Source of the DNA: Syntrophaceae bacterium UBA6112
GTDB lineage: Bacteria > Desulfobacterota > Syntrophia > Syntrophales > UBA5619
Reading direction: 5' to 3'
NCBI GenBank assembly: GCA_002423465.1
Contig: DIWG01000018.1
Span: forward strand, 12,323 to 76,322
DNA length: 64,000 bases
Part shown: positions 1-64,000 of the stretch, in pieces
How the letters are laid out: every line of letters starts with the position of its first letter
Numbering within the stretch: the stretch's first letter is position 1
Position numbers and translations under genes: made by a program
Notes under the pieces: model-generated
Databases searched by the model: none
Seen by the model: the letters and a program-made list of their open reading frames with translations, nothing else
Told to the model about the DNA's origin: nothing

Positions 1-1867
1 CCGCGGCCTTGTCGCCCGGAAGCACCTCCGCCAGGATCCGGTCGATGCCGAGGATTTTGCCCATTGCCTTCGCCGTTCCGGCATTGTCCCCGGTGATCAT
101 GGCGACCTTGAGCCCCATTCCCTTCAGGGCAGCAACGGCCGCCGCCGCGGAGGGCTTGGGCTGATCGGAAAATCCCAGCAGGCCCAGCATCCGACCGTCC
201 TCCGCCACGAAAACGGAGGTCTTCCCCTCGCCGGCCAGCCTCGCGGCTTCACCCTTCATGCCACCGCCCGCGCCCGTCTCCCCTATCCCCTCCCCTTCCA
301 GAAAACGGCGGTTGCCGAGAAGCATCGTCTTCCCGTCCCGGACGGCCTTCGCACCGAGGCCGGAGAAGGCCTCGAACCCGGTAACCGCCGCTGCATGTAA
401 AGCTTCCCGTTTTCCCCGCTCCAGGACCGCCCGGGCGAGGGGGTGCTCGGAGACAGCCTCGATGTCGAGGGCGGCCTGCAGGAGTCCCGCAGGCGCGATT
501 CCCGGGACGGGGAGGATATCCGTTACCTCCGGCTCACCCCGAGTCAGGGTGCCGGTCTTGTCGAAAACGACCGTCCGCAGGCGGTAGGCGTTCTCCAGGC
601 TCTCTCCCCCCTTGATCAGGATGCCGTTTTCCGCCCCGAGCCCCGTCCCGACCATGACTGCCGTCGGGGTTGCCAACCCCAGTGCGCACGGACAGGCAAT
701 GACAAGGACGGAGACGAAATTGAGCAGAGAACGGCTGAAGACGGGTTCGGGGACCAAAAACTGCCAGACGGCAAAGGTCAGAAGACCAATCCCGAAGACG
801 ACGGGGACGAAGATGGAGGCGACCTTATCCGCCAGCCGCTGGATCGGGGCCTTGGACCCCTGCGCATCCTCGACAAGGCGGATGATCTGCGCCAGCGCCG
901 TCTCGGCGCCGATCCGCGTCGCCCGGAACGTGAAGCTCCCGGTCCGGTTGAGGGTTGCGGCAAAGACCTCCGTCCCCGCTTCCTTGGCGACCGGCATGCT
1001 CTCCCCGGTCAGCATCGACTCGTCGACACTGGAATTCCCGGAGACGACCACGCCGTCCGTGGGGATCTTCTCCCCGGGTCGGACAAGGACCAGATCGCCT
1101 TTGACGACCCCTTCGATCGGGATATCGATCTCGGCGCCCTCCCGAACGACGCGGGCCGTTTTCGGCTTCAACCCCATCAGGCGCTGGATGGCCTGGGAGG
1201 TCTTCCCCTTCGCCCTCGCCTCCAGAAGCCGGCCGAGGATGATCAGGGTCACGATGAAGGCCGCCCCGTCGTAATAGACGTGGGGCATGATCTCCGCCCC
1301 GGCGAAGAATTGCGGGAAGAAGGTCGCAAGCGACGAATAGAGCCAGGCCGCAAGCGCCCCGACGGCGACCAGTGTGTTCATGTCGGTGGTCTTCTGGCGA
1401 GCCGCCTTGAGCGCCCCGATGAAGAACCGGCTCCCCACCCAGAAGACGACCGGCGTCGTCAGAAAAAAGAGGCCGATCAGCAGCGGCTGCCGTGGGATCC
1501 CCATCAGAAACGGGAACCAGTGCTGCATGGAGCCCAGGAAGATGACGCCGGAAAGGACGATTCCGACGGTAAAGCGGGTTCTGAGGTCCCGAATCTCCTT
1601 TTCGCGGGCCTCGCCGATCGGGTCCTCGCGGGTTTCGTCGAGGATTCCCAGGAACTCATATCCCTGATCGGCGATCACCTGGCGAAGCGCCTCGACGCCT
1701 GCCCAGCCGGGGGCGTGGGAGACGGTCGCCCGTGCGGTTGCGAGGTTCACGGCGACCTCCGTCACCCCCGATACCGCCAGGAGAGCGTTCTCCACGCGGC
1801 GGACACAGGCGGCGCAACTCATCCCCCCCACGGAAACGGTTGTTTTGAGGATCCGGTCAGTCGGCAA
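1..1867 (-). CDS. copA: Heavy-metal (Cu+) translocating P-type ATPase, partial; C-terminus lies beyond the left window edge
   Basis: My own minus-strand translation; it is absent from the ORF track because no stop falls inside the window. N-terminal HMA motif GGMSCAACV, transmembrane CPC motif [15 protein letters not shown], phosphorylation site [10 protein letters not shown] and MITGDN are all present. The start is uncertain: an in-frame TTG at 1867 overlaps the copZ stop. Confidence 0.9.
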
Positions 1868-2057
1868 CGTCGAACCCCGCTTTAGCGATCCGCTCCCGGA
1901 TCAGAGCCCGGTCCACCGTCTTCTCCTCCGTAAAGGCCGCCTCGCCCTTCTCCAGATCCACCTGCACATCCCGGATTCCATCGATACTTCCGAGCGCCTT
2001 CGTCACGGCCATGACGCAGTGCCCGCAGGTCATTCCCTTGATTTTGATCGTCGTCAT
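1857..2057 (-). CDS. copZ: Copper chaperone, heavy-metal-associated (HMA) domain protein
   Basis: [18 protein letters not shown] carries the MxCxxC motif. AAGGAG lies about 7 nt upstream of the ATG at 2057. The track ORF start at 2096 adds 13 residues with no RBS. It sits directly upstream of copA. Confidence 0.85.
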
Positions 2058-2077
2058 CTCTTTCTCCTTTTTAAAGA

Positions 2078-2089
2078 ATACAAATGTAT
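2078..2089. promoter_or_regulatory. cop-box-like palindrome ATACAAATGTAT (core TACAnnTGTA) upstream of copZ
   Basis: Perfect inverted repeat about 21 nt upstream of the copZ start codon. It matches the CopY-type cop box consensus TACAnnTGTA. No CopY-like repressor gene is in the window. Confidence 0.3.
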
Positions 2090-2104
2090 GCAACACCTTC
2101 CTGA

Positions 2105-2150
2105 ATGTGAAGCTCCCCGCCTACAAGGCAAGGCTTGCGGGTTGCGCTCC
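2105..2150 (+). repeat. Truncated copy of the ~113-nt structured intergenic repeat (family 2)
   Basis: atgtgaagctccccgc...acaaggcaaggcttgcgggttgcgctcc matches both ends of the full copies at 43753-43865 and 60788-60901. Confidence 0.55.
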
Positions 2151-2420
2151 AAGCCAATCCGGCTTTTTATTTTATCATGTCCTTACCCGTCTCGGCAACC
2201 GGAATCATCCTTTCCATGGAATCCGCCCCCGGAAAAGTTCTTTTTTTACAGTGGCATCCGCGGATGCCGCCGCCATTAATCGCTTGACAGGAGAGGGTCG
2301 ACCGGTTATTTTAGGGTCACCACGAGCGGACACCCCATTTCCAAACAGGGCTGGTAAACCCGGCAACTTTGAACCGTCGAGAGACGGAGCAGACCGAATG
2401 GGATCTTTCGTTCCCCCGCT

Positions 2421-3977
2421 GTGACATTGAGGCCCATGATCACATCGTTTTTGAAAAACAAACCCCGCCGTCGATCCTTGATCGCCACTCTGCTTGCGCT
2501 GGCCGTCCTGCTGCCGGCCTGGTGGTACTCCGGGCTTTGGCGGCAGGAACGGCTTCTCATCGAAAAACGGCTTCAAGTCGCCGACCTTCTGGAAGTCCAG
2601 GGCCGATCGCTCGGCACGGAAATCAAGAGCCGCCTGGCCATCCTGCAGGCGCTTAAGACCTTCTTGGTCGAACGCATCCGCAACGACCAGGAGATCGCTC
2701 CGGCCGAATTCACCGCCTTTGCGGCGGGCATCAGCAACGTTGCAAGCGGCGTCCGCGCCATTTCCATTGCCCCCGACGGGATCACCCAATTGATCTATCC
2801 GGGAGGGAGCACCGAGGGCCTTGCCGGACAGGACCTTTTCCGCGACGCCCGCCCGCAGATCCGCGCCGACGTTCAGCGCGCCGTCCGCTCGCGTCGAATT
2901 GCGATCAGCGGCCCTTATGCGCTCCGCCCCAAGGGACTGGGGCTCGTCGCGCGGCAAGCCATTTACACGGGGGACCATTTCTGGGGACTGATTTCCCTCG
3001 TTCTGGACGTCTCCTCCATTCTCACCGATGCGGGTCTGAATTCCCCGCCTCAAGGTCTGCAGATCGCCCTGCTGGACCGTTCCGGCCGCCTGTTGTCGGG
3101 GGGGAAAACCGTCCTGACGGGAAATCCCGTTTTTTTTCAAGTCAATATCACCGACGGATCCTGGAAACTGGCTGCCCTTCCCGCGGAGGGTTGGACCGCG
3201 GCCGTGAAGAAACCCCTCCTCCAGTTCCGCGGCATAACTTTGGCAATCACGATCCTGACGGCAATCCTGATCGGCCTGGCGGCCGGTTACCGGGCCCATC
3301 TGACCCAGGCCGTGCGTCAGCGTACCGGCGTCCTGCAGCGGTCGCTCACCGATCGCCGGGAGGCAGAGGAAAAACTGAACCGGACACTGGACAAACTTCG
3401 GCAGGCGATGGGGGCGACATTGAATACGCTGGCCCTAACGGTCGAAACAAAGGACCCTTACACGGCGGGTCATCACAAAAGGGTTGAGGATTTGGCGAGG
3501 ACAATCGCGACGGAGATGGGGCTCTCCGAAAACACCATTGACGGGATCCGGATGGCGGCCTCCCTCCATGATATTGGAAAGATCTCGGTGCCTGCGGAAA
3601 TCTTGAGCAAGTCGTTTAAGCTGTCGGAAACGGAGTTTCACCTGATCAAGACGCACCCCCAGACGGGGTATGATATCCTGAAACAGGTTGAATTTCCATG
3701 GCCCGTGGCGCGGATCGTCTGGCAGCATCATGAACGGCTGGACGGGTCGGGATATCCGCTGGGTTTGAAGGGGGAGGAGATTCTGCAGGAGGCGAAAATC
3801 ATGGCGGTGGCGGACGTTGTGGAGGCAATGTCCTCCAACCGCTCTTACCGACCGACGCCGGGGCTGAACAAGGCGCTGGAAGAGATTGAGTCTCAGCGGG
3901 GAGTTCTCTACGACTCGACCGTGGTCGACGCCTGTCTGTGCATCTTTAAAGAAAAAGACTTTCGGTTGGTTGTGTAA
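2421..3977 (+). CDS. HD-GYP domain phosphodiesterase/response protein with an N-terminal membrane-anchored periplasmic sensor domain
   Basis: The C-terminus has HHKRVEDLA, SLHDIGKISVP and HHERLDGSGYP (HD-GYP signature). Two hydrophobic segments flank a ~250-aa extracytoplasmic domain. The track start is GTG at 2421; an alternative ATG lies at 2436. Confidence 0.85.
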   Translation: MTLRPMITSFLKNKPRRRSLIATLLALAVLLPAWWYSGLWRQERLLIEKRLQVADLLEVQGRSLGTEIKSRLAILQALKTFLVERIRNDQEIAPAEFTAFAAGISNVASGVRAISIAPDGITQLIYPGGSTEGLAGQDLFRDARPQIRADVQRAVRSRRIAISGPYALRPKGLGLVARQAIYTGDHFWGLISLVLDVSSILTDAGLNSPPQGLQIALLDRSGRLLSGGKTVLTGNPVFFQVNITDGSWKLAALPAEGWTAAVKKPLLQFRGITLAITILTAILIGLAAGYRAHLTQAVRQRTGVLQRSLTDRREAEEKLNRTLDKLRQAMGATLNTLALTVETKDPYTAGHHKRVEDLARTIATEMGLSENTIDGIRMAASLHDIGKISVPAEILSKSFKLSETEFHLIKTHPQTGYDILKQVEFPWPVARIVWQHHERLDGSGYPLGLKGEEILQEAKIMAVADVVEAMSSNRSYRPTPGLNKALEEIESQRGVLYDSTVVDACLCIFKEKDFRLVV

Positions 3978-4085
3978 ACACGTGAACCCTGTCGGCTTGC
4001 CAAAAGTGTGGGGCTTTTGCCCAAACCGCCGCCGCGGTCACGTCAGGGGTTTGGGCAGACATTGAACGATACCAGGAGGAAGCGT

Positions 4086-4919
4086 ATGTTGGTCCGCTGT
4101 TGGGGCGCCAGAGGATCCATTCCGGTTTCCGGCAAGACGTATCTGCGTTATGGAGGAGACACCTCCTGCATTGAGATCCGCACCGCGGACAACCGCATCG
4201 TCATTATCGACGCCGGCTCAGGGATCCGGAGGCTCGGAAACCGCCTCCTTGCCGAAAAACGCCGCAACTATGCACTGATTTTCACCCACGCCCACTGGGA
4301 TCACATCATGGGCTTTCCCTTCTTCAAGCCGATCTACCTGTCCGGCACGCATATCAACGTGTTCGGTTGTCCCTTTGCCCAGGCCTCCGTCCGGAAAATG
4401 ATCTCCCACATCATGGCCCCTCCCAATTTTCCCGTGAATTTCGAAGAGATCAAGGCGAAAATCCGCTATCAGGACGCCTGTCAGGAAACGTTTCAGCTTG
4501 GGGGCCTGATGATCACCTCCATTCCGATCAGCCACCCAAACCAGGGGATGGGATACCGTTTCGAAGAGAGCGGGAAATCTTTCGTCTTCCTGACCGACAA
4601 TGAGCTGACCTACCGGCATCCGGGCGGCATGGCGTATGAGGACTACCTTGCCTTTGTGGAAGGAGCAGATCTTCTCGTCCACGACGCCGAATATCGTCCC
4701 CGTGATTACCGTCTAACCCGGACATGGGGCCATTCCGTTTACACGGACACGCTGCGTCTCGCCCTCGAAGGCGACGTCGGCCGTCTCGGCCTCTTTCACC
4801 ACAACCAGGAGCGGACGGACGAGGCCGTGGATGAGATGGTGGCGGACTGCCGGAGAATCATTACCAAACGTCCTCTGGAGTGTTTCGCCCTCCGCCAGGA
4901 CATGGAGATCATCGTCTGA
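4086..4919 (+). CDS. MBL-fold metallo-hydrolase
   Basis: THAHWDHIMGFPFF (HxHxDH motif). AGGAGGA RBS lies just upstream of the ATG at 4086. The track start at 4008 gives a basic N-terminal extension with no RBS. Confidence 0.8.
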   Translation: MLVRCWGARGSIPVSGKTYLRYGGDTSCIEIRTADNRIVIIDAGSGIRRLGNRLLAEKRRNYALIFTHAHWDHIMGFPFFKPIYLSGTHINVFGCPFAQASVRKMISHIMAPPNFPVNFEEIKAKIRYQDACQETFQLGGLMITSIPISHPNQGMGYRFEESGKSFVFLTDNELTYRHPGGMAYEDYLAFVEGADLLVHDAEYRPRDYRLTRTWGHSVYTDTLRLALEGDVGRLGLFHHNQERTDEAVDEMVADCRRIITKRPLECFALRQDMEIIV

Positions 4920-5047
4920 ATCCGCGTGAGAAGGCGGCACGGCGCGAAGAATGAACGCGACCGAAAACATTGCCGGAAACCGTCGGGGCGCAAGAAGCCC
5001 TTTCTCCCGCGACGACGGAACAACATCAGAAAAGGAGACGCACAAAC

Positions 5048-5458
5048 ATGATGATCCAAGACGAAAGACGTTGCAAGCACCCGGAAGGCAGAGGCCGTTT
5101 TTGCGGGGGTACGATCGCGGCCTGCATCCTGATGACCGCCATACTGCTGGCCCTTCTCCCCGCGTCCGGCGGGGCGCACTCCCCAAAGGAGGTCGTTCTC
5201 TCCTACGACCCGGCTAAAAAAACGCTGGAGGTCCGAATCACGCACGGCGTATCCGATCCGGCCAAACACTTCATCGATGCGGTCGAGATTCGAAAGGCGG
5301 GCAAAACGATCTCCAAGACGGAGTACCAGAGCCAGCCGGGAGAGACGACCTTTGTCTATTCCTACCCGCTGGATGCCGCCCCCGGCGACGCCATCGAGGT
5401 CAAGGCTTCGTGCAGCGTCTTCGGCTCCAAAACCGGAAAGCTGACCGTGGGGAAATAG
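5048..5458 (+). CDS. Hypothetical exported protein, beta-rich; weak resemblance to the desulfoferrodoxin/neelaredoxin iron-binding fold
   Basis: AAAGGAG RBS precedes the ATG at 5048. Hydrophobic signal-like segment GTIAACILMTAILLALLPASGGAHS. The pattern HGVSDPAKHFIDAVEI is reminiscent of the SOR HPMxxxHYIxWIEL motif, but the Cys-x2-His ligand pair is not conserved (CSVF). Confidence 0.6.
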   Translation: MMIQDERRCKHPEGRGRFCGGTIAACILMTAILLALLPASGGAHSPKEVVLSYDPAKKTLEVRITHGVSDPAKHFIDAVEIRKAGKTISKTEYQSQPGETTFVYSYPLDAAPGDAIEVKASCSVFGSKTGKLTVGK

Positions 5459-5485
5459 GGCCGCGGCGACAGAGCGGCAAGAACG

Positions 5486-7285
5486 ATGTTCATCCCCGCC
5501 ACCCCTGAGGAAGTCCGGGATCTTGGCTGGACGCGGCTCGACGTGATCCTGATTACCGGCGACAGCTACCTCGACAGCCCCTTCGTCGGCGTCTCCGTCA
5601 TCGGGCAACGCTTGCTGGCCGCCGGATACCGCGTGGGGATCATTCCCCAGCCGGATCCGGACTCCGAAAAGGACATCATCCGTCTCGGAGAACCGGCGCT
5701 CTTCTGGGGCGTCACGGGCGGTTGCATCGATTCCCTGGTCGCAAATCGGACCGCCTCCGGAAAGAGGCGCCGGAAGGACGACTTTACGGCCGGGGGGATC
5801 AACAATCGCCGTCCCGACCGCGCGGTCATCGTTTACGCCAACCTGATCCGCCGTTATTTTAAGGAGACGACCCCCATCGTCCTCGGAGGGATCGAGGCGA
5901 GCCTGCGGCGGATCACCCACTACGACTTCTGGTCGAACCGGGTGCGCCGCTCCATCCTGATGGACGCGAAGGCCGATTTCCTGCTCTATGGGATGGCGGA
6001 CAACTCGGTCCGGGAAGTCGCCGACTGCCTGCGGGACGGACGCGACATGTCGGCCCTGCGGGGCCTCTGTTACGTCGCAGCGACGCCGAAGCAGGGGTTT
6101 CTGGAAATCCCCGCCTGGGAAGAGGCGGCAGCGGACCCGGAAGCGTTTGAAAAGATGTTCCTGACCTTCACCCGGAACCAGGATCATCGCACCGCCCGGG
6201 GGATCTGCCAGAGACACAGCGCCCGCTGGCTCATCCACAACCCGCCGGCGGCGCCGCTTACGGAGGCGGAGATGGACGAGGTCCACGGGATGAACTTCAC
6301 GCGGGCGGTCCATCCCTCCCATCGCCGCGACGGTGAGGTCCGGGCGCTGGAAACGATCCGCTTTTCCATCGCCACCCACCGGGGGTGCTACGGAGGGTGT
6401 CATTTCTGCGCAATCGCCGTCCACGAGGGGCGGACGGTCAGCTCGCGGAGCGAGGCGTCGATTTTACGCGAGGCGGAATTGCTTTCCTCCCTCCCCGGCT
6501 TCAAGGGGCGAATCCTCGACGTGGGCGGGCCGACGGCCAACATGTACGGGTTCGAATGCGAAAAGAAGCTTGCCCGTGGCGCCTGCCTTGACCGAAACTG
6601 CCTCTACCCCGAGGTGTGCAAAAACCTCCGTCCCGATCACGGCCGCCAGATCGCCCTCCTTCGGAAACTCCGGGAAATTCCCGGCGTAAAACAAGCGATT
6701 GTCGCCTCCGGCATCCGCTACGACCTCCTCCTCGCCGACCGGAAATATGGCGTCCCCTATCTGCGCGAAGTCGTCCGCCGCCACGTCTCCGGACAGATGA
6801 AAGTTGCTCCCGAACACTCGGAGGGAAAGGTCCTCCGGTGGATGGGGAAACCGGGGACCGGCCCCTTGCTCGCCTTGCGCGGTCTTTTTCGCAACCTCAC
6901 GGCGGAGGCGGGGAAGGAGCAGTTCCTCACCTACTATTGGATCGCCGCCCATCCCGGCTGCACGCAGGCGGACATGGAGGCGCTCCGCCGCTTCGCCGGC
7001 CGGGAACTCGCCCTTCAACCCGAGCAGGTCCAACTCTTCACCCCGACCCCCGCGACGATCTCCACATTGATGTACCACACCGGGCGGGATCCCTGGAGCG
7101 GAAGAAAGCTCTTCGTCGAGAAGACCGCCTCCGGCCGCGAGCTTCAAAAAAAGATTTTGGTTGCGAAAATGGGGTGCTTCGGGTATGAAAGCGGCGAACC
7201 GCAACAAATCGAACGGGAGGGAAAATCATGGGCAAAGACAAGGACGTCAAAAAAGATACCAAGAAAAAACCTTCCAAAACGCTGA
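5486..7285 (+). CDS. ygiQ: YgiQ family (UPF0313) radical SAM protein
   Basis: The N-terminal region MFIPATPEEVRDLGWTRLDVILITGDSYLDSPFVGVSVIG is typical of YgiQ. Radical SAM motif HRGCYGGCHFC (CxxxCxxC). Basic C-terminal tail. Confidence 0.85.
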   Translation: MFIPATPEEVRDLGWTRLDVILITGDSYLDSPFVGVSVIGQRLLAAGYRVGIIPQPDPDSEKDIIRLGEPALFWGVTGGCIDSLVANRTASGKRRRKDDFTAGGINNRRPDRAVIVYANLIRRYFKETTPIVLGGIEASLRRITHYDFWSNRVRRSILMDAKADFLLYGMADNSVREVADCLRDGRDMSALRGLCYVAATPKQGFLEIPAWEEAAADPEAFEKMFLTFTRNQDHRTARGICQRHSARWLIHNPPAAPLTEAEMDEVHGMNFTRAVHPSHRRDGEVRALETIRFSIATHRGCYGGCHFCAIAVHEGRTVSSRSEASILREAELLSSLPGFKGRILDVGGPTANMYGFECEKKLARGACLDRNCLYPEVCKNLRPDHGRQIALLRKLREIPGVKQAIVASGIRYDLLLADRKYGVPYLREVVRRHVSGQMKVAPEHSEGKVLRWMGKPGTGPLLALRGLFRNLTAEAGKEQFLTYYWIAAHPGCTQADMEALRRFAGRELALQPEQVQLFTPTPATISTLMYHTGRDPWSGRKLFVEKTASGRELQKKILVAKMGCFGYESGEPQQIEREGKSWAKTRTSKKIPRKNLPKR

Positions 7286-7341
7286 AGGAAAAGAAAGAGG
7301 CCAAGCGGCTGAAGAAGACGGGGAAAGCCGGAGAGGTCTGA
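7228..7341 (+). CDS. Candidate small lysine-rich protein (37 aa), below the size cutoff of the ORF track
   Basis: My translation is MGKDKDVKKDTKKKPSKTLKEKKEAKRLKKTGKAGEV. GGGAGGG RBS lies about 6 nt upstream. Its TGA overlaps the ATG of the next gene (TGATG). It overlaps the ygiQ 3-prime end in another frame. Confidence 0.35.
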   Translation: MGKDKDVKKDTKKKPSKTLKEKKEAKRLKKTGKAGEV

Positions 7342-8192
7342 TGCCGCCGGAGGCGAAACGCCTGCCGAAGCCGCTGGTGGATTTTCACGTCCACCTCTTT
7401 CCGGACCGTCTGTTCGACGCGATCCGGCGACAATTCGTCACGGACTACGGGTGGAGCGTTCTCCACCCGCTCTACTGGCGCGAGAGCGTCGCCCACCTGC
7501 GCGAGCGGGGCGTCGGCCCCGTCGTTTATTCCAATTACGCCCACCGCAAGGATATCGCACGGGGGCTCAACGACTGGAACCGGAAGATTCTGGCGGAGCT
7601 GCCGGACCTTTACTGCTTTGCGGCCTTCCATCCCGACGACGAGGACGCTCTCACGCAGGCCGCCGACCTTCTCGACCACCCCCAGGTCCTGGGCTTCAAG
7701 CTCCAGCTCCTCGTCCAGCGGTTTTCCCCCGACGACGAACGGCTCTTCCCCCTGTGCGAACTGGTGATGGCCAAGGGAAAGCGTTTGCTCCTCCATGTCG
7801 GCACGGGACCGGTGGGTAATGAGTTCGTAGGGGTCGCCCCCTTCCGGCGACTGCTCGCCCGCTATCCCGATCTGCCCGCGATCGTCGCCCACATGGGGGC
7901 CCTGGAATATGGTCCATTCGGGGAACTCCTCGCCGAGCACCCCGCCATTTACATGGACACCGCTTTTTCCTTCCTCCCCCGCCTCGGTTCGATGTTCGAT
8001 CTCGGCAGTGATTTTCTGGAGACGCACCGGGAGCGGATCCTCTACGGCTCGGATTTTCCCAACATCCTCTTCCCCCGCGAGGATGAGATCGACACCCTCC
8101 TCGGGTTCGATCTTTCCCAGGCCTTCTACGACGCGGTTTTCCGCGACAACGGCCTGCAGATCATCCGGGAGGGTTCTCAGATGCGGCCGTAG
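7341..8192 (+). CDS. Amidohydrolase-family metal-dependent hydrolase
   Basis: PLVDFHVHLFPD (HxH metal motif) near the N-terminus, with a TIM-barrel amidohydrolase-like pattern. The ATG at 7341 avoids the basic low-complexity extension of the track ORF, which starts at 7161. Confidence 0.8.
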   Translation: MPPEAKRLPKPLVDFHVHLFPDRLFDAIRRQFVTDYGWSVLHPLYWRESVAHLRERGVGPVVYSNYAHRKDIARGLNDWNRKILAELPDLYCFAAFHPDDEDALTQAADLLDHPQVLGFKLQLLVQRFSPDDERLFPLCELVMAKGKRLLLHVGTGPVGNEFVGVAPFRRLLARYPDLPAIVAHMGALEYGPFGELLAEHPAIYMDTAFSFLPRLGSMFDLGSDFLETHRERILYGSDFPNILFPREDEIDTLLGFDLSQAFYDAVFRDNGLQIIREGSQMRP

Positions 8193-8518
8193 TCGTCCGC
8201 CAGCCGTTCGATATCGTCCTCTCCGAAGTACTCCCCCGTCTGGACCTCGATGAAGACCGCCTCCATCTTTCCCGTATTCCGGAGACGATGGGCCGCCCCG
8301 CAGGGGACATCGACGGCTTCTCCCGGCCGGAGCGGGACCTCCCGATCTTCGAGGGTCGCAACCGCCTCCCCGCGGACAAGGTACCAGTGTTCCGACCGGC
8401 GGCGGTGGCGCTGGAGACTCAGGCGTTTCCCCGGATCCACGGAGATCCGTTTGACCTTGTGGTCCGGCTCGTCAGCGAGAACCGTGTAACACCCCCATGG
8501 ACGGTGATCCGTTTCCAT
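8177..8518 (-). CDS. Cupin domain protein (mannose-6-phosphate isomerase type II C-terminal-like)
   Basis: RPWGCYTVL...GKRLSLQRHRRRSEHWYLVRGEA...AHRLRN matches the cupin motifs of the phosphomannose isomerase C-terminal domain. Confidence 0.8.
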   Translation of the reverse strand: METDHRPWGCYTVLADEPDHKVKRISVDPGKRLSLQRHRRRSEHWYLVRGEAVATLEDREVPLRPGEAVDVPCGAAHRLRNTGKMEAVFIEVQTGEYFGEDDIERLADDYGRI

Positions 8519-8567
8519 GCTTCCCCCTCTCGGAAAAGTTGGAACAGTTCTCTTTTCCGCGCTCTCC

Positions 8568-9995
8568 TCACGAAAACATCGCGTATTTATTTTCCGTCGT
8601 TCCGACGCTCGTCCGGAGCGCCGCTTCGGTCACCGCCTGGGCGACCTTTTTCGATACATTCCGGTTGAAGACGCTGGGAACGATGTGTTGTTCCATCAGC
8701 TCTTCGGGGGGAACACAGGAGGCGATGGCATAGGCCGCCGCGATGAGCATCTCCTGGTTGATCTCACGGGCCCGGCAATCGAATACCCCCCGGAAAAGCC
8801 CGGGAAAGCAGAGAATATCGCTCAGTTGATTGTCATAGTCCGGTCGACCGGTGGCGATCACCCGCGCAAAGGATTCGGCCTCCTCGGGCAGAATCTCCGG
8901 AACGGGGTTGGCCATGGCAAAAATGATGGCATCCCCTGCCATCCGCCGGATATCCTCGACGGCCACCGCCCGCGCTTCGGAAACGCCGATCAACACGTCG
9001 GCCCCTCGGAGGGCCCTGCCGATTGCGCCCTTGAGCTGATCCGGGTTGGTGAGGCCGGAGATCTCCTTCTTGATGGGATTCATATTCTCGGGGCGTCCCC
9101 GGTAGAGGATCCCGGCCCGGTCGCAGCCGATGATCTGACCGACGCCCGAGGCAATCAGGAGCCGGATCGTTGCGATGCCTGCCGCGCCGAGACCGCAGAC
9201 GACGATCCGCACATCTTCCAGTCTTTTTCCCACGACCTTCAGGGCGTTGATCAGCCCCGCCAGAACCACCACGGCCGTGCCGTGCTGATCGTCGTGAAAG
9301 ACGGGAATATCCATCTCCTTCTTCAAGCGGCTCTCGATCTCGAAACAGCGCGGACTGGAGATGTCCTCCAGGCTGATGGCGCCGAAGCCGGGAGAGATCC
9401 ACTTCACCGCCCGGATGATCTCCTCCGTGTTCCGGGTGTTGAGACAGATGGGAAAGGCGTCAATTTCGGCAAAGTTCTTGAAGAGAAGCGCCTTTCCTTC
9501 CATGACCGGCAGCGCCGCCGCCGGCCCGATATCGCCGAGGCCGAGAACAGCCGTACCGTCCGTGACGATCGCCACGCTGTTCTTTTTCATGGTCAGTTCA
9601 TAAACGCGTTCCGGTTGATCGTAAATGGCCATCGCCACCCGGGCGACGCCCGGCGTATAGGCCATCGCGAGATCATCGCGGGTTTTCAGCGGAATCTTGC
9701 TCTTCAGCTCAATTTTTCCCCCTTGATGGATGAGAAGGGTCCGGTCCGCCACGTTGAGGATCTTGATCTCCTTGATCCGCCGGACTGCGGCGATGATCAG
9801 CTTCGCCATGTCGAGATCCGCCGCACCGGCCTCGATATCGCGGATGATACGGCCTTGGTTGAATCCCACGATGTCGACGGCTCCCATATTACCTCCGGCC
9901 CTGCCGATGGCAGTCAGGACCTTTCCAAGCATCCCGGGCCGTTTGGGAAGCTCGACCCGCAGCACCACACTGTAACCTGAACCCGTCTTGATCAT
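8568..9995 (-). CDS. NAD(P)-dependent malic enzyme with an N-terminal ACT regulatory domain
   Basis: An ACT-like N-terminus (VVLRVELPKRPGMLGKVLTAIG) is followed by the malic enzyme motifs AYTPGVA, GLGDIGPAAALPVMEGKALLFK and the Rossmann VVCGLGAAGIA. Confidence 0.9.
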   Translation of the reverse strand: MIKTGSGYSVVLRVELPKRPGMLGKVLTAIGRAGGNMGAVDIVGFNQGRIIRDIEAGAADLDMAKLIIAAVRRIKEIKILNVADRTLLIHQGGKIELKSKIPLKTRDDLAMAYTPGVARVAMAIYDQPERVYELTMKKNSVAIVTDGTAVLGLGDIGPAAALPVMEGKALLFKNFAEIDAFPICLNTRNTEEIIRAVKWISPGFGAISLEDISSPRCFEIESRLKKEMDIPVFHDDQHGTAVVVLAGLINALKVVGKRLEDVRIVVCGLGAAGIATIRLLIASGVGQIIGCDRAGILYRGRPENMNPIKKEISGLTNPDQLKGAIGRALRGADVLIGVSEARAVAVEDIRRMAGDAIIFAMANPVPEILPEEAESFARVIATGRPDYDNQLSDILCFPGLFRGVFDCRAREINQEMLIAAAYAIASCVPPEELMEQHIVPSVFNRNVSKKVAQAVTEAALRTSVGTTENKYAMFS

Positions 9996-10117
9996 AAACC
10001 TGCCTCCTCCTTGCCGATACGATGCAGCCCGCGCCTGTCCTCAAAAGGGTCGGGAAAACATTGTCACTTTATACGCCGCATTGCAGCAAAGTCAACGGGT
10101 ATCAAACGGCCGAAACG

Positions 10118-10205
10118 GATAAATTTGAATTGTCGATCGATTCCTTTTTCGGTGACATCGGTGACAATTCCGTGCTAAGAAGGGATAAACTTGAATCGAT
10201 TTTAT
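10118..10205 (+). promoter_or_regulatory. Two direct AT-rich repeats (GATAAAtTTGAATtgtCGAT and GATAAAcTTGAATCGAT), possible Fur-type operators upstream of feoAB
   Basis: The repeats lie at 10118-10142 and 10184-10205 in the feoAB leader. They partly resemble the GATAAT-type Fur box. A short direct repeat ggtgaca x2 lies between them. Confidence 0.25.
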
Positions 10206-10218
10206 TTTTACGGAATGA

Positions 10219-12471
10219 ATGATGCCGACAAATGAAACCTGCCGCCCCGTCTCCTCCCTCAGAGAGGGCGAAGAGGGAATCATCCATGCAATCGCCGGCG
10301 GCAATGCCCTGATCAGCAGGCTTGCGGGCATGGGGATCGCCCTCAATACAAAGATCCGATTCCTCCAGGCCAGCGGCGGCTTGGTCATCGTCCAGGTGGC
10401 CGATACGCGGGTTGCCTTGGGAACAGGCGAGGCCGCGAAGATCGTAGTCGACTGCCTGCCCTCCCGTGAGAAAGGGAACCGACCAAGCGACATCGTGCCG
10501 CTCCTTGTCGCCCTCGCGGGTCAGCCCAACGCGGGGAAATCGACGGTATTCAACATTCTGACGGGGCTTTCACAGCACGTCGGCAATTGGCCCGGAAAAA
10601 CCGTCGAGAAGAAAGAGGGCGCCCACACGGCGGACGGCGTGGAGATGCGGATCGTCGATCTCCCCGGAACATACAGTCTGACGGCCTTCTCGGAAGAGGA
10701 GCGGGTTGCCCGGGAATTCGTCATCCATGAAGCGCCCGACGTCATCGTCCTGCTGGCGAATGCGGCCGCCCTGGAGAGAAGCCTTTACCTCCTCGCGGAA
10801 CTTCTCCTCCTCGGCCCGCCGGTGATCGTGGCACTCAACATGCTGGACGTGGCGGAGAAACAGGGGATCCGGGTCGACGCCGCTGCGCTGGAAAAGGTCC
10901 TCGGAATCCCGGTTGTCCCGATGGTCGCTACGAAAAACCGCGGCATCCGGGAACTCGTGCAGCGGATCATCGCCGTTTCCCGCGGAAAAGCGATCTACCG
11001 GCCGAGGCTCCCCGAGGTTTCGCCAAACCACCGCGATGTCTTCCTGAAGCTGTCGGAATGGATTCGTGATTCGGTTCCTGCTCCCTACACGCCGCCTTGG
11101 GTGACCGCCAAATTGATGGAGGGAGACCCGGAAATCTCGACGATGATGGAAGGGGTTCTCCCTGTCCCGGTCTGGGAGCAAATCCGTTCGCTGCTGATCG
11201 CCCACGAGGATTCCCTCCATGCCGTCGTCTGCGGCCGCTACGACTGGGTCGAAGAGATCACCCGCGCCTGCGTCTCCCGGTTCCGGATGGGCCAGGTCGT
11301 CATGACCGACCGGATCGACCACATCCTGACCCGACCCGTCTTCGGCATCCCGATTCTCCTCGCCGTCCTCGCCTGCGTCTTCTTCCTGACCTACAAGATC
11401 GGCTTCCCGCTCCAAAAACTGCTCGAGAAGCTCGCCGGCGGTTTCGCCGGCGGCATCGAGCCGCTTCTGTCGGCTGCGCCGGTCTGGCTCCGGGGGCTCT
11501 TGATCGACGGGGTGATCGGGGGTGTGGGATCGGTCTTGACCTTTCTCCCCATCCTGCTGATCTTTTTTGCCGCGCTCGCCATCCTCGAGGACGTGGGCTA
11601 CATGGCCCGGGCCGCCTTCGTCATGGACCGCTTCATGCACCTGGTCGGACTGCACGGCAAGAGCTTTATCCCGATGTGCCTCGGTTTCGGCTGCAATGTT
11701 CCCGCAATCCTGGGCGTCCGGATCATCGAATCCAAAAAGGCAAGGCTGCTGACGATGCTGCTGACCCCCTTCGTCCCCTGTACCGCTCGTCTCGCCGTGT
11801 TGACCTTCGTCACCGCCGCCGTCTTCGCGGCACACGCGGCGGCCATTGTCTGGTCGTTTGTGGCGCTCAACATCCTCATCCTCGGCCTGACGGGAATGGT
11901 CGTCCACACCTTCCTGATGAGGGACGCTCCGACCCCCTTCATTATGGAACTCCCCCTCTACCATCAACCGAACCCGAAAACGATTCTGAACGTCATCCGG
12001 GCACGGACCGTTGCCTTCGTCCGCAAGGCGGGAACCGTGATCCTCACGGTCTCGATTCTCGTCTGGCTTCTCTCGTACTTTCCCGACGGACAGACGGAGA
12101 CCAGCATCCTCGCGGGGATCGGTCGTTTTCTGGAGCCGCTCGGCCGTCCCCTCGGCCTCGACTGGAAGATGGTGACGGCGCTCCTCACCAGCCTCGTGGC
12201 CAAGGAGAACGCGGTGGCCACGCTCGGCGTCCTCTACGGCGTCGGCGACCAGGGGCTGCTCCAGACCCTCCCGTCGGTGATGAGTCACGCCTCGGCGCTC
12301 TCTTTCCTGACGGTCGTGATGCTCTTTGTTCCCTGTGCGGCAACAATCGAGGTTATGCGGCGGGAGATGAACGACGGGCTCTGGTTCGGCGCCTCCCTCA
12401 CCCTCACGCTCGCCGTCTCTTACCTGGGAGGCATGGCGGTCTACCGGCTCGCCCTCTGGACCGGGATCTGA
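10219..12471 (+). CDS. feoB: Ferrous iron transporter FeoB with a fused N-terminal FeoA domain
   Basis: FeoA-like SH3 segment (EGEEGIIHAIAGGNALISRLAGMGI), then the G-domain GQPNAGKSTVFNILTG, then a polytopic permease domain. Confidence 0.9.
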   Translation: MMPTNETCRPVSSLREGEEGIIHAIAGGNALISRLAGMGIALNTKIRFLQASGGLVIVQVADTRVALGTGEAAKIVVDCLPSREKGNRPSDIVPLLVALAGQPNAGKSTVFNILTGLSQHVGNWPGKTVEKKEGAHTADGVEMRIVDLPGTYSLTAFSEEERVAREFVIHEAPDVIVLLANAAALERSLYLLAELLLLGPPVIVALNMLDVAEKQGIRVDAAALEKVLGIPVVPMVATKNRGIRELVQRIIAVSRGKAIYRPRLPEVSPNHRDVFLKLSEWIRDSVPAPYTPPWVTAKLMEGDPEISTMMEGVLPVPVWEQIRSLLIAHEDSLHAVVCGRYDWVEEITRACVSRFRMGQVVMTDRIDHILTRPVFGIPILLAVLACVFFLTYKIGFPLQKLLEKLAGGFAGGIEPLLSAAPVWLRGLLIDGVIGGVGSVLTFLPILLIFFAALAILEDVGYMARAAFVMDRFMHLVGLHGKSFIPMCLGFGCNVPAILGVRIIESKKARLLTMLLTPFVPCTARLAVLTFVTAAVFAAHAAAIVWSFVALNILILGLTGMVVHTFLMRDAPTPFIMELPLYHQPNPKTILNVIRARTVAFVRKAGTVILTVSILVWLLSYFPDGQTETSILAGIGRFLEPLGRPLGLDWKMVTALLTSLVAKENAVATLGVLYGVGDQGLLQTLPSVMSHASALSFLTVVMLFVPCAATIEVMRREMNDGLWFGASLTLTLAVSYLGGMAVYRLALWTGI

Positions 12472-12482
12472 TTGTACTCAAA

Positions 12483-12518
12483 GGGTCTGTAACGGAATAA
12501 CGGTTGCATTACAGACCC
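12483..12518. terminator. Bidirectional stem-loop between convergent feoB and the KS-partner gene
   Basis: gggtctgtaa (16-nt loop) ttacagaccc forms a perfect 10-bp stem in the 60-nt convergent intergenic gap. There is no strong U-tract. Confidence 0.45.
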
Positions 12519-12531
12519 TGAAACCGGCGAC

Positions 12532-13767
12532 TCATTTCAGGGTCGTCTTTTCCGCCTCAAATACGAGACAGGCATACGTTCCTCCGAAGGAGATCCCGCT
12601 CAGGAGCGCTTTGTTGACGGGCCGGTGAAGGGTCTCCCCGATTACGAACGGGAGGGGACAGAGGGGCGCCGTCAAGCCCGCGACCGGCGGTACGACCCCT
12701 TCCCGGACCGACAGGGCCAGCGCTGCGGCCCGAATCCCGCCGGAGGCGAAGATCTCCCCCGTCGCCCCCTTGAGGGATGTGATCAGCGGGCTCCCGTCAC
12801 CCCCGCCGAAATGTTGTTCAACCGCCGCCGCCTCGACGGCGTCGAGCCGGAGCCCGCCGTTTCCGGCAGCCTGGATGCAATCGATCTCCGACGGTTTCGC
12901 TCCGGCCATCCGGAGGGCGCGTCCCAGGGCCAGCATGAATCCACGGGGATCGTCGGGCCATTCCGTCTGCGGCAAGGGAGAGGAAGCCAGCCCCCAGCCC
13001 GAAATTTCACAATAACATTTCGCCCTGCGCTCCCGGGCGAGATCCTCCGCCTCCAGACAGACGATCCCGCACCCCTCCCCCATGACGGCGCCGTTGCGGG
13101 CGAGATCGAACGGCCGGGCGCCTTCCGGGCCGCCATCCGTCGGGGAGAGGGAATGGAAACGTCCGAGGGCTTCGTAGAAGAAGGGCGACAGGATGTCCGC
13201 CCCGCCGGCCAGGATCACGTCCGCCGTGCCGCGCCGGATCTCCATCGCGGCGTAGGCAATGGCCGTCTCGGCGGAGACGGCTTGATGGTTGACCGTCGTA
13301 TTCACCCCGCGGAATCCCAGTTCGATAGAGGCGTGACCGGCAGGGGCATTCATCACCGTATTGGGGACATGGATCGGGTTGACCATGCCGGGACCTTCCG
13401 TAAACAGGATCCGGGCGCTTTGGACCTTCTGCTCCGTGTTCCCGAAGGCCGTCCCCATGATGATCCCGATCCGGTCCCGATTCGTCTCCGTAACGGCAAT
13501 CCCGGCGTCGTCCAGGGCCATCCGGACGGAGGCCGTCGTCATGGCGGACAGGCGATCCATCTTCCTTAGATTTTTCAGAGAAATGAAATCGCGGGGCTGA
13601 AAATCCCGAATCTCCGCCCCCAGGTGCGATCCGAAATCTTCGGTCGGGAAGGAAACGATCTCCCGGATGCCCGTCCCGCCGCGGCAGAGGGCATCCCAAA
13701 ACCTCTCCTTCCCCACGCCCAGAGGCGTGACCATCCCCATCCCGGTAACGACGACCCGTCTATCCAC
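12532..13767 (-). CDS. Ketosynthase-family protein lacking the Cys-His-His triad (chain-length-factor-like KS partner)
   Basis: Full-length KS fold. The catalytic positions read GVNTTVNHQAVSAETAI (no Cys), IQAAGNGGLRLD (no His) and KGATGEIFASGG (no His). An 8-nt overlap with the upstream catalytic KS suggests translational coupling. Confidence 0.85.
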   Translation of the reverse strand: MDRRVVVTGMGMVTPLGVGKERFWDALCRGGTGIREIVSFPTEDFGSHLGAEIRDFQPRDFISLKNLRKMDRLSAMTTASVRMALDDAGIAVTETNRDRIGIIMGTAFGNTEQKVQSARILFTEGPGMVNPIHVPNTVMNAPAGHASIELGFRGVNTTVNHQAVSAETAIAYAAMEIRRGTADVILAGGADILSPFFYEALGRFHSLSPTDGGPEGARPFDLARNGAVMGEGCGIVCLEAEDLARERRAKCYCEISGWGLASSPLPQTEWPDDPRGFMLALGRALRMAGAKPSEIDCIQAAGNGGLRLDAVEAAAVEQHFGGGDGSPLITSLKGATGEIFASGGIRAAALALSVREGVVPPVAGLTAPLCPLPFVIGETLHRPVNKALLSGISFGGTYACLVFEAEKTTLK

Positions 13768-15019
13768 GCCGTCCTCCCTCTTCCCGGAAACGGCCGAAAA
13801 TCACCGTCGTGTTGTTCCCGCCAAAGGCGAACGAGTTGGAGAGAACGACGTCCGGCGCGATGGGCCGGGCGCCTGTCGTTACATAATCCAGATCGCACTC
13901 CGGATCCGGCGTCTCGCGGTGGATCGTGGGTGGGATGAAGCCCTCCGTGATGGCGAGGACGGAGACAACCGCCTCCAGCGCCCCGGAGGCGCCGAGGGTG
14001 TGGCCGTGCATCGACTTCGTCGAGCTGACGGGGATCCGCCCGGCCCGCGGGCCGAAAACCTCCTTGATCGCCCGCGTCTCCATGAGGTCATTGGGCGGCG
14101 TCGCCGTGCCGTGGGCGTTGATGTAATCGACCGCCTCCGGCCCAAGATTCGCGTCCCTGAGGGCCGCCTGCATCGCCCGAATCGCCCCGGAGGCGCCGAC
14201 GTCCGGCGCGGTCATGTGGTGGGAATCGCAGGTGACGCCGTAGCCCAGCACCTCGGCCAGAATCCGCGCCCCCCTTTGCTTCGCGTCCGCAAGGGATTCC
14301 AGGATCAGGATTCCCGCCGCCTCGCCGAGGGTGAGACCGGCGCGGTTTCCGGAAAAGGGCCGGCAGTATTCGGGATCGACGGCCTTCAGGGCATTGAATG
14401 AAGCAAAGGTCATCCGGCAGAGGGGTTCCGTACCGCCGGCGATCATCGCCCGGGCAGCGCCGCTGCGGATCAGGTCCCTCCCCAGGCCGACGGCCGTCGC
14501 CCCGGAGGAACAGGCCGTCATGAGGGTGATTTTCGGTCCCATGAGGTTGAATCTCGTGACCAGATGATTGGCCGTCGAGGCGCAGCATACCGGTGAGAGT
14601 CGGGAAAAACGGGCGCTCCGTCCCCCCTTCCGGAGATAATCCCGGAAGAAGGCTTCCGCCTCCAGCAGGCCCCCGGCCCCGCCGCCGATGACGACGCCCA
14701 TCTCCTCCCGCAGCGTCTCCGGAACGGGATCAAGCCCCGCCTGGGCGAGGGCCTGGAAGGTCGCCGTCAAGGCCAGCAGGTCCGAACGGGACATCCGCTT
14801 CCGGGATATGCCGCGGGGGATCCCATCCCGGGGACGAAAGTCCTTGACCTGGGCGCCGTTATGGGTGCGGAATCCATCGGTATCAAAGAGGGTGATCGGC
14901 CCGATGCCGCACACCCCGTTGCGCAGCGCGACGGTGAACTCCCCGGGATCGCCCGCAACGGCGTTAACCGTCCCCAGGCCCGTGATCACCACCCTTTTTT
15001 CGTCAGTCCCGATTGCCAT
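13760..15019 (-). CDS. Beta-ketoacyl-ACP synthase (FabF-like, catalytic)
   Basis: LMTACSSGATAVG, INAHGTATPPND and SMHGHTLGASGA give an intact Cys-His-His triad. The ATG at 15019 (MAIGTDEKRVVITGLG) is preferred over the track start at 15058. Confidence 0.85.
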   Translation of the reverse strand: MAIGTDEKRVVITGLGTVNAVAGDPGEFTVALRNGVCGIGPITLFDTDGFRTHNGAQVKDFRPRDGIPRGISRKRMSRSDLLALTATFQALAQAGLDPVPETLREEMGVVIGGGAGGLLEAEAFFRDYLRKGGRSARFSRLSPVCCASTANHLVTRFNLMGPKITLMTACSSGATAVGLGRDLIRSGAARAMIAGGTEPLCRMTFASFNALKAVDPEYCRPFSGNRAGLTLGEAAGILILESLADAKQRGARILAEVLGYGVTCDSHHMTAPDVGASGAIRAMQAALRDANLGPEAVDYINAHGTATPPNDLMETRAIKEVFGPRAGRIPVSSTKSMHGHTLGASGALEAVVSVLAITEGFIPPTIHRETPDPECDLDYVTTGARPIAPDVVLSNSFAFGGNNTTVIFGRFREEGGRRG

Positions 15020-15093
15020 GAACGATTCCTGTCGCCGCTCTTTTCGAATCGAAGCCACACTCTACCGTCACGCTGAAAAAAGTCAATTCCTTC

Positions 15094-15867
15094 TTATCCC
15101 CCGGCCAGACGTTTCCGATAGAGCCCCCGGATTTCATGGATGAGAGTGGAGAGGCGGAAGGCGGGATCGCCGTAGTCGGGATCAAAAGCGCCGATCCTCT
15201 CCACGTCGATCGTGACGGGGACGCAGGTGTTGAACCGGAAGCGTCCCGGCACAAACAAACGGCCCGTGTCGCGGATCAGCAGACATTGAATCGGCGCGCG
15301 GCAGTACCGGGCGATGCTGAAGGCGCCCTTGTTGAACGGCCCGAGCCGGCCGGAACGGCTTCGGGTCCCCTCGGGAAAGATAAAGACATTGCCGCCTGAT
15401 GCAAGATATTCCCCGATATTTTCAATGTTTTGAATCATCTGCGACGCATCACCGTCTCCCGCCTGTGAGGGGATGTAACCGGATTGCCGCAAGATCCTGC
15501 CAAAGACAGGCACGTTGAAAAAGGCGCTTTTGACGATCGTCTTCTGTTTCTCGAACAGGGAGATGAGGAGGATCGGATCGAGATAAGACAGGTGGTTGCA
15601 GACGATGATGGACGAGCGTATCGTCCTGACCTCATCGCGGATATTCAGAGTGACTCCAGGAGTGATGAGGCGGAGCAAACGGAAAAAACCGTGGAAAAAA
15701 CGCTGATTCAGGCGCTGGAAGGCAGCCTCCCGATCCGCGCGCCGGAGCAGGACCATCGCATAGCGGGGGGAAAACAAAAGGAAGAATCCAAATGTGAAAT
15801 AGCCCCAGAGCAGGAGCGTCACGACAACATCCAGCAGCGGTTTGAATGGTTTGGCGGGGAAGAACAT
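15094..15867 (-). CDS. Lysophospholipid acyltransferase (PlsC/LPLAT family, 1-acyl-sn-glycerol-3-phosphate acyltransferase-like)
   Basis: HX4D motif VCNHLSYLDPI and FPEGTRSRSG, with an N-terminal TM segment. The ATG at 15867 leaves an 8-nt gap to the upstream KS. The track start at 15993 would overlap that KS. Confidence 0.8.
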   Translation of the reverse strand: MFFPAKPFKPLLDVVVTLLLWGYFTFGFFLLFSPRYAMVLLRRADREAAFQRLNQRFFHGFFRLLRLITPGVTLNIRDEVRTIRSSIIVCNHLSYLDPILLISLFEKQKTIVKSAFFNVPVFGRILRQSGYIPSQAGDGDASQMIQNIENIGEYLASGGNVFIFPEGTRSRSGRLGPFNKGAFSIARYCRAPIQCLLIRDTGRLFVPGRFRFNTCVPVTIDVERIGAFDPDYGDPAFRLSTLIHEIRGLYRKRLAGG

Positions 15868-15875
15868 GGCGGATT

Positions 15876-17114
15876 TCAAACAAACCTCTTGATCAGCAGG
15901 TTCGTATTGACGCCGCCGAAGGCAAAGTTCTGGATGCCCGCAATATGGATCGGCTGTTCCCGCAGATGCATGGTATGGCGGATCATGGCACACCGCTCGT
16001 CGGGTTCTTCCAGATTGAGCGTCGGAGCGATAAATCCATCATGCATCATGTAGAGGGTCAGGATAGTTTCGATGGCGCCGCACGAACCCATCGTATGCCC
16101 CATGTATCCCTTGAGCCCGGTCACGAAGGGACCCTCTCCGTAAACGGCATGGATGGCCTGGGCTTCGATCACATCACCCATCTTGGTTCCTGTGGCGTGG
16201 GCGCTGACGAAGTCAACCTCATCGGCCGTTAGGGCCGCGTCATCGAGGCCGATACGCAGGGTTTCGCTGATTCCGGCGCGATTCGGCAGGATGAGATCGC
16301 CCCCGTTGTTGTTACAGGCAAAACCGACGACCTCGCCCAGAATGGCGGCCCCGCGCTTCCTCGCATGTTCGTATTCTTCCAGCAGCACCGCTCCGGCGCC
16401 CTCTCCGACGACCAGCCCGTCGCGTTGCCGGTCGAACGGCCGCGGCGTGCATTGAGGCCGGTCGTTGAAGGCCGTTGAACAGGCCAGCAGATTGTCGAAG
16501 ACGGCCACGGTGGTCGTATCGTACTCATCCGCCCCGCCGCACAGCATCGCATCCTGCATGCCGAATTTGACCGCCTCGTAGCCGAAGCCGATGGATTGGC
16601 TGCTGGTCGTGCAGGCCGTGGAGGAGGAGATGACCCGGCCGGTGATGCCGAACATCTTCGTGATGTTCACCGCCGTCGTATGGACCATGGACTTGAGGTA
16701 ATCGACGGCGCCGATGGCGCGAAATTCGGTTTGGGAAGCGCCGAAAAAGGTTTTGTAGATCTCCCTCTGGATGGTGGGACTGCCGTGGGTGGAGCCGAAA
16801 GCGACGCCCAGGCGGCCGGAGGTCACGAATTCCGGCGGCAGGCCGGCCTGCTCGAGAACCTCCTTGGCCACCTGGCAGGCGTAATACGCGACAGGCCCCA
16901 TGGTCTTCCGGTAAAGTCTCCGGAAGTCGAAGACAGGCGGATTTTCCACCGTCCCGAAGACCTGGGAATGGATGAATTTCGACAGGAGGTGATCCTCCCG
17001 GAGCGGTTTGACGCCGGAGACGCCCCGTTGCAGGCTGTCCACGATCTCCGCCCGCGTATGGCCGATGGGCGTGACGGCCGAACAAGCCGTGATGACGACT
17101 CTTCTTCCCTTCAT
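15876..17114 (-). CDS. Beta-ketoacyl-ACP synthase (catalytic)
   Basis: SSSTACTTSSQSIG, VSAHATGTKMGD and GYMGHTMGSCGAIE. Confidence 0.9.
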   Translation of the reverse strand: MKGRRVVITACSAVTPIGHTRAEIVDSLQRGVSGVKPLREDHLLSKFIHSQVFGTVENPPVFDFRRLYRKTMGPVAYYACQVAKEVLEQAGLPPEFVTSGRLGVAFGSTHGSPTIQREIYKTFFGASQTEFRAIGAVDYLKSMVHTTAVNITKMFGITGRVISSSTACTTSSQSIGFGYEAVKFGMQDAMLCGGADEYDTTTVAVFDNLLACSTAFNDRPQCTPRPFDRQRDGLVVGEGAGAVLLEEYEHARKRGAAILGEVVGFACNNNGGDLILPNRAGISETLRIGLDDAALTADEVDFVSAHATGTKMGDVIEAQAIHAVYGEGPFVTGLKGYMGHTMGSCGAIETILTLYMMHDGFIAPTLNLEEPDERCAMIRHTMHLREQPIHIAGIQNFAFGGVNTNLLIKRFV

Positions 17115-17159
17115 GGGCGGGCGGATGCCTCCTTTCGCGCCGGTGCCATCCGACTGGAT

Positions 17160-17429
17160 CTAAGCATGCGCTCCCCCCTCCCTTACCCGGACCAACCCCT
17201 CGACATAGTCAACGATCTGGTTGATGGTCCGGATCCCCATCGCCGATTTCTTCTCGTCGTGGGTCAACTCGGACTTCAGAAACCGTTCGATCCCGATGAG
17301 CAGTTCGATTGCGTCCACACTGTCGAACTCGTAGGTTTCGCGCAGGTCGTCATCCAGGCCGGGATGTTCGATCTCGAATTCACTCCTGAAAATAGTGAGG
17401 ATTTCCGTGGTGATCTCTTCTCTTGTCAT
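17160..17429 (-). CDS. Acyl carrier protein
   Basis: Phosphopantetheine attachment motif YEFDSVDAIELLIGIE. The start at M11 (17429) is preferred because of the upstream GGGAAG. Confidence 0.8.
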   Translation of the reverse strand: MTREEITTEILTIFRSEFEIEHPGLDDDLRETYEFDSVDAIELLIGIERFLKSELTHDEKKSAMGIRTINQIVDYVEGLVRVREGGAHA

Positions 17430-17508
17430 CGTCTTCCCATCTTTACGGTCCATTTGCATGATCGGGTTTGTGAAGGATTATAATGATTTCCTGGATGGAT
17501 GGCAAGCC

Positions 17509-19002
17509 CTACTTGCTTGACTTGCCCTTTCCGGCAAAGAGCCCTGCAAAGACCCTGCGGTCAAAAGACTCGTGGCCCATGATCTGTCGCACGGTCTGGA
17601 AAGAACCCAGAACAGTCCCCACGATTCCCGGCGCCAGCGCGTTCTGGCCGGCGAAGAAGAGTCCGTCCAGCGGCAAGCGGTGGAGCGCGGCGGCGGCCGG
17701 CAACTGGCCCACCGACCGCATGATGCCGTATGGCGAACCCTCCGGACTGTTCACCCAGTCCCGGAGCGTCAGGGGGGTATAGGCGTCGATGATCTTCCCG
17801 TCCGCCAACGACCCGAAAATTTCCTCGGCTTTTCCGAGCATGCCTTCCGCCCGGCGGATCTTTTCCTTCTCGTATTCCACGCCGCGCCGGCCCGTCGTCG
17901 TATCCTCCCACCGGCGCCACTCGGAAAAAGGGCTTCGGGTGATCATCATCAGGAGGTTTCTCCCCTCGCCGCCGGCACGCAATTGATAGAACAAACCGGC
18001 GGAAATCCATCCCTCCCGGTCCGTCTGCAAGCGGTAGATATTGTGCGGCAGGGCGGGATGGGTCCGGGCGTCCACGGAGACATTCGCCGCGAACAGGCCT
18101 TCCGTCTCGACAAGGCCGCGAATCCGTCTTGCCTGACGGGGTTTGACGGCCCCCTCCGGCAGCATCGCCAGAACCGTCTTGGGATGAACGGCGGCCACAA
18201 CCCGGGTTCCCCGGAGCACCCTTCCGGAGGCGAGCCTCACCCCGGCAACCTCCCGACCATCGATCAGAATCGCCGCCGCCGCATCGTTGCAGAGGAGGCT
18301 GCCGCCAAGCCCCGTAAATCGTGAGCTGAACGCCTCCGCCAGATCCGTCCCGCCCCCCCGCAAACGCCAGGCGGAGAGAAGATAGGAAGTCAGCGCCAGA
18401 TGGTGGTAGATCACGGGGCAATCCTGTTCCGAAAGCCCCATCCATCTCGAAGCGACGCAAAGAACGCTCCGCAGTCGGGGGGAACAGTTCAGCTTTGCCA
18501 GATAGACCGCGAGCGGCGAGAAAAGATCCATGTCGAAGAGAGGGGGCATCGCCGAAGAGAGGAAAGAGAGGGAATTCTGCAGATCGGCTACGGCGCGGAG
18601 ATTTCCGATGATCGCCGCAATCGGCCGGCGATCATCCGGGAATGCCGCTTCCAGCGCATCGGCCAATGCATCGATCCCTTCCGGCAGGTCGAACGCAAAA
18701 TCATCGAAAAGATATCGGTCGATGGGGCCGCCCCCCCCCATCCGCTCCGCCGCCACTTCGACGCCCATAAAATCGAACATCCTCCGGAGAGGCTGACCCT
18801 CCCCGAAGGCGCCGAAATAATGAACACCGACGGGACAGTCGACGCCGTCCCGGGTATAACTGCGCATCAGACCGCCCGGCAGGGTGTTCCGCTCGATGAC
18901 GGCCACGCGCGGGTATAATCGGGCCAGGATGATCCCGACCGAGAGTCCCCCGACTCCGGAACCGATGATCAACGCATCAAAAGGCTGCTCTGTTGCCATC
19001 AA
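17509..19002 (-). CDS. FAD-dependent oxidoreductase of the phytoene desaturase (CrtI) family
   Basis: N-terminal dinucleotide fold DALIIGSGVGGLSVGIILAR..VAVIERN. The length and C-terminal GLFFAGQNALAPGIVG motif are typical of CrtI-like amine oxidase-fold enzymes. Confidence 0.85.
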   Translation of the reverse strand: MMATEQPFDALIIGSGVGGLSVGIILARLYPRVAVIERNTLPGGLMRSYTRDGVDCPVGVHYFGAFGEGQPLRRMFDFMGVEVAAERMGGGGPIDRYLFDDFAFDLPEGIDALADALEAAFPDDRRPIAAIIGNLRAVADLQNSLSFLSSAMPPLFDMDLFSPLAVYLAKLNCSPRLRSVLCVASRWMGLSEQDCPVIYHHLALTSYLLSAWRLRGGGTDLAEAFSSRFTGLGGSLLCNDAAAAILIDGREVAGVRLASGRVLRGTRVVAAVHPKTVLAMLPEGAVKPRQARRIRGLVETEGLFAANVSVDARTHPALPHNIYRLQTDREGWISAGLFYQLRAGGEGRNLLMMITRSPFSEWRRWEDTTTGRRGVEYEKEKIRRAEGMLGKAEEIFGSLADGKIIDAYTPLTLRDWVNSPEGSPYGIMRSVGQLPAAAALHRLPLDGLFFAGQNALAPGIVGTVLGSFQTVRQIMGHESFDRRVFAGLFAGKGKSSK

Positions 19003-19077
19003 ATGTCGCCTTCACGAAACATTCTCGCCGGCTGGACCGGCAAGGTGAAGCAATGAAGATCCGGAACCGGGTTCCCG

Positions 19078-19335
19078 TTATTTTAAGCGGTTTTTTTCGA
19101 CGAATTCGGCCAGGGCGCGGACGGAGGCAAAGGCTTGGACGCCCATGTCCTTGCTTTCGATCTTGACGCCGTAATCCTTCTCCAGCATGAGGACCAGTTC
19201 CAAAACGTCGATGGAATCGATCCCCAGATCCCCCCCGACGAGTCGGTCATCGTCGCCGATATCCTCCGGGACGACATCCAGGAGGGACAGGGTATCGATG
19301 ATCTTGACTTTCAGTTCCGCGATAAGCGCTTCCAT
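19078..19335 (-). CDS. Acyl carrier protein
   Basis: DLGIDSIDVLELVLMLEKDYG, 85 aa and acidic. Confidence 0.85.
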   Translation of the reverse strand: MEALIAELKVKIIDTLSLLDVVPEDIGDDDRLVGGDLGIDSIDVLELVLMLEKDYGVKIESKDMGVQAFASVRALAEFVEKNRLK

Positions 19336-19454
19336 TTATTACCTCTTCCGAATGATGATGTTTCCGGCTCAACTAAAGCCCCAGATGCCGGGCAATGATC
19401 CCCCGCATGATCTCGTTTGTTCCGCCCAGGATTCGGGTCACGCGGTGAAACCTT

Positions 19455-19871
19455 TCAGGTATCCTCTTCCGGGCGAAAAACCTGGATGCTGACGACGGCC
19501 ACGACATCCGACCCCAGGCGTACCGTTCCTTCGAAGACGGCATAGCCTTCCAGGGCGTAACCCCTCCGGGCCTCGGTGATCAACGTGGCAGACAGGGGAA
19601 TGCGCGGCAGACGGAAATCGGCCCTCTTGATTCCCACCAGCCAGCCCTTTGTCCCGCCCCGCTTGGATTGCTGCCGTTTCCACCCCTCGAGGAGCGCCGC
19701 CGTCTGGGCGACGAGTTCGATCGTCACCAGCGCATCGACGGCCCCGTCGTGGAACAGCGGCCAATCCTCCGTAACGACGGATGAGGCCATCGCCTTGTCG
19801 TTATCGACGGCCAGCGCCTCGTTGATCAGCCGCATCTTCTCCCGGTGGGGAATCAGGGCTTCAATGTCCAT
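19455..19871 (-). CDS. Hot-dog fold 3-hydroxyacyl-ACP dehydratase-like protein
   Basis: IPHREKMRLINE near the N-terminus and a single hot-dog length (138 aa), similar in style to the stand-alone dehydratases of aryl-polyene/FAS-like clusters. AAGGAAGGG RBS. Confidence 0.7.
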   Translation of the reverse strand: MDIEALIPHREKMRLINEALAVDNDKAMASSVVTEDWPLFHDGAVDALVTIELVAQTAALLEGWKRQQSKRGGTKGWLVGIKRADFRLPRIPLSATLITEARRGYALEGYAVFEGTVRLGSDVVAVVSIQVFRPEEDT

Positions 19872-20193
19872 GTCATCCCTTCCTTGCTTTTCTCATAACA
19901 GAAATCCGCCACGGCGGCAAGGACGTTCGATCGATCCCCCATTCCGACGACCGCCCTCCGGCTGAACATTGAACGGAAGAGATTATCCAGACCGCTTTTG
20001 GGAACGCGACATCCGGTTTTTTCGCGGCATCAACTTTTCAAACGAGCCCGCCTTTCCATGGTCTTTGAATTGTCTTGACACAAAGCCACCCTTTTCCATA
20101 CACTCACTCCGGCTGAAAACATCCTTATCCCAGCGGAATGGCGAATATGAAACCGATCCCGTTCCCCTTATTACACCGGCAAGTAAACATATC

Positions 20194-20298
20194 AAAGTTT
20201 GTCATGCCGGACTTGATCCGGCATCCAGCCCTGTCTTGGATTCCCGCTTCCGCGGGAATGACAGGAACAGCATTTATGGTTGCCGGAGTAATAAAAGG
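20194..20298 (+). repeat. Structured intergenic repeat family 1, copy 1 (~105 nt)
   Basis: aaagtttgtcatgccggacttgatccggcatccagccctgtcttggattcccgcttccgcgggaatgacagg...gttgccggagtaataaaagg. It contains two hairpins (gccgga-cttgat-ccggc and attcccgc-ttcc-gcgggaat). A second direct copy lies at 21442-21549. Confidence 0.75.
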
Positions 20299-20322
20299 AA
20301 TGCCCAAGGAAGAACGAATCCA

Positions 20323-21348
20323 ATGAAGGCTGTCATCTACCGCAAAGAAACAGGTTTGGTCGTCGAGGATGTTCCCGTTCCCGAACCCGGGAAAGACGCC
20401 GTCCTCGTCAAAGTGTCGAATACCGGGTTCTGCGGGTCGGATCACTCCCTGATCGTAAACGGCCTGCCCGCCGACGGGACGATCCTCGGACATGAGACAA
20501 GCGGCACCATTGCCGGATGGGGCAGGGCAGTCAGGGGCCTCCGAGAGGGGTCGCGGGTGATGATCCGGCCCACCTTCTGCGGGGAATGCCGCGATTGCCG
20601 GATGGGGAAGCCGCATCTGTGCGACATGCAACGACGGACGATCGGCATCGGGGATCTGCCCGGCGCCTTCGCCGAATATATCAAGGTCTATCCGCAGATG
20701 CTCATCCCGATTCCCGAGGGGGTCGATTCCCGAAACGCGGCCCTGGCCGAAACCTTTGCGTCGGCCTTGCATGGGATCCGATCCTCGAGGAGCGAAGGCG
20801 GCTCCGTCCTCGTGATGGGCGGAGGCGCGATCGGACTGGCTGCGGTCGGATGTTTAAAACTCCTCGGATTTTCACCGATTGCCCTCTCTGAACCCCTGAA
20901 AGGGAAGCGGGCCCTCGGAAAGCGATTCGGGGCCGATCATCTCCTCGATCCCCTCACCGAGGATATCCGGCAGAAGACCCGGGAATGGACTCGGGGGATC
21001 GGTTTTGAGACGATCCTGGAGTGCTCCGGGGTGACCGGAAATGTTTCACTGGCCTTGGAACTGGCCGCGAAAAGCGGCGCTGTTTGCCTGATCAGCATCC
21101 TCTTCCGGGGCATCTCCCTCGATCTGCCGATGGTGATGAATTTCAAGGAACTCCGTTTTACCGGCTCCTATGCCAATACGCACGCCGAAAATATCGAATG
21201 TCTCGAATGGATGGCCGCCGGAAGGATCGATGCCCGGCCGCTCATCTCGGATCTCATTCCCCTGGAACAGTTGCCCCAGGCATACCGGGAGCGCATCCAC
21301 CCCGGAAAAGCCGTGAAGGTGATGCTGAAGATCGGGGAAGAATTTTGA
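20323..21348 (+). CDS. Zinc-dependent alcohol dehydrogenase (MDR superfamily)
   Basis: MKAVIYRKETGLVVEDVPVPEPGKDAVLVKVSNTGFCGSDHS, GHETSG and the structural-zinc Cys cluster CGECRDCRMGKPHLC. The track ORF start at 19969 reads through the repeat and is rejected. Confidence 0.85.
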   Translation: MKAVIYRKETGLVVEDVPVPEPGKDAVLVKVSNTGFCGSDHSLIVNGLPADGTILGHETSGTIAGWGRAVRGLREGSRVMIRPTFCGECRDCRMGKPHLCDMQRRTIGIGDLPGAFAEYIKVYPQMLIPIPEGVDSRNAALAETFASALHGIRSSRSEGGSVLVMGGGAIGLAAVGCLKLLGFSPIALSEPLKGKRALGKRFGADHLLDPLTEDIRQKTREWTRGIGFETILECSGVTGNVSLALELAAKSGAVCLISILFRGISLDLPMVMNFKELRFTGSYANTHAENIECLEWMAAGRIDARPLISDLIPLEQLPQAYRERIHPGKAVKVMLKIGEEF

Positions 21349-21441
21349 AGGCCCTGAAGATTTCTCGTTGCATGGCCTTTATTCCCCTCGTCTTTCTTTC
21401 CTCGGCACACGCCATGAATACTCCGGCAAGGCAAACAGATT

Positions 21442-21549
21442 AAAGGTTGTCCTGCCGGACTTGATCCGGAATCCAGTCCTATTCGAGGATTCCCGCTTTC
21501 GCGGAAATGAAAGTGCAAACATGGATTGTTGCCGGAGCAATATGAAAGG
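21442..21549 (+). repeat. Structured intergenic repeat family 1, copy 2
   Basis: aaaggttgtcctgccggacttgatccggaatccagtcctattcgaggattcccgctttcgcggaaatgaaagtg...gttgccggagcaatatgaaagg. It has the same orientation as copy 1 and is collinear over its whole length. Confidence 0.75.
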
Positions 21550-21553
21550 TTGA

Positions 21554-22225
21554 TCAGATCTCCCCGGTCTCCTTTTCAACATCGCGGTCGAAATCGGCTT
21601 GATTCCAGGAAGAATCCATTCCGTATTCCCGGCGGAACGTCTCCGCAATCTGATTCAGAGGGACATCGGCAAATTCTCCTCGATAGAGCAGATACTCCAT
21701 GTGCCTTTTCCCCTCGAGATCGAACGGGTGATAGAGCGAGTCGCTGCGCCCGTCGAAATCAAGAGGCTTCAGCCGGAACCGCTCGCAAAGCCCGATATTG
21801 AATGCGGGCGTCGCTTTTACCCAAGCCCCCTCGAGGAAAATGGAGGTGTACCCATGCCAAAAGAAAATGTCGGTCTTCATCTGGTCGCGCATCCTTTGGG
21901 TGGTCAGATGGTTCCGCACGTCGGCAAATCCAAGCCGGGCGGGAATTCCCGCGGCCCGGCAGCAGGCGGCCAGCAGGATTGCCTTGGCTACGCACCAACC
22001 GCGGCCGCTTTTCAGCGTGGCGCTCGCCCGGAGCCCTTCGACCGACAGATCGATGGTGTACGGATCGTATCGGATGCCGTCCCGGACGGCATAATAGAGG
22101 CTGACCGCCTGCTCCACTGGATTGACGGAATAACCGGCGTTCTTTACTGTAAAAGCGACGACAGCCCCGCTGTCGCAATCGATCGCCAAGGAGGGCTGAA
22201 GATAAGGCCGCATCTCTGGATTCAT
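21554..22225 (-). CDS. Transglutaminase-like cysteine peptidase-fold protein
   Basis: GRGWCVAKAILLAACCRAAGIPARLGFADVRNH shows the Cys nucleophile context typical of the transglutaminase core, followed by downstream His/Asp-containing segments. Confidence 0.7.
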   Translation of the reverse strand: MNPEMRPYLQPSLAIDCDSGAVVAFTVKNAGYSVNPVEQAVSLYYAVRDGIRYDPYTIDLSVEGLRASATLKSGRGWCVAKAILLAACCRAAGIPARLGFADVRNHLTTQRMRDQMKTDIFFWHGYTSIFLEGAWVKATPAFNIGLCERFRLKPLDFDGRSDSLYHPFDLEGKRHMEYLLYRGEFADVPLNQIAETFRREYGMDSSWNQADFDRDVEKETGEI

Positions 22226-22347
22226 CCTCCGTCCCTTGTTGTAGGGGCAAACCCTTTTCCTACATCCGTTTCATGCGTTCTTCCGATTGGATCATCTCAC
22301 GGAAACAGCCGTCCGTCCCGAATGCCCGCATGTCATCCTTCCGTACT

Positions 22348-23565
22348 TCAGGTGAAGGATACGGCCGTCTTGACGGCCCGGTTCGCCGATTTTCGTATGT
22401 TGAGTTCGATCATGTCCTGATACCGCGTCAGCGGAAACGTGTGCGTGACCATCTCGTGGAGGCGCACCCGGCCTGCGGCGGCCAACCGAAGGGCCGTCTC
22501 GAAGACATGTTCGCGCCGGCCGTCGACGAGATTGACGCCGTGCGCATAGACTCCCTTGATCGTCTGGAGCTTCAGCCACAGCGGCGTCAGGTCCAGCTTG
22601 ACCTCGTCCCCGATGCCCACGACGCTCAGCGTCCCGCCTCCGGCCATGGAACGCATCGCCGCCCGTAACGTGTCCGTATGTCCGACGCAGTCGAAGATCT
22701 TCGTGAAACCGCCCATGAGAATACTTTTTCCCAGGAGCGGTTTGTAGGATTCGGCGCCGGCGATCCGGCAGGCGGCGCCGGGGATGTCGCCGTCCGTCAC
22801 GATATGGTCGGCGCCCGCCTTGGCCGCCAGCTCCGCATGAAACCGCGAGGGCTCGGCCACGGTGATGGAACAGGGGATCTCGAATGCCCGGATCGACTGA
22901 ACGATCAGGTTGCCGATGACCCCAGCGCCGATGACGAGCACCTGGTCATCGGCCATCGGACGGTTATCCATGACGGCCTGAAGCGTCACGCCCAGGGGCT
23001 CCGTCATAGACGCGGTTTCCAGAGACATCCCGGCCGGCAATGTGTAGATCTGACTTCGGTGAGCCACGAGATAGGGGGCAAATCCGCCGCCCACGTCCTT
23101 GCAGATCCCCGTGAACATCCCCGGGGCCAGGCGACCTTTGGCCGTGTTTTCACAACTGCCGGGCCGGCCGGCCCGGCAGCTCGGACAGGCCGGGTCGATC
23201 CCGCGGGCCTTGCACGTAAGTCCCGGCGACATCGTGATACGATCTCCGACCTTGTGATTTGTCACCCCTTTGCCAACTTCGACGATCTCTCCGCACAACT
23301 CATGCCCGAGCACGCAGGGAAAGGAGGTAAAGGGCGAGGCGGTGGGGGAATCCTTGAGGAAGATCAGGCTCTGATCGGAGCCGCAGAACCCGCACATCAG
23401 GGTCCGGAGCTTCACCCAGTCCGGCCCTGGTAGGGCGGGTTCCGGGATATCGACAAATTGAACCGTCGCCAGCGGCCCTTTGTAGAACAGGGACGGGAAC
23501 AGCGCACCGAGGGGTTTGAGAACAAGAAATTTCGCCGCGGATGCGGAAAATTGCAGTGCTTTCAT
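22348..23565 (-). CDS. Zinc-dependent dehydrogenase/reductase (MDR superfamily, long form)
   Basis: MCGFCGSDQS, VLGHELCGEIVEVG, Cys-rich structural zinc loop CKARGIDPACPSCRAGRPGSC and Rossmann VIGAGVIGNL. Confidence 0.85.
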   Translation of the reverse strand: MKALQFSASAAKFLVLKPLGALFPSLFYKGPLATVQFVDIPEPALPGPDWVKLRTLMCGFCGSDQSLIFLKDSPTASPFTSFPCVLGHELCGEIVEVGKGVTNHKVGDRITMSPGLTCKARGIDPACPSCRAGRPGSCENTAKGRLAPGMFTGICKDVGGGFAPYLVAHRSQIYTLPAGMSLETASMTEPLGVTLQAVMDNRPMADDQVLVIGAGVIGNLIVQSIRAFEIPCSITVAEPSRFHAELAAKAGADHIVTDGDIPGAACRIAGAESYKPLLGKSILMGGFTKIFDCVGHTDTLRAAMRSMAGGGTLSVVGIGDEVKLDLTPLWLKLQTIKGVYAHGVNLVDGRREHVFETALRLAAAGRVRLHEMVTHTFPLTRYQDMIELNIRKSANRAVKTAVSFT

Positions 23566-23580
23566 GGAACCTCCCGTCTT

Positions 23581-25248
23581 CTACTCCATCTTGAGCGCCT
23601 GGTAGAAGATCACCGACGCCGGGCTCATCACGGTCGGATCGGTCATCACGTTGACACAGGCAGGTTTCCCGGATTCGATCGCCCGTTTGATGGCAGGGAT
23701 GATCTCCACGTCCTTCGTGACGAACTCGCCATGGCCTCCGAGTCCCTCCACCATTTTATCGTAGCGCCGGGGATCGAGCACCGTGCAATGGAGCCTGTCC
23801 TTCCCGATCGACAGCTCCTGCCCGTGCTTGACCATGCCCCAGGCGCAGTCGTTGTTGATGACGCAGACAACCGGGATGTTGTGGCGGAGCATCGTGTCGA
23901 ACTCCATGGCGTTGAACCCGAAGGAGCCGTCGCCGTTGAGCAGGATCACCGGCTTGTCGGGGTGGGCGAGCTTCGCAGCCATGGCAAAGGGAATGCCGGT
24001 GCCCAGGCACCCGAGCAGGCCCGCTGCGGTTCCCACTACACCGGCCTTCAATCGCGAGGTGAAATGGACGAGTCCGAAGTAAACCGTATCGCCGCCGTCC
24101 GTCACATAGTACGCGTCATCGCCCACGACCTTCTGGATCTGGGCGACCAGGCGGATGGGATGGATGGGATCGGATGGCGTCTCGCGCGCCTTCAGCTCGG
24201 AATCGATGAACGCGGCCGACGCGGCGCGCAGCGTTTTGAGCCAGACGCCGTGATCGTTTTTCTTCACGTGGGGAAGGAGCTGGCTCAGCACCGAGTTGGC
24301 ATCCCCGACGAGCCCGGCGTCGGCCTGCCGGTTGCGGTTGATCTCGTGCGGGTCGATGTCGATCCGGACAACCTTTGCCAAGGGCGGAATTGCGGCCCCC
24401 GACTGCAACAGCCAGTTGAGGCGCAGGCCCGCGATGACAATCAGGTCGGCTTGTGCCAGCGTCACCATCATCCCGATGTTGCCGACATCCCAGATGGACT
24501 GCGGGTGGTTGTCGGGAAGCTCGCCTCTTCCATAATTCATCAGGATGAAGGGGATTCCCGTCTTCTCGACGAACCGGTTCAGCGCATCGCCGCAGCAACT
24601 GAATCCCACGCCGCTTCCGCCAAGGAACAGCGGCTGTTTGGCGTTGTTGATGAGATCGGCCGCCTGCTTCAGGTCGGCATCGTCGGGGTGTACCGTGTAT
24701 TTCCGCGTGGGATTCTTCGGCAGCGGCGCATCCTCCTCGGGGATGCTGATGTTCAGAATATCGGGAGGGAGCTCGAGGAACACGGGCCCCGGCCTGCCCA
24801 TGGCGGCGTACCGGAACGCCATGGAAAGATATTCGGGTATGCGTTTCGTCTCGTAACAGGTGGCGGCCCATTTCGTGATGGGTTTGACCATGTCGATCTG
24901 GTTCATCTCCTGGAGGGCGCCCCGGAGGTCTTCCTTCAGAGGGTGTTTGCCGCACAGCACCACGAGCGGCGCGTTGTCGAGATACGCGTTCGCGATGCCG
25001 GTGAGCGCGTTGGTGAAACCGGGACCGGCGGTGACCAGGCACACGCCCGTTTGCCCCGCATAGACCGACCACGCTTCGGCCGCCATCGCCGCCACCTGCT
25101 CGTGACGCACGTCGATGGCGCGGATGCGGTATTGCGTGAACCCGTCCAGTATCGCCTCGATGTGGCCGCCGGAGAGGGCGAACACCGTTTCAATGCCTTC
25201 GACCTCCTTCAGATACCGTGCGACAAGATGACCGCCATTCATAGCCAT
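23581..25248 (-). CDS. Thiamine-pyrophosphate-dependent enzyme (acetolactate synthase / 2-hydroxyacyl-CoA lyase-like)
   Basis: Three-domain TPP architecture. The N-terminus is GGHLVARYLKEVEGIETVFALSGGHI. The C-terminal TPP-binding motif is LNGDGSFGFNAMEFDT...NN. Confidence 0.9.
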   Translation of the reverse strand: MAMNGGHLVARYLKEVEGIETVFALSGGHIEAILDGFTQYRIRAIDVRHEQVAAMAAEAWSVYAGQTGVCLVTAGPGFTNALTGIANAYLDNAPLVVLCGKHPLKEDLRGALQEMNQIDMVKPITKWAATCYETKRIPEYLSMAFRYAAMGRPGPVFLELPPDILNISIPEEDAPLPKNPTRKYTVHPDDADLKQAADLINNAKQPLFLGGSGVGFSCCGDALNRFVEKTGIPFILMNYGRGELPDNHPQSIWDVGNIGMMVTLAQADLIVIAGLRLNWLLQSGAAIPPLAKVVRIDIDPHEINRNRQADAGLVGDANSVLSQLLPHVKKNDHGVWLKTLRAASAAFIDSELKARETPSDPIHPIRLVAQIQKVVGDDAYYVTDGGDTVYFGLVHFTSRLKAGVVGTAAGLLGCLGTGIPFAMAAKLAHPDKPVILLNGDGSFGFNAMEFDTMLRHNIPVVCVINNDCAWGMVKHGQELSIGKDRLHCTVLDPRRYDKMVEGLGGHGEFVTKDVEIIPAIKRAIESGKPACVNVMTDPTVMSPASVIFYQALKME

Positions 25249-25312
25249 GAGAGACCTCCTTTGAGAGATTATGCTTTAGCATATCGCTTTAACCACCTCG
25301 ATGAAGGGGCAA

Positions 25313-25675
25313 TCATCCCATCACCAGCTTCACGCCGTCGGTAAACCACTGAAGATAGGGAACCATGCCTTCAACGCGCACTTTTCCTTCCGCGGCCGCC
25401 TTGAAGGTGTCGGCATCACCGGTCTTTGAGGTCATCACCCGGAATGCCGTCCCCGCGTCGGCCCAGATGAGCGCAACGTCGCACGGATGGTCCGCGCCGC
25501 TCACCGAGGAGAAAGCGCCCTTGTCGAAGATAAAGAGGCGTCCTATTTTGCCGTCGGCGGTTTTGATCAGGACCCGGATCTGTATGATTCCCAGATGCCT
25601 TCTGTAGGCGGTGTTCTTTTTCGCGGCGGATTTGAGCTTTTGTGCAAGGACAAAAAGAAGCAGGGTGAACTTCAT
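25313..25675 (-). CDS. SCP2 sterol/lipid-carrier-like small protein
   Basis: The C-terminal pattern DVALIWADAGTAFRVMTSKTGDADTFKAAAEGKVRVEGMVPYLQWF resembles the SCP2 fold signature. GGGGAGG RBS precedes the ATG at 25675. Confidence 0.55.
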   Translation of the reverse strand: MKFTLLLFVLAQKLKSAAKKNTAYRRHLGIIQIRVLIKTADGKIGRLFIFDKGAFSSVSGADHPCDVALIWADAGTAFRVMTSKTGDADTFKAAAEGKVRVEGMVPYLQWFTDGVKLVMG

Positions 25676-26107
25676 CGCAACCTCCCCAAAGCACAGTTTG
25701 CGCCTGTTGCCGCAGCATGGAACGGTCATTACGAACGCAGGTCCAGCATCTTATTCCCCGGGGCGCCTCTAACGGAGGTTGGGGCCTGAGATCAGGAATT
25801 TATCAAATATCTCGTACTTGACCATATCCCTGGCTGTGAAACGGCCTTCATTTGATAGATATGCTTTTGATGGAGGGAAGTATAGGAGGGCTGTTTTTAC
25901 TTGTCAAAGAATATTTTTGCATCGAAAAGAGGGCGGTGATGCGGAGAGCGGCGATAAGTCCCACATTGATCCAAGGAGGGGATGAAACCTACCTGCACAA
26001 GGGGGTGAAGGTTGTGGGATGGTGGAAAAGCGGTAAACTACTTTACCAAACGTAGAGCAACTGAGGCCATGTCGGCATGGGAGACGCTGAAATTCTGCAC
26101 CTGTTGT

Positions 26108-26695
26108 TTACTGAGCCTCAGCACTTGAACTCTGAAATGAAACATCATCAACATACCAATTGCTATTCAAACTCCCATTCGTTTCGGCTCGAATTTGCAA
26201 GGTTACGGTTTTACCGGCGTAAGCACTCAGGTTAATTGATTTTGCCACCCAGCCGCCGGTATTGTTTTCTTCGCAAAGATTGACGGTATCCACTGTGATT
26301 CCGTTGATGCGGGTATAACCATAATCATAACCGCAATTATCTGCTGAAACGATATAATGATAAAATACCAAATAGGGACAAGTGGACGAAACATTTACCT
26401 GTTGTTCGACATAGTTAATCTCGTTATCATCGCCGCCTAACCAAACTGCCCAAGTACCGCTATGGAGTACAATTGTACTCTGCTCCCAGTCTTCCAGTAT
26501 TAAATCCCATCCATTGGAGGAATATTCCGTCCAATTGGTCTGTCCTGATTCGAAATCTCCGTTTGGTATATCAGGGCACGTAGCCGATAATGTACCGTCG
26601 CCTCCCCCCCCGCCACAACTGATTAATATGACAAGAGTAAGTACAAGAAAAGAATAAAAAACAAATACCATCAATCGAGTATAATTCTTTTTCAT
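26108..26695 (-). CDS. Lipoprotein with a CBM/jelly-roll-like domain, in an AT-rich insertion
   Basis: Signal peptide plus lipobox LVILISC, then a Gly5 linker. NGDFESGQTNWTEY is typical of CBM4/9-like beta-sandwich domains. Its composition is clearly AT-richer than the flanks. Confidence 0.7.
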   Translation of the reverse strand: MKKNYTRLMVFVFYSFLVLTLVILISCGGGGGDGTLSATCPDIPNGDFESGQTNWTEYSSNGWDLILEDWEQSTIVLHSGTWAVWLGGDDNEINYVEQQVNVSSTCPYLVFYHYIVSADNCGYDYGYTRINGITVDTVNLCEENNTGGWVAKSINLSAYAGKTVTLQIRAETNGSLNSNWYVDDVSFQSSSAEAQ

Positions 26696-27008
26696 AAAGG
26701 CCCACTAAATTTCGGGTTATGGGTTTCACTGACGATTGATACATTACGTTAATTATAGCTTAATCAAACATAAAAAATTCTTGATGTCAATATCATCGAC
26801 AGACCAGAAGAAGATAATGTTTACCATGCGAAGGGGTGCGTGAGTGGGCTGATTGGGAAAACCAACCGTTCAGGAAGTTAGGCTCACCCCCGATCATCAG
26901 AGACATCACCCTCTAAAAAGTGCAGATTTCATTTTGTACCCTCCGTTGAGAATGGGGGATATCAAGAGAAATAATGTCGGAGAAAAAAATTTCTTCCAAG
27001 GCGTTCTT

Positions 27009-28445
27009 TTACCCGGAGACCTTCGCCGGTTCGAAATGGCGGCGGGCGGCGATGAAATCGGGCAGATGGCGCAACATGTGCCAGAGGCTGTGGCGGTGTT
27101 CCCAGAGGCGATCGCGGAATCTCCGACGCCAGGCGGGATCCGTATAGAACCGCTTCACATGTTCGTTGAAGAGTTGATCGAGCCGCTCCCGGGAGGCGAT
27201 TCCCTTGGGAACGAAGACGAAATTGAGACAGTTCATCAACCGCCAGTCCTCCGTAAAGCTCCCCTCCTCCCGGATCGTCTCCCAGATCGAGGCGCCGGGG
27301 AACGGCGTGAACTTCGTCATGTTCATGTCATCCAGCCCCAGTGAAAGGACGAAATCACTGGTCCGGCGGACGGATTCCTCCGTTTCGCCGGGAAGTCCCA
27401 TCATGAAGAGGCCCTTGGCCCGGAGCCCCGTCGCATGAATCATCTCCACCGTTTCCCGGACCTCCTCCAGCGTCACGCCGGCCTTGTGCCGCCGGAGCAG
27501 CTCCGGGTCGGCCGACTCGATGCCGAGCGAAACCATCAGGCAACCCGCCGCCTTGAGCATCGCAAGGAGTTCCCGGTCCGTCTGGCCGACACGGACGGCG
27601 CAGTTGAACTGCACTCCCAGCGGGTTCCGGGTCAGCATGCCGCAGAGCTCGGCGATCCGCGGCCGATTGGCGGTGAAGAGGTCGTCGTAGATGTTGAGGT
27701 GACGGACCTCGAAGCGGGTCCGGAGGTGTTTCATGTGGTCATAGATATAGGCCGGGGAGTTCCAGCGGTATCCGCGTTTGAAGACGGAGCGGTCGCAATA
27801 GGAACACTGGTAGGTGCAACCCCGGCTGGTGATCATCGTGGCGCCGGGAAATCGGATGTAGCTGAACAGGGGCAGATTGTACCCTCGGGGAAACCCGGCC
27901 AGTTTCCCGTAGGCGGGAAACGGCAGGTCATCGAGGTCCGGTAGCGGCGCCCGCGGGGCGTTTACAACCACCTCTCCTCCGGCCCTCCGGATCAACCCGT
28001 CGATCCGGGCCGGATCTTCCCCCGCCGCGAGTTCGGTCAAGGTCGCCTCCCCTTCCCCCGGACAGAGATAATCGATATGGGGAAAACGCTCCAGCAGCAT
28101 CTTTCCCAGAGCGGAAACGTGAACGCCGCCGAAAACGGTGACGACGCCGGGCCGCGCCTCCTTGAGGGCGGCCGCCATCTCCCAGGCGTCAAGGAAACCC
28201 GAGGTCGTCGCGGAGAACCCTACCAGTTCCGGGTTTTTCCCGAGGATGAGGCGAACGTTTTCCCGGATCCCGGCAACCGCCCGGGGGCCCAAACCGTCGT
28301 GGACGAAAACCTCGTGGCCGGCCCGTTCAAGACAGGCCGCGATGGAGAGCAGCCCCAGGGGGGCCATCCGGTTGGCCGTGGCGGTGATGTCCCTCCGGCC
28401 GGGAACCCAGTTGGATCCGGCCGGGTGGACGAGGACGATGCGCAT
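27009..28445 (-). CDS. B12-binding domain radical SAM protein
   Basis: N-terminal Rossmann-like cobalamin-binding region (MRIVLVHPAGS...PLGLLSIAACLERAGHEV) and the radical SAM motif SRGCTYQCSYC. Confidence 0.9.
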   Translation of the reverse strand: MRIVLVHPAGSNWVPGRRDITATANRMAPLGLLSIAACLERAGHEVFVHDGLGPRAVAGIRENVRLILGKNPELVGFSATTSGFLDAWEMAAALKEARPGVVTVFGGVHVSALGKMLLERFPHIDYLCPGEGEATLTELAAGEDPARIDGLIRRAGGEVVVNAPRAPLPDLDDLPFPAYGKLAGFPRGYNLPLFSYIRFPGATMITSRGCTYQCSYCDRSVFKRGYRWNSPAYIYDHMKHLRTRFEVRHLNIYDDLFTANRPRIAELCGMLTRNPLGVQFNCAVRVGQTDRELLAMLKAAGCLMVSLGIESADPELLRRHKAGVTLEEVRETVEMIHATGLRAKGLFMMGLPGETEESVRRTSDFVLSLGLDDMNMTKFTPFPGASIWETIREEGSFTEDWRLMNCLNFVFVPKGIASRERLDQLFNEHVKRFYTDPAWRRRFRDRLWEHRHSLWHMLRHLPDFIAARRHFEPAKVSG

Positions 28446-28448
28446 GGA

Positions 28449-29030
28449 TTATCCAGCCTTCCTTTGTTTCTCTGCAAGCAGGGTGACGATATTTCTCCGG
28501 TGGTTGAAGAAAATCAGCAGGACCGTGACCGCAGTGCCGGCAATGGACGCCGTCGGGGGGTCGCCCGCCCATACCGTCGCCCCCCCGAGGATCAGGACCA
28601 TGAGGAAGGAGGCAATAAAGGGGATCCGCACCATGCCGTAAACGGCGACCCAGGCGAGGCACGAAAGCACGACCCCCCAAGGAGCGATGAGAATCGTGAA
28701 CCCCAAAAATGAGGCGACCCCCTTTCCGCCCTGAAACCGGTGGAAACAGGGAAAACGGTTCCCCGTAACCAGCGCCGTTCCAACCCAGGGTACCAGCGAA
28801 ATAGGCAGAAAATACAGGGCCAGCGCCGCCAGTCCGACGGCGCGCCCGGCGTCCAGGAGAAGGACAACGGAGGCCCACCCCTTGCCCGCCTGGCGATAGA
28901 CGTTCGTCGTTCCCGCGTTCCCGCTGAACTGCGTCCGCGGGTCTTCCCGACCCAACAGATTCAGGAGAATAATCGCAAAATTGACCGAACCGGCCAGATA
29001 GCCAAGAAGGAGCAGCAGGATCAGGTTCAT
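28449..29030 (-). CDS. plsY: Glycerol-3-phosphate acyltransferase PlsY (acyl-phosphate dependent)
   Basis: LGYLAGSVNFAI, SGNAGTTNV and FQGGKGVA in a polytopic ~190-aa protein. The ATG at 29030 lies 1 nt after the upstream stop. Confidence 0.9.
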   Translation of the reverse strand: MNLILLLLLGYLAGSVNFAIILLNLLGREDPRTQFSGNAGTTNVYRQAGKGWASVVLLLDAGRAVGLAALALYFLPISLVPWVGTALVTGNRFPCFHRFQGGKGVASFLGFTILIAPWGVVLSCLAWVAVYGMVRIPFIASFLMVLILGGATVWAGDPPTASIAGTAVTVLLIFFNHRRNIVTLLAEKQRKAG

Positions 29031-29031
29031 C

Positions 29032-29910
29032 CTACACCCCCTCCCCCACCCAGGCGGGCGGGACGAACCGCCCCGCAAAGATATCCTTCATGGCGAGCCC
29101 ATGGATCACCTCGAACGGCCGCCGGTCCGGCCCGCAGAGGCAGACGTCGAAGCGCAGGACCGACCCCTCGTCCGGAAGCGGCCGGATGCGGCAGAAATAG
29201 ATCTCCCCAGCCCGGGTCGGGGAAAGGATCTCCCGCCGGTCAAAACCAATCGGAAAAACCACGCGGTTCCGGTACCGCTGCCCCCAGGCGCAGGCGGCGT
29301 GCATTGCCGCGTCCAACGGAAAGGGGGAACCCAGGGGGCCTTCGGCCTCGGGAAAATCCCCCCCGGAAACGGACGCCGAGATTCCGTCCGGGGTCAGGAG
29401 CACGCCGCCCCGCACATTGCGGTAGGCCGGTCCGAAGGGAACGAGTTCTTCGTAAAGACGGCTGTCGGAGACCATGAATGCCGGTCCTTCGGGCGCGCCC
29501 GCATCGACCGGGTCCGGAGGCGGGTCCGCCTCAACCCCCACCACCTCCCGGTCCGCCGGTGCAAACCAAACGGAGAGATGCTCCATGCGGCGGGTGAATT
29601 TCATCTGCCGGCCCGACCGAAGGGTCGTCAGTCGGGAAAGGCAGCGGCCGTCGGCATACCGTGCATGCTCATGCACCGCCGGAATCTCCGCGGCGCCCGA
29701 ATCAATCATCAGCGGATGACGAAACACTGCCCGCTCCTGCCGGCAGAGGTCGGTGTTTCCGGTTGCGTGGGCGGACCGCGCCACGATCTGCAGGGCCTCC
29801 ACGGCGGGCAGGACGATACGATCGCCGATGTGATGATCGCGCAGATAGGCCGGCACGAAGATCACCAGCGGAATTGCGATCGTTTCTAAGGGTTCGGAAA
29901 GGTTTTCCAT
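29032..29910 (-). CDS. Stand-alone polyketide-synthase-type dehydratase (double hot-dog, PS-DH-like)
   Basis: HxxxGxxxxP-type motif DHHIGDRIVLPAVEAL, LYEELVPFGPAYRNV (GYxYGPxF-like) and SPFPLDAAMHAA (DxxxH/Q motif). The start at 29910 (MENLSEPL) overlaps the upstream thioesterase gene by 25 nt. Confidence 0.65.
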   Translation of the reverse strand: MENLSEPLETIAIPLVIFVPAYLRDHHIGDRIVLPAVEALQIVARSAHATGNTDLCRQERAVFRHPLMIDSGAAEIPAVHEHARYADGRCLSRLTTLRSGRQMKFTRRMEHLSVWFAPADREVVGVEADPPPDPVDAGAPEGPAFMVSDSRLYEELVPFGPAYRNVRGGVLLTPDGISASVSGGDFPEAEGPLGSPFPLDAAMHAACAWGQRYRNRVVFPIGFDRREILSPTRAGEIYFCRIRPLPDEGSVLRFDVCLCGPDRRPFEVIHGLAMKDIFAGRFVPPAWVGEGV

Positions 29911-30368
29911 AACTGCACGGTCTTGGGATCGACGGCCACCGGAATGCCTCGGGCGTTCAGCGCGCAGTGAAGCGTGAATCCACGGCAGACGTCGGCCCCC
30001 GTCTCCGCATGGGTGATGATGTAGTCGAAACGGAGCCTCACCCGTTCGAGCTCGGCCGGACGGGTGTGGATCCACATTGGATCGTCATAGCGCAGGGGCT
30101 CCTGGAACCGGATGCCCATCTCGACAATCGGATAGACATAGCCGTCGGCCTCGATCTCGCGGTAGGGGTAGGCGGCATCTCGCATCAGGGATGCCCGGCC
30201 GAGTTCAAAATACCTTAGATAATTTGCATGATAGACGACGGAGGAGCGGTCCGTATCGGCATAAAGCGTCCGGTTTCCACAACGATGCCAGACCAGTCCC
30301 GTTTTTGCATCGCGGACATAAGGCCCCTTCTCGCCATAGGCTTCCGGCCGGAATGGTTTCGGTTTCAT
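29886..30368 (-). CDS. Hot-dog fold acyl-CoA/acyl-ACP thioesterase (4HBT/YbgC-like)
   Basis: YADTDRSSVVYHANYLRYFELGR is the catalytic Asp context of 4HBT-type thioesterases. The ATG at 30368 lies 1 nt after the upstream KS stop. Confidence 0.8.
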   Translation of the reverse strand: MKPKPFRPEAYGEKGPYVRDAKTGLVWHRCGNRTLYADTDRSSVVYHANYLRYFELGRASLMRDAAYPYREIEADGYVYPIVEMGIRFQEPLRYDDPMWIHTRPAELERVRLRFDYIITHAETGADVCRGFTLHCALNARGIPVAVDPKTVQLWKTFPNP

Positions 30369-30369
30369 C

Positions 30370-31635
30370 TCAAACACCCCGGAAAATGATGCAGCAGTTC
30401 GTCCCCCCAAAGCCGAAGGCGTTGGAAAGGGCCAGTTCATGAGGCTGCCGTCGGGCCTTATCGGGCACGCAGTCGATGTCGTCGAAACGGGGATCGGGCC
30501 GGTGGTTGATCGTCGGCAGGAGGATTCCCCGCCGCATCCCCTCGATGGTCAGTGCCCCCTCGATGGCTGCCGCCGCGCCGAGGGTATGGCCGATCTGGGA
30601 TTTGTTGGACGAAAGGGGGATCTTCTCCAGCGCCTTCCCGAAGGCAGCCCGTAGACAGTCGATCTCGGCCAGATCGCCCTTCTGCGTGGAGGTGCCGTGT
30701 GTGTTGATGTACCCGATGTCCGCGGGCTTGAACCCCGCGTCGGCGATCGCCTCCCGGATCGCCCGGATGATCGTTTCGCGGTTCGGGCTGGTGAAATGAT
30801 GGGCGTCGGAGGTCCAGCCGACGCCCATGATCTCGGCCCGCGCCGTCAGCCCGTGGCGGGCGATCATCTCCTCGGCTGCCAGCACGATGACGCCCGCCCC
30901 TTCGGAGAGGACGAAGCCGCGCCGGTCGTCGCTGAACGGGCGGGAGGCCTTTGCGGGATCCGTAAAGGCGCGATCCCCCGGAAGGACCTTGATGGTCGCG
31001 TTCATGTTGTTGAAGCCGTGAATGATCTCCGGCAGGATCGGGGTGTCCACCCCCCCGGCCAAGACGAAATCGCAATCCCCGTCCCGGATCATCCGGGACC
31101 CGATGCCAATCGCGTGGTTACCGGAGGCGCAGGCCCCCTGCGGGGAAAAGACCGGTCCGGTGAAACCCAGCAGCATCCCCGCCTTCCCCGAGGGGAGATT
31201 GGCGCACAGGTTCGGCAGCAGGTAGGGGCTAATCTTCAGCGGGCCCTTTTCCTGAAAATTCAGCATCGCCGTCCGGAAGGCGTCGACCCCGTTGATGGCC
31301 GAACCGATCAGACAGGCGGTCCGGGGGGCGGTTTCTTTGTTCATCGGCAGACCGGCATGGGCCAGCGCCTCGCGGCAGACCGCCATCGTGAGGATGACAA
31401 AGCCGGCGTTCCAGTTGTACGCCTCCTTCTCGTCGACAAAATCAAGCGCCCGGGAATTCCAGTCCGGGATCTCCCCGACCACATCACAGGCAGAGTCGAC
31501 CGCACAGCGGGTAACCTTCCGGAAGCCCGCCTCGCCACGGACGGCCCGTTCCCATGTTTCGGCAAAGGTCCGCCCCAGCGGGGTGGCCGCCCCGTAGCCG
31601 ATCACGAAAACCTTTCTGTTCTGTGGCGCCCTCAT
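30370..31635 (-). CDS. Beta-ketoacyl-ACP synthase (catalytic)
   Basis: SPQGACASGNHAIG, INTHGTSTQKGD and SQIGHTLGAAAAIE. Confidence 0.9.
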   Translation of the reverse strand: MRAPQNRKVFVIGYGAATPLGRTFAETWERAVRGEAGFRKVTRCAVDSACDVVGEIPDWNSRALDFVDEKEAYNWNAGFVILTMAVCREALAHAGLPMNKETAPRTACLIGSAINGVDAFRTAMLNFQEKGPLKISPYLLPNLCANLPSGKAGMLLGFTGPVFSPQGACASGNHAIGIGSRMIRDGDCDFVLAGGVDTPILPEIIHGFNNMNATIKVLPGDRAFTDPAKASRPFSDDRRGFVLSEGAGVIVLAAEEMIARHGLTARAEIMGVGWTSDAHHFTSPNRETIIRAIREAIADAGFKPADIGYINTHGTSTQKGDLAEIDCLRAAFGKALEKIPLSSNKSQIGHTLGAAAAIEGALTIEGMRRGILLPTINHRPDPRFDDIDCVPDKARRQPHELALSNAFGFGGTNCCIIFRGV

Positions 31636-31691
31636 CGTTGCATCATCCCATCGCGCGGCTTGCCGCCGCTTCTCCGCATATCCGTTGACGC

Positions 31692-31715
31692 GGGAAAAGT
31701 GGGGTCACTTTTCCC
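31692..31715 (-). other. Perfect 10-bp stem-loop in the 115-nt spacer between two KS genes
   Basis: gggaaaagtg-gggt-cacttttccc, with no adjacent U-tract. It is intra-operonic. Confidence 0.5.
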
Positions 31716-31750
31716 TTTCTGTTTCGTGGCGCCTTCATGCGGGATTCATA

Positions 31751-33001
31751 TCAGGCCACGCGCCGAAACACAAGGCACGCATTGCACCCCCCGAAACCGA
31801 AGGCGTTCTTCAGGACAAACTCCTGATCCAGGGTTCGGGCGCCTTCCGCCACGCAATCCAGCGGAATCTCCGGGTCCGGCCGGAGGTTGATCGTCGGCAG
31901 CAGCACCCCCCGGCGCATCCCCTCCATCGCCAGGATGGACTCGACGGCGCTCGAGGCCCCCATCGCATGGCCGATTTGCGACTTGCCGGCCGAAACGGGG
32001 GGAACGGAGGCGCCGAAGACCTCCCTGAGAACGTCCGCCTCAACACGATCCCCGATTTTGGTCGAGGCGGCGTGGGCGTTGACCGCATCGATGTCGGCGG
32101 GACCGATGCCGGCATGGCGGATGGTTTCCTCCATACACCTGCGAACCGTCACGGGGTTGGGGGCCACGACGTGATGCGCGTCTGCGGTCATCCCCCAGCC
32201 GGCCAGCTCGGTCTCATGGGCCAGACCGTGCGCCGCGGCAAACTCACGCGAAGCGATGACGATGCAGCCGGCCCCCTCGGAAACGACGAAGCCGCGCCGG
32301 GACAGGGAAAAGGGACAGCTCGCGGCCTGCGGCGGAAGGGATTCCTCCCCCTCTTTGGGACGGTACGCCCCGTTCATCGTCGCAAATCCGGCCACGATCG
32401 GCTCCACGAGGGGAAAGTCCACGGCCCCGCAGACGGCCACGTCGGCCATTCCCTGGGCGATGAACATCGCCCCGAGGATCAGCGAACTGCTCCCGGTGGC
32501 GCAGGCGGTGACGCCGGAGGAGATCGGTCCGGTCGCCCCGGTCGCGATGGCAACCTTGCCGCCCACCATGTTGATGCAGGAATTGGGATTCATGAACGGC
32601 TGGGGAAGTTTTCCCGTCGCCACCAGCGTCCGATCCGCGTCAATCAGCGCGTCCAGCCCGCCGATGGCGGAGCTGAACGTCACGGCCACGCGGGGGGCCA
32701 GCTCCGGCGTGATCTCGATCCCGGCCCGCGCAAGGGCGCGCATGACCACGAGCAGGGCGTGCTTGAAAACGGGAGAGGTCCAGTGGGCCATCTCGCGGGG
32801 CCGGAGAAAAGGATAAGGGCCGGGATCAATATTGGGAACCTGACCGGCGATCCGGACCGGAAATCCCTTGCGAAGGGGGAAGCGGGTCAACGCGGATACG
32901 CCGCTCTCTCCCGCCGCTGCCCGGCGCCACTGTCCTTCCAACTCCGTCCCCAGCGGCGAGACACAGTCATATCCGAGGATTACGGGCCGGGTCCTGTTCA
33001 T
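31751..33001 (-). CDS. Beta-ketoacyl-ACP synthase (catalytic)
   Basis: SGVTACATGSSSLI, VNAHAASTKIGD and SQIGHAMGASSAVE. Confidence 0.9.
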   Translation of the reverse strand: MNRTRPVILGYDCVSPLGTELEGQWRRAAAGESGVSALTRFPLRKGFPVRIAGQVPNIDPGPYPFLRPREMAHWTSPVFKHALLVVMRALARAGIEITPELAPRVAVTFSSAIGGLDALIDADRTLVATGKLPQPFMNPNSCINMVGGKVAIATGATGPISSGVTACATGSSSLILGAMFIAQGMADVAVCGAVDFPLVEPIVAGFATMNGAYRPKEGEESLPPQAASCPFSLSRRGFVVSEGAGCIVIASREFAAAHGLAHETELAGWGMTADAHHVVAPNPVTVRRCMEETIRHAGIGPADIDAVNAHAASTKIGDRVEADVLREVFGASVPPVSAGKSQIGHAMGASSAVESILAMEGMRRGVLLPTINLRPDPEIPLDCVAEGARTLDQEFVLKNAFGFGGCNACLVFRRVA

Positions 33002-33037
33002 ACTTGACGACCTCGTAAAAAGGCGAAGATATCCATG

Positions 33038-34063
33038 CTACCAGGGGATGAACCGGTAGAGCTTGGCGAACATCTCATAGACCTCGATCCAGTTCTGGAG
33101 ATCCTTCGCCGACCGCATGTGCGCCCTTTTGTTCACCATCACCCAACTCATGTGGGCGGCGCCGTCCTTGCAGGTCGTGCAGTCGCGGGTGGCCGACGTA
33201 CAGCAGCGGTGCATCGTCTTTAAGTCGGCCGCCCAGCGGATGAACCGGATGAGCCGTTTGGGGCGGGGGTGGCGATTATCCAGCGGTTCCGTCACGGAGG
33301 GGCATTCATTCCACGAAAAGGGTCTTCCCAGCATCCGGCCGGTCGTGATGATCTCGTGGTAATACCGGCAGGAGATGACGGTCCCGGGGTAGCGCTCCAG
33401 CATGGCGTCCATCTCGGCGCGGATGTCCGAAAGCTGGGGGGGCGTCCAGGAAAAACCGTCCACGCCCTCGTCGTTGGACAGGAGCTGCATATGGACCTTG
33501 AGCCCGGCATCGGCGATCCTCCGGATCACGCGTTCCGTCCGTCCGAGCTGACGGGAGGTGATGGTGTAAAGGTAATAGGCGTCCGGATCGCCGGTATAAT
33601 TCCGGCTGGAGACGGCGAAGGCGTCTTTCCCCCGCAGAAGCCTCTCATCCTCTTCATCACCCCACAGGGAGATGCCCACCATCATCCCGGGAAATCGATC
33701 GCGGGGAATTTTGATCAAGCCGTTGGTGGCGCAATAGGTGGGAAGACGTTTGTAGAAGGCTTCGACACGATCGAGATAGAGGGTCGGTTCACCTCCGATA
33801 AGGATGGCCAGGTTGACCCCGCGCGCCTGTTCCCGTTCCACGAAAGACTCCCACCGGACCACATCCTCCTCTTCCGGGGCGGCCTTGTGTTCATCGGAGG
33901 AAAAGAAAAAACACCCCTTGCAACGCAGGTTGCACCGGTTCGTGACATCGTAGATGGAACTTCGGATATTCAGGCGGGAAATCGCCTTGTAGCGCTCATA
34001 CCAGTTTTGATCCAACAGTGTGCTAACGGTCTTCATCGTTATCTCTTCCCGATTTCTTCGCAC
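33038..34063 (-). CDS. Radical SAM protein (paralog A of a tandem pair)
   Basis: NRCNLRCKGCFFF (CxxxCxxC) near the N-terminus and C-terminal Cys motif HRCCTSATRDCTTC. It aligns along its length with the next gene. Confidence 0.85.
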   Translation of the reverse strand: MRRNREEITMKTVSTLLDQNWYERYKAISRLNIRSSIYDVTNRCNLRCKGCFFFSSDEHKAAPEEEDVVRWESFVEREQARGVNLAILIGGEPTLYLDRVEAFYKRLPTYCATNGLIKIPRDRFPGMMVGISLWGDEEDERLLRGKDAFAVSSRNYTGDPDAYYLYTITSRQLGRTERVIRRIADAGLKVHMQLLSNDEGVDGFSWTPPQLSDIRAEMDAMLERYPGTVISCRYYHEIITTGRMLGRPFSWNECPSVTEPLDNRHPRPKRLIRFIRWAADLKTMHRCCTSATRDCTTCKDGAAHMSWVMVNKRAHMRSAKDLQNWIEVYEMFAKLYRFIPW

Positions 34064-35184
34064 CCCGGGGGGGAAACCATTTCCGCACAGAGATTCTTCC
34101 CCTTTTCGTATCCCATGACCCAGACGGCAAGATAGGTATCAACGTAGTCCAGCCAGGACCGGAAGGTCTCCGGATCAGTGACATGCCGGTAAAGCCGGGC
34201 GGTCACCACGGCGCTTCCCGCCGCATAATGCCGGCAGTCGCTGCAATCCGTATCGGGCACGCAGCAGGCCGCGTCCCGGTCCCAGGTGAGATCGGTCCGG
34301 AACTGGCGGAAGGAGCGGCCCAGTCCGATATCCGTGGAGGGATTCCTCCGGGGATAGGAACAGCGATACAGATCATGAAGACCCCGTTCATGCGTATGGG
34401 CAACGACACTGTAAGGAGAGAAGAGGACATGCCGGGGATGCCGGGACATCATCTCCCGCATCACTTCCCGGGTACGGGTCAGGGAGGCCCCGTCGTGTCG
34501 CAACGGCCCCGCGTAACCGACCGGCGAGGAAAAGACGTTGAAGGTGATCCGGCAGTCGGCCGCCGCCAGCACGTCCACAACGCCGGCCGCTTCATCGATG
34601 TTTTCGCGCGTGAAGGTATAGACGAACACGGCCCGAGGATCGTCACGGTAGTTTTTGATCTGGCGGACCAGCAGTTCCGGAGCCTTGCGCACACGGAGGC
34701 TGGTTGCGTCATTCCCCCAGACGGAAATATGGATCTTGTAACCGATTGCCGGATCGATGCGACGGACACCGTTGGTGGCGATACAGCCCAGGGGCATCTC
34801 GGCAAAACAAACTTCCAGAAGCCCGGGAACCAGGGAGGGTTCGGCACCCGCCAGGACGACATAGGTGATGCCGCGTTCCCCCTCTGCGCGCATCAGCGCC
34901 CGCCAAGCCTCGGGGTTTCCGTTTTCCCCGGCAAACTGTTTTTCCCCCTCGTAATAATAACAGCCGTCGCAGTGCAGGTTGCAGCGGTTGCTCATGTCAT
35001 AGGTGGATTCCCGGAGAAAAAAGTATTTTCGGACCTTTTCCCAGCGGGCCCGCACCTCCGGACCCGCCAGCAGTTCGGAAAATTTCCATCGCCGCCGGTC
35101 CTTTTCACATCTTGCGCCAAACGGCGCTGCACACCGTCCCGTTGCTGCCTTCTCCGTCACGGCCGGATTCACACCATCCCGCAT
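34039..35184 (-). CDS. Radical SAM protein (paralog B of a tandem pair)
   Basis: NRCNLHCDGCYYY and C-terminal AACCVPDTDCSDC. 25-nt overlap with paralog A. The N-terminal start is uncertain. Confidence 0.8.
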   Translation of the reverse strand: MRDGVNPAVTEKAATGRCAAPFGARCEKDRRRWKFSELLAGPEVRARWEKVRKYFFLRESTYDMSNRCNLHCDGCYYYEGEKQFAGENGNPEAWRALMRAEGERGITYVVLAGAEPSLVPGLLEVCFAEMPLGCIATNGVRRIDPAIGYKIHISVWGNDATSLRVRKAPELLVRQIKNYRDDPRAVFVYTFTRENIDEAAGVVDVLAAADCRITFNVFSSPVGYAGPLRHDGASLTRTREVMREMMSRHPRHVLFSPYSVVAHTHERGLHDLYRCSYPRRNPSTDIGLGRSFRQFRTDLTWDRDAACCVPDTDCSDCRHYAAGSAVVTARLYRHVTDPETFRSWLDYVDTYLAVWVMGYEKGKNLCAEMVSPPGCEEIGKR

Positions 35185-35227
35185 GCATATTCTCCGAAGT
35201 CCAAATCCATTCCCCTATCAAAAACAT

Positions 35228-35515
35228 TCACAAGGAATCGTTAGCCTTTTGTCCATGCAGGCGGGACTGTACATACTCGGCGATCAGCCGGACGGTTTTT
35301 AATTTCGGATAATCATCCTCGTCGATGAAGACGCCGTATTCGTCCTGCAAAACCAACGCCACGGTGGCCAAATCCATGCTGTCCACTCCAAGTTCGTCCA
35401 CCAGATCCATGTCGGGATTGAACGACTCCGGCGTGATCTCTTCCAGCTTCAGTTCCTCAATAATGATCTCGGCAATCCGGATGATCCGTTCACGGGTCTC
35501 TTTACTCTCCGGCAT
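35228..35515 (-). CDS. Acyl carrier protein
   Basis: ELGVDSMDLATVALVLQDEYG. GAGGGAGG RBS precedes the ATG at 35515. Confidence 0.85.
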   Translation of the reverse strand: MPESKETRERIIRIAEIIIEELKLEEITPESFNPDMDLVDELGVDSMDLATVALVLQDEYGVFIDEDDYPKLKTVRLIAEYVQSRLHGQKANDSL

Positions 35516-35618
35516 GATCCAACCTCCCTCGTGCAAAAGAAATATCCGCCCCGAACCTCGGAGCGGAGATTGCATACCGGTAGTTTCCTAAAAAGCCCCC
35601 CGGTTTGTCAAGGAGTTT

Positions 35619-35999
35619 TTATAATGATGATGAAACGATTGCCGCCGTCAAGACACCGCTGCAGGCCACTTCGCCGGCAAGACGGAGGGTGAAAGCGTAG
35701 GTCGGCCCTTCCCGGCCGGACATCCGGGTCGCCTCCAGGGTCACCTCATCGTCCGGCCTGACGGGCAGACGAAACCGGATCCTGCGGACCCCCGTGATCA
35801 CCAGGGTTCGGCCTTCGCCGCGTTCCCGTTCAATAACGGCTTCCTCCACGAGGGCAATCAGCGCCACCCCCGGCACGATCGGATTGCCCGGGAAATGACC
35901 GGAAAACCAGTCAGAATTTCGCGGAAATCGCGCCGCCGCCGCGACACGCTCCCCCCTCCCCGACAACTGCAGCCATTCATAACCGAACCGCGCGGTCAT
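35619..35999 (-). CDS. FabZ/FabA-like hot-dog dehydratase
   Basis: SGHFPGNPIVPGVALIALVEE matches the FabZ active-site His context HFPxxPxxPGV. Confidence 0.8.
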   Translation of the reverse strand: MTARFGYEWLQLSGRGERVAAAARFPRNSDWFSGHFPGNPIVPGVALIALVEEAVIERERGEGRTLVITGVRRIRFRLPVRPDDEVTLEATRMSGREGPTYAFTLRLAGEVACSGVLTAAIVSSSL

Positions 36000-36171
36000 G
36001 TCTTTCTCCGTTCATCGAACTTACGATTGCAAATCCCCATCACTGCCGATCTGCGAAAACCAACGGTGATGCCGGGATGCGTTTTCACTACCGTCCGCGA
36101 AACACCGTGTCAAGAAAAATCACGGCGATGCACCTGTCGCAAGCGGTTCATTCCGGTCGGCGAGCCGCAGT

Positions 36172-37521
36172 TCAGCGAAGCAGCAGCTCCCACAGAGGAC
36201 CGGGGCGACCGCGGGCATGCATCCGGGTCACGACCCGCTCCGTCTCTTCCCCGCCGTCCCCATAGACCCAGTTCACCCGGCCGCGCGCCTGGCTCTTGAC
36301 CCGGTCGATAATCGCTTCCGTTGTGATGCCGTTCGATCGATAGAAAACCGGCGAGAGCAGGTCCTGGTCCGGCCTGATCTGCCCCTCTTCCATGGCAAGG
36401 TCATAGAGCGGGGTATGCGGAAAGATCCGGACGCCGCACAGCAGAAAGAATGCCGCCTTTCCCAGCGCCTCCATACGGTTCATGGTTTCGTCCAGGCTGC
36501 GGGCGTCTTCTCCCGGCCCTCCCAGCAGGAAATAGTGGGCAATGTTCACCCCCGAGCGGCGGGCGCTCCCGTGGGCGGCAAAGACATCCTCCACATCGAA
36601 CGGCTTTCCGTACCGCATCAACTGAGGATCGCAAAGGGATTCCGTCCCAAACTCGGCATGGGTCAATCCGGCCTCGGCGAGGATGCCGTAATAGCCGTCG
36701 GGCGGGCGCGTCGGGGCAAGAAAAGCCCCCCAGGGAATGGTGAGGCCCCGGCGGCGAAAGGCTCTGGCGACGGCCAGGCTGTGGTCGACATCGGCATTGA
36801 ACGCGGAATCCGTGATGAAGAGGAACCTGGCGCCCATCTCCTGAAGTTCCCGGGCCTCCCGGGCAACCTCATCGGGAGGGACCAACCGCATTCGGCGCCC
36901 CTCGATATGGGGATAGGTGCAGTAGATGCAGCGGAAGGGGCATCCCCTTTTTGTCTGCAGGTTCAGGATCCCCCCCCGTTCGAGGTAGAAACGACGGTGG
37001 GCGTCCGCCGGCCGCATCCGCCTGGCGACGACACCCGTCCAAGGGACCGGATCCCGGATGGGTCCTCCCCGAATCACGATCCCGGGCAGAGCGGAAGGAT
37101 CGTCTCCCCTTTCGAGGGCATCCAGAAGGGGAGCCATATATTCCCCTTCCCCGACAACACCGAAATCGGCGCCCAGCAGAGACATCAATTCGCCGGGGAA
37201 AATGGAAAAACCGCTGCCGCCCAGTACAATCGGGACCCCGGTGCAACACCTGATGAGCCGGACCATCCTTTCATATCCCGGAACGAAACTTTTCACGGCC
37301 AGGGTGTCCACGTTGTCGATATTCCGGAGGGATATGCCGATCACCTCCGGGTTGATATCCCTCAGGTCGGTCTTGATCCGCTCCATCCCCCCCGCCACAT
37401 TCACGTCCAGAATTTGGACTTCATGCCGGGGCGTCAGGGCTCCGATGAGATAATCGAGGCCCAGGGGATAGACGGGATGCGGGGCGCGGGTCATATTGGC
37501 GGAAATAAGAAGAACTTTCAT
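36172..37521 (-). CDS. B12-binding domain radical SAM protein
   Basis: MKVLLISANMTRAPHPVYPLGLDYLIGAL (cobalamin-binding-like N-domain) and TKRGCPFRCIYC. GGTGGAG RBS precedes the ATG at 37521. The track start at 37638 adds an Arg/Gly-rich extension. Confidence 0.9.
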   Translation of the reverse strand: MKVLLISANMTRAPHPVYPLGLDYLIGALTPRHEVQILDVNVAGGMERIKTDLRDINPEVIGISLRNIDNVDTLAVKSFVPGYERMVRLIRCCTGVPIVLGGSGFSIFPGELMSLLGADFGVVGEGEYMAPLLDALERGDDPSALPGIVIRGGPIRDPVPWTGVVARRMRPADAHRRFYLERGGILNLQTKRGCPFRCIYCTYPHIEGRRMRLVPPDEVAREARELQEMGARFLFITDSAFNADVDHSLAVARAFRRRGLTIPWGAFLAPTRPPDGYYGILAEAGLTHAEFGTESLCDPQLMRYGKPFDVEDVFAAHGSARRSGVNIAHYFLLGGPGEDARSLDETMNRMEALGKAAFFLLCGVRIFPHTPLYDLAMEEGQIRPDQDLLSPVFYRSNGITTEAIIDRVKSQARGRVNWVYGDGGEETERVVTRMHARGRPGPLWELLLR

Positions 37522-37778
37522 AAAGTTAAAACTCCACCCCCTGTGACGGATCCACCGGGTCGGGGCAACCGCACCCCCCGGTCCCCAGGGGATATCCGAT
37601 TCACCGTCCGGATCCTGCCGCCGTCGCATCCCGGACAACCATGCCTCTCCAATCCATTCGCAACCGCAGCAAACCGAAGGTTTGCAGAAGAAACATCCTC
37701 ATTTCGGAAATTGGGTCATCATCTCGTCTAAAATGGCCTTCCTTCATATCCCAAAAGGACTTTCGGCGCCACAAAATT

Positions 37779-37786
37779 CAGGCGCA
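37779..37786. repeat. Target-site duplication, left copy (CAGGCGCA)
   Basis: An identical 8-mer lies immediately outside both terminal inverted repeats; the other copy is at 41016-41023. Confidence 0.8.
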
Positions 37787-37808
37787 GGTAGTGTCTCAGT
37801 TTGAAATT
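37787..37808 (+). repeat. Terminal inverted repeat (left end)
   Basis: ggtagtgtctcagtttgaaatt. Confidence 0.85.
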
Positions 37809-37888
37809 AAAATATTTACATTCAGGGAGACAAGAGATAGTATTTCCCATTATCAAGAGAAAAAGCTCAAAAACGAAGGGCCAACCTT

Positions 37889-38659
37889 ATGTTTTGGAGT
37901 TATTTACAGGCGGTGGTTATGAAGCAGTGGCTACCGCTTTTAATCGGATTTTTTGGAACTGTGCCGTGGTGGGGACGGGCACTTCTTTCTCAGCGACTTC
38001 AGAATATGGTCGATGGATATCTTAACCCATCAGCAATAAGATGGCTCGGGATTATAGCCATTCTTGCTTCGTTCATATTAGCAAATTATTTTGCATGGGA
38101 AGGTGAGCACAAAGAAGTCTCTAATTTATCATATAAATTAAATAAACTTGAAGTTGAGGCTACTCCGAATATCACCGGAACTATAGAACGTGTAATTATC
38201 TTAAAAGAAAGATTGCCAGAAAAAAATCTTAGAATTGACATAACGGCAACCCTGAGAAACGTTGGCGCTCCAAGTGCTGCTGAAGGTTTTCTATTAAAAG
38301 TATATTTGAAAAATGGGCAAATAATTACTGGTGAAAAAATCTTCCCATATAATAATCAAGAAACTCATTATGACAGTGGAATTGTAGAAACGATTAGCTC
38401 CGCAGATTTGCTTGATCGGAAGGCAACTCAACCAATTCCACGCGGGGGCATGATTATGGGTAGAATGTTTTATCGAGTAAATACAAGTATTGATTCTATT
38501 TCAGGTTCAGAAGCAACATTTGAAATAACTTTTTATGATATTTTAGGGAAAGAGATAATTATGAAAATCAAACCTGCGTTTAGAGACGCAGAGCCAATCC
38601 AGGCTTTCCCAGGGTTGGAAATGCCAAATTTAAAAAATATTCCAAAACCAAAGCCATAA
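37889..38659 (+). CDS. Hypothetical membrane-anchored protein (IS passenger)
   Basis: Two N-terminal hydrophobic segments (WLPLLIGFFGTVPWW and WLGIIAILASFILANYF), then a ~170-aa beta-rich domain. No motif recognised. AT-rich codon usage. An alternative start lies at 37919. Confidence 0.55.
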   Translation: MFWSYLQAVVMKQWLPLLIGFFGTVPWWGRALLSQRLQNMVDGYLNPSAIRWLGIIAILASFILANYFAWEGEHKEVSNLSYKLNKLEVEATPNITGTIERVIILKERLPEKNLRIDITATLRNVGAPSAAEGFLLKVYLKNGQIITGEKIFPYNNQETHYDSGIVETISSADLLDRKATQPIPRGGMIMGRMFYRVNTSIDSISGSEATFEITFYDILGKEIIMKIKPAFRDAEPIQAFPGLEMPNLKNIPKPKP

Positions 38660-38668
38660 TGTTCTAAA

Positions 38669-39499
38669 TTATTTTACCATTTTTAAAATATCTTCAATCT
38701 CCCAAACCCTATCTGCGATCCCCGCTTCCATCGCCGGGGTTACTCTTAGCGTCTTGTGAATCCTGCAAAAATTATAATGCATGAAATGAAGGGCAACGGA
38801 GTATTCAAGATTTTCAATCTTCTTGCTGAATCCATTGGTCAAGCGGGTAAATCTCCGCATTGACATCCGCATGGTTAGGTTTTGCCGTTCAACATAGCTT
38901 GTGGAAACGTCCTTCTGATCGGGGTTCCCGCTTATGCGCAACTTGTCCGCTCCGGTACATTCAGCGGGGCTATAACGGCGTTGATCGGTTGTTGATTCCG
39001 TTGATCCGTATGTCTTCACCAGCATCGCATAATCGATATCCCCTCCGAAAGCATCTTCAACGGCATTCAGGTAGGCCCGATGTCCATCCGTCGTAAGTTG
39101 CACCTTGTTCCTTAGGCGGCTTGCCAGATCCTTCATGAAGATTTCCGCAAAGGCCGCATCGCGCTTGCCAACCAGAAACGAGGGAATAAGTTTTGTATCG
39201 GCGCACATGGCCGTCCAAGTGTAAACGTCACCATAGCCAAATTCCCCTTTATGCTCTTCGGGAACATTCTTTTCTTTGCAGTAACAAAAATTCCATATCT
39301 CATCACATTGAATCCGTTTGCAGGTAAGATCACAAAAAGCCTTATGCTGATATACCCAACAAGCCGAGCCAACATCGACAAGGAGCTTCGTCACGGTGTT
39401 GATGGACACGCCGGTCATGCGGGTAATGGCTCTCATGCTGTTACCCTCGACCAGCATGCCGATGATTTGTGCTCTTTTTTCGATACTTAGCTTATTCAT
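38669..39499 (-). CDS. IS1-family DDE transposase (single ORF with N-terminal HTH)
   Basis: HTH segment IIGMLVEGNSMRAITRMTGVSINTVTKLL. The C-terminal YVERQNLTMRMSMRRFTRLTNGFSKKIENLEYSVALHFMHYNFCRIH is typical of IS1-type transposases. Confidence 0.85.
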   Translation of the reverse strand: MNKLSIEKRAQIIGMLVEGNSMRAITRMTGVSINTVTKLLVDVGSACWVYQHKAFCDLTCKRIQCDEIWNFCYCKEKNVPEEHKGEFGYGDVYTWTAMCADTKLIPSFLVGKRDAAFAEIFMKDLASRLRNKVQLTTDGHRAYLNAVEDAFGGDIDYAMLVKTYGSTESTTDQRRYSPAECTGADKLRISGNPDQKDVSTSYVERQNLTMRMSMRRFTRLTNGFSKKIENLEYSVALHFMHYNFCRIHKTLRVTPAMEAGIADRVWEIEDILKMVK

Positions 39500-39529
39500 G
39501 GCATCCCGTCTCCTGTTTCGTTGTGAACA

Positions 39530-39642
39530 TTATGCTTGAGCGGTTAAGAAATGTCAAGAAATATTTTTATTATATTTCGTTTTATGCTTGCATATAACCT
39601 TAAAAGACCTTTTATGCAAGCATAAATAAATAATGCTTGCAC
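39530..39642. promoter_or_regulatory. Cluster of four ATGCTTGCA-type motifs between the divergent transposase and P63C genes
   Basis: ttatgcttgag (39530), ttatgcttgcata (39582), its exact inverse ttatgcaagcata (39612) and taatgcttgcac (39631). Confidence 0.35.
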
Positions 39643-39694
39643 GTATCCTCTTTTTTTGATAAGAGGTAGTCATCAAAAAATGGAGGAAACAATC

Positions 39695-40711
39695 ATGCAA
39701 GAAGACATTAAAAAGGGCAGAGCTAAGGGTGGCATGGCAAGGGCGGCGAAGTTGACACCGGAGGAACGTAAGGCTATTGCACAAAAGGCAGCAAAAGAGA
39801 GATGGTCCATCGACGTACTAAGGGCCACTCATGGATCTTCCGACAGGCCATTAAGAATTGGAAGCTTAGAAATACCATGTTATGTTTTGTCAAACGGAAT
39901 GCGCGTCTTGTCTGGAAGGGGTATGCAATCCGCTTTGGCACTCGGCCAGCGCCATGGGGCCATTTTGAAGGAATTTATTGGCAGAAGTAGCCTAAAAGAT
40001 TTTATTAACAATGATTTAGCCATGGTCCTTACATCTCCTGTTAAATTTATAAGACCAGGGCGTGGTGGGAAGACCGCTTCCGGTTATGAAGCAACTATTT
40101 TGGCGGATATTTGTGATGTTGTTTTGGCTGCCAGAAAGGCCGGTGCCTTGTCTGGAAAGGAATTAGATGTCGCGGATCAATGCGAAATACTGGTGCGTGG
40201 TTTTGCGCGTGTTGGTATTATTGCACTTGTCGATGAGGCCACGGGTTATCAAAAAGATCGGGCAAAAAATGAATTAGCGAAAATATTAGAAGCGTTTGTT
40301 GCTAAAGAGCTTCAACCATGGGTAAAAACTTTTTCCGTAGAATTCTATGAACAAATGTTTCGTTTGCGTGGCCTTCAATTTCCGGGAAATGGCGTTAAAC
40401 GTCCGCAATATTTCGGACATCTTACAAACGATGTTGTTTATCGCAGGCTTGCTCCCGGAGTTTGGAGGGAATTAAAAGAGCAGGCAGAAAAAGACGAGAA
40501 GGGTAGGTTAAAACATAAGCTTCATCAAAAATTAACGCCCACCTTAGGACATCCCAAATTAAGGGATCTTCTAACCTCAATTACAACGATCATGAAGTTA
40601 AGCGAACAGTGGATAGACTTCAAGGGTAAGCTTGATAGGGTACATCCAGCATTTAACGAAACGATGTTGCTACCTTTTGACTTAGAAGGTGATACGGGAA
40701 AGGGAATTTAA
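39695..40711 (+). CDS. P63C domain protein (IS passenger)
   Basis: IALVDEATGYQKDRAKNELAKILEAFVAKELQPWVKTFSVEFYEQMFRLRG matches my memory of the phage-associated P63C domain. N-terminal basic motif KKGRAKGGMARAAKLTPEERKAIAQKAAKERW. GGAGGAAA RBS precedes the ATG at 39695. Confidence 0.7.
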   Translation: MQEDIKKGRAKGGMARAAKLTPEERKAIAQKAAKERWSIDVLRATHGSSDRPLRIGSLEIPCYVLSNGMRVLSGRGMQSALALGQRHGAILKEFIGRSSLKDFINNDLAMVLTSPVKFIRPGRGGKTASGYEATILADICDVVLAARKAGALSGKELDVADQCEILVRGFARVGIIALVDEATGYQKDRAKNELAKILEAFVAKELQPWVKTFSVEFYEQMFRLRGLQFPGNGVKRPQYFGHLTNDVVYRRLAPGVWRELKEQAEKDEKGRLKHKLHQKLTPTLGHPKLRDLLTSITTIMKLSEQWIDFKGKLDRVHPAFNETMLLPFDLEGDTGKGI

Positions 40712-40950
40712 GTTTCTTTATTCCACCTTGCGGAAGCCGCTTTTTTGGCGATCTCTGATCTCTGTTTGGGTGTAAGGCTTGCGGCCCTTGCCTTTCCGCC
40801 CTTTTTACCGCCAAGCCGCCCTAATTCAACGGCGGCAGGGTTCTTAGTCGATACTGGTTCTTCTGGCGGATTCTCATCTGTTGCTGCCTGCACGATAGCA
40901 TAGGCTAACTGATTTACATCCGCATGTTTTGGGATCTTGGCTTTTTTCAT
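40708..40950 (-). CDS. Small basic protein with a GGKARA...LTP.QR..IAKKAA.ARW motif (IS passenger)
   Basis: LGRLGGKKGGKARAASLTPKQRSEIAKKAASARW. The start at M18 (40950) avoids overlap with the right inverted repeat. The track start at 41001 would overlap it. Confidence 0.5.
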   Translation of the reverse strand: MKKAKIPKHADVNQLAYAIVQAATDENPPEEPVSTKNPAAVELGRLGGKKGGKARAASLTPKQRSEIAKKAASARWNKET

Positions 40951-40993
40951 GACCTGAGCGTAGCATAACCGCTCAAGCATTTCAAGCCCCATA

Positions 40994-41015
40994 AATTTCA
41001 AACTGAGACACTACC
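40994..41015 (-). repeat. Terminal inverted repeat (right end)
   Basis: aatttcaaactgagacactacc is the exact reverse complement of the left repeat. Confidence 0.85.
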
Positions 41016-41023
41016 CAGGCGCA
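41016..41023. repeat. Target-site duplication, right copy (CAGGCGCA)
   Basis: Identical to 37779-37786. Confidence 0.8.
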
Positions 41024-41094
41024 CTGATTTCAAATGGCAAGCAACATCCAATGAACCATATTCCATTTGACAGCCTTATGGGTAGAGGGTGGAC

Positions 41095-41946
41095 TTAAAC
41101 GGTTGATTGATTCAGCCTTTCCATTACCACTCGATCGATCAGATCCTCCAGAGAAAGGATTTGATACCCCTGCCTCTTCAGGCCGGAAACGATCTCCTCC
41201 GTTTCTCCAAGCCACTCCTCGATCCCTTCCCCGCCCTTCGGCGCGACGTCGTGCAGCAGGATGATGTCGCCGGGGCGGACCTTCTTCAGGATGATCTCCG
41301 CCAGACCGGCAATCCGCCGGTTGCCCCGGTCAAAGGCACGACAACTGAAATTCACGCAGTACATGCCGAGCTCCCTCAAGACCCCCGGCAGCCGGGAATT
41401 GGTGACGCCGACGGGAGGGCGGAAAGCCAGCGGACGGACGGCGAAGGCCGAAAGCAGATCCTGTGTGCGGGCAATCTCCTCTCGGAGCTTTGCCCGGGAA
41501 CGCAGCATCAGCAAGGGGTCATGGTGATAGGAGTGGTTTCCGAGGGTATGGCCCCGGGAGAGAATTTCCCGGATCAGCGCCGGATGCCGTTCCGCCCTTG
41601 CGCCGGCGACGAAAAATGTGGCCGGCACGCCATGCCGCCGCAGGAGCTCCAGCAACCGCGGGGTGACACCCGGATCCGGGCCGTCGTCGAAGGTCAGGGC
41701 CACCGCCCGGCAAACCGTTTCCCGCCGGCTGATCACGGGCAGGAAAAATCCAATACCGGGAAGAAAAGGGGCAACCAGGCAGAGGAGAATGAACAATCCC
41801 AAGGGGATAACCACCAGCGCCGGCTGGATCAACAGCATGAGGAAGGAGACGAAAAGGGCCGTCATCCCGGTGAGAAGAGCAGGCGAAAGCCATTCCCGCA
41901 CTCTGGGGACGGCCCTTCCCTTGACGGTGGAATTCCCAAACATCAT
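41095..41946 (-). CDS. Membrane-anchored polysaccharide deacetylase (NodB homology domain)
   Basis: ALTFDDGPDPGVTPRLLELLRRHGVPATFF and GNHSYHHD, with N-terminal TM helices. Confidence 0.85.
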   Translation of the reverse strand: MMFGNSTVKGRAVPRVREWLSPALLTGMTALFVSFLMLLIQPALVVIPLGLFILLCLVAPFLPGIGFFLPVISRRETVCRAVALTFDDGPDPGVTPRLLELLRRHGVPATFFVAGARAERHPALIREILSRGHTLGNHSYHHDPLLMLRSRAKLREEIARTQDLLSAFAVRPLAFRPPVGVTNSRLPGVLRELGMYCVNFSCRAFDRGNRRIAGLAEIILKKVRPGDIILLHDVAPKGGEGIEEWLGETEEIVSGLKRQGYQILSLEDLIDRVVMERLNQSTV

Positions 41947-42229
41947 CGGCGCCCTTTCGTCGCGAACCGGGTGATGTCCTCGATCGCGGTTCGGTCGCGG
42001 ACATCACATGATAACAATATGATATTATTCATATACGGACGATTCATCTCAGCACCCGCAACAGCATTAAACCGGAACCGTTCAATCGTCCATTCATATT
42101 TGTATTGATACACGCATTGTTTTGTATTATCAACCCAGCATGAATGAGCGACAACCATTCCGACCAGATTCCGACGGTCATCGCATACGGAAAGCGGCTG
42201 CGTTTCGCGGCCCGTCCCTGGAATAACCC

Positions 42230-43450
42230 ATGAGCATAAATCCATCCCGCGATCCTGCAGCACCGGAAAAGGGGCAGCCCTGGCAACTGACCCTCTACAT
42301 CATGTTCGTCGCCCAATTCCTCTCCATGGTCGGTTTTGCCTTCGTCCTGCCGTTTTTTCCCTTCTACATACGGGAGTTGGGAATCACCGAGGAAAGCCTC
42401 GTCCCCATTTGGGCGGGCGTCATGGCGGGCTCCGCCAGCCTGGTCATGGCCTTCTTCTCCCCGCTCTGGGGATGGCTCGCGGACCGGCACGGGCGGAAGA
42501 TCATGGTGGAGCGGGCCATGTTCGGCGGCGCCGTCATCACCTTCGCGATGGGGCTCGTCTCCAACGTATGGCAACTGCTTTTCCTCCGGATCCTCTCCGG
42601 CGCGACGACGGGGACCATTTCAGCCTCTATCGCCTTGGTTTCGACGGTCGTCCCGAAGCAACGGCTGGGATACGCGCTAGGGCTCATGCAGGTGGCGGTT
42701 TTCCTCGGAATGACCCTGGGACCGTGGATCGGGGGAATCATGGCCGACGTCATCGGCCATCGATTCACCTTCATGTTGGGCGGTGCAATTCTCCTGTTGG
42801 GCGGGACGCTCGTCCTCTGCGGAACCCGGGAACGGTTCAACCGGCCGTCGAAAGAGACGCTCGCGCAAGGCCGGCGAATTTTCTCCCTCCTGGCCTATGA
42901 GGGCTTCCCCGCATTGCTTGCCCTCTTCTTCATCTTCCACTTCACGGTCCATTTCGTCTCGCCCATCCTGCCGCTTTTCATCGAAACATTTTTCGACCCG
43001 GCGCGGGGTGGTGTGGCCTCGACGACGGGAATGCTCTTCGCGATCAGCGGCGGTACGGCCGCCCTGAGCGCCGGCGGGATCGGCTACCTCAGCGACCGGA
43101 TCGGCTACCGGCGGATCCTGCTGTTCCATCTCCTCCTGACGGCCGTAAGCATGATCCTGCACGGTGCGGCGCAGGGCATCCTCCATCTGATTCTGCTTCG
43201 GGTTCTGTACGGCCTGGCGGCGGGGGGCATCCTTCCCACGATGAACGCCCTCGTCGGGCGCCTGATCCCGCCGAACAGCTACGGCAAGGCCTACGGATTG
43301 ACCTCGTCCATGACCGCCCTGGGGATGGCGGCCGGCCCCTTGTTCGGAGGAATCATGGCCTCTTCCTGGGGATACCGCTGGCCGTTCCTCTTCGTCGGCG
43401 CGCTGATGATCGCCGTCGCCCTGCCCACAGTCCTCAACCTTCGCCGCTGA
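42230..43450 (+). CDS. MFS transporter
   Basis: About 12 predicted hydrophobic helices, with the MFS loop motif GWLADRHGRK between TM2 and TM3. Confidence 0.9.
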   Translation: MSINPSRDPAAPEKGQPWQLTLYIMFVAQFLSMVGFAFVLPFFPFYIRELGITEESLVPIWAGVMAGSASLVMAFFSPLWGWLADRHGRKIMVERAMFGGAVITFAMGLVSNVWQLLFLRILSGATTGTISASIALVSTVVPKQRLGYALGLMQVAVFLGMTLGPWIGGIMADVIGHRFTFMLGGAILLLGGTLVLCGTRERFNRPSKETLAQGRRIFSLLAYEGFPALLALFFIFHFTVHFVSPILPLFIETFFDPARGGVASTTGMLFAISGGTAALSAGGIGYLSDRIGYRRILLFHLLLTAVSMILHGAAQGILHLILLRVLYGLAAGGILPTMNALVGRLIPPNSYGKAYGLTSSMTALGMAAGPLFGGIMASSWGYRWPFLFVGALMIAVALPTVLNLRR

Positions 43451-43491
43451 TTCATTTATTCTTTATTTTACAGGACTTGGTTATGGTCTTC

Positions 43492-43692
43492 CTACGGTTC
43501 TTTCGGCATGAACACCCACAACAGGATATAGATTAGCAATCCCGTGCCGAAGCAAAAAAAGAGCCCCGAGAATATCACCCTCCATGTCCAGGAGGGGATC
43601 GGCGTATGCTTTCCCAATCCTCCGCAGACACCCCCGATCCACCGGTCATCCTTCGACTTGGATAACCTCCGCAACCAATTCTCTTCCTGCAT
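43492..43692 (-). CDS. PspC domain membrane protein
   Basis: DDRWIGGVCGGLGKH followed by a TM helix. GAGGAGGG RBS precedes the ATG at 43692. Confidence 0.75.
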   Translation of the reverse strand: MQEENWLRRLSKSKDDRWIGGVCGGLGKHTPIPSWTWRVIFSGLFFCFGTGLLIYILLWVFMPKEP

Positions 43693-43752
43693 GTTCCCTC
43701 CTCTGCCGACCCGGCACAACGTTTCCGGATAAACCCATCAGGGCGGCGCATG

Positions 43753-43865
43753 GTGTGAAGCTCCCCGCACGCGGGGCGGAGTTTCCGTCAAGGAAGCGGC
43801 CTGTTTTTGGATTGCACCCCTGATCCTCGACTGCAAGGCGGGACTTGCAGGTTGCGCTCCCGGTC
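43753..43865 (+). repeat. Structured intergenic repeat family 2, full copy (~113 nt)
   Basis: It aligns end to end with 60788-60901; by eye roughly three quarters of positions are identical. Shared blocks are gaagctc, tttccg.caaggaa, cctgtttttg, cccctgatc, gcaaggc.gg.ct.gc.ggttgc.ctcccggtc. It contains hairpins such as ctgcaag-gcggga-cttgcag. Confidence 0.7.
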
Positions 43866-44049
43866 AAAGTTCGAGGTTCCTTTTTATACACAAAGATCCG
43901 CGCATGCAAATGATTTTCAACCCCTCGGCCTCCTCTTCCCTCTCCGATCCCGCGGCCAAGGTTGAAAAAGCAATGGAATATGCATGAAAAAAGTGATACG
44001 GTCTCAACCATTATCAATCGATCTTGATTCAACCGTGGAGGACACACCG

Positions 44050-45363
44050 ATGAACACCGTTTTCGGCAAGAGGACCGTCATCCTGCTTGTTTTTCTGACG
44101 CTTCTTATTCTCGGACCCTACGGCGACAGCCGGGTCTCCGCCATCGACCGCAGCACCTACAAGGGTCTCAAGACCTTCAGCGAGGTCCTGGACATGGTGG
44201 ATAAAAACTACGTGGAACCGGTGGAGACGGACAAACTGTTGCGGGGGGCAATCAACGGGATGATCAAATCCCTCGATCCCCACAGCAGTTTCATGACCGC
44301 GGAGATGTACAAGGAGTTGGAGGTGGAAACCCGGGGGAGCTTTGGCGGGATTGGAATCGAGATTACCCTCCGGAAGGACGTGCTGACCGTCGTTTCCCCG
44401 ATCGAGGACACCCCCGCCTACAACGCCGGGATTAAGGCCAACGACCAGATTGTCCGGATCAATGGAAAGTCGACCAAGGACATCACCATCATGGATGCCG
44501 TCAAACAGCTCCGAGGTCCCAAGGATACGAAGGTGACCATCACAATCCTGCGCGAGGGGATGGCCAAACCGAAGGATATCGAGCTCACCCGCAGCATCAT
44601 TCCGATTCGCAGCATCAAGTCGAAGGTTTATGATGACCATCTTGGTTATATCCGAATCTCGGCGTTTCAGGAACGAACGGGCGACGACCTGAAAAAGGCA
44701 CTCCGGGAGATCGAGGCGAAGGCCCGCCCCCTGAAGGGGATCGTTCTCGACATGAGAAACAATCCCGGCGGACTGCTCCACCAGTCCGTGGAGGTGTCGG
44801 ATGCCTTTTTGAAGTCGGGGATCATTGTCTCCACGCGCGGTCGGGCCAAGAACATGGAGAGCAAGACTGCGGCAAAGGATAACGGGGATGAACCGACCTG
44901 CCCGATGGTCGTTCTGGTCAACGAGGGAACGGCCAGCGCTGCGGAAATCGTCTCCGGCGCCCTGCAGGACAACGGGCGGGCCGTGATCATCGGGACCCAG
45001 ACCTTCGGCAAGGGCTCCGTGCAAACCGTCATTCCGCTTGAGGACGGCGCGGCCTTGAAGCTCACCACGGCCAAATACTATACACCCAAGGGTCGGTCCA
45101 TCCAAGCGGAGGGAATCACACCCGACATCGTGGTGAAGCAGATCCGGCCAGCGGATGAAAAAGCGGAAGAAAAGCCGGACGCCGAAAACCACATGCTTCG
45201 CGAGAAGGATCTGAAAGGTCACATCAAGTCGCCCAGGGAGAACGATGCCAAAACGGAGGAAACAAAAAAGGAAATGGACGACCTGGAACGGGACAATCAG
45301 TTGAAAAACGCAATCGATATCCTGAAAAGCTGGGACATTCTGAAAAAGAATTCAAAAGTGTGA
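44050..45363 (+). CDS. ctpA: Carboxy-terminal processing protease (S41 family)
   Basis: PDZ segment GIGIEITLRKDVLTVVSPIEDTPAYNAGIKANDQIV, catalytic LVNEGTASAAEIVSGAL and GTQTFGKGSVQ. GGAGGA RBS precedes the ATG at 44050. Confidence 0.9.
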   Translation: MNTVFGKRTVILLVFLTLLILGPYGDSRVSAIDRSTYKGLKTFSEVLDMVDKNYVEPVETDKLLRGAINGMIKSLDPHSSFMTAEMYKELEVETRGSFGGIGIEITLRKDVLTVVSPIEDTPAYNAGIKANDQIVRINGKSTKDITIMDAVKQLRGPKDTKVTITILREGMAKPKDIELTRSIIPIRSIKSKVYDDHLGYIRISAFQERTGDDLKKALREIEAKARPLKGIVLDMRNNPGGLLHQSVEVSDAFLKSGIIVSTRGRAKNMESKTAAKDNGDEPTCPMVVLVNEGTASAAEIVSGALQDNGRAVIIGTQTFGKGSVQTVIPLEDGAALKLTTAKYYTPKGRSIQAEGITPDIVVKQIRPADEKAEEKPDAENHMLREKDLKGHIKSPRENDAKTEETKKEMDDLERDNQLKNAIDILKSWDILKKNSKV

Positions 45364-45446
45364 GCGACGAACCGGGGACACGAGGCGGCATCATGGAAAC
45401 GGGGACACCTTGCCGCAAGGTGTCCCCAAACGGGTTTTAAAAAAAC

Positions 45447-46352
45447 GTGAAGCGATTTCCATTCTTGGCGGTGATCATCGTTGCCGCCCTCATTGCGGCG
45501 GTCGTCCTTTTCCTGGAAAGGGCGGCGCAGCGTCCGGAGGATTCAGCCGCCCGGAGAGTCATCGGACAGGAAACGCCGGAGAAGGCGGCCGCGAAAAAAA
45601 CGCCGGGACCGGATTCGGGGCCGACGCCGCGGGAGACCGCGTATCCCGACCGGTCGATCGCCATCATCATCGACGACATCGGCTTCGATCTGCGGATCGT
45701 TGAGAAACTGGCGGGCATCCCGGCGCCCATCGCCTTCGCCGTTCTTCCGGATACGCCTCATGCCGTGGAGGCAGCCAACCGTCTGCACGCGGCCGGAAAG
45801 GAGATCCTCCTCCATTTACCGATGGAACCCCTCGTCTACACGAGGGAATCTCTCGGTGCAGGGGCGTTGATGGCCGACATGAACGCGGAGGAAATCCGCA
45901 GGCGGATTCGCGAAGGTCTGGCGGCGGTGCCTTTCGTTTCGGGAGTGAACAACCATATGGGCTCGCGCTTTATGGAGGATGAGACCAGTCTCGCCATCGT
46001 CATGGAGGAGCTGCGGGCAAGGGGTCTTTTTTTCGTGGACAGCATGACCACCTCAGATTCCCGGGGAAGGGAATCGGCCGAACGCACAGGTGTTCGGTTC
46101 GCCGCAAGGGACATCTTTATCGATCATGTCCCGGGCTATGCGGCCGCCCTCGAAAACCTGACCGGCGTATTTCGACAGGGGCAAAGGAACGGTATGCCGG
46201 TTCTGATGATCGGCCATCCCCATCCGGAAACGGTGCGGGCGATTCTGGACGCCCTGCCGGTCTGGCAGACCGAAGGCATCAAGATGATTCCCGTCTCAGC
46301 CTGCCTCGGGAACTCCGTGGAGCGGGAAAGCAGGACCCGTTCGCAAAAATGA
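45447..46352 (+). CDS. Divergent polysaccharide deacetylase (YibQ family)
   Basis: IAIIIDDIGFDL, AFAVLP, HLPMEP and NNHMGSRF. GTG start with an N-terminal TM segment. Confidence 0.8.
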   Translation: MKRFPFLAVIIVAALIAAVVLFLERAAQRPEDSAARRVIGQETPEKAAAKKTPGPDSGPTPRETAYPDRSIAIIIDDIGFDLRIVEKLAGIPAPIAFAVLPDTPHAVEAANRLHAAGKEILLHLPMEPLVYTRESLGAGALMADMNAEEIRRRIREGLAAVPFVSGVNNHMGSRFMEDETSLAIVMEELRARGLFFVDSMTTSDSRGRESAERTGVRFAARDIFIDHVPGYAAALENLTGVFRQGQRNGMPVLMIGHPHPETVRAILDALPVWQTEGIKMIPVSACLGNSVERESRTRSQK

Positions 46353-46390
46353 ACGATACAATGAATGCACTTCCGAAAGGAACGCGATAG

Positions 46391-48103
46391 GTGATCCGGA
46401 TGTTTCTCCGCAAGATGGGTTGGGTTTTTTTCGCAATGCTGCTGCTTTCCGGATGCGCCGTCCTCCCCATCCGGAAAGATGCCGCGCCTTCACCGCCGAT
46501 CGCGGTCTATTCACCCTCCGCCGGCTATCACTACAGCCTCGGAATTCTCCATGCCCTCAATGAAAATCCGGATGAGGCCATTCGGGAGGTGGAGGAGGCG
46601 CTTCGCATCGATCCTCTCTCCCCTTACCTGGCCAAGGAACTTGCATCGCTCTACATGGAAAAGGGGGATACGGAGAGAGCCTTTACGCTTTGCAAGAAGA
46701 CCCTGGAAAAGTATCCGAACGATGGCGACACCCGTCTCCTGCTGGGCGGTCTCTATCTGAGCCGGAAGGACTACGCCGCCGCCGCCGGGGAATACCGGCA
46801 GGTCGTCGATCTGGAGCCGAAAAACGCCGCCGCCCGCTTCTATCTGGGCACAAGCCTCGCCGAAATGAAGCGTTTCGACGAGGCAGAGGCCGCGTTTCGG
46901 GGACTCCTCGAGATCGATCCCGACCACTTCATGGGGAACTACTACCGGGCACGGTTGCTGGCCGAGATGAAACGATATGACGAGGCGGAGGCCGGATTCA
47001 AAAAAACCCTGGCGTTCCGGCCCCATTTCGAATCGGCCATGATCGACCTCGCAATCCTCTACGAAAGACAGAGGAAGATTTCCCAGGCGGTCGAAGTCTA
47101 CCGAAATTTCCTCGATCTTTTCCCCGCCAGGCTCCCGGCGCGAATCAAGCTGGGAGAATTGTACCTCCGGGAACAACGTTACGACGAGGCGGAAGACGCT
47201 TTCCGGGAGGCCCTGAAGCTGAACGGCAACAACCGAGAGGTACGGATGACCCTCGCCCTCATCTACCTGGAACGGGGCAGGCATGAGAAGGCCGTCGAGA
47301 TGCTGACCGCCCTGATGCGGGAATATCCGACTGAATACCGAATCATGTACCTTCTCGGAACGACTCTTGAGAAGATCCGGGCCGACGAGGCGGCCTTGGA
47401 AACCCTGCGGGGCATACCCGTCTCGTCGGAACATTTCGGCAGCGCCCAGATCCGCATCGGGATGATTCTGAAAAAAATGCGGCGGGTGGCCGAGGCCGTC
47501 GATTCCCTTCGCCGGGCAATCGGGCAGAAAAAGGATGCCCCGGCTCTCTATGCCTTCCTCGCATCCTTCTATGAGGAAGAGAAAAAATACCCCGCCGCGG
47601 AAGAGCTCATCCGGGAAGGGCTGCGGATCAATCCCGAGAGCGTTGATCTCCATTTCAGCCTCGGAGTCCTCTTCGAAAAGACCGACCGATTCGAGGAGAG
47701 CATTCAGGCGATGAAAACGGTTCTGAAGTTCGAGCCGGATCATGCGGAGGCGCTCAATTTCATCGGCTATATGTATGCGGACCGGGGAATCCATCTGGAC
47801 GAGGCGGAGACGCTGATCCGGAAGGCGCTCGAATTAAAACCGGGAAACGGCTACATGATCGACTCGCTGGGCTGGGTCTTCTTCCGGCAGAACCGGATGG
47901 AAGAGGCGATCCGGCATCTGAAGCAGGCGTCGGAGATTCTGCCGGAAGATGCAGCGATCCTCGAGCATCTCGGAGATGTCTATGTCCGATCCGGCCGCCT
48001 CCAGGAAGCCGCTGAAGCCTATGAGAAGGCAATCCGCTTCAATCCCGGAAACGACCTCCTGAAGAAAAAGCGCGACGATCTTCACCGGGCGAAAACCCCC
48101 TGA
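46391..48103 (+). CDS. TPR-repeat lipoprotein
   Basis: Lipobox LLLSGC followed by many 34-residue TPR units (for example AIREVEEALRIDPLSPYL and AAGEYRQVVDLEPKN). Confidence 0.8.
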   Translation: MIRMFLRKMGWVFFAMLLLSGCAVLPIRKDAAPSPPIAVYSPSAGYHYSLGILHALNENPDEAIREVEEALRIDPLSPYLAKELASLYMEKGDTERAFTLCKKTLEKYPNDGDTRLLLGGLYLSRKDYAAAAGEYRQVVDLEPKNAAARFYLGTSLAEMKRFDEAEAAFRGLLEIDPDHFMGNYYRARLLAEMKRYDEAEAGFKKTLAFRPHFESAMIDLAILYERQRKISQAVEVYRNFLDLFPARLPARIKLGELYLREQRYDEAEDAFREALKLNGNNREVRMTLALIYLERGRHEKAVEMLTALMREYPTEYRIMYLLGTTLEKIRADEAALETLRGIPVSSEHFGSAQIRIGMILKKMRRVAEAVDSLRRAIGQKKDAPALYAFLASFYEEEKKYPAAEELIREGLRINPESVDLHFSLGVLFEKTDRFEESIQAMKTVLKFEPDHAEALNFIGYMYADRGIHLDEAETLIRKALELKPGNGYMIDSLGWVFFRQNRMEEAIRHLKQASEILPEDAAILEHLGDVYVRSGRLQEAAEAYEKAIRFNPGNDLLKKKRDDLHRAKTP

Positions 48104-48133
48104 TTCCGTTCTTCTGCGGACCAGGATCTCCTT

Positions 48134-48955
48134 ATGAATGAAGTGATATCAAGCGATCGAAGTCGTCTGCATCGTATGCTGCCGCTGTTCCGGATAGCGG
48201 TCTTCGGTCTCGCCCTCGCCGGCTGCGCCGGACGAACGCCCACCGTCCCCCCGGCATTCTTTGATTCTCCCGAGTCCGCCCTTCGGGCGCTTGCGGAAAC
48301 CACCCCCGAAGCGCAGGCAATCACGGCCACGGCCCGGATCGAGATCCGCCACAACGTCAGCCGCTATCCCCCTTTGAAGGTCGCGCTGATGATGAAAAGA
48401 CCGGCCCTTCTCCGCGTGGAATCGATCCCCCTGATGGGCCCCCCGGATTTCTACCTGTCGGTCGCCGAAGGTGAACTCCGCGTCTTTCTTCCCGGAACGG
48501 GCGCCTTCTACGCCGGTCGTGCAACCCCCGGGAATATCTCGCGCTTCTTTCCCATTGCCATGCCGGCCGCCGACATCGTCTCTCTACTGATGGGCGTTCC
48601 TCCGAATAGCTCCGAAGAGATGCAATCATTGCGTGGAGATCGGGAAGAGGGGCTCTACCGTGTCGATCACTACCAATCGGGAAGGAGGATGCGCTCCCTG
48701 TGGATCGAACCGACGGACGGGAGGCTCGTCCGGTTCAAGAGGTTTACGGAAGAGGGAACGGTTGTTTATACGGCTGATTTCGCGGATCATGTCCGTTTCG
48801 GGGAGGGCTATCTGCCGCAGCAAGTGACGATCCGTGAAGGGGAAACGTCCGTCCTCACTATCCGTCAAACGGACCTCCAACAGACCACCGCCGAGCCGGA
48901 ATCCTTTCCCCTGTCGGTCCCGGCGGGATTGATCCCGATTCTCCTCGATCCATAA
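48134..48955 (+). CDS. Outer-membrane lipoprotein, LolA/LolB-fold-like (DUF4292-like)
   Basis: Lipobox LALAGC. Its size and position after a TPR lipoprotein resemble DUF4292 genes. The family assignment is from memory only. An alternative start lies at 48176. Confidence 0.55.
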   Translation: MNEVISSDRSRLHRMLPLFRIAVFGLALAGCAGRTPTVPPAFFDSPESALRALAETTPEAQAITATARIEIRHNVSRYPPLKVALMMKRPALLRVESIPLMGPPDFYLSVAEGELRVFLPGTGAFYAGRATPGNISRFFPIAMPAADIVSLLMGVPPNSSEEMQSLRGDREEGLYRVDHYQSGRRMRSLWIEPTDGRLVRFKRFTEEGTVVYTADFADHVRFGEGYLPQQVTIREGETSVLTIRQTDLQQTTAEPESFPLSVPAGLIPILLDP

Positions 48956-48973
48956 GAAACGGAATCGACACAA

Positions 48974-49903
48974 TCACTTCATCTCGATAAGCTTCGCCCG
49001 GGCGATCCGGGCCTGACTCGTATTGGGATAATCTTTGATCACCTGCTGCAGAAGGAGCTTGGCGCTTGCGTTATCCCCCAATTTCTGGAAGGAAAGGCCT
49101 TGCTTGAGAATGGCATAGGGGGCCTTGTTCCCCTCTGGAAAGTTCTTGGTCACCTTGTCGTACTCGACAATGGCTTTTTCGTATTTCTTTTCAAAATAGT
49201 AGCACTCGCCGACCCAGAACTGGGCGTTGTCGGAATATTCGGTGTCGGGGTACTGCTTGAGGAAGTTTTCAAAGGCTTCGCGCGACTTCTCGTACTTCGC
49301 CTCCTTGAAAAGTTCATAGGCCGCCGTATAGAGAGATTCTTTATCCGTCTTACCCTTGCCGGAAACCTCTTTCACCGGCCCCGGCGGCGGCTGTTTTCCA
49401 GCCTTCTCGGCCAACGGCACGGCCGGTTCCTCGTTTTTGCCGATCCCCAGAAAATTTTCAATGAAGTTGATCTTAAACGTTAGGTGATCCAGTTTCTCCC
49501 GAAGCGCCTTCTCCTCTTCCTCCCGCTTGCCCGTTCTGGCCGAAGCGGAAGCGAGGTCTTTCCGGAGACTGTCGATCATTCCGCGGATCTGCTGGAGCTG
49601 CCCCCGGACGTCCGTGATCTCGGCCCGACTCTCCGCCAGGCTCCCCCGCAGCGGCTGTATGGAGGCGATGGCGGCCTCCTGGCTCTTTGCGCCCTCGTTG
49701 CGAAGAGCCGCTATCTCTTTTCTGAGCGGCGCCTGCCCTTGCTCCACGGAGACGATTTTCTCGTTGGTCTCCTGGATCTGCCGGTTGATATCGATGCGGA
49801 CGCGGCGCAGATCATCCGTTGTTGCGCACCCCGTGACCGACACGAGCACGATGATAAAAAAGATAGGCAGATATCTTCGCAAGATTCTTTCCTCCGCAAC
49901 CAT
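48974..49903 (-). CDS. ybgF: Tol-Pal system protein YbgF (CpoB)
   Basis: N-terminal coiled coil plus the C-terminal TPR block YTAAYELFKEAKYEKSREAFENFLKQYPDTEYSDNAQFWVGECYY. It is the last gene of the tol-pal operon. Confidence 0.8.
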   Translation of the reverse strand: MVAEERILRRYLPIFFIIVLVSVTGCATTDDLRRVRIDINRQIQETNEKIVSVEQGQAPLRKEIAALRNEGAKSQEAAIASIQPLRGSLAESRAEITDVRGQLQQIRGMIDSLRKDLASASARTGKREEEEKALREKLDHLTFKINFIENFLGIGKNEEPAVPLAEKAGKQPPPGPVKEVSGKGKTDKESLYTAAYELFKEAKYEKSREAFENFLKQYPDTEYSDNAQFWVGECYYFEKKYEKAIVEYDKVTKNFPEGNKAPYAILKQGLSFQKLGDNASAKLLLQQVIKDYPNTSQARIARAKLIEMK

Positions 49904-49957
49904 TTTTATGTTCGGTCGAAAAACGCAAACCAGTGAAATGCCGTGAGAAAATACTAT

Positions 49958-49997
49958 GGTCCTGTGAGTCCCGCTTCAAAGTGGGACTCACAGGACC
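49958..49997 (-). terminator. Perfect 15-bp stem-loop between pal and ybgF
   Basis: ggtcctgtgagtccc-gcttcaaagt-gggactcacaggacc, with no clear U-tract on either strand. It may be a partial terminator or an mRNA-processing/stability element. Confidence 0.45.
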
Positions 49998-50145
49998 ATT
50001 CCTCGCCGCGGGACGGCCGGACAGAAAGCGCCCCATTGGCATGCTCACACCTGCGGTGGCAGGATCTCTCCCGTCGCACCCGCCACTGTGAGCCGTCGGT
50101 GGCCTCTCTTATAGGACCGTTTCCGTTGACCCTTCCAAAACGAAC

Positions 50146-50817
50146 TTACTTTACCGGCGGGAAAATGACGAAATGGGCCCTTCTGTTTTTCGCCCAGGCC
50201 GCTTCGTCATGGCCCTTATCCCGAGGCATCTCCTTGCCGTAGCTGATCGTCTTGATTCTTTCCTTCTCGATGCCCAGATTGGCAAGGTACTTCGCGGCTT
50301 CCGTCGCCCGCTTCTCGCCGAGCGCCAGGTTGTATTCGGCGGTGCCCCGTTCGTCGCAATGTCCCTCGACGACGAGTTTGTAATCCCTGTATTTCAGATA
50401 CGCCGGAGCGCCCTTCTTCAAAATCTCCTGCGCGTCGGGTCTGAGGTTATACTTGTCGAAATCAAAGTAGATGTCGGCAATCTGCAGTTCCTTCAAAATT
50501 GCCGCAGCCTTGGCCTTTGCCTCTTGCTTCGCCTTGTCGGCCGCTTCCCTGGCCGCCTTTTCCGCAGCTTCCCTGGCTGCCTTCTCCCGCAAGGCCTGTT
50601 CGCGCAGGGCCCTCTCCCGGGCCGCCGCGTCATCCTGCGCCCGCGCCTGTGCCGCCGTCACCGACGTCCCCGAGGCCGCCGCTTTCTGCTCCTGGGTCGT
50701 AACCAAGGCCCCGTCTTTCAACGCCGCCTTCTTGGCACAACCGGTCAGGAATGCAACGGACAGACATAAAACAAGGGCGATCAGCCCAACCCACAGCCAA
50801 TTCTTTCTCATCATCAT
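50146..50817 (-). CDS. pal: Peptidoglycan-associated lipoprotein Pal (OmpA-like C-terminal domain)
   Basis: Lipobox FLTGC, an Ala/Glu/Lys-rich linker and the OmpA-like motifs IYFDFDKYNLRPDAQ, GHCDERGTAEYNLALGEKRA. AAGGAG RBS precedes the ATG run at 50817. Confidence 0.9.
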   Translation of the reverse strand: MMMRKNWLWVGLIALVLCLSVAFLTGCAKKAALKDGALVTTQEQKAAASGTSVTAAQARAQDDAAARERALREQALREKAAREAAEKAAREAADKAKQEAKAKAAAILKELQIADIYFDFDKYNLRPDAQEILKKGAPAYLKYRDYKLVVEGHCDERGTAEYNLALGEKRATEAAKYLANLGIEKERIKTISYGKEMPRDKGHDEAAWAKNRRAHFVIFPPVK

Positions 50818-50925
50818 TCTCCTTTCTTGAATCAATAGTCTTTTTGTGACTTGATATAATCCCGAGGGAACATTAACCACTACTGACGATAAAAATCAAC
50901 CGGAAAATGGAGAAATTTATTAAAC

Positions 50926-52239
50926 TCACCGTAGACGGGGAGACCAGACAGGGCTCTGAGAAACGTCGTTGCCCTGATACAGAACCCTCACATTCTGTCC
51001 GCCCGCGTTCATAATCTCAATCCGGCTCCGGCCGCCCACCCGGACGCTGTATACCAGATACCGCCCGTCCGGCGACCATGAGGGGGATTCGTGATCGCCC
51101 CCTTCAAAGGTCAACTGCTGCGGATCTCCCCCCTCGGCATCGATCGTGAAGATTTGAAAGCGACCGTTCACGGACCCCTCATAGGCGATTCTATTTCCCT
51201 TCGGAGACCAAGCGGGAGAAGTGTTGTAATTGCCCTGGTCGGTCAATCGCCTCACAGAGCCGCCATCCGCATCCATGATGTAGATTTGGGGAGAACCGTT
51301 GCGGTTGGAGACAAAGGCAATCCGCTTTTCGTCCGAGGAACGGACGGGGGAAACATCGATGGAAAAATCCCGGGTCAGACGCTGGAGGAGGAGGCTGCCC
51401 ACGTTCATATCGTAGATCTCCTGGTTCCCATCCCGGCTCAGGGTCACCAGCAGCCGGGCGCTGTCCTGGGACCAGGAGCCGGGCAGGTTCAGCCCCGGAT
51501 AGAAAGCGATCTTCCGCGTCGAATTGTTCCTCAAATCCAGGAGATAGATGTCCGGATTGCCGTCCCGGTAGGAGGTAAAGGCCAGAAACCGGCCATCTGG
51601 GGACCAGCGCGGGGCAAGGGTCAGTGCATTGTAATTCGTGATTCGGCGAAGGTCAGATCCGTCGAAGTTGATCGCATAGATGTCCGCAGGCGCGTCACCC
51701 TTCCTGACAAATGCAACCTGCGTGTCGAACAAACCCGCCTCGCCGGTCAGTGACAGAAGGATCTCGTTGACAAACTGCATGACCATCCGGTTGCGGTCCT
51801 CGGGTCTTCCGGTGTATCTCTTTCCGACAAGCAGCTCCCCCCGCACTACATCAAACAGACGAAACTCGGTCACAAGTTCCCGTCCATCCGTGTGAAATCC
51901 CCCTTTGACCAGGTATTCGGCGCCGATCACCGTCCAGTCTTCGAAACGGATTCCCTCCGCCGTGATCCCCGCCTGTGGATCCTCCAGAAAAGCCCTTCGG
52001 TCCAGGACGTTGAAATAGCCCGTAATCGTCAGGTTACGGGAAAGGGTGTCGGAAAACCAGACGGGCAGATCTCCTTTGTCCGCGACAGGTCGGAAGGGTT
52101 TGAAATCGGCAATGGCAATGGGAAACTTTTGAAAAGAGGGGGAACCGATGTCGATGTAAACCTTCCCGTAAACCTGTCCCGCAGAGAGCAGAAGAAAAAG
52201 AAACAGGGTCAAAATGAGGGGTCGCCGCAGATCGTGCAT
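50926..52239 (-). CDS. tolB: Tol-Pal system beta-propeller protein TolB
   Basis: Signal peptide, an N-terminal TolB domain and repeated PxWSPDG-type blades (APRWSPDGRFLAF, SPAWSPKGNRIAY, SPSWSPDGRYLVY). Confidence 0.9.
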   Translation of the reverse strand: MHDLRRPLILTLFLFLLLSAGQVYGKVYIDIGSPSFQKFPIAIADFKPFRPVADKGDLPVWFSDTLSRNLTITGYFNVLDRRAFLEDPQAGITAEGIRFEDWTVIGAEYLVKGGFHTDGRELVTEFRLFDVVRGELLVGKRYTGRPEDRNRMVMQFVNEILLSLTGEAGLFDTQVAFVRKGDAPADIYAINFDGSDLRRITNYNALTLAPRWSPDGRFLAFTSYRDGNPDIYLLDLRNNSTRKIAFYPGLNLPGSWSQDSARLLVTLSRDGNQEIYDMNVGSLLLQRLTRDFSIDVSPVRSSDEKRIAFVSNRNGSPQIYIMDADGGSVRRLTDQGNYNTSPAWSPKGNRIAYEGSVNGRFQIFTIDAEGGDPQQLTFEGGDHESPSWSPDGRYLVYSVRVGGRSRIEIMNAGGQNVRVLYQGNDVSQSPVWSPRLR

Positions 52240-52265
52240 TCGACTTTCCTTTCAAAGCAGTCCGT

Positions 52266-53021
52266 TCAGGACTTCAATTCAGACGAGGGGAACCCGATTC
52301 TCACATCGAGACTGCTTCCGCTGATCCATGCCGGCAGCGGCGGGAAGGGGCTCGCTTTCCGGATCGCCTTCAGGGCGGCATCATCAAAAAAGCGGTTCCC
52401 CGACCGTTTTACAAAGTTCACATCCGTAACCGCCCCGCTGCGAAGGATGGTTGCATCGATAACCGTTTCCAGCATATCTCCCGGCAGTATCCCCTGGGGA
52501 AATGCCCACCCTTTCTTGATCCGGGACCAGATCACCGTATAGTAGACATTGATTTTCGCTTTCATGTCGGCATCCCCGGCGGGAAGTGAAGATGCCGGAC
52601 CGGCCTTTGTCTCCGAGGAGGCTTGCGCTGCCGGTTTCGGGGTCGCAGGGGTCGCAGCGGCCCGCTTCCGGATCTCCTCCATCGCCTTTTCCAGGTTCTG
52701 GTCGTGCTTCCTGCGGCTCTCCAAGCTGCGGATGGGAATGATCGGCTCCGGCTCCAGACGCTTCTTCAGGACCGTCTCGGAGCGGGCGGCGCCCATCAGC
52801 TCCTTCGCTTCGGCCGTCTCACTCTTCCGCTGCAGCACATTTCCGGAAAAGTTCACCAGGGAGACCGTATAGACCGGCCCGAAAGTCAGCTTCGGCGAAG
52901 GAAAGGAGGGGGTAAAGAAGAGGAGGATAAGCACCACGGCATGGAACAGCAGGGAAAGGAGAATCATGCCGTTCAGGCGGCCTCTCCCGTCTCTCTCCCT
53001 TTCAACCCGTTCCAACATCAC
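52266..53021 (-). CDS. tolA: TolA/TonB-like energy transducer
   Basis: N-terminal TM anchor, a Pro/Ala/Lys-rich linker and a TonB_C-like C-terminal domain. Its position is between tolR and tolB. Confidence 0.7.
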   Translation of the reverse strand: MMLERVERERDGRGRLNGMILLSLLFHAVVLILLFFTPSFPSPKLTFGPVYTVSLVNFSGNVLQRKSETAEAKELMGAARSETVLKKRLEPEPIIPIRSLESRRKHDQNLEKAMEEIRKRAAATPATPKPAAQASSETKAGPASSLPAGDADMKAKINVYYTVIWSRIKKGWAFPQGILPGDMLETVIDATILRSGAVTDVNFVKRSGNRFFDDAALKAIRKASPFPPLPAWISGSSLDVRIGFPSSELKS

Positions 53022-53443
53022 CTGCGTTCCTCCGGAGGTTCGGTGATCATCCCCAATTTGTCCACGCCGGCCTTTCTGACCTCGGCCATCACCTCGACCA
53101 CATAACCGTATGGGACGTTCCGGTCCGCCCGCATATAGATCTCGCGATCAATCCGCGATGCGAAGATGTATTTCAGCTTTATGCCGAGTTCGGGAAGCGG
53201 AATCCGGCTCTTGTTGAGAAAGATCTCCCTGGCGCTGTTGATCGTCAGCACCAGCTTTTCTTCCGCGACATCGACGCTTTTTGCCTTGACCCGGGGCAGA
53301 TTGACGTCGATTCCCATCTGGAGCATCGGCGCCGTCACCATGAAGATGATCAGCAAAACCAGCATCACGTCCACAAAAGGGGTGACGTTGATGTCGGACA
53401 TCGGCCGTTTGTCATTTTGGTTCCAACGTCTTGTGTATCTCAT
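53018..53443 (-). CDS. tolR: TolR/ExbD biopolymer transport protein
   Basis: DINVTPFVDVMLVLLIIFMVTAP is the ExbD/TolR signature. 4-nt overlap with tolA. Confidence 0.85.
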   Translation of the reverse strand: MRYTRRWNQNDKRPMSDINVTPFVDVMLVLLIIFMVTAPMLQMGIDVNLPRVKAKSVDVAEEKLVLTINSAREIFLNKSRIPLPELGIKLKYIFASRIDREIYMRADRNVPYGYVVEVMAEVRKAGVDKLGMITEPPEERR

Positions 53444-53451
53444 GGCGTTTT

Positions 53452-54204
53452 TTATTTTTTCACGTAAAATCGTTCGATGATGTTCAGCAGCTCCGAGGCG
53501 AAATTGTCCATCTCGAGTGTCATCCCCTTGATCCGGTTCAGATAGTAATTGTAGAAGATGACCGCCGGTATGGCGGCCGCAAGACCGGCCGCCGTTGCGA
53601 TGAGCGCCTCCGAGATCCCCGGCGCTACAACGGCCAGGGTCGCTGAACCGCGGGCGCCGATTCCCTTAAACGTATCCATGATCCCCCACACGGTCCCGAA
53701 CAGACCGATGAAGGGACTGGCGCTTCCGGTGGTCGCCAGGAACCCGAGGCTCGCCTCCAGTTTGGTCGTCTCCGTTCCGCAGGCCCGGTTCAACGCCCTC
53801 TCCACATTGTCAATCCCGCCGATTTCCAGAATGGGGAGGACCGGCTCCGGAGCGTCTTTCGCTGCGACGGTTCCACGGACCGCCCTGTTGATCTTCACGA
53901 GTTCGGCATAGCCTCCCCGGAAGACCTCCGCCAACGTCGAGTTCCGGACCCTTTTCGCTTCAGGCAGGATCTCCGATAGCTTCGTGCTTTTCATGTATGT
54001 ATTCAAGAATTCTTCGTTCTCTTTCCTGGTTTTCCGAATGCTGAAATATTTCATCAGGATGATGGCCCAGGATACGATGGAGAAAATCAGGAGGAGGAGG
54101 AGGACCAGTTGCACGACAAGTCCCGCGTTGACCACCATGTCGAAAAGACTGCCATGAAAATTTCCTCCCAGGTTTACTGCGGCCACAGACGAAACTTCTT
54201 TCAC
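53452..54204 (-). CDS. tolQ: TolQ (MotA/TolQ/ExbB proton channel family)
   Basis: Three TM helices and the conserved C-terminal LATTGSASPFIGLFGTVWGIM ... GISEALIATAAGL. Confidence 0.85.
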   Translation of the reverse strand: MKEVSSVAAVNLGGNFHGSLFDMVVNAGLVVQLVLLLLLIFSIVSWAIILMKYFSIRKTRKENEEFLNTYMKSTKLSEILPEAKRVRNSTLAEVFRGGYAELVKINRAVRGTVAAKDAPEPVLPILEIGGIDNVERALNRACGTETTKLEASLGFLATTGSASPFIGLFGTVWGIMDTFKGIGARGSATLAVVAPGISEALIATAAGLAAAIPAVIFYNYYLNRIKGMTLEMDNFASELLNIIERFYVKK

Positions 54205-54246
54205 GTTCTCACTCCTTTTTAATCAAAAATGGGAAAGACGGCACTA

Positions 54247-54275
54247 TATCTAATGGAAAAGTCGGGATTTGTCAA
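54247..54275 (-). promoter_or_regulatory. Candidate sigma-70 promoter for tolQ
   Basis: On the minus strand, TTGACA - 17 nt - TAGATA lies about 45-70 nt upstream of the tolQ start. The -10 matches only 3 of 6 positions. Confidence 0.3.
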
Positions 54276-54309
54276 GGGCAGACCCCCGAACCGAAGCGAA
54301 CCGGAGCAA

Positions 54310-55239
54310 TCAAAGGGATTCGGGTGTGAAGGCGACCACGTCCTCGATCCGGCAAGTGTCGGCAAAGAGCATGGCAAGGCGGTCCACGCCGAGGGCAATC
54401 CCGGCGGAGGGAGGCATCTGCGACAGGGTGGAAAGAAAACGCTCCGGCATGGGATAAGCGGGGCGATGGTCCCGACGACGATCCTCGAGGGCCTTCTCGA
54501 AACGCCGTCGCTGCTCCTCGGCGTCGGTGAGTTCGGAAAAGGCATTGGCCAGCTCCAGCCCGGCAATGTAAAGTTCGAAGCGTTCGGCGATCCCCGGATC
54601 AGTCTCCTTCACCCGCGCCAAGGCGCCGAGTTCCGCCGGATATTCGTACAGAAAAACAGGTGCTTCCATGCCAAGACGGGGTTCGATCTCACAGGCGAGG
54701 ATCTCATCGAAACAATCCCTTCTCAGTGCTTCGGCATCGGTCATTGATGCGAAACGCAGGAAGGCATCCCGGACGGTGATTCGCTCCCAGGGAACCTCCA
54801 GGCGTATCCGGCGTCCCTGACGGGGAAAGGCGCCGTCAAAACCGAGTTCCCTTGCAACCCCTTTGATCAGGACCTCGCAATCGCCCATCAAGGTCCGGTA
54901 GTCCGTCCCCCCGCGGTACCACTCGAGGATCGTAAACTCCGGCAGATGGCGGTCGCCCCGCTCCCCCGCGCGGAAACATTTGCAGATCTGGAAGATCCGC
55001 GGATAACCCGCCGCCAGGAGTCTTTTCATGCACAGCTCCGGGGAGGTTTGCAGGAACCACTCCGCTGAGGCGATGGTGTCGATATGGGATTCCGGCGCCG
55101 GCGCCGGAATCCGGACAGGCGTTTCGACTTCGAGAAAACCCATCTCGAAAAAGAAGCGCCGGATCTCCCGGATCATCCGGGCACGCAGCCAAAGAGCATC
55201 CGCCCGGGCGGCGAGCCTCCAGGAATCAGCCTCGATCAT
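54310..55239 (-). CDS. epmA: Elongation factor P--(R)-beta-lysine ligase (EpmA/PoxA/GenX)
   Basis: Truncated class II lysyl-tRNA-synthetase-like core: FFFEMGFLEVETPV, QTSPELCMKRLLAAGYPRIFQICKCFRAGERGDRHLPEFTILEWY. 4-nt overlap with efp. Confidence 0.85.
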   Translation of the reverse strand: MIEADSWRLAARADALWLRARMIREIRRFFFEMGFLEVETPVRIPAPAPESHIDTIASAEWFLQTSPELCMKRLLAAGYPRIFQICKCFRAGERGDRHLPEFTILEWYRGGTDYRTLMGDCEVLIKGVARELGFDGAFPRQGRRIRLEVPWERITVRDAFLRFASMTDAEALRRDCFDEILACEIEPRLGMEAPVFLYEYPAELGALARVKETDPGIAERFELYIAGLELANAFSELTDAEEQRRRFEKALEDRRRDHRPAYPMPERFLSTLSQMPPSAGIALGVDRLAMLFADTCRIEDVVAFTPESL

Positions 55240-55799
55240 CCCTTCACGCGGGTGAGGTACTCGCCGCTGCGGGTATCGATCCGGATCTTCTCCCCCTCTT
55301 CGATAAAGGGGGGAACCTGGAGCTGATAGCCCGTCTGGACGGTCACCGGCTTGGTGTTTCCGGATACGGAATCGCCCTTCGCCCAGGGATCGGCCTTGGT
55401 GACGACCACGTCGATAAAATTGGGCAGGCTGATTCCGAGCGGCCGGTCCTCGAACAGCAGGATCTCCGCTTCGATGTTGTCGAGGAGGAAGTTCTTGGCC
55501 TCGCCGACCTGATCCTCGCTGAGGAAAACCTGTTCGTAACTCTGGTTGTCCATGAAGCAGTACTTTCCCTCTTCCTTGTAAAGGTACTGCATCCGCTTCT
55601 CTTGCAGATCGGCCGCCTCGAAAACATCCACGGAACGGAACGTCCGCTCGAACTGGTTCCCGTTGATCATATTTTTCAGCTTGCAGCGGTAGAGGGCCTG
55701 CCCCTTGCCCGGTTTGACGAAATTGAATTCCGTAATGATGTAGGGATCGTTTTCGATCTTGATCCGCAGTCCCTTTCTGAGATCACTGGCTGTATACAT
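55236..55799 (-). CDS. efp: Translation elongation factor P
   Basis: MYTASDLRKGLRIKIENDPYIITEFNFVKPGKGQA, with the conserved modifiable Lys in KPGKG. Confidence 0.95.
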   Translation of the reverse strand: MYTASDLRKGLRIKIENDPYIITEFNFVKPGKGQALYRCKLKNMINGNQFERTFRSVDVFEAADLQEKRMQYLYKEEGKYCFMDNQSYEQVFLSEDQVGEAKNFLLDNIEAEILLFEDRPLGISLPNFIDVVVTKADPWAKGDSVSGNTKPVTVQTGYQLQVPPFIEEGEKIRIDTRSGEYLTRVKG

Positions 55800-55942
55800 G
55801 GGTTTTCATCTCCTTTACGGGTTGCTTCGGCTGAAAGACGCACCGTTTTTTCCGACCTCGGTCGGCGGGATCGGTCCCGCTCATCCACCTACTATATTTT
55901 CTATTCCATATGTTCTGTCTTGTCAAAAGAATGTTTACATCC

Positions 55943-57022
55943 CTACGCTTCCGGGGACAGGGGAGAGAGGGGGTGGAGGGGGATCTTCCCGCGGCCGCCC
56001 GGGCAATCCAGCACGTAACGTGGGAGGCAGAGTCCCGAGATGTTGCGCCAGAGCCTTTCCATAATCTCCATGCCGGTTCGGATCTCCGCGCGGAAGTGGT
56101 CTGTCCCCCGAACCGGATCGCACTGGAACAGATAGTAGGGACGGACCGAGATCCGCTCCAGGCCATAGAGCAGCTCACGCATCGATTCATAGTCGTCGTT
56201 CACCCCCCGAAGCAGCACCGACTGGTTTCCAACGGGAATCCCGGCAGCCAGCAGCATCTCGCAGGCCCTGGTGGATTCCTTGGTGATCTCCCGGGCATGG
56301 TTGAACTGTGTGTTGAACCAGAGCGGCCGGTGCCGCTTGAGCATGACACAGAGCTCCGGCGTAATGCGCATCGGCAGCGTGACCGGCGCCCGGCTGCCGA
56401 TGCGCAGGACTTCCACATGGGATATCGCCCGGAGCGCCCCCAAAAACCAATCCAGAAGTCGTTCTGGAATCATCAACGGATCCCCGCCGGAGACGATCAC
56501 TTCCCGGAGGGCCGGTGTCCGGGACACATAATCCACCATTTCCCACAGCCTTTTCCGGGTTGTTCCCGGTTTTTGACCATCCCACAAGCGTTTGCGGTTG
56601 CAGTGCCGACAATAGACGGCGCAGGTTCCCGTAACGATCGCGAGACAGCGGTCGGGATAGCGGTGGATCAGCCCCGGAACGGGCATATCCCGCTCCTCGT
56701 CCAGGGGATCCGGGACGCCGCCCATGGAAAAGGTGATTTCCCGGGGGTCGGGAAAGCACTGCCGGCGAAGGGGATCGGTTTCATCAGCGGGATTCAGAAG
56801 TGACAGGAAATAGGGGGTGATCGCGATGGGGTAGGTCCGGAGCACGGGCCCGCACGGGGCAAGCGACGCCACGGGCCGGCTCATTGCGGAGGCCAATTGT
56901 CTCAGGGAGCGGAGACGGTTCCGGAACTGCCATTTCCAGTCATTCCACTCCGCTGCGGAAACCCGTCCCCTGAAATCACCGCCGCCCTTTTTACCGTATA
57001 TCGTCACGATCCTCCTTTTCAT
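55943..57022 (-). CDS. epmB: Lysine 2,3-aminomutase-like radical SAM enzyme (EpmB/KamA family)
   Basis: TGTCAVYCRHCNRKR (CxxxCxxC), the KamA-family N-terminal WQFRN motif and SGGDPL. Confidence 0.85.
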   Translation of the reverse strand: MKRRIVTIYGKKGGGDFRGRVSAAEWNDWKWQFRNRLRSLRQLASAMSRPVASLAPCGPVLRTYPIAITPYFLSLLNPADETDPLRRQCFPDPREITFSMGGVPDPLDEERDMPVPGLIHRYPDRCLAIVTGTCAVYCRHCNRKRLWDGQKPGTTRKRLWEMVDYVSRTPALREVIVSGGDPLMIPERLLDWFLGALRAISHVEVLRIGSRAPVTLPMRITPELCVMLKRHRPLWFNTQFNHAREITKESTRACEMLLAAGIPVGNQSVLLRGVNDDYESMRELLYGLERISVRPYYLFQCDPVRGTDHFRAEIRTGMEIMERLWRNISGLCLPRYVLDCPGGRGKIPLHPLSPLSPEA

Positions 57023-57244
57023 TTTTGCTCGCGGGCGGATTCAACTACCATGCGTCACCCTCCGCGGGCAAGAAATGATTTGCTTTGTCCCGGCCAATTT
57101 TATATCTTTCCATTGTAGGATTTTGGTCCTTTCCGGCAGGTTCTCCCGGGAACGAGGGTTGAGTCCCTCTCGCGGGACCTGTCCGGATCATCTTCTGTAC
57201 GCCCTCCGTCGGGAGGGTTCAACCACGAGAAGGGGGACGGCCAA

Positions 57245-58393
57245 ATGAATGTATTATCTCAAGAAGAATGGAAGGCTTTGCTGGCGAAGCATCAAGGATT
57301 GTGCATCTCGATTTTCATGCCGACCTTCCGCACCGGCGCGGAGAGTCAACAGAACCAGATCCGGTTCAGAAATCTCCTGCGGAAGGCGGAGGAAAAACTG
57401 CTGGCCGGGGGTCTTCGTCCCCAGGAGATCAAGGCCATGCTGGAACCCGCGCAGGCGCTGCCGGGCAATGTTCTATTCTGGCGGAAGCAGAGCGACGGCC
57501 TGGCGCTCTTCCTCTCCGCGGATCTTTTCCGCTCCTTCTGCCTCCCCGAGGCCTTTGACGAGCTGATCATGGTTGCCGACCATTTTCACATCAAGCCTCT
57601 CTTGCCGCTCCTCGGCGGCGACAAACGGTTCCATATCCTCGCCCTCAGCCAGAATGAGATCCGGCTTCTTGAAGGAACCGCCCGGAACGTAAGGGAAATC
57701 GAACTGGAATCGGTTCCAAAAAATCTTGAGGAAGCGCTCGGGTACGACGAGTCTGGGAAACAGGTCCGATATCGCGCCGGTACGGCGGGAGGAAGCGACC
57801 ATTCAGCGATGGTCTCCGGGCATGGCGCGGAAATCGACGACACCAAAGAGAATCTACTGAAATACTTCCGTCTGATCGACCGGGGCCTTCGTGACCTGCT
57901 CCGGGATGAAAGGACGCCCCTCATTCTCGCCGGCGTGGAATATCTCTTTCCCATTTATCGCGAGGCGAACACATACCCTCGGCTGATCGAAGAAGGCATT
58001 CCCGGCAATCCCCAAGGGATCAGTACGGATGCCCTTCACCGATCGGCGCTGAAGATCGTCAGCCCCTATTTTCAGAAAGCCGAGCAGGACGCCGTCGCGC
58101 AGTACCGGCAATCTTCGGGGACCGGCCTGACATCAGCCGATCTGGGAGAGATCGTTGCCGCCGCCGTCCACGGACGGGTCGGCGTGCTTTTCGTCGCCTC
58201 GGGGCGCCAGCAGTGGGGAACCTTCAACAAGGAGAGCGGCGCCTTCGAGCAGCATCGGAAGATGGGAACATCCAGTGAAGATCTTCTGGAGTTGGCGGCC
58301 GTCCAGACCTTTTTGAATGGAGGATCGGTGTTTATACTGCCTCCGGAAAGATTGCCGGACACGGGCGACTTGACCGCTGTCTTCCGCTACTAA
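57245..58393 (+). CDS. Hypothetical protein resembling bacterial archaeo-eukaryotic release-factor-like (baeRF) proteins
   Basis: The N-terminus CISIFMPTFRTGAESQQNQIRFRNLLRKAEEKL and the C-terminus GRVGVLFVASGRQQWGTF...DLLELAAVQTFLNGGSVFILPPERLP...AVFRY fit my memory of eRF1/Pelota domain-3-like baeRF families. No GGQ motif was seen. The family assignment is unverified. Confidence 0.5.
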   Translation: MNVLSQEEWKALLAKHQGLCISIFMPTFRTGAESQQNQIRFRNLLRKAEEKLLAGGLRPQEIKAMLEPAQALPGNVLFWRKQSDGLALFLSADLFRSFCLPEAFDELIMVADHFHIKPLLPLLGGDKRFHILALSQNEIRLLEGTARNVREIELESVPKNLEEALGYDESGKQVRYRAGTAGGSDHSAMVSGHGAEIDDTKENLLKYFRLIDRGLRDLLRDERTPLILAGVEYLFPIYREANTYPRLIEEGIPGNPQGISTDALHRSALKIVSPYFQKAEQDAVAQYRQSSGTGLTSADLGEIVAAAVHGRVGVLFVASGRQQWGTFNKESGAFEQHRKMGTSSEDLLELAAVQTFLNGGSVFILPPERLPDTGDLTAVFRY

Positions 58394-58423
58394 CCAGATG
58401 CTATTCAGGAAGGAGGATCTGTC

Positions 58424-58906
58424 ATGACTTGTCTGAGAGGATTTGCTGTTTGCACGCTGATCTTGGCGACTCTGTTGCTTTCTGTCTTGGAGGTGATGGG
58501 CGCCGATGACTTTATGGTTTTGCGGTATAGTGACGGATTTACCCAAAGAATAAAACTGGAGAGACCGTCCGAGTTGATAAGACAGATTGAATTCCTGGAA
58601 GGCAAAAGGGTGTTCGGTCACGACGACCGGGGGGGCAGCCCAATAAAAGTTATTGCTGCGACCTACGGAAGGAACTGCGGAGCTCCTTACGGGAATGCAA
58701 CCCATCATCTTGCCGAGATCTGTAACGGAAGGGCGACATGCGAGTATGTGATTGATGTGAACGTCATCGGTGATCCGGCAGCCGGCTGCGCGAAGGATTA
58801 CTTTGCGGAGTGGCAATGCGGGCGTGATCCCGAGAGGCGCAGCATCAGCGCCCGCCCTGAGGCGGGAGGGGGCACACGGATCGTCCTGAGGTGCCCGGTC
58901 CGGTAG
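58424..58906 (+). CDS. Secreted protein with a SUEL/rhamnose-binding-lectin-like Cys-rich C-terminal domain
   Basis: Signal peptide FAVCTLILATLLLSVLEVMGA. IKVIAATYGRNCGAPYGNATHHLAEICNGRATCEYVIDVNVIGDPAAGCAKDYFAEWQC resembles the Gal_Lectin pattern A.YGR..C....C.G...C......GDP..G..K.L...Y.C. Confidence 0.5.
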   Translation: MTCLRGFAVCTLILATLLLSVLEVMGADDFMVLRYSDGFTQRIKLERPSELIRQIEFLEGKRVFGHDDRGGSPIKVIAATYGRNCGAPYGNATHHLAEICNGRATCEYVIDVNVIGDPAAGCAKDYFAEWQCGRDPERRSISARPEAGGGTRIVLRCPVR

Positions 58907-58977
58907 CGCAAAGAGCTCCTTCCCCCACGGGCTCACGCCCGTAGTCCCCAGCGAATTTTGGATCGTATGATGCCATT

Positions 58978-60012
58978 TCAGATCCCGTCATCCCCACCCG
59001 GAGCACCGGATTCTCCTGGGGAATCCTGCTCCCCCGCATCCCGGCCGCTCCATTTCCGGCCCTTGTATATGTAGCGGTCGAAAAGCCGGTGGTAGGGTGT
59101 CCAGTCCGACTCCTCGTCGCGGGCCTCCCGGATGAATTCCTGGAATGCGTTCACCTTGGCGTCCAAGTCGTCCATGTAGTGGACGATCAGGGCCTCCAGG
59201 GTCTTGGGCCGCTTGGGTGAACCATATTCGAGAACGCCGTGATGGCTGAGGATCAGGTGGCGCAGCTCCATAGCCGTCTGCTCCGGAAAATCCGGGATCG
59301 CCGCGATCTTTGCATCGACCATTTCCACACCGATGACAATGTGGCCGACCAGACGCCCCGGATCGCTGTACTCCACGATCCGCTCAAAGGAGAATTCATA
59401 GATCTTTCCGATATCATGCAAGATTCCACCGGCGATCAGAAGATCCCGGTTGACCCCCGCGTAGTGACCGGCCGCCCGGTCGAGGAGCCGAACGACGGAA
59501 AGGGTGTGTTCCAGAAGACCACCGATGTAGATGTGATGAAACCCCTTGGCCGCCGGCGCCCTCCGGAACAGCGTAGCGATCTTTTCGTCCTGGAAAAATG
59601 CCTGGAGGAGTGCAGATAGACAGGGGGTCTTCACCTGTTCGCAATAGGCCAGGATTTCAGCGAACATCGCCGAACGATCCCCCTTTGCCACCGGGAAGTA
59701 ATCCGCGAGCTCGACCTCTGTATCCTCCACCTTCCGCAGCTCAATGATCGACAGTTGGATTGCGTTCTTGAAACTGAGCGCCCGCGCCTGAATGCGGATC
59801 AGATCCCCCTTTTTGAACGCCTTGTCCCAAGCCAGGGCATTCTCCCAGACCTTGCCGTCTACCTCACCGGTCCGGTCTCTCAGGCGGAGGTTCAGGTAGG
59901 GAGACCCCTTCTGGGAGAAAGCGAGATTCTTCTCGCCCGCGAGAAAAACCTCACTGACCCGGTCGCCTGTTTTGATATCCCTTACATAGATCGTTTTTCC
60001 CGTCACATCCAC
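58978..60012 (-). CDS. YhaM-like 3-prime-5-prime exoribonuclease (OB-fold plus HD domain)
   Basis: N-terminal OB-fold region, then the HD domain FHHIYIGGLLEHTLSV and GGILHDIGKIYE. Confidence 0.8.
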   Translation of the reverse strand: MDVTGKTIYVRDIKTGDRVSEVFLAGEKNLAFSQKGSPYLNLRLRDRTGEVDGKVWENALAWDKAFKKGDLIRIQARALSFKNAIQLSIIELRKVEDTEVELADYFPVAKGDRSAMFAEILAYCEQVKTPCLSALLQAFFQDEKIATLFRRAPAAKGFHHIYIGGLLEHTLSVVRLLDRAAGHYAGVNRDLLIAGGILHDIGKIYEFSFERIVEYSDPGRLVGHIVIGVEMVDAKIAAIPDFPEQTAMELRHLILSHHGVLEYGSPKRPKTLEALIVHYMDDLDAKVNAFQEFIREARDEESDWTPYHRLFDRYIYKGRKWSGRDAGEQDSPGESGAPGGDDGI

Positions 60013-60024
60013 ACCTGTCCTTCC

Positions 60025-60903
60025 CTAAGAGTAGATTTTCATGCAACCCCGCCGGATCGAACCGACCAGCGTCATCCCGGCCTCCCGGGCCATTTCCACG
60101 GCCTGGGTCGTGGGGACCGACAGGGAACAGACCAACGGCACGCCCAGCCTCCGGATCTTGTGAACGATCTCGGAAGAGACCCGGCCGGTCCGGAGGATGA
60201 CGGCGTCACGGCAGTCCACGCCGTGCAACAGGGCGTAACCACCCAGCATGTCGATCGTGTTGTGCCGGCCGATGTCCTCTCGGACGACCAGGATCTTCCC
60301 GCTCCGGGCCAGGGCCGCGGCATGGGTCCCGCCGGTCTCTTCATGAAGGCGGGCCCGTTCAAGAAAGCGTTCCATGAGACCGAGGATGACCTCCGGTGCA
60401 AGGGAAACCTTCGCCGGCATGGGTTCTGCCGGCGACACCTCCACCGATCGCCCGAACCCGCGGGCGCCGCTCGATGCCAGGGTTCTTCCCTCTTGCGTTT
60501 CCGAGTCCGGGATTTCCCATCCCGCCGCCGTCCTGATCCTCACCACCGTCTGATCGGGGGAAACAGCCACTGCCGCAACATCCTCCCGCGTCCTCAGAAA
60601 ACCTTCGGAACGGAGGAAACCCACGGCCAGCTCGTCCACGCAAAGCCCCGCACAGGCAATCGTAATCACCCGACGGTCGTTCAGATACACGGCAAGCGGA
60701 ACCTCGCGGATGAGCCGCTCGTCCTGCTCGGAAAACCCCTTTCCGTCATAAACGGCGATGCGGAAACAGTCGCCACTTTTACCTTCGGATGCGAAGCTCT
60801 CCGTCCGGAGGGCGGGGCTTTCCGGCAAGGAAACATCCTGTTTTTGATTTCGCCCCTGATCTCCGCCGGCAAGGCAGGGCTCGCGGGTTGCACTCCCGGT
60901 CAT
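60025..60903 (-). CDS. fdhD: Formate dehydrogenase accessory sulfurtransferase FdhD
   Basis: GGTHAAALA, EDIGRHNTIDML and the C-terminal SSEIVHKIRRLGVPLVCSLSVPT. The ATG at 60903 makes an ATGA overlap with the selB stop, but the first ~38 codons coincide with a repeat copy. An alternative in-frame TTG lies at 60828. Confidence 0.8.
   Translation of the reverse strand: MTGSATREPCLAGGDQGRNQKQDVSLPESPALRTESFASEGKSGDCFRIAVYDGKGFSEQDERLIREVPLAVYLNDRRVITIACAGLCVDELAVGFLRSEGFLRTREDVAAVAVSPDQTVVRIRTAAGWEIPDSETQEGRTLASSGARGFGRSVEVSPAEPMPAKVSLAPEVILGLMERFLERARLHEETGGTHAAALARSGKILVVREDIGRHNTIDMLGGYALLHGVDCRDAVILRTGRVSSEIVHKIRRLGVPLVCSLSVPTTQAVEMAREAGMTLVGSIRRGCMKIYS
60788..60901 (+). repeat. Structured intergenic repeat family 2, second full copy
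   Basis: Collinear with 43753-43865 (see that entry). It lies directly after the selB stop and inside the annotated 5-prime end of fdhD. Confidence 0.7.
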
Positions 60904-62822
60904 CTGTCCGGCCGTCCCCGGAGGATCCGGTGGTCGCCGGCCCGCATGGTCAGCTTGGTCATGTCAAAATACTCCATCAAAGGGATGATAAATTTCCGCG
61001 AAAGACCGGTCAGCTCCTTGAAACTCGCCGGCGTCGCCTGACCGTCGCGGATGAGGATCCGCCGATAATCCTCGCGAAGCTTCTCCAGCGCATCCCGGTG
61101 GAAGTTCAGATCCTCGCTGATCCGGACCAGGACCCCTTCGCGGGTCATCACCTGGATGAGGCTCGCCACCTCCTTTTTCCGGGCGGAGAACTGCTCCAGG
61201 ACCTCACGGACCGTCGGCGGCGTAAGACTTCCGTTTTGAAAAACGAGGGAGAGCTCTTCCCGCAGGTCCTCCATCTCACCCTTGAGATGGACGCGGTGTC
61301 CCGTCAGACGGATCATCTCCTTTTCGGCAACGATCTCTCCCCGTTTTTCCAGCTCCCGGAGCGCCATTGTGAAGATCTTCTGCCCGGCCCCGTCGCCCCG
61401 CTCCAGCGTGGTCCGCAACTCCTCCCGGGAGAGGCCCTCCCTGAGCGGATTCCTTTCATGGTACCCCTGGAGCTCCCGCAGGATTTCCGTCTGGAAGGCC
61501 TCATATACCGGATGGGAGAGAACCCGCATCTCTTCCCGATCGACAAGGACGGCCTTCCTTGCGCCAAACATCCCCTCCAGACGTCGTCGCAATTCCCGGC
61601 CGCGGATGCCGGTCCGGACGATCAGCAGGTTTTCGGTGATTCCCCCGATCCCGGCCCTCTCCAGAACAACGGCCGTCTTCTCTTCATCCCCTGCCCCGGC
61701 AAGGCTCTTGAACTCACCGAGGACTGCGGCCGACGATCGTTTGTGTTTCGCGGGCAGGGGATCGACGATCAGGCCGCCGCCGATCGTCGTCACGGGGGAA
61801 CAACTGCGGATGACAAACCGGTCCCCAGCCACCGTGGCCAGAGGGGTCTCCAAGATCAGTTGGGCGCAGCACTCCGTCCCCGGCTCCAGAACATCCCGGT
61901 CGAGAAGGATCATCCGCGCCATGACCTCGCAGGTCCCCGTATGGAGGCGGACGAGGCTCCGGTTCTTCAGTTTTCTGACGCCGCCCAGATGGCGGTACAG
62001 ACAATCGATGCGCAGCGACGCCGTCAACGAACCGGGATCGGCCAGGATATGCCCCCGTTCGATCATCTCCCGGTCGACCCCCTGAAGATTGATGGCCGTC
62101 CTCTGCCCGGCCTCGGCCGTTTCGACGGTTCGGTTGTGAACCTGGATTCCCCGGACCCTGGCACGCAGGCCGATGGGGGAGACCTCCACCTCCTCTCCCG
62201 TCGCCACCATTCCGGAAGCCAACGTCCCCGTAACGACGGTGCCGAACCCCTTCATCGTAAAGACCCGGTCCACGGGCAGACGGAAGAGACCGACATCGGC
62301 GCCCGCCTCCACTTCCTGCGCCTTTTTCCCAATGGTCTCGATCAACTCGGGAAATCCGGCCCCGGTCAGGGAAGAGACCGGAACCACTGGGACATCTTCC
62401 AGAAAGGTCCCCCGCAGAAACGTGCGGACGTCCTCCCGAACCAGATCCAGCCACTCCGCATCGACCATGTCGATCTTGGTCAGCGCGACAAATCCTTTCC
62501 GGATCCCCAGGAGGGTGCAGATCTGGAGGTGCTCCCGCGTCTGCGGCATAACCCCTTCGTCGGCCGCAATGACCAAGACCACCAGATCAATACCGGCCGC
62601 CCCCGCCACCATGTTCCGGACGAACCGCTCATGGCCCGGAACATCGACAACCCCGAGGGTCCGTCCGTCCGACAGGGTCAGGGAGGCGAATCCGAGTTCG
62701 ATCGTGATCCCCCGCTCTTTTTCCTCCTTGAGGCGGTCGGTGTCCACGCCGGTCAGTCTTTTGATCAACGCCGTCTTGCCGTGATCCACATGACCGGCCG
62801 TTCCCATTACGAGATGCTTCAT
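60900..62822 (-). CDS. selB: Selenocysteine-specific translation elongation factor SelB
   Basis: GTPase domain [27 protein letters not shown] and a long C-terminal winged-helix extension (640 aa) typical of SelB. Confidence 0.95.
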
Positions 62823-62977
62823 AGAGCAGAAAATAACAGACTCACCCTCTTTTCACAACAGCAAAGATGACGCCGTCAAGACCATCATTGCAGCGGGAAG
62901 CCGTCCGAAGAATGAATAACATGGCATTCTCCCGTCGGATGATTTATAAAAGCCATTGTCCATCAACGGGAGGAAAG

Positions 62978-63415
62978 ATGAGAGTATTGGGACTCGATTA
63001 CGGCAGCCGGAGAATCGGGGTTGCCGTCTGCGACGAGTTGGGAATGACGGCGCAAGGGACAATGACCCTCATCCGAAAGAACCGCACGGCGGACCTGGCC
63101 GCGATTGCCGAGCTGGTCGGTCGTTATGGCATTGAACGGATCGTCGTCGGTTACCCCCTCCGCCTCGACGGCAGCGAAGGAATCCAGTGTGAAAAGATCA
63201 ACGGATTCATCCGGCGGTTGGAAGCCCGATTTTCGCTGCCCGTCGTCCGCTGGGACGAGACCCTCTCCACGAAGGAAGCGGAGGAGCTTATCTGCAAGCG
63301 CGGAGTCAAGCCGGAGAAGAGAAGAGCAATCGTCGACCGCGTCGCCGCGTCGCTGATTCTGCAGGGATACCTTGACGCGCTCCCGCATGAGGGGAAGACC
63401 GGACCGACACCCTGA
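62978..63415 (+). CDS. ruvX: Holliday junction resolvase-like nuclease RuvX (YqgF)
   Basis: MRVLGLDYGSRRIGVAVCD. GGGAGGAAAG RBS precedes the ATG at 62978. The track start at 62867 is rejected. Confidence 0.9.
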   Translation: MRVLGLDYGSRRIGVAVCDELGMTAQGTMTLIRKNRTADLAAIAELVGRYGIERIVVGYPLRLDGSEGIQCEKINGFIRRLEARFSLPVVRWDETLSTKEAEELICKRGVKPEKRRAIVDRVAASLILQGYLDALPHEGKTGPTP

Positions 63416-63432
63416 TCAATGAAGATAGGTTG

Positions 63433-64000
63433 ATGAACGGATTGAAAAGCATCGTGTTTAAAGCCATCCGGCATCGGCGGAAAGCGGTCGCCCTAATCGC
63501 CCTGGTCGTGTTGTTGACCGGCGTTGCCTTCTACCGCTATGCGACAACCCCGGTCAATATCCTGGCCGCCTCCGGGACGGTCGACATCCCGAAGGGGTCC
63601 GGTTTCCTCCGGATTGCGGAGATTCTCAACGACGCCGGTCTGGTCGAAAACCGTCCTTTTTTCTGGGTTCTGGCTCTCGTCAAGCGGGCAAACAGACATG
63701 CCCGGGCGGGTGAATATGAACTGACCGGCGCCATGTCGCCGTCGGCGATCCTCGACAAGCTGGTCCGAGGGGAGGTCAAGGTTTATCCGGTCATGCTGCC
63801 CGAGGACATCACCGTGCGCGAAGTGGCAAAGCGGCTTTCCGCCTTCAGGCTGATCGATGAGAAGGAATTCATGATGCTGGCCGTCAACCGGTCTTTTCTC
63901 GCCTCGCTCGACATCGAAGCGGACAGCATCGAGGGATACCTCTACCCGAACACCTATCGACTTGACCGGTCCATGACGACCCAAGAGATTATCCGGATCA
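63433..64000 (+). CDS. mltG: Endolytic murein transglycosylase MltG (YceG-like), partial; continues beyond the right window edge
   Basis: My own translation: MNGLKSIVFKAIRHRRKAVALIALVVLLTGVAFY (TM anchor) ... AGEYELTGAMSPSAILDKLVRGEV ... IEGYLYPNTYRL, the YceG signature. It is not in the ORF track because no stop falls inside the window. Confidence 0.85.
   Translation, partial: MNGLKSIVFKAIRHRRKAVALIALVVLLTGVAFYRYATTPVNILAASGTVDIPKGSGFLRIAEILNDAGLVENRPFFWVLALVKRANRHARAGEYELTGAMSPSAILDKLVRGEVKVYPVMLPEDITVREVAKRLSAFRLIDEKEFMMLAVNRSFLASLDIEADSIEGYLYPNTYRLDRSMTTQEIIRI

Follow-up and report, generated by a model that had tools for sequence, protein, structure and literature searches.

Does a locus that combines ketosynthases, acyl carrier proteins (ACPs) and radical SAM enzymes encode a dedicated lipid pathway or plain housekeeping fatty acid synthesis? 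The host is an uncultured Syntrophaceae-like anaerobe (Thermodesulfobacteriota), and the window analysed is a stretch of 64 kb of its DNA. Pfam and NCBIfam profiles revealed five FabF-like ketosynthases, one of them triad-less, along with three each of ACPs and dehydratases. Four radical SAM enzymes, of which two are B12-dependent and two form a tandem pair of paralogs, are accompanied by a CrtI-like flavoenzyme, a 4HBT thioesterase, a PlsY paralog and a PlsC-like acyltransferase. Every gene call of an earlier sequence-only reading was thereby upheld.

Layout of the locus

The ladderane-like radical-SAM lipid genes form two blocks, A (12532-19871) and B (27009-37521):

12532-13767, minus: A8, triad-less ketosynthase homologue, chain-length-factor-like (Pfam, alignment)
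13760-15058, minus: A7, FabF-like ketosynthase, intact triad (fabF 414.7 bits, below cut-off 493.75)
15094-15993, minus: A6, PlsC-family (lysophospholipid) acyltransferase, ApeD-like (Pfam Acyltransferase 86.3 bits)
15876-17114, minus: A5, ketosynthase of PRK09116/ApeR type, intact triad (PRK09116 397.6 bits, cut-off 470)
17160-17459, minus: A4, third ACP (PP-binding 26.4 bits; FDSVD motif)
17509-19002, minus: A3, CrtI/phytoene-desaturase-family flavoenzyme (Pfam NAD_binding_8 and Amino_oxidase)
19078-19335, minus: A2, ACP of ApeE type, DS motif (PP-binding; PRK09184 65.8 bits, cut-off 70)
19455-19871, minus: A1, opening gene of block A, dehydratase with a single hotdog, ApeP-like (27.9 bits in Pfam, cut-off 27)
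19969-26695: 6.7 kb insertion separating blocks A and B, lineage-specific, outside the conserved cluster
27009-28445, minus: B11, generic class-B radical SAM enzyme, the second with a B12-binding domain, last of block B (Pfam)
28449-29030, minus: B10, PlsY paralog, acyl-phosphate:glycerol-3-phosphate acyltransferase family (Pfam G3P_acyltransf 124.5 bits)
29032-29910, minus: B9, double-hotdog PKS-type dehydratase-like (PKS_DH_N 26.7 bits, cut-off 27, borderline)
29886-30368, minus: B8, 4HBT/YbgC-FadM-type thioesterase, ApeK-like (Pfam 4HBT_2; TIGR00051 77.2 bits, above cut-off 68.7)
30370-31635, minus: B7, FabF-like ketosynthase, intact triad (Pfam, NCBIfam; 42% identical to B6)
31751-33001, minus: B6, FabF-like ketosynthase, intact Cys-His-His (Pfam; fabF 324.6 bits, below cut-off 493.75)
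33038-34036, minus: B5, radical SAM enzyme, second of tandem pair (CNLRCKGC motif and RCCTSATRDCTTC)
34039-35184, minus: B4, first member of the tandem radical SAM pair, Cys cluster at the C-terminus (CNLHCDGC motif and ACCVPDTDCSDC)
35228-35515, minus: B3, ACP of the conserved core (PP-binding 40.3 bits; GVDSMD motif)
35619-35999, minus: B2, FabZ-like single-hotdog dehydratase, weakly ApeI-like (Pfam FabA 34 bits, ApeI-like 20.7 bits)
36172-37521, minus: B1, B12-binding radical SAM enzyme, first gene of block B (Pfam B12-binding and Radical_SAM)
37889-40711: low-GC island between U4 and B1 (42% GC, compared to about 60%)
41095-42003, minus: U4, membrane-anchored NodB-type polysaccharide-deacetylase homologue (Pfam Polysacc_deac_1 112 bits)

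The range 12532-37521 had been read as one cluster with genes tightly packed in long runs. According to the coordinates, tight packing holds for runs of genes, with gaps of 1, -25, 1 and 3 nt from B7 to B11, a gap of 2 nt between B4 and B5 and an overlap of 8 nt in the ketosynthase pair A7/A8, whereas the remaining gaps between cluster genes amount to 35-172 nt. The true start of A6 is probably the ATG at 15867. As a cluster the range stands for blocks A and B, but not for the segment 19969-26695. There, Pfam and NCBIfam identified two MDR dehydrogenases (one of them Tdh-like and on the plus strand), a transglutaminase-like protein, a TPP enzyme similar to acetolactate synthase/2-hydroxyacyl-CoA lyase, and two hypotheticals. 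Since homologues of these genes were found in none of the 80 related loci, the segment is regarded as inserted DNA.

Upstream, the low-GC island carries an IS1-like transposase (IS1 family match E = 1.5e-14) and a P63C-domain gene. In 18 of the 35 full-length relatives, a homologue of U4 (39-59% identity) is found between B1 and B2. Thus, although located outside 12532-37521, U4 probably belongs to the conserved neighbourhood and was probably moved upstream here by the IS-bearing island. The 6.7 kb stretch of unrelated genes that splits the two blocks, together with the IS island upstream, would fit a locus that may be eroding or partly inactive. The gene arrangement is identical across three independent assemblies.

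Relation to aryl-polyene and ladderane systems

Alignment to E. coli FabF bore out the proposal of four catalytic ketosynthases and one triad-less partner: A8, the only triad-less one of the five, has Ala/Ala/Glu in place of Cys/His/His. A7 would be the catalytic partner within this KS/CLF-like pair, and orthologous A7-A8 pairs occur in loci L070 and L078 (64-65% and 55-56% identity). One FabF2/FabFmut pair from anammox functions as a KS/CLF heterodimer decarboxylating malonyl-ACP (bioRxiv 10.64898/2026.05.19.726425). The best PDB matches of A5 are 4ewg and 7f27.

As had been proposed, the cluster resembles type II PKS and aryl-polyene systems: about eight of its parts are homologous to the E. 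coli aryl-polyene system. Identities amount to 40% for A5 and ApeR, 46% over the full length for A2 and ApeE, 32% for B8 and ApeK, 29% for A6 (motifs HLSYLD and FPEGTR) and ApeD, and 26% for A1 and ApeP, and A4 is weakly similar to ApeF. In contrast, the aryl-polyene ketoreductase and the LolA/DUF3261/MMPL export module, present in many relatives, are absent from this window. Among the other processing enzymes, B2 carries the GHFPGNPIVPGV motif, scores 48.6 bits against FabZ in NCBIfam (below the cut-off of 113) and matches canonical FabZ structures (45 bits) better than anammox amxFabZ (30 bits). B9 gave no NCBIfam match and is 31-54% identical to its counterparts in relatives; the motifs HHxGxxxxxP and DxxxH are present as DHHIGDRIVLP and DAAMH. 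The NCBIfam score of A3 for crtI_fam, 59 bits, is well under the cut-off, and counterparts of A3 stand between a ketosynthase and B1 in L041, L056 and L082.

B1 was assigned to TIGR04072 (rSAM_ladder_B12, "lipid biosynthesis B12-binding/radical SAM protein") with 381.1 bits, above the NCBIfam cut-off of 360. This substantiates the link to candidate ladderane clusters that had been proposed, as do similar clusters described by Rattray et al. 2009, who reported the same cluster type in Kuenenia and also in Desulfotalea, Geobacter and Pelobacter, three genera not known to produce ladderanes (PMC2649909). The Kuenenia cluster likewise holds a polysaccharide-deacetylase gene, Kuste3351 (PMC2649909). 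"Ladderane" is a catalogued antiSMASH cluster class (PMC4489286), reported from Desulfobacterota and other phyla (PMC9902471). A ladderane is nevertheless an unlikely product here; Desulfotalea carries the cluster, yet no ladderanes were detected in it (PMC2649909).

Conservation and missing functions

Synteny was compared in the best 80 of at least 551 matches, and in most of these 80 genomes the gene order of the block is kept as ACP-KS-B1-[deacetylase]-B2-B3-B4-B5-B6-B7-B8-B9. The counterpart of A2 is located immediately upstream of B1 in relatives. Among relatives with sufficient sequence, B2 is present in 58 of 72, B4 in 49 of 67 and B6 in 41 of 55, and B3 shows 60-87% identity. Carriers comprise Syntrophales, Smithella, Desulfobacterales, Desulfobulbales, Spirochaetota and Leptospirales; that the same order recurs in dozens of genomes, spread over two phyla and several orders, argues against a chance arrangement. 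None of the KS, ACP, FabZ and PlsY copies reaches the NCBIfam equivalog cut-off for the corresponding housekeeping enzyme. These scores and the synteny across orders speak against plain housekeeping FAS-II and in favour of the dedicated, co-conserved pathway that had been proposed.

Relatives add an ApeQ-like FabG, LolA, DUF3261, MMPL, a glycosyltransferase or an LpxL-type acyltransferase, so that one and the same core is joined to differing lipid-anchoring or export modules. Genes for glycerol-3-phosphate acylation, put forward as a feature of the cluster, are indeed present (B10 reaches 106.5 bits for TIGR00023, below the NCBIfam cut-off of 137.2), but they do not define it: PlsY occupies the B10 position in about 15 of 46 relatives and a PlsC-like gene occurs in about 6 of 35. 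In many relatives a LolA/DUF3261/MMPL/glycosyltransferase module takes their place, and we therefore regard these genes as lineage-specific accessories.

In the coding-like ORFs of the 64 kb, domain searches found no FabG, FabD, FabH, FabI, PlsX or PPTase domains, and six-frame tblastn of the window with E. coli PlsX, FabH, FabD and FabG, ApeQ and the FabG from related loci gave no match. The absence of FabG, FabI, FabD, PlsX and a PPTase noted earlier thus holds for the domain search, and for FabG, FabD and PlsX also by tblastn. With ketoreductase, enoyl reductase, malonyl transferase, PlsX and PPTase lacking in the window, the pathway would rely on unlinked genes. An ApeQ-like FabG is encoded in 26 related loci; the missing ketoreductase is a peculiarity of this window.

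Radical SAM enzymes and proposed pathway

Within the cluster, conservation is highest in B5: its best 120 homologues, Spirochaetota among them, all have 332 aa and are at least 80% identical. Clustering at 50% identity gives one full-length cluster, and identity drops to 40% or less in the next relatives. B4 (median identity 71% to its relatives) and B5 are paralogs (27% identical, E = 1e-30) and come closest to the auxiliary-cluster cross-linking enzymes SkfB, CteB, GDGT-MAS and PqqE; for B5 the nearest solved structure is SkfB (E = 7e-9), followed by the other three in this order. The AlphaFold model of B5 (pLDDT 52) is too poor for use. More distant B4/B5 family proteins invariably adjoin carrier-protein lipid or polyketide genes, as in L086 (order KS-KS-rSAM-rSAM-ACP-KS), L087 (Pfa-type PUFA synthase) and L084 (AMP-ligase and carrier protein).

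B1, with a CPFRCIYC motif and an ATG start at 37519-37521, has homologues of about 449 aa throughout. Its nearest solved structures are TsrM, AprD4, OxsB and CysS, and it is nearest to the methylases TsrM and BzaD. For B11 the nearest NCBIfam families, HpnJ (181.7 bits) and BchE (169.7 bits), lie far under their own cut-offs, and among the 80 loci orthologues (64-72% identity) occur only in the close relatives L006, L025 and L063. Reactions of class-B radical SAM enzymes are too diverse for the reaction to be predicted.

An aryl-polyene-like chassis may extend an acyl chain from malonyl units, with the ApeR-like A5 and ACP A4, the pair A7/A8 and the ApeE-like ACP A2, and B6/B7 and ACP B3 as its members. 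Beta-keto reduction would be supplied by a reductase encoded elsewhere. The dehydratases A1, B2 and B9 would leave double bonds in the chain, as no enoyl reductase is supplied, and A3 may introduce or isomerise such bonds. The radical SAM enzymes would modify the ACP-bound chain: B4 and B5, SkfB-like, with an auxiliary Fe-S motif and ultra-conserved, by hydrogen abstraction followed by formation of C-C bonds or other cross-links, B1 and B11 by methylation or rearrangement of unactivated carbons. B8, B10 and A6 could then transfer the finished chain into a glycerolipid. PlsY requires acyl-phosphate, for which no source is apparent, and this counts against the scheme.

The most likely product is a specialised membrane lipid, predicted, like its chemistry and its loading onto glycerol-3-phosphate, from homology and context. 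On balance we favour, with moderate confidence, a dedicated type II FAS/PKS-like line that would work on its own ACPs and deliver a radical-tailored acyl chain to such a lipid. The cluster type has been recognised since Rattray et al. 2009, and the present locus is a further, non-anammox member of these ladderane-type FAS/radical-SAM clusters.

Gene content and surroundings of the two blocks

Coding-signature ORF calling combined with Pfam and NCBIfam searches resolved two minus-strand blocks in the window, with genes named here in order of transcription:

12532-19871, minus strand: block A, an ApeP-like dehydratase (A1), an ACP (A2), a CrtI-like flavoenzyme (A3), an ACP (A4), a ketosynthase (KS, A5), a PlsC-like acyltransferase (A6), a KS (A7) and a KS homologue (A8)
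27009-37521, minus strand: block B, a B12-radical SAM enzyme (B1), a FabZ-like protein (B2), an ACP (B3), two tandem radical SAM paralogs (B4, B5), two KS (B6, B7), a 4HBT thioesterase (B8), a double-hotdog dehydratase (B9), PlsY (B10) and a second B12-radical SAM enzyme (B11)

The gene inventory of the sequence-only reading was borne out by these searches. Alignment to E. coli FabF agreed with the described set of four KS with Cys-His-His and one without: A8 carries Ala/Ala/Glu at the triad positions and overlaps its partner A7 by 8 nt. The ACP serine motifs, HX4D and FPEGTR in A6, the FabZ motif in B2 and PKS-DH-like motifs in B9 are present, as is CxxxCxxC in all four radical SAM proteins (B1, B4, B5 and B11). 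The best PDB match of the carrier protein A2 is 9ls6_A (E = 5e-11), six orders of magnitude ahead of other ACP structures. Packing with spacings of 0-10 nt holds for the runs B7-B11, B4/B5 and A7/A8, whereas gaps of 35-172 nt occur elsewhere. The reported lack of FabG, FabI, FabD, FabH, PlsX and a PPTase was reproduced window-wide: Pfam found none of these domains in the coding-like ORFs of the 64 kb (FabI and the PPTase were searched by Pfam only), and six-frame tblastn of the window with E. coli PlsX, FabH, FabD, FabG and ApeQ as well as with the FabG of related loci gave no match. Rfam and tRNA scans of the whole 64-kb window detected no element, hence neither a cobalamin nor a SAM riboswitch is found. 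The observation made from the sequence is confirmed, and its interpretation as a dedicated pathway loading a modified acyl chain onto glycerol-3-phosphate is partly supported.

The blocks are flanked by housekeeping genes (FeoAB, malic enzyme, Tol-Pal, EF-P, SelB, RuvX and others). The EF-P gene and a lysine-2,3-aminomutase-like (EpmB-like) radical SAM gene adjoin a gene of the 'bacterial archaeo-eukaryotic release factor' (baeRF) families at 55236-58393. Since SelB, the selenocysteine elongation factor, and FdhD are encoded at 58978-62852, the organism uses selenoproteins. A YgiQ-type radical SAM protein (Radical_SAM_N and DUF3362, 5459-7285) is encoded upstream of an amidohydrolase and is unrelated to the cluster; the label 'YgiQ (UPF0313 family)' given to B1 homologues by JGI is a misleading annotation. 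Between and beside the blocks the following features were found:

19969-26695: 6.7-kb segment between the blocks with two Tdh-like MDR dehydrogenases, a transglutaminase-like protein, a TPP enzyme and two hypotheticals
37889-40711: low-GC island upstream of B1 (about 42% GC against about 60%), holding the next three genes
37889-38659: hypothetical
38669-39499: IS1-family transposase-like gene
39656-40711: P63C-domain gene
41095-42003, minus strand: gene of a membrane-anchored NodB-type deacetylase, beyond the island

The genes between the blocks have no homologue in any of the best 80 of at least 551 related loci, and the segment is therefore treated as a lineage-specific insertion. Its MDR dehydrogenases and TPP enzyme were considered as the missing reductases and rejected as conserved parts, being found in no relative among the 80 loci. 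The TPP enzyme matches 'acetolactate synthase PRK05858' with 437 bits and 2-hydroxyacyl-CoA lyase with 351 bits. A lineage-specific link of the segment to acyl-chain processing (alpha-oxidation, reduction) is conceivable. A secreted protein with a weak MAM-like match is encoded there as well.

The low-GC island separates the deacetylase gene from B1, two genes that adjoin in relatives. Since 18 of 35 full-length relatives have a homologue of the deacetylase gene within the cluster, placed between B1 and B2, the functional neighbourhood reaches past the upstream end of block B, where the sequence-only reading had drawn its limit. A deacetylase-like gene, Kuste3351, is likewise part of the Kuenenia cluster (PMC2649909). 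Three independent assemblies show exactly the same arrangement throughout, which rules out an assembly artefact. As the locus is split by an insertion and an IS island, decay is possible.

Conserved core and interchangeable modules

A scan with one genome per species revealed at least 551 stretches encoding a relative of the B12-radical SAM enzyme B1, of which the best 80 were analysed. Among the matches listed, the closest relative of B1 stems from a Syntrophaceae MAG (92% identity), and other close matches are named Syntrophales, Syntrophus, Thermodesulfobacteriota or 'Deltaproteobacteria'. The best 80 loci belong to Syntrophales/Smithella, Desulfobacterales, Desulfobulbales, Desulfatiglandales, Spirochaetota and Leptospirales. 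Comparison of all window proteins with these loci by tblastn gave the recurrent order A2 (ACP), A7-like KS, B1, (deacetylase), B2, B3, B4, B5, B6, B7, B8, B9, (B10), and the core order is kept in most of the 80 loci having enough sequence. Conservation of the genes as a neighbourhood, the lack of which would have refuted the sequence-only reading, is decisively present across the 80 loci.

Presence in relatives (only those with enough sequence, from the best 80 of at least 551 loci) and median identity to relatives
Protein; presence; median identity
A2 (ACP); -; 62%
B1 (B12-radical SAM); -; 52%
B2 (FabZ-like); 58/72; 37%
B3 (ACP); 54/69; -
B4 (radical SAM); 49/67; 71%
B5 (radical SAM); 42/59; 77%
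B6 (KS); 41/55; 66%
B7 (KS); 33/50; 70%
B8 (thioesterase); -; 68%
B9 (double-hotdog dehydratase); -; 35%

The conserved core consists of B3 to B8 together with B1, which in relatives is immediately preceded by A2. Conservation is strongest in the radical SAM pair and in the ACP and KS encoded next to it. In three Syntrophales MAGs (L041, L056 and L082) blocks A and B are contiguous, with the order A2-A7-A3-B1-...-B8-A4-A5-A6, and the A7-A8 pair is retained in two further loci, L070 and L078. The PlsY and PlsC-like genes are accessory among relatives, the CrtI-like gene occurs in only about 4 of 35, and the second B12-radical SAM enzyme B11, a generic class-B enzyme nearest to HpnJ/BchE, is kept only in close relatives among the 80 loci.

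The remaining ORFs of these related loci were clustered and then scanned with Pfam, revealing modules that are missing here: a FabG-type reductase (26 related loci), DUF3261 (22), a LolA-like protein (19), a flavin-reductase-rubredoxin fusion (14), FabA (10), an MMPL-like transporter (7) and, in 6 loci each, an LpxL-type acyltransferase, a GT25-like glycosyltransferase and another B12-radical SAM enzyme. Loci of the Desulfobacterales type have a divergent A1-FabG-LolA-DUF3261 operon ahead of the core and glycosyltransferase and MMPL genes behind it; in Smithella/Syntrophales-type loci PlsY closes the core. A single core is thus combined with differing modules for lipid anchoring or export: PlsY/PlsC in the window, LolA/DUF3261/MMPL/glycosyltransferase in other loci. 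This argues for an acyl chain bound for a membrane lipid as the product.

In Smithella-type relatives the cluster is flanked, immediately ahead of the ACP-B1 genes, by the flavin-reductase-rubredoxin fusion and a bona fide FabA gene (L015, L020, L022-L024, L039, L053, L080 and others). The fusion may serve as electron donor to the radical SAM enzymes, and FabA is proposed as the source of cis-unsaturated intermediates in these relatives.

Comparison with characterised enzymes and pathways

The tandem radical SAM proteins B4 and B5 are paralogs (27% identity, E = 1e-30), both ending in CCx6DCxxC. The best 120 homologues of B5, including sequences from Spirochaetota and Desulfosarcina, all measure 332 aa and have identities of at least 80%. 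In a set of 1.84 billion 50%-identity representatives, B5 matches a single full-length cluster at 77%, the next following at 40% or less, and only 38 representatives are reached at E < 1e-30. B4/B5 form an isolated family with hardly any variation across two phyla. Because the accessible homologues are all at least 80% identical, the alignment for an AlphaFold2 model of B5 was shallow (20 sequences), and with a mean pLDDT of 51.9 the model is too poor to use.

In a profile search of the PDB, SkfB was nearest to B4/B5 (E = 7e-9, 38.6 bits), followed by CteB, GDGT-MAS and PqqE. These are cross-linking enzymes with auxiliary clusters, one of which joins lipid chains. B4/B5 share with SkfB, CteB, PqqE and GDGT-MAS (Tes) the CxxxCxxC motif and a C-terminal Cys-rich motif, but the similarity lies mainly in the N-terminal core and CCx6DCxxC is not a canonical SPASM motif. 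The context also differs: ACP and KS genes instead of peptides or isoprenoid lipids.

Distant members of the B5 family still adjoin carrier-protein lipid genes. In locus L086 the order is KS, KS, B4-like, B5-like, ACP, KS. In L087 (JGI 3300079385, GC 70%) a B5 relative of 37% identity lies beside a Pfa-type PUFA synthase (PfaA-, PfaC- and PfaD-like), an AMP-ligase-ACP-KS protein, two cyclopropane-fatty-acid-synthase-like (CMAS-like) methyltransferases, DUF1365 and an amine oxidase; this is apparently a further undescribed lipid cluster using the B5 radical SAM family. A Blastocatellia MAG (GCA_035275065.1; L084/L085) encodes a B5 relative of 40% identity in an operon with a PaaA/PaaC-like protein, an AMP-binding enzyme, SnoaL_2 and a carrier protein, with an AurF-like oxygenase close by. 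A link of these Blastocatellia proteins to membrane-spanning lipids is unsupported by this context of PaaA-like protein, AMP-ligase, SnoaL and carrier protein.

Tentatively, and at low confidence, we suggest that the core, consisting of an ACP, the B4/B5-type pair, a KS pair, the thioesterase and a B12-radical SAM enzyme of family TIGR04072, serves radical C-C bond formation on an ACP-tethered unsaturated chain during elongation. The readings that follow are rivals of the most likely mechanism, the dedicated assembly line set out in the last section.

The window proteins were compared with the ape cluster of E. coli CFT073, the roles of the aryl polyene (APE) proteins being taken from PMC8253772. 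Eight parts are homologous to APE proteins: the KS A5 to ApeR (40% identity), the ACPs A2 and A4 to ApeE (46%) and ApeF (25%), the KS A7 to ApeR/ApeO (36-37%), the thioesterase B8 to ApeK (32%), the acyltransferase A6 to ApeD (29%), and the dehydratases B2 and A1 to ApeI (28%) and ApeP (26%). Against the Pfam models A1 just passes as ApeP-like (27.9 bits, cut-off 27), and B2 reaches only 20.7 bits as ApeI-like, below the cut-off of 28.5. [quoted passage not shown] The FabG of the relatives resembles ApeQ (44% identity), the LolA- and MMPL-like proteins encoded there find their counterparts in ApeL and ApeM, and DUF3261 is the family of ApeN.

A variant of APE synthesis, in which the product is a pigment lipid with a conjugated polyene, of aryl-polyene type or another, and the radical SAM steps are minor tailoring, would account for these homologies, for dehydratases that work without an enoyl reductase and for the ApeQ-, ApeL-, ApeM- and ApeN-like genes of relatives. 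Such a product is nevertheless doubtful. Six-frame tblastn of the window gave no match for ApeH, the aryl-starter ligase (E < 1e-3), or for ApeB, ApeG and ApeJ, Pfam found no AMP-binding domain in any window ORF, and no homologue of ApeQ, ApeL, ApeM or ApeN was detected in the window by tblastn, so that it holds neither a ketoreductase nor an export module. Unlike APE clusters, the window encodes four radical SAM enzymes, a CrtI-like enzyme and PlsY, and conservation peaks in the radical SAM pair and its ACP and KS neighbours rather than in the APE-like parts. The chassis is APE-like, yet the cluster fails one defining APE feature in lacking ApeH.

The A7/A8 pair also recalls the KS-alpha/KS-beta pairs of type II PKS (actinorhodin; ishigamide Iga11/Iga12), a catalytic KS being translationally coupled by an 8-nt overlap to a triad-less homologue downstream, and A7 matches Iga11 (6kxd) with 260 bits. 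In contrast to the CLFs of aromatic PKS, in which Gln is typical, A8 has Ala, cyclases and aromatases are missing from the cluster, and both A7 and A8 are closer to FabF than to the actinorhodin KS/CLF.

B1 has as nearest PDB entries TsrM, AprD4, OxsB and CysS and as nearest NCBIfam models BzaD and TsrM. Its nearest characterised relatives, BzaD (168 bits) and TsrM (125-152 bits), are C-methyltransferases, and methylation is the activity of most class-B enzymes. The locus might then serve mainly for B12-radical-SAM methylation, giving mid-chain methyl-branched fatty acids like those of sulfate reducers and anammox bacteria, and overlap in taxonomy with organisms that produce 10-methyl fatty acids counts in favour. 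We regard this as unlikely, as five KS, three ACPs, three dehydratases and a non-B12 radical SAM pair far exceed the need, and class B also includes the non-methylating AprD4, OxsB, BchE and HpnJ.

An oxygen-independent route to polyunsaturated fatty acids or hydrocarbons is quite improbable. In other bacteria C31:9 hydrocarbons arise from Pfa-type synthases and OleABCD, which counts against such a route here, and Pfam found no ole or pfa gene in the window. The CrtI-like desaturase homologue and the dehydratases without enoyl reductase would fit, but the former is confined to about 4 of 35 relatives, and the presence of four radical SAM enzymes would find no explanation. The same route was proposed by Rattray et al. 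for Desulfotalea psychrophila with its C31:8 and C31:9 compounds, and polyunsaturated hydrocarbons are reported from this carrier of a syntenic cluster (PMC2649909).

A tie to ladderane-type clusters is given by B1, which passes the model TIGR04072 'rSAM_ladder_B12' with 381.1 bits (curated cut-off 360; match 1-442 of 443). Rattray et al. described in 2009 the Kuenenia clusters kuste3603-3608 (Cluster I) and kuste3335-3352, which hold SAM-radical enzymes, phytoene-dehydrogenase-like proteins, three ACPs, a deacetylase-like gene and many FabF paralogs, some lacking active-site residues; they also pointed to marked synteny with Desulfotalea psychrophila, Geobacter and Pelobacter, and their Desulfotalea yielded no ladderanes (PMC2649909). 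The 'ladderane' class of antiSMASH, included since version 3, was built on that work (PMC4489286), and BGCs of this class, reported and expressed in Desulfobacterota and other phyla, are of unknown function (PMC9902471). On a characterised product of the non-anammox clusters the literature yielded nothing beyond Rattray 2009 and metagenomic BGC surveys.

With the Kuenenia, Desulfotalea, Geobacter and Pelobacter clusters the locus shares the TIGR04072 enzyme, a FabZ-like dehydratase (B2), a phytoene-desaturase-like flavoenzyme (A3), dedicated ACPs (A2, A4, B3), an associated polysaccharide-deacetylase-like gene and divergent FabF paralogs, all five KS genes of the window scoring under the FabF equivalog cut-off and A8 being triad-less. 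As there, the hosts are strict anaerobes and the cluster is orphan. Compared by arrangement, B3-B4-B5-B6-B7 corresponds to the tandem radical SAM genes beside an ACP and FabF paralogs of the Kuste3343/3342 and DP1855/1853 type, and this segment is conserved in Desulfobulbales relatives at 68-79% identity. In contrast to the anammox clusters, the host is Syntrophaceae-like and the cluster is split in two by an insertion; it also carries PlsY and, at the end of the operon, a second B12-radical SAM gene. The SAM-dependent methyltransferase (Kuste3347 type), acyl-CoA ligase and Mmp-like membrane protein reported for the published loci were not seen in the window. The anammox FabF2/FabFmut is a KS/CLF-like heterodimer that decarboxylates malonyl-ACP (bioRxiv 10.64898/2026.05.19.726425). 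A7/A8 is likewise a KS/CLF-like pair, in the opposite order, the triad-less gene lying downstream here and upstream in anammox bacteria.

Kinship with anammox proteins was judged via PDB entries, the listed homologues (best 120) being all from Thermodesulfobacteriota or Spirochaetota. In this comparison B2, A7, A8 and the ACPs showed no special affinity to anammox proteins: B2 scores 45 bits to canonical FabZ and only 23-30 bits to the amxFabZ entries 8AYD, 8AYB, 8AYC and 7QV0, and A7 and A8 score no better to the heteromeric KS entry 9s5h (with 9s5i a candidate amxFabF heterodimer) than to B. subtilis FabF. At the level of sequence, the FAS-like parts thus seem not specifically anammox-like, and together with the TIGR04072 membership of B1 this places the locus in a broad ladderane-type family, not among ladderane producers. 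True, concatenated cyclobutane ladderanes, for which the TIGR04072 hit and the enzyme classes matching both Kuenenia clusters speak, are accordingly a very remote prospect: ladderanes are described as strictly anammox-associated (bioRxiv 10.64898/2026.05.19.726425; PMC9902471), Desulfotalea lacks them despite its syntenic cluster, and the closest relatives among the matches listed are Syntrophaceae and not an anammox planctomycete.

A housekeeping locus for type II fatty acid and phospholipid synthesis, suggested by the grouping of FabF-, ACP-, FabZ-, PlsY- and PlsC-like genes in the one window of this genome that was examined, is highly improbable, since all these NCBIfam-scored parts stay below their equivalog cut-offs (FabF at best 414.7 against 493.75, ACP 38.5 against 70.45, FabZ 48.6 against 113, PlsY 106.5 against 137.2), E. 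coli AcpP finds no window match at E < 1e-3, FabD, FabG, FabH and PlsX are absent from the window, five KS and four radical SAM enzymes would be unneeded, and published carriers own a separate canonical FAS II (PMC2649909).

Proposed pathway and its significance

The genes most likely make up a dedicated assembly line on three private ACPs, the individual steps being a proposal that goes beyond what homology itself provides. The KS A5, A7/A8 and B6/B7 would prime and extend the chain, and a ketoreductase encoded elsewhere would reduce the keto groups. The dehydratases A1, B2 and B9 would leave double bonds, because there is no enoyl reductase, and the flavoenzyme A3 may introduce or isomerise double bonds. 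The radical SAM pair B4/B5 would abstract hydrogen from the ACP-bound chain, followed by formation of a C-C bond or another cross-link, and the B12-dependent B1 and B11 may methylate or rearrange the chain. Finally, the thioesterase B8, PlsY (B10) and the acyltransferase A6 would release the chain and esterify it into a glycerolipid. Against this mechanism stands that several essential functions are unlinked, that PlsY has no evident acyl-phosphate supply and is, like the PlsC-like gene, an accessory in relatives, and that the interrupted locus may be decaying.

A 2026 review still names ladderanes and jawsamycin alone as fatty-acyl lipids on which radical SAM enzymes are thought to act (PMC13459092). 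The questions of how ladderanes arise and of what the look-alike clusters of non-anammox anaerobes make date from 2009. The locus belongs to this known, still orphan cluster type and adds no new kind of system, and the question of its product was posed earlier in the literature. New here are the division into a conserved core and modules that can be exchanged, the APE-like ancestry of the chassis, the recognition of the middle genes as an insertion and of the deacetylase as part of the neighbourhood, and the isolated, near-invariant B4/B5 family as prime experimental target. The core genes are obvious targets for knock-out and in vitro work in cultivable carriers, which are better suited than an uncultured contig, and the outcome bears on ladderane biosynthesis too.

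If the reading of the core is true, radical C-C bond formation would mean ring closure or cross-linking of the acyl chain. An undescribed class of carbocyclic or cross-linked fatty-acyl membrane lipids would then be expected from Syntrophales, Desulfobacterales, Geobacter-type bacteria and some Spirochaetota, and the pathway to these lipids would be an evolutionary and mechanistic sister of ladderane synthesis, accessible in cultivable, genetically tractable hosts.

Follow-up and report, generated by a model that had tools for sequence, protein, structure and literature searches.

A probable cargo-carrying insertion sequence of a phylum-crossing, IS1-related family in Syntrophaceae bacterium UBA6112

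Positions 37787 to 41015 of the window analysed here, a stretch of 64,000 nucleotides from Syntrophaceae bacterium UBA6112, very probably hold one complete, single-copy, cargo-carrying insertion sequence (IS) from a very large family that crosses phyla and is distantly related to IS1. It fits the description of a tIS (transporter IS), an IS element with passenger genes (IS6 review, PMC7986276), in that two genes, encoding a P63C-domain protein and orf256, lie inside its inverted repeats and target-site duplication, and in that a cargo-bearing sister element is found 100% identical at three sites. Within its IS1-related family the element is an ordinary member.

Boundaries and layout of the element

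A repeat search of the window found GGTAGTGTCTCAGTTTGAAATT at 37787-37808 to be the exact reverse complement of 40994-41015 (22/22), and the 22-bp end has only two matches in the 64-kb window at up to three mismatches, against 0.00 expected from 100 shuffles. The octamer CAGGCGCA directly and exactly abuts both ends, a duplication with a chance probability at fixed positions of approximately 1.5e-5, and GC content is 0.35-0.50 in the interior against 0.55-0.65 in the flanks. The perfect ends, 8-bp duplication and AT-rich interior described in an initial annotation of this DNA are thus borne out, as is its set of open reading frames (a 256-aa ORF, a transposase, a P63C protein and a small basic ORF). 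A composite of two IS copies was ruled out by the lack of internal end-like sequences at up to three mismatches, and an Rfam scan of 36500-42000 gave no match at E <= 0.1. Because the transposase reads on the minus strand, the end termed IRL is the right-hand one in window coordinates, and the features are as follows.

37779..37786, no strand: target-site duplication, left copy CAGGCGCA (same octamer at 41016-41023)
37787..41015, minus: whole element, 3,229 bp (transposase on minus strand)
37787..37808, no strand: terminal inverted repeat IRR, at the far side from the small gene (family consensus GGTAGTGGgTCAGTTTGAAaTT)
37889..38659, plus: orf256, 256 aa, cargo slot 2 (ORF call)
38669..39499, minus: transposase, 276 aa, single ORF with N-terminal HTH and DDE domain, IS1-related (profile matches, alignment)
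39529..39557, minus: transposase promoter-like site, TTGACA, 17-nt spacer, CATAAT (11/12; promoter scan)
39532..39546, no strand: operator-like half-site ATGCTTGAGCGGTTA lying across the spacer and -10 element of the site above (15-nt exact inverted copy of 40966-40980)
39583..39643, no strand: three ATGCTTGCA/TGCAAGCAT motifs (39583-94, 39612-23, 39632-43) in the divergent transposase-P63C intergenic region
39695..40711, plus: P63C-domain protein, 338 aa, cargo slot 1 (Pfam, PHROG)
40708..40950, minus: core small gene, 80 aa, basic, all-helical (kept at a fixed position in the family)
40966..40980, no strand: sub-terminal half-site ATGCTTGAGCGGTTA ahead of the small gene, at nt 36-50 counted from the IRL end (inverted copy of 39532-39546)
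40994..41015, no strand: terminal inverted repeat IRL, adjoining the small gene (complementary to IRR)
41016..41023, no strand: target-site duplication, right copy CAGGCGCA (octamer match to left copy)

Insertion history and the neighbouring lipid cluster

The proposed history is that the transposase cut at the ends and that the whole 3.2-kb unit was then inserted, duplicating 8 bp, in the spacer between a polysaccharide-deacetylase gene and a radical-SAM/lipid cluster. Relatives whose flanks are 88-91% identical, reached via the flanking radical-SAM protein, have an uninterrupted target site, and the insertion is therefore derived, in agreement with the initial annotation. The empty-site check suggested there succeeded in part: the site is uninterrupted in these relatives, but the 24-mer CAAAATTCAGGCGCACTGATTTCA gave 0 matches in metagenome contigs and no empty site was found in the same strain. 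Nor was a second copy found, the exact transposase occurring at one locus only and the window containing no other copy or fragment.

Movement is demonstrated by a sister element comprising the small gene, P63C, transposase and HicAB, whose copies at three sites match at 100% identity over 2,916 bp and are each flanked by a different 8-bp duplication, and such elements therefore move as units. That the window copy is still mobile is plausible, given its intact DDE residues and the activity of the sister; with neither a second copy nor a same-strain empty site, its current mobility is something we infer. It is also possible, if rather less probable, that this copy is a fixed resident that no longer moves, either intact but silent or kept for useful cargo. 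All five contigs or assemblies of the strain in which the exact transposase occurs, derived from four or five samples, share the insertion at at least 99.99% identity over 12.8 kb, the element's assembly within long contigs favours a single copy, the empty-site 24-mer does not occur in the metagenome contigs, and the operator-like site over the transposase promoter is consistent with tight repression. However, the samples may stem from related enrichment cultures, so that fixation tells little, and perfect ends and duplication, intact ORFs, conserved DDE residues and the very recent movement of a sister of the same layout all speak for an element that can still move.

The first base of the element lies 266 nt from the radical-SAM ATG at 37521, the distance to the first cluster gene initially reported, and on its other side the element sits 72 nt past the polysaccharide-deacetylase stop; the deacetylase and radical-SAM genes are on one strand. 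From this position, 72 nt from one gene and approximately 265 nt from the next, the insertion could have altered expression of the lipid cluster by cutting it off from transcription or activator sites further upstream, or through transcription leading out of the element, an effect we consider unlikely. The transposase does read on the same strand as the cluster, and in one relative (L093) approximately 170 nt are deleted between the target site and the ATG, so that part of that spacer is dispensable. Against an effect, a non-coding block of approximately 40 nt on the cluster side (37745-37782), highly conserved in relatives, is intact, orf256 and the transposase gene are convergent, a terminator-like hairpin (38573-38592) lies past the stop codon of the latter, and no promoter-like site faces out of the IRR end or lies in 37522-37786. 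A hybrid outward promoter at the IRR end was also considered, and none was evident by eye or by scan. For this genome we are dealing with an ordinary IS insertion, for which altered transcription of the lipid cluster is the sole local question.

Relationship to IS1 and the role of the small gene

IS1-family ends start GGnnnTG, and the family makes duplications of 8-9 bp. Both ends of the element begin GGTAGTG and its duplication is 8 bp, and in the transposase alignment places the catalytic residues at D66, D138 and E204, with the DDE triad intact. IS1 is the best NCBIfam model (E 1.5e-14, against 1.6e-5 for IS6 and 1e-3 for IS1595), with scores under the curated IS1 cut-offs (54 against 100 bits in NCBIfam; 18 against 24 bits for Pfam DDE_Tnp_IS1, a match that spans the C-terminal E motif). 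Aligned by hhalign to E. coli IS1A InsAB', the transposase reaches 86% probability (E 5e-6) over 163 columns, collinear through the HTH, DExW, TDG and ERxNL..FSK motifs and beginning past the zinc-finger region; the element contains no zinc finger, insA homologue or -1 frameshift. A sequence search of solved structures with the transposase profile returned nothing meaningful. Homologues number more than 8,000, many called 'IS1 family transposase' by JGI, NCBI or PGAP.

Defined by a DDE transposase with IS1 as its best-matching IS family, the IS1 family takes in the element, as a remote relation, whereas the classical IS1 group, defined by an insA/insB' frameshift and a zinc-finger plus HTH InsA, does not, the transposase being a single 276-aa ORF with its own promoter. 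Since the curated cut-offs are missed and zinc finger, insA and frameshift are lacking, the assignment rests on remote homology together with the end and duplication features, and on this sequence evidence the transposase, a single ORF, is only distantly related to IS1. The initial label of an IS1-family element accordingly holds as regards the GGTAGTG ends, the 8-bp duplication and the top family model, but the sub-threshold scores place it in a distant subgroup and not in classical IS1. An origin in another HTH-DDE family (IS1595 or IS6), with coincidentally IS1-like ends, is very improbable: weak matches to IS6/IS240 (Pfam 21.9 bits; NCBIfam 1.6e-5) and IS1595 (1e-3) and the missing zinc finger, insA and frameshift count towards it, but IS1 leads the other models by nine orders of magnitude, the Pfam IS1 match takes in the C-terminal E motif, the InsAB' alignment is collinear over 163 columns, the ends resemble those of IS1A (GGTGATG/GGTAATG) with a duplication typical of IS1, and PGAP and JGI name relatives as IS1 family.

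In its general plan the element shares with IS1 (IS1A, InsA/InsAB') an HTH directly ahead of the catalytic domain of a DDE transposase, collinear DExW, TDG and ERxNLxxR..FSK motifs, ends that start GGTnnTG, a duplication of 8-9 bp, a small gene adjoining IRL on the transposase strand and, as we infer, probable autoregulation at its own promoters. Unlike IS1, it has no zinc finger, insA homologue or -1 frameshift fusion, its small protein is unrelated in sequence to InsA, its transposase has its own promoter and is parted from the small gene by cargo, and it is 3.2 kb long, against 768 bp, and falls below curated IS1 model cut-offs.

We compared the element with 59 related elements from many phyla, whose conserved ends (GGTAGTGnnTCAGTTTGAA, approximately 20 bp) are flanked by exact 8-bp duplications in 54 cases. 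Their shared layout consists of IRL, a gene of approximately 80 aa, a cargo slot, the transposase, an optional second cargo slot and IRR. The small ORF was called at 40708-41001 (minus strand), and the family alignment sets its real start at the ATG at 40950, giving 80 aa and a gene that begins 66 nt inside IRL on the transposase strand. Such a gene occurs in 58/59 elements, its usual location being nt ~66-310 from IRL on that same strand, and is therefore a core gene and not a passenger, so that the three passenger genes initially annotated are reduced to two, the P63C gene and orf256. To regard all three non-transposase genes as passengers, the small one merely a frequent hitch-hiker, agrees with its lack of InsA similarity and assigned function but is scarcely credible given its near-constant position (nt ~66 from IRL), the variation of the stretch between it and the transposase in its entirety, and a minimal member (L067, 1,336 bp) that consists of small gene and transposase and nothing else.

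At least 7,920 homologues of the small protein were found, none with a functional annotation or Pfam domain; named homologues are hypothetical proteins, and the P0136/P0151 names some carry are misnomers. Pfam and NCBIfam gave no family match, and the protein lacks both a zinc-finger motif and any similarity to InsA. Its AF2 model has four helices (pLDDT 74) and drew 0 matches in a fold search of the PDB; comparison with known DNA-binding domains gave no sequence or fold match, and sequence comparison with solved structures nothing meaningful. Its C-terminal motif GGKxGGKARAxxLTPxxRxEIAKKAAxARW recurs at the N-terminus of P63C proteins. We propose the small protein as a candidate regulator or cofactor of transposition.

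Promoter-like motifs recur across the family. In most members the alignment shows TTGACA followed by ...CTCAAGCATAAT ahead of the transposase, CTCAAGCATA with up to one mismatch occurs in 42 of the 59 (0.2 expected), and many relatives have the full palindrome ATGCTTGAGCG/CGCTCAAGCAT at the transposase promoter. Near IRL, the family consensus has TTGA at nt ~31-34, and ATGCTTGAG with up to one mismatch falls within nt 23-70 in 17/59 elements (0.5 expected). The ATGCTTGAGCG half-site or palindrome lies across the spacer and -10 element at the predicted promoter of the transposase and probably at that of the small gene too, and one element-encoded DNA-binding protein probably represses both. Candidates for this repressor are the small protein, as a putative DNA-binding protein, and the HTH of the transposase, paralleling InsA in IS1.

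Cargo and the wider family

Family members are 1,336-4,969 bp long, 58 of the 59 exceeding the minimal 1.3 kb, and their passenger genes fit the long, cargo-carrying IS1 subgroup mentioned in the initial annotation. This may be the single-ORF or 'ISMhu11' subgroup of the IS1 family in ISfinder, which spans 0.9-4.6 kb and includes some elements with passenger genes; on that description the two would share a single transposase ORF, a length of 1.3-5 kb and passengers inside the inverted repeats. 'ISMhu11' is not mentioned in the literature searched, nor did that literature yield any account of IS1-like elements when IS passengers with a defence function were looked for. As in other tIS, passengers lie within one pair of inverted repeats and are moved by a single IS transposase, but cargo in this family is the rule and not the exception, and is swapped rapidly at two fixed slots. 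The cargo is hypervariable, with 107 singletons among 148 ORFs from the 59 elements, and an element with a 90% identical transposase carries different cargo.

The P63C protein belongs to Pfam P63C (PF10546; residues 197-289, 109 bits against a gathering cut-off of 26.1, E 1.9e-31) and matches phrog_2384 over its full length (1e-109). Its homologues form 3,581 representative clusters and include proteins 45-52% identical in temperate phages, for example in the nin region of 933W. The AF2 model (pLDDT 82.7) has no match among PDB folds, the best hit, DdrC (E 0.2, TM ~0.2), not being meaningful, and sequence comparison with solved structures likewise gave nothing meaningful. Phage P63C (phrog_2384; 933W L0095) resembles the element's protein in full-length homology, including the N-terminal GGKARA..LTxExR motif, and in repeated short motifs just upstream of the gene, but the element's gene occupies an IS cargo slot and its upstream repeats are ATGCTTGCA where 933W has ACGTGCA. 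P63C is the commonest cargo of the family (9/59 elements), and its proteins share 26-65% identity, against 56-81% for the transposases; P63C genes may have been captured repeatedly and independently. The ATGCTTGCA/TGCAAGCAT motif stands in the transposase-P63C intergenic region of seven of the nine P63C elements and anywhere in only 2 of the 50 others, and we regard these motifs as putative operators of the P63C module.

By its sequence orf256 is an orphan membrane protein, with two hydrophobic segments near the N-terminus and a C-terminal part rich in beta structure (by eye), no match in Pfam, NCBIfam, PHROG or PADLOC, and, among 5.8 billion clusters, only two homologues, which are 63% and 41% identical to it. 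It is a singleton among the cargo of the 59 elements. The 41% homologue adjoins an IS1595-family transposase.

Cargo of other members matches RmrA (E 2e-144), PD-Lambda-2_B, HEC-06/GmrSD and SocA_Panacea, and also RelA_SpoT, NYN and capP/capH-like HTH-M78 pairs, so that by profile matches family cargo often appears defence- or toxin-antitoxin (TA)-like. A RES-Xre pair beside an Acidiphilium copy was rejected as cargo because IRR precedes the pair (L085, element 2267-4900). PADLOC gave no defence match for the P63C, orf256 and small proteins of the window, and Pfam and NCBIfam no TA domain; from family context, our best guess for the window's own cargo is a role in defence, addiction or phage interaction. 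Tn7-like transposons are reportedly carriers of defence systems, as described by Benler et al. (bioRxiv 10.1101/2021.08.23.457393). They share with this family a variable cargo rich in defence and TA genes; unlike them, the element is much smaller, has one-protein DDE machinery, carries one to few cargo genes and lacks a target-selection module.

A joint reading, which we offer tentatively, is that the ~80-aa protein is an unrecognised core component and functional analogue of InsA, in a family that may serve specifically to shuttle defence or TA modules of one to three genes across phyla, and that P63C may have an unrecognised defence, addiction or IS-helper function. The basic helical hairpin of the small protein may be the same module as the N-terminus of phage and IS P63C proteins. 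ATGCTTG half-sites, which lie over both core promoters and may also precede P63C cargo at a different spacing, may be recognised by this module or by the HTH of the transposase.

The wider value of the finding lies at the level of the family, which is extremely abundant, with over 8,000 clusters of its transposase and hundreds of loci distributed over Syntrophales, Acidobacteriota, Nitrospirota, Mycobacterium, rhizobial plasmids and others. Because its boundaries can be called to the base, it offers a clean natural catalogue of small mobile cargo, and because defence- and TA-like cargo is common, the unannotated cargo (P63C and orphans such as orf256) forms a shortlist of candidate defence or addiction genes.

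The element and its transposase

The 22-mer GGTAGTGTCTCAGTTTGAAATT at 37787-37808 is a perfect reverse complement of 40994-41015, and even with up to three mismatches allowed the window holds no match other than these two; 100 shuffles gave 0 matches. Directly outside both ends lies the octamer CAGGCGCA (37779-37786 and 41016-41023), and GC content is 0.35-0.50 inside the element versus 0.55-0.65 in its surroundings. The perfect 22-bp ends, 8-bp target duplication and AT-rich interior described in the initial annotation are all recovered, as are its four open reading frames (ORFs), and the search for further copies of the 22-mer in the window returned only the element's own ends. The element is a genuine, intact IS1-related tIS, that is, an IS with passenger genes inside its IRs. 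Two of its genes belong to the constant part of the family layout:

38669-39499, minus strand: transposase, 276 aa, with an N-terminal HTH and a DDE domain
40708-40950, minus strand: small gene, product beginning MKKAKIPKH..., the family's ~80-aa gene next to IRL (the 40994-41015 end)

The best library match of the transposase is the NCBIfam model 'IS1 family transposase' (E 1.5e-14), with a score of 54 bits that misses the model's equivalog cut-off of 100; rival NCBIfam models are far weaker (IS6, 1.6e-5; IS1595, 1e-3), and the C-terminal glutamate motif is matched by Pfam DDE_Tnp_IS1, whose cut-off of 24 bits the score of 18 does not reach. As a reference we took a real IS1A copy, with InsAB' rebuilt across the A6C frameshift. 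When a profile of 22 relatives was aligned against InsAB', 163 columns proved collinear at 86% probability (E 5e-6), among them the HTH, DEIW/DEQW, TDG and ERQNL..FSK/ERHNL..FSK. In IS1 a zinc finger precedes the HTH, whereas this alignment starts only past the InsA zinc finger; and where a frameshift joins InsAB', the window transposase is a single ORF, with no frameshift and no insA homologue in the element. This combination of HTH-DDE collinearity and single-ORF structure marks the transposase, as judged from sequence, as a remote, single-ORF relative of IS1, and the original IS1-family assignment holds in that remote sense. Its homologues form more than 8,000 clusters, many labelled 'IS1 family transposase', a name that PGAP also uses for 57-63% identical copies on plasmids of Acidiphilium, Mesorhizobium and Hoeflea.

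Family organisation and the small core gene

Our locus survey scanned one genome per species and found at least 594 loci, of which 80 were kept; the family set comprises the 59 elements, the window element included, for which both ends were located. These share the ends GGTAGTG(G/T)(G/C)TCAGTTTGAA, show an exact 8-bp duplication in 54 cases, and range in length from 1,336 to 4,969 bp. Along the direction of the transposase their order is constant: IRL, the ~80-aa gene (from nt ~66), a variable region, the transposase, an optional second variable region and IRR.

Initially counted among the passengers, the small basic gene is instead core and not cargo, because it is found in 58/59 elements and is the sole companion of the transposase in the minimal member (L067, 1,336 bp), which encodes nothing else. 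The homologues of this protein number at least 7,920, and neither a Pfam domain nor a functional annotation is attached to any of them ('hypothetical' where named, bar two evident misannotations). Public records misname it, with 'methenyltetrahydromethanopterin cyclohydrolase' at JGI (P0136, P0151) and 'histone H1' on the M. loti plasmid CP050295 (L086 2075-2284). An AF2 model predicts four helices (pLDDT 74) and has no PDB match. A basic motif is common to the C-terminus of the small protein and the N-terminus of the P63C proteins.

Cargo and putative operators

The cargo of the family amounts to 148 ORFs with a length of 70 aa or more, 107 of them singletons, and the element with a transposase 90% identical to that of the window carries an AAA_15/AAA_21 ATPase instead. 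Recognisable cargo is frequently defence- or TA-like; the matches comprise RosmerTA RmrA (E 2e-144), PD-Lambda-2_B-like HTH-M78 proteins, GmrSD/HEC-06, SocA/Panacea pairs, RelA_SpoT, NYN and dCTP-deaminase-like proteins, methylases and ClpP-like SDH proteases. At two loci (L051 4168-5466; L081 7514-8821) a Mutator-family transposase gene lies inside the IRs, so that the cargo slot itself houses a nested IS. The window's own cargo proteins, P63C and orf256, gave no defence-model match.

The most frequent cargo are P63C proteins (9/59 elements); the one in the window scores 109 bits against the Pfam P63C cut-off of 26.1. Among the elements that carry them, P63C proteins are 26-65% identical versus 56-81% for the transposases, and in the nearest transposase relative (L005, 81%) the P63C protein is only 32% identical and oppositely oriented; this greater divergence argues that P63C genes were probably captured several times. 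The window protein falls among 3,581 representative clusters, has full-length phage homologues such as 933W L0095 (nin region, beside roi), and yields a confident structure model with no PDB counterpart. In the window (40708-40711) and three other loci (L027, L039, L063) the P63C gene runs towards the small gene, and their stop codons overlap by the same 4 nt, even though the P63C proteins concerned are only 46-65% identical. For the remaining cargo gene, the near-orphan orf256, there are just two homologues; the only distant one with context (41% identical) lies ~0.7 kb from an IS1595-family transposase (L087 198-956 and 1638-2540), and orf256-like genes may serve as cargo for IS elements of different families.

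The strongest promoter-like site of the region, TTGACA-17-CATAAT, precedes the transposase ATG by 30 nt; at this place the family reads TTGACA followed by ...(ATGCTTGAGCG)CGCTCAAGCATAAT. In 42/59 elements (0.2 expected), CTCAAGCATA stands no more than 70 nt from the transposase start, often as part of a palindrome covering the spacer and -10. Upstream of the small gene, 17/59 elements (0.5 expected) have the half-site ATGCTTGAG again, at 36-46 nt inside IRL, and the window copies form an exact 15-mer repeat (39532-39546 and 40966-40980). We read the half-site as a shared putative operator that would give autoregulation, comparable to that by InsA at the IRL of IS1. One to three copies of ATGCTTGCA occupy the intergenic region of 7/9 P63C-carrying elements, versus only 2/50 other elements with a copy anywhere; the window has three, within 39583-39643. 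In phage 933W, three ACGTGCA/TGCACGT repeats likewise precede the P63C gene L0095 (L089 4860-4900), a parallel suggesting that P63C modules bring their own putative operators.

Mobility and the insertion site

One sister element, which has a 74% identical transposase and the gene set small gene, P63C, transposase and HicB/HicA, occurs in three copies at different sites, with 100% identity across their 2,916 bp:

L171, 3095-6010: sister element copy
L172, 3095-6010: sister element copy
L173, 965-3880: sister element copy

Their 8-bp duplications differ (AAAAAGGC, GATTGTCC, TGCGCGCG), and cargo-laden members of the family therefore transpose as units. Two of the three insertions have phage-like surroundings (Toprim/VapE primase, NinB). 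The window copy was seen solely at its own locus, in five assemblies at least 99.99% identical, and is probably single-copy in the genome, since it is assembled within long contigs. In relatives with a radical-SAM gene and upstream spacer 88-91% identical (L091, L093) the target is uninterrupted, reading ...CAGTGATCCTGAATTTTGTGG... against ...CAGTGCGCCTGAATTTTGTGG... in the window. The uninterrupted target in these relatives makes the insertion lineage-specific. A young age is suggested by the perfect ends together with the foreign composition, and the copy could still be mobile.

The element follows the deacetylase stop by 72 nt and precedes the radical-SAM ATG by ~265 nt, with everything on the minus strand. 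On the cluster side, directly beside the insertion, a ~40-nt non-coding block (37745-37782, catatcccaaaaggactttcggcgccacaaaattcagg) is intact and almost invariant in L091 and L093, relatives ~90% identical elsewhere; it has no Rfam match and may serve the radical-SAM/lipid cluster as a promoter or regulatory site. Within the element, orf256 and the transposase gene are convergent, the transposase gene is followed by a weak terminator-like hairpin, and no outward promoter is evident. The deacetylase-to-radical-SAM spacer is variable among relatives: one (L092 4212-5987) has an additional reverse-strand gene of ~1.7 kb whose sequence is repetitive and Gly/Asp-rich, and L093 (~2274) is without ~170 nt immediately upstream of the ATG.

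The window element adds one member to an already known kind of IS; also worth noting are the small, conserved core gene, the shared putative operator, cargo slots rich in defence- and TA-like genes, and the probable repeated capture of P63C genes.
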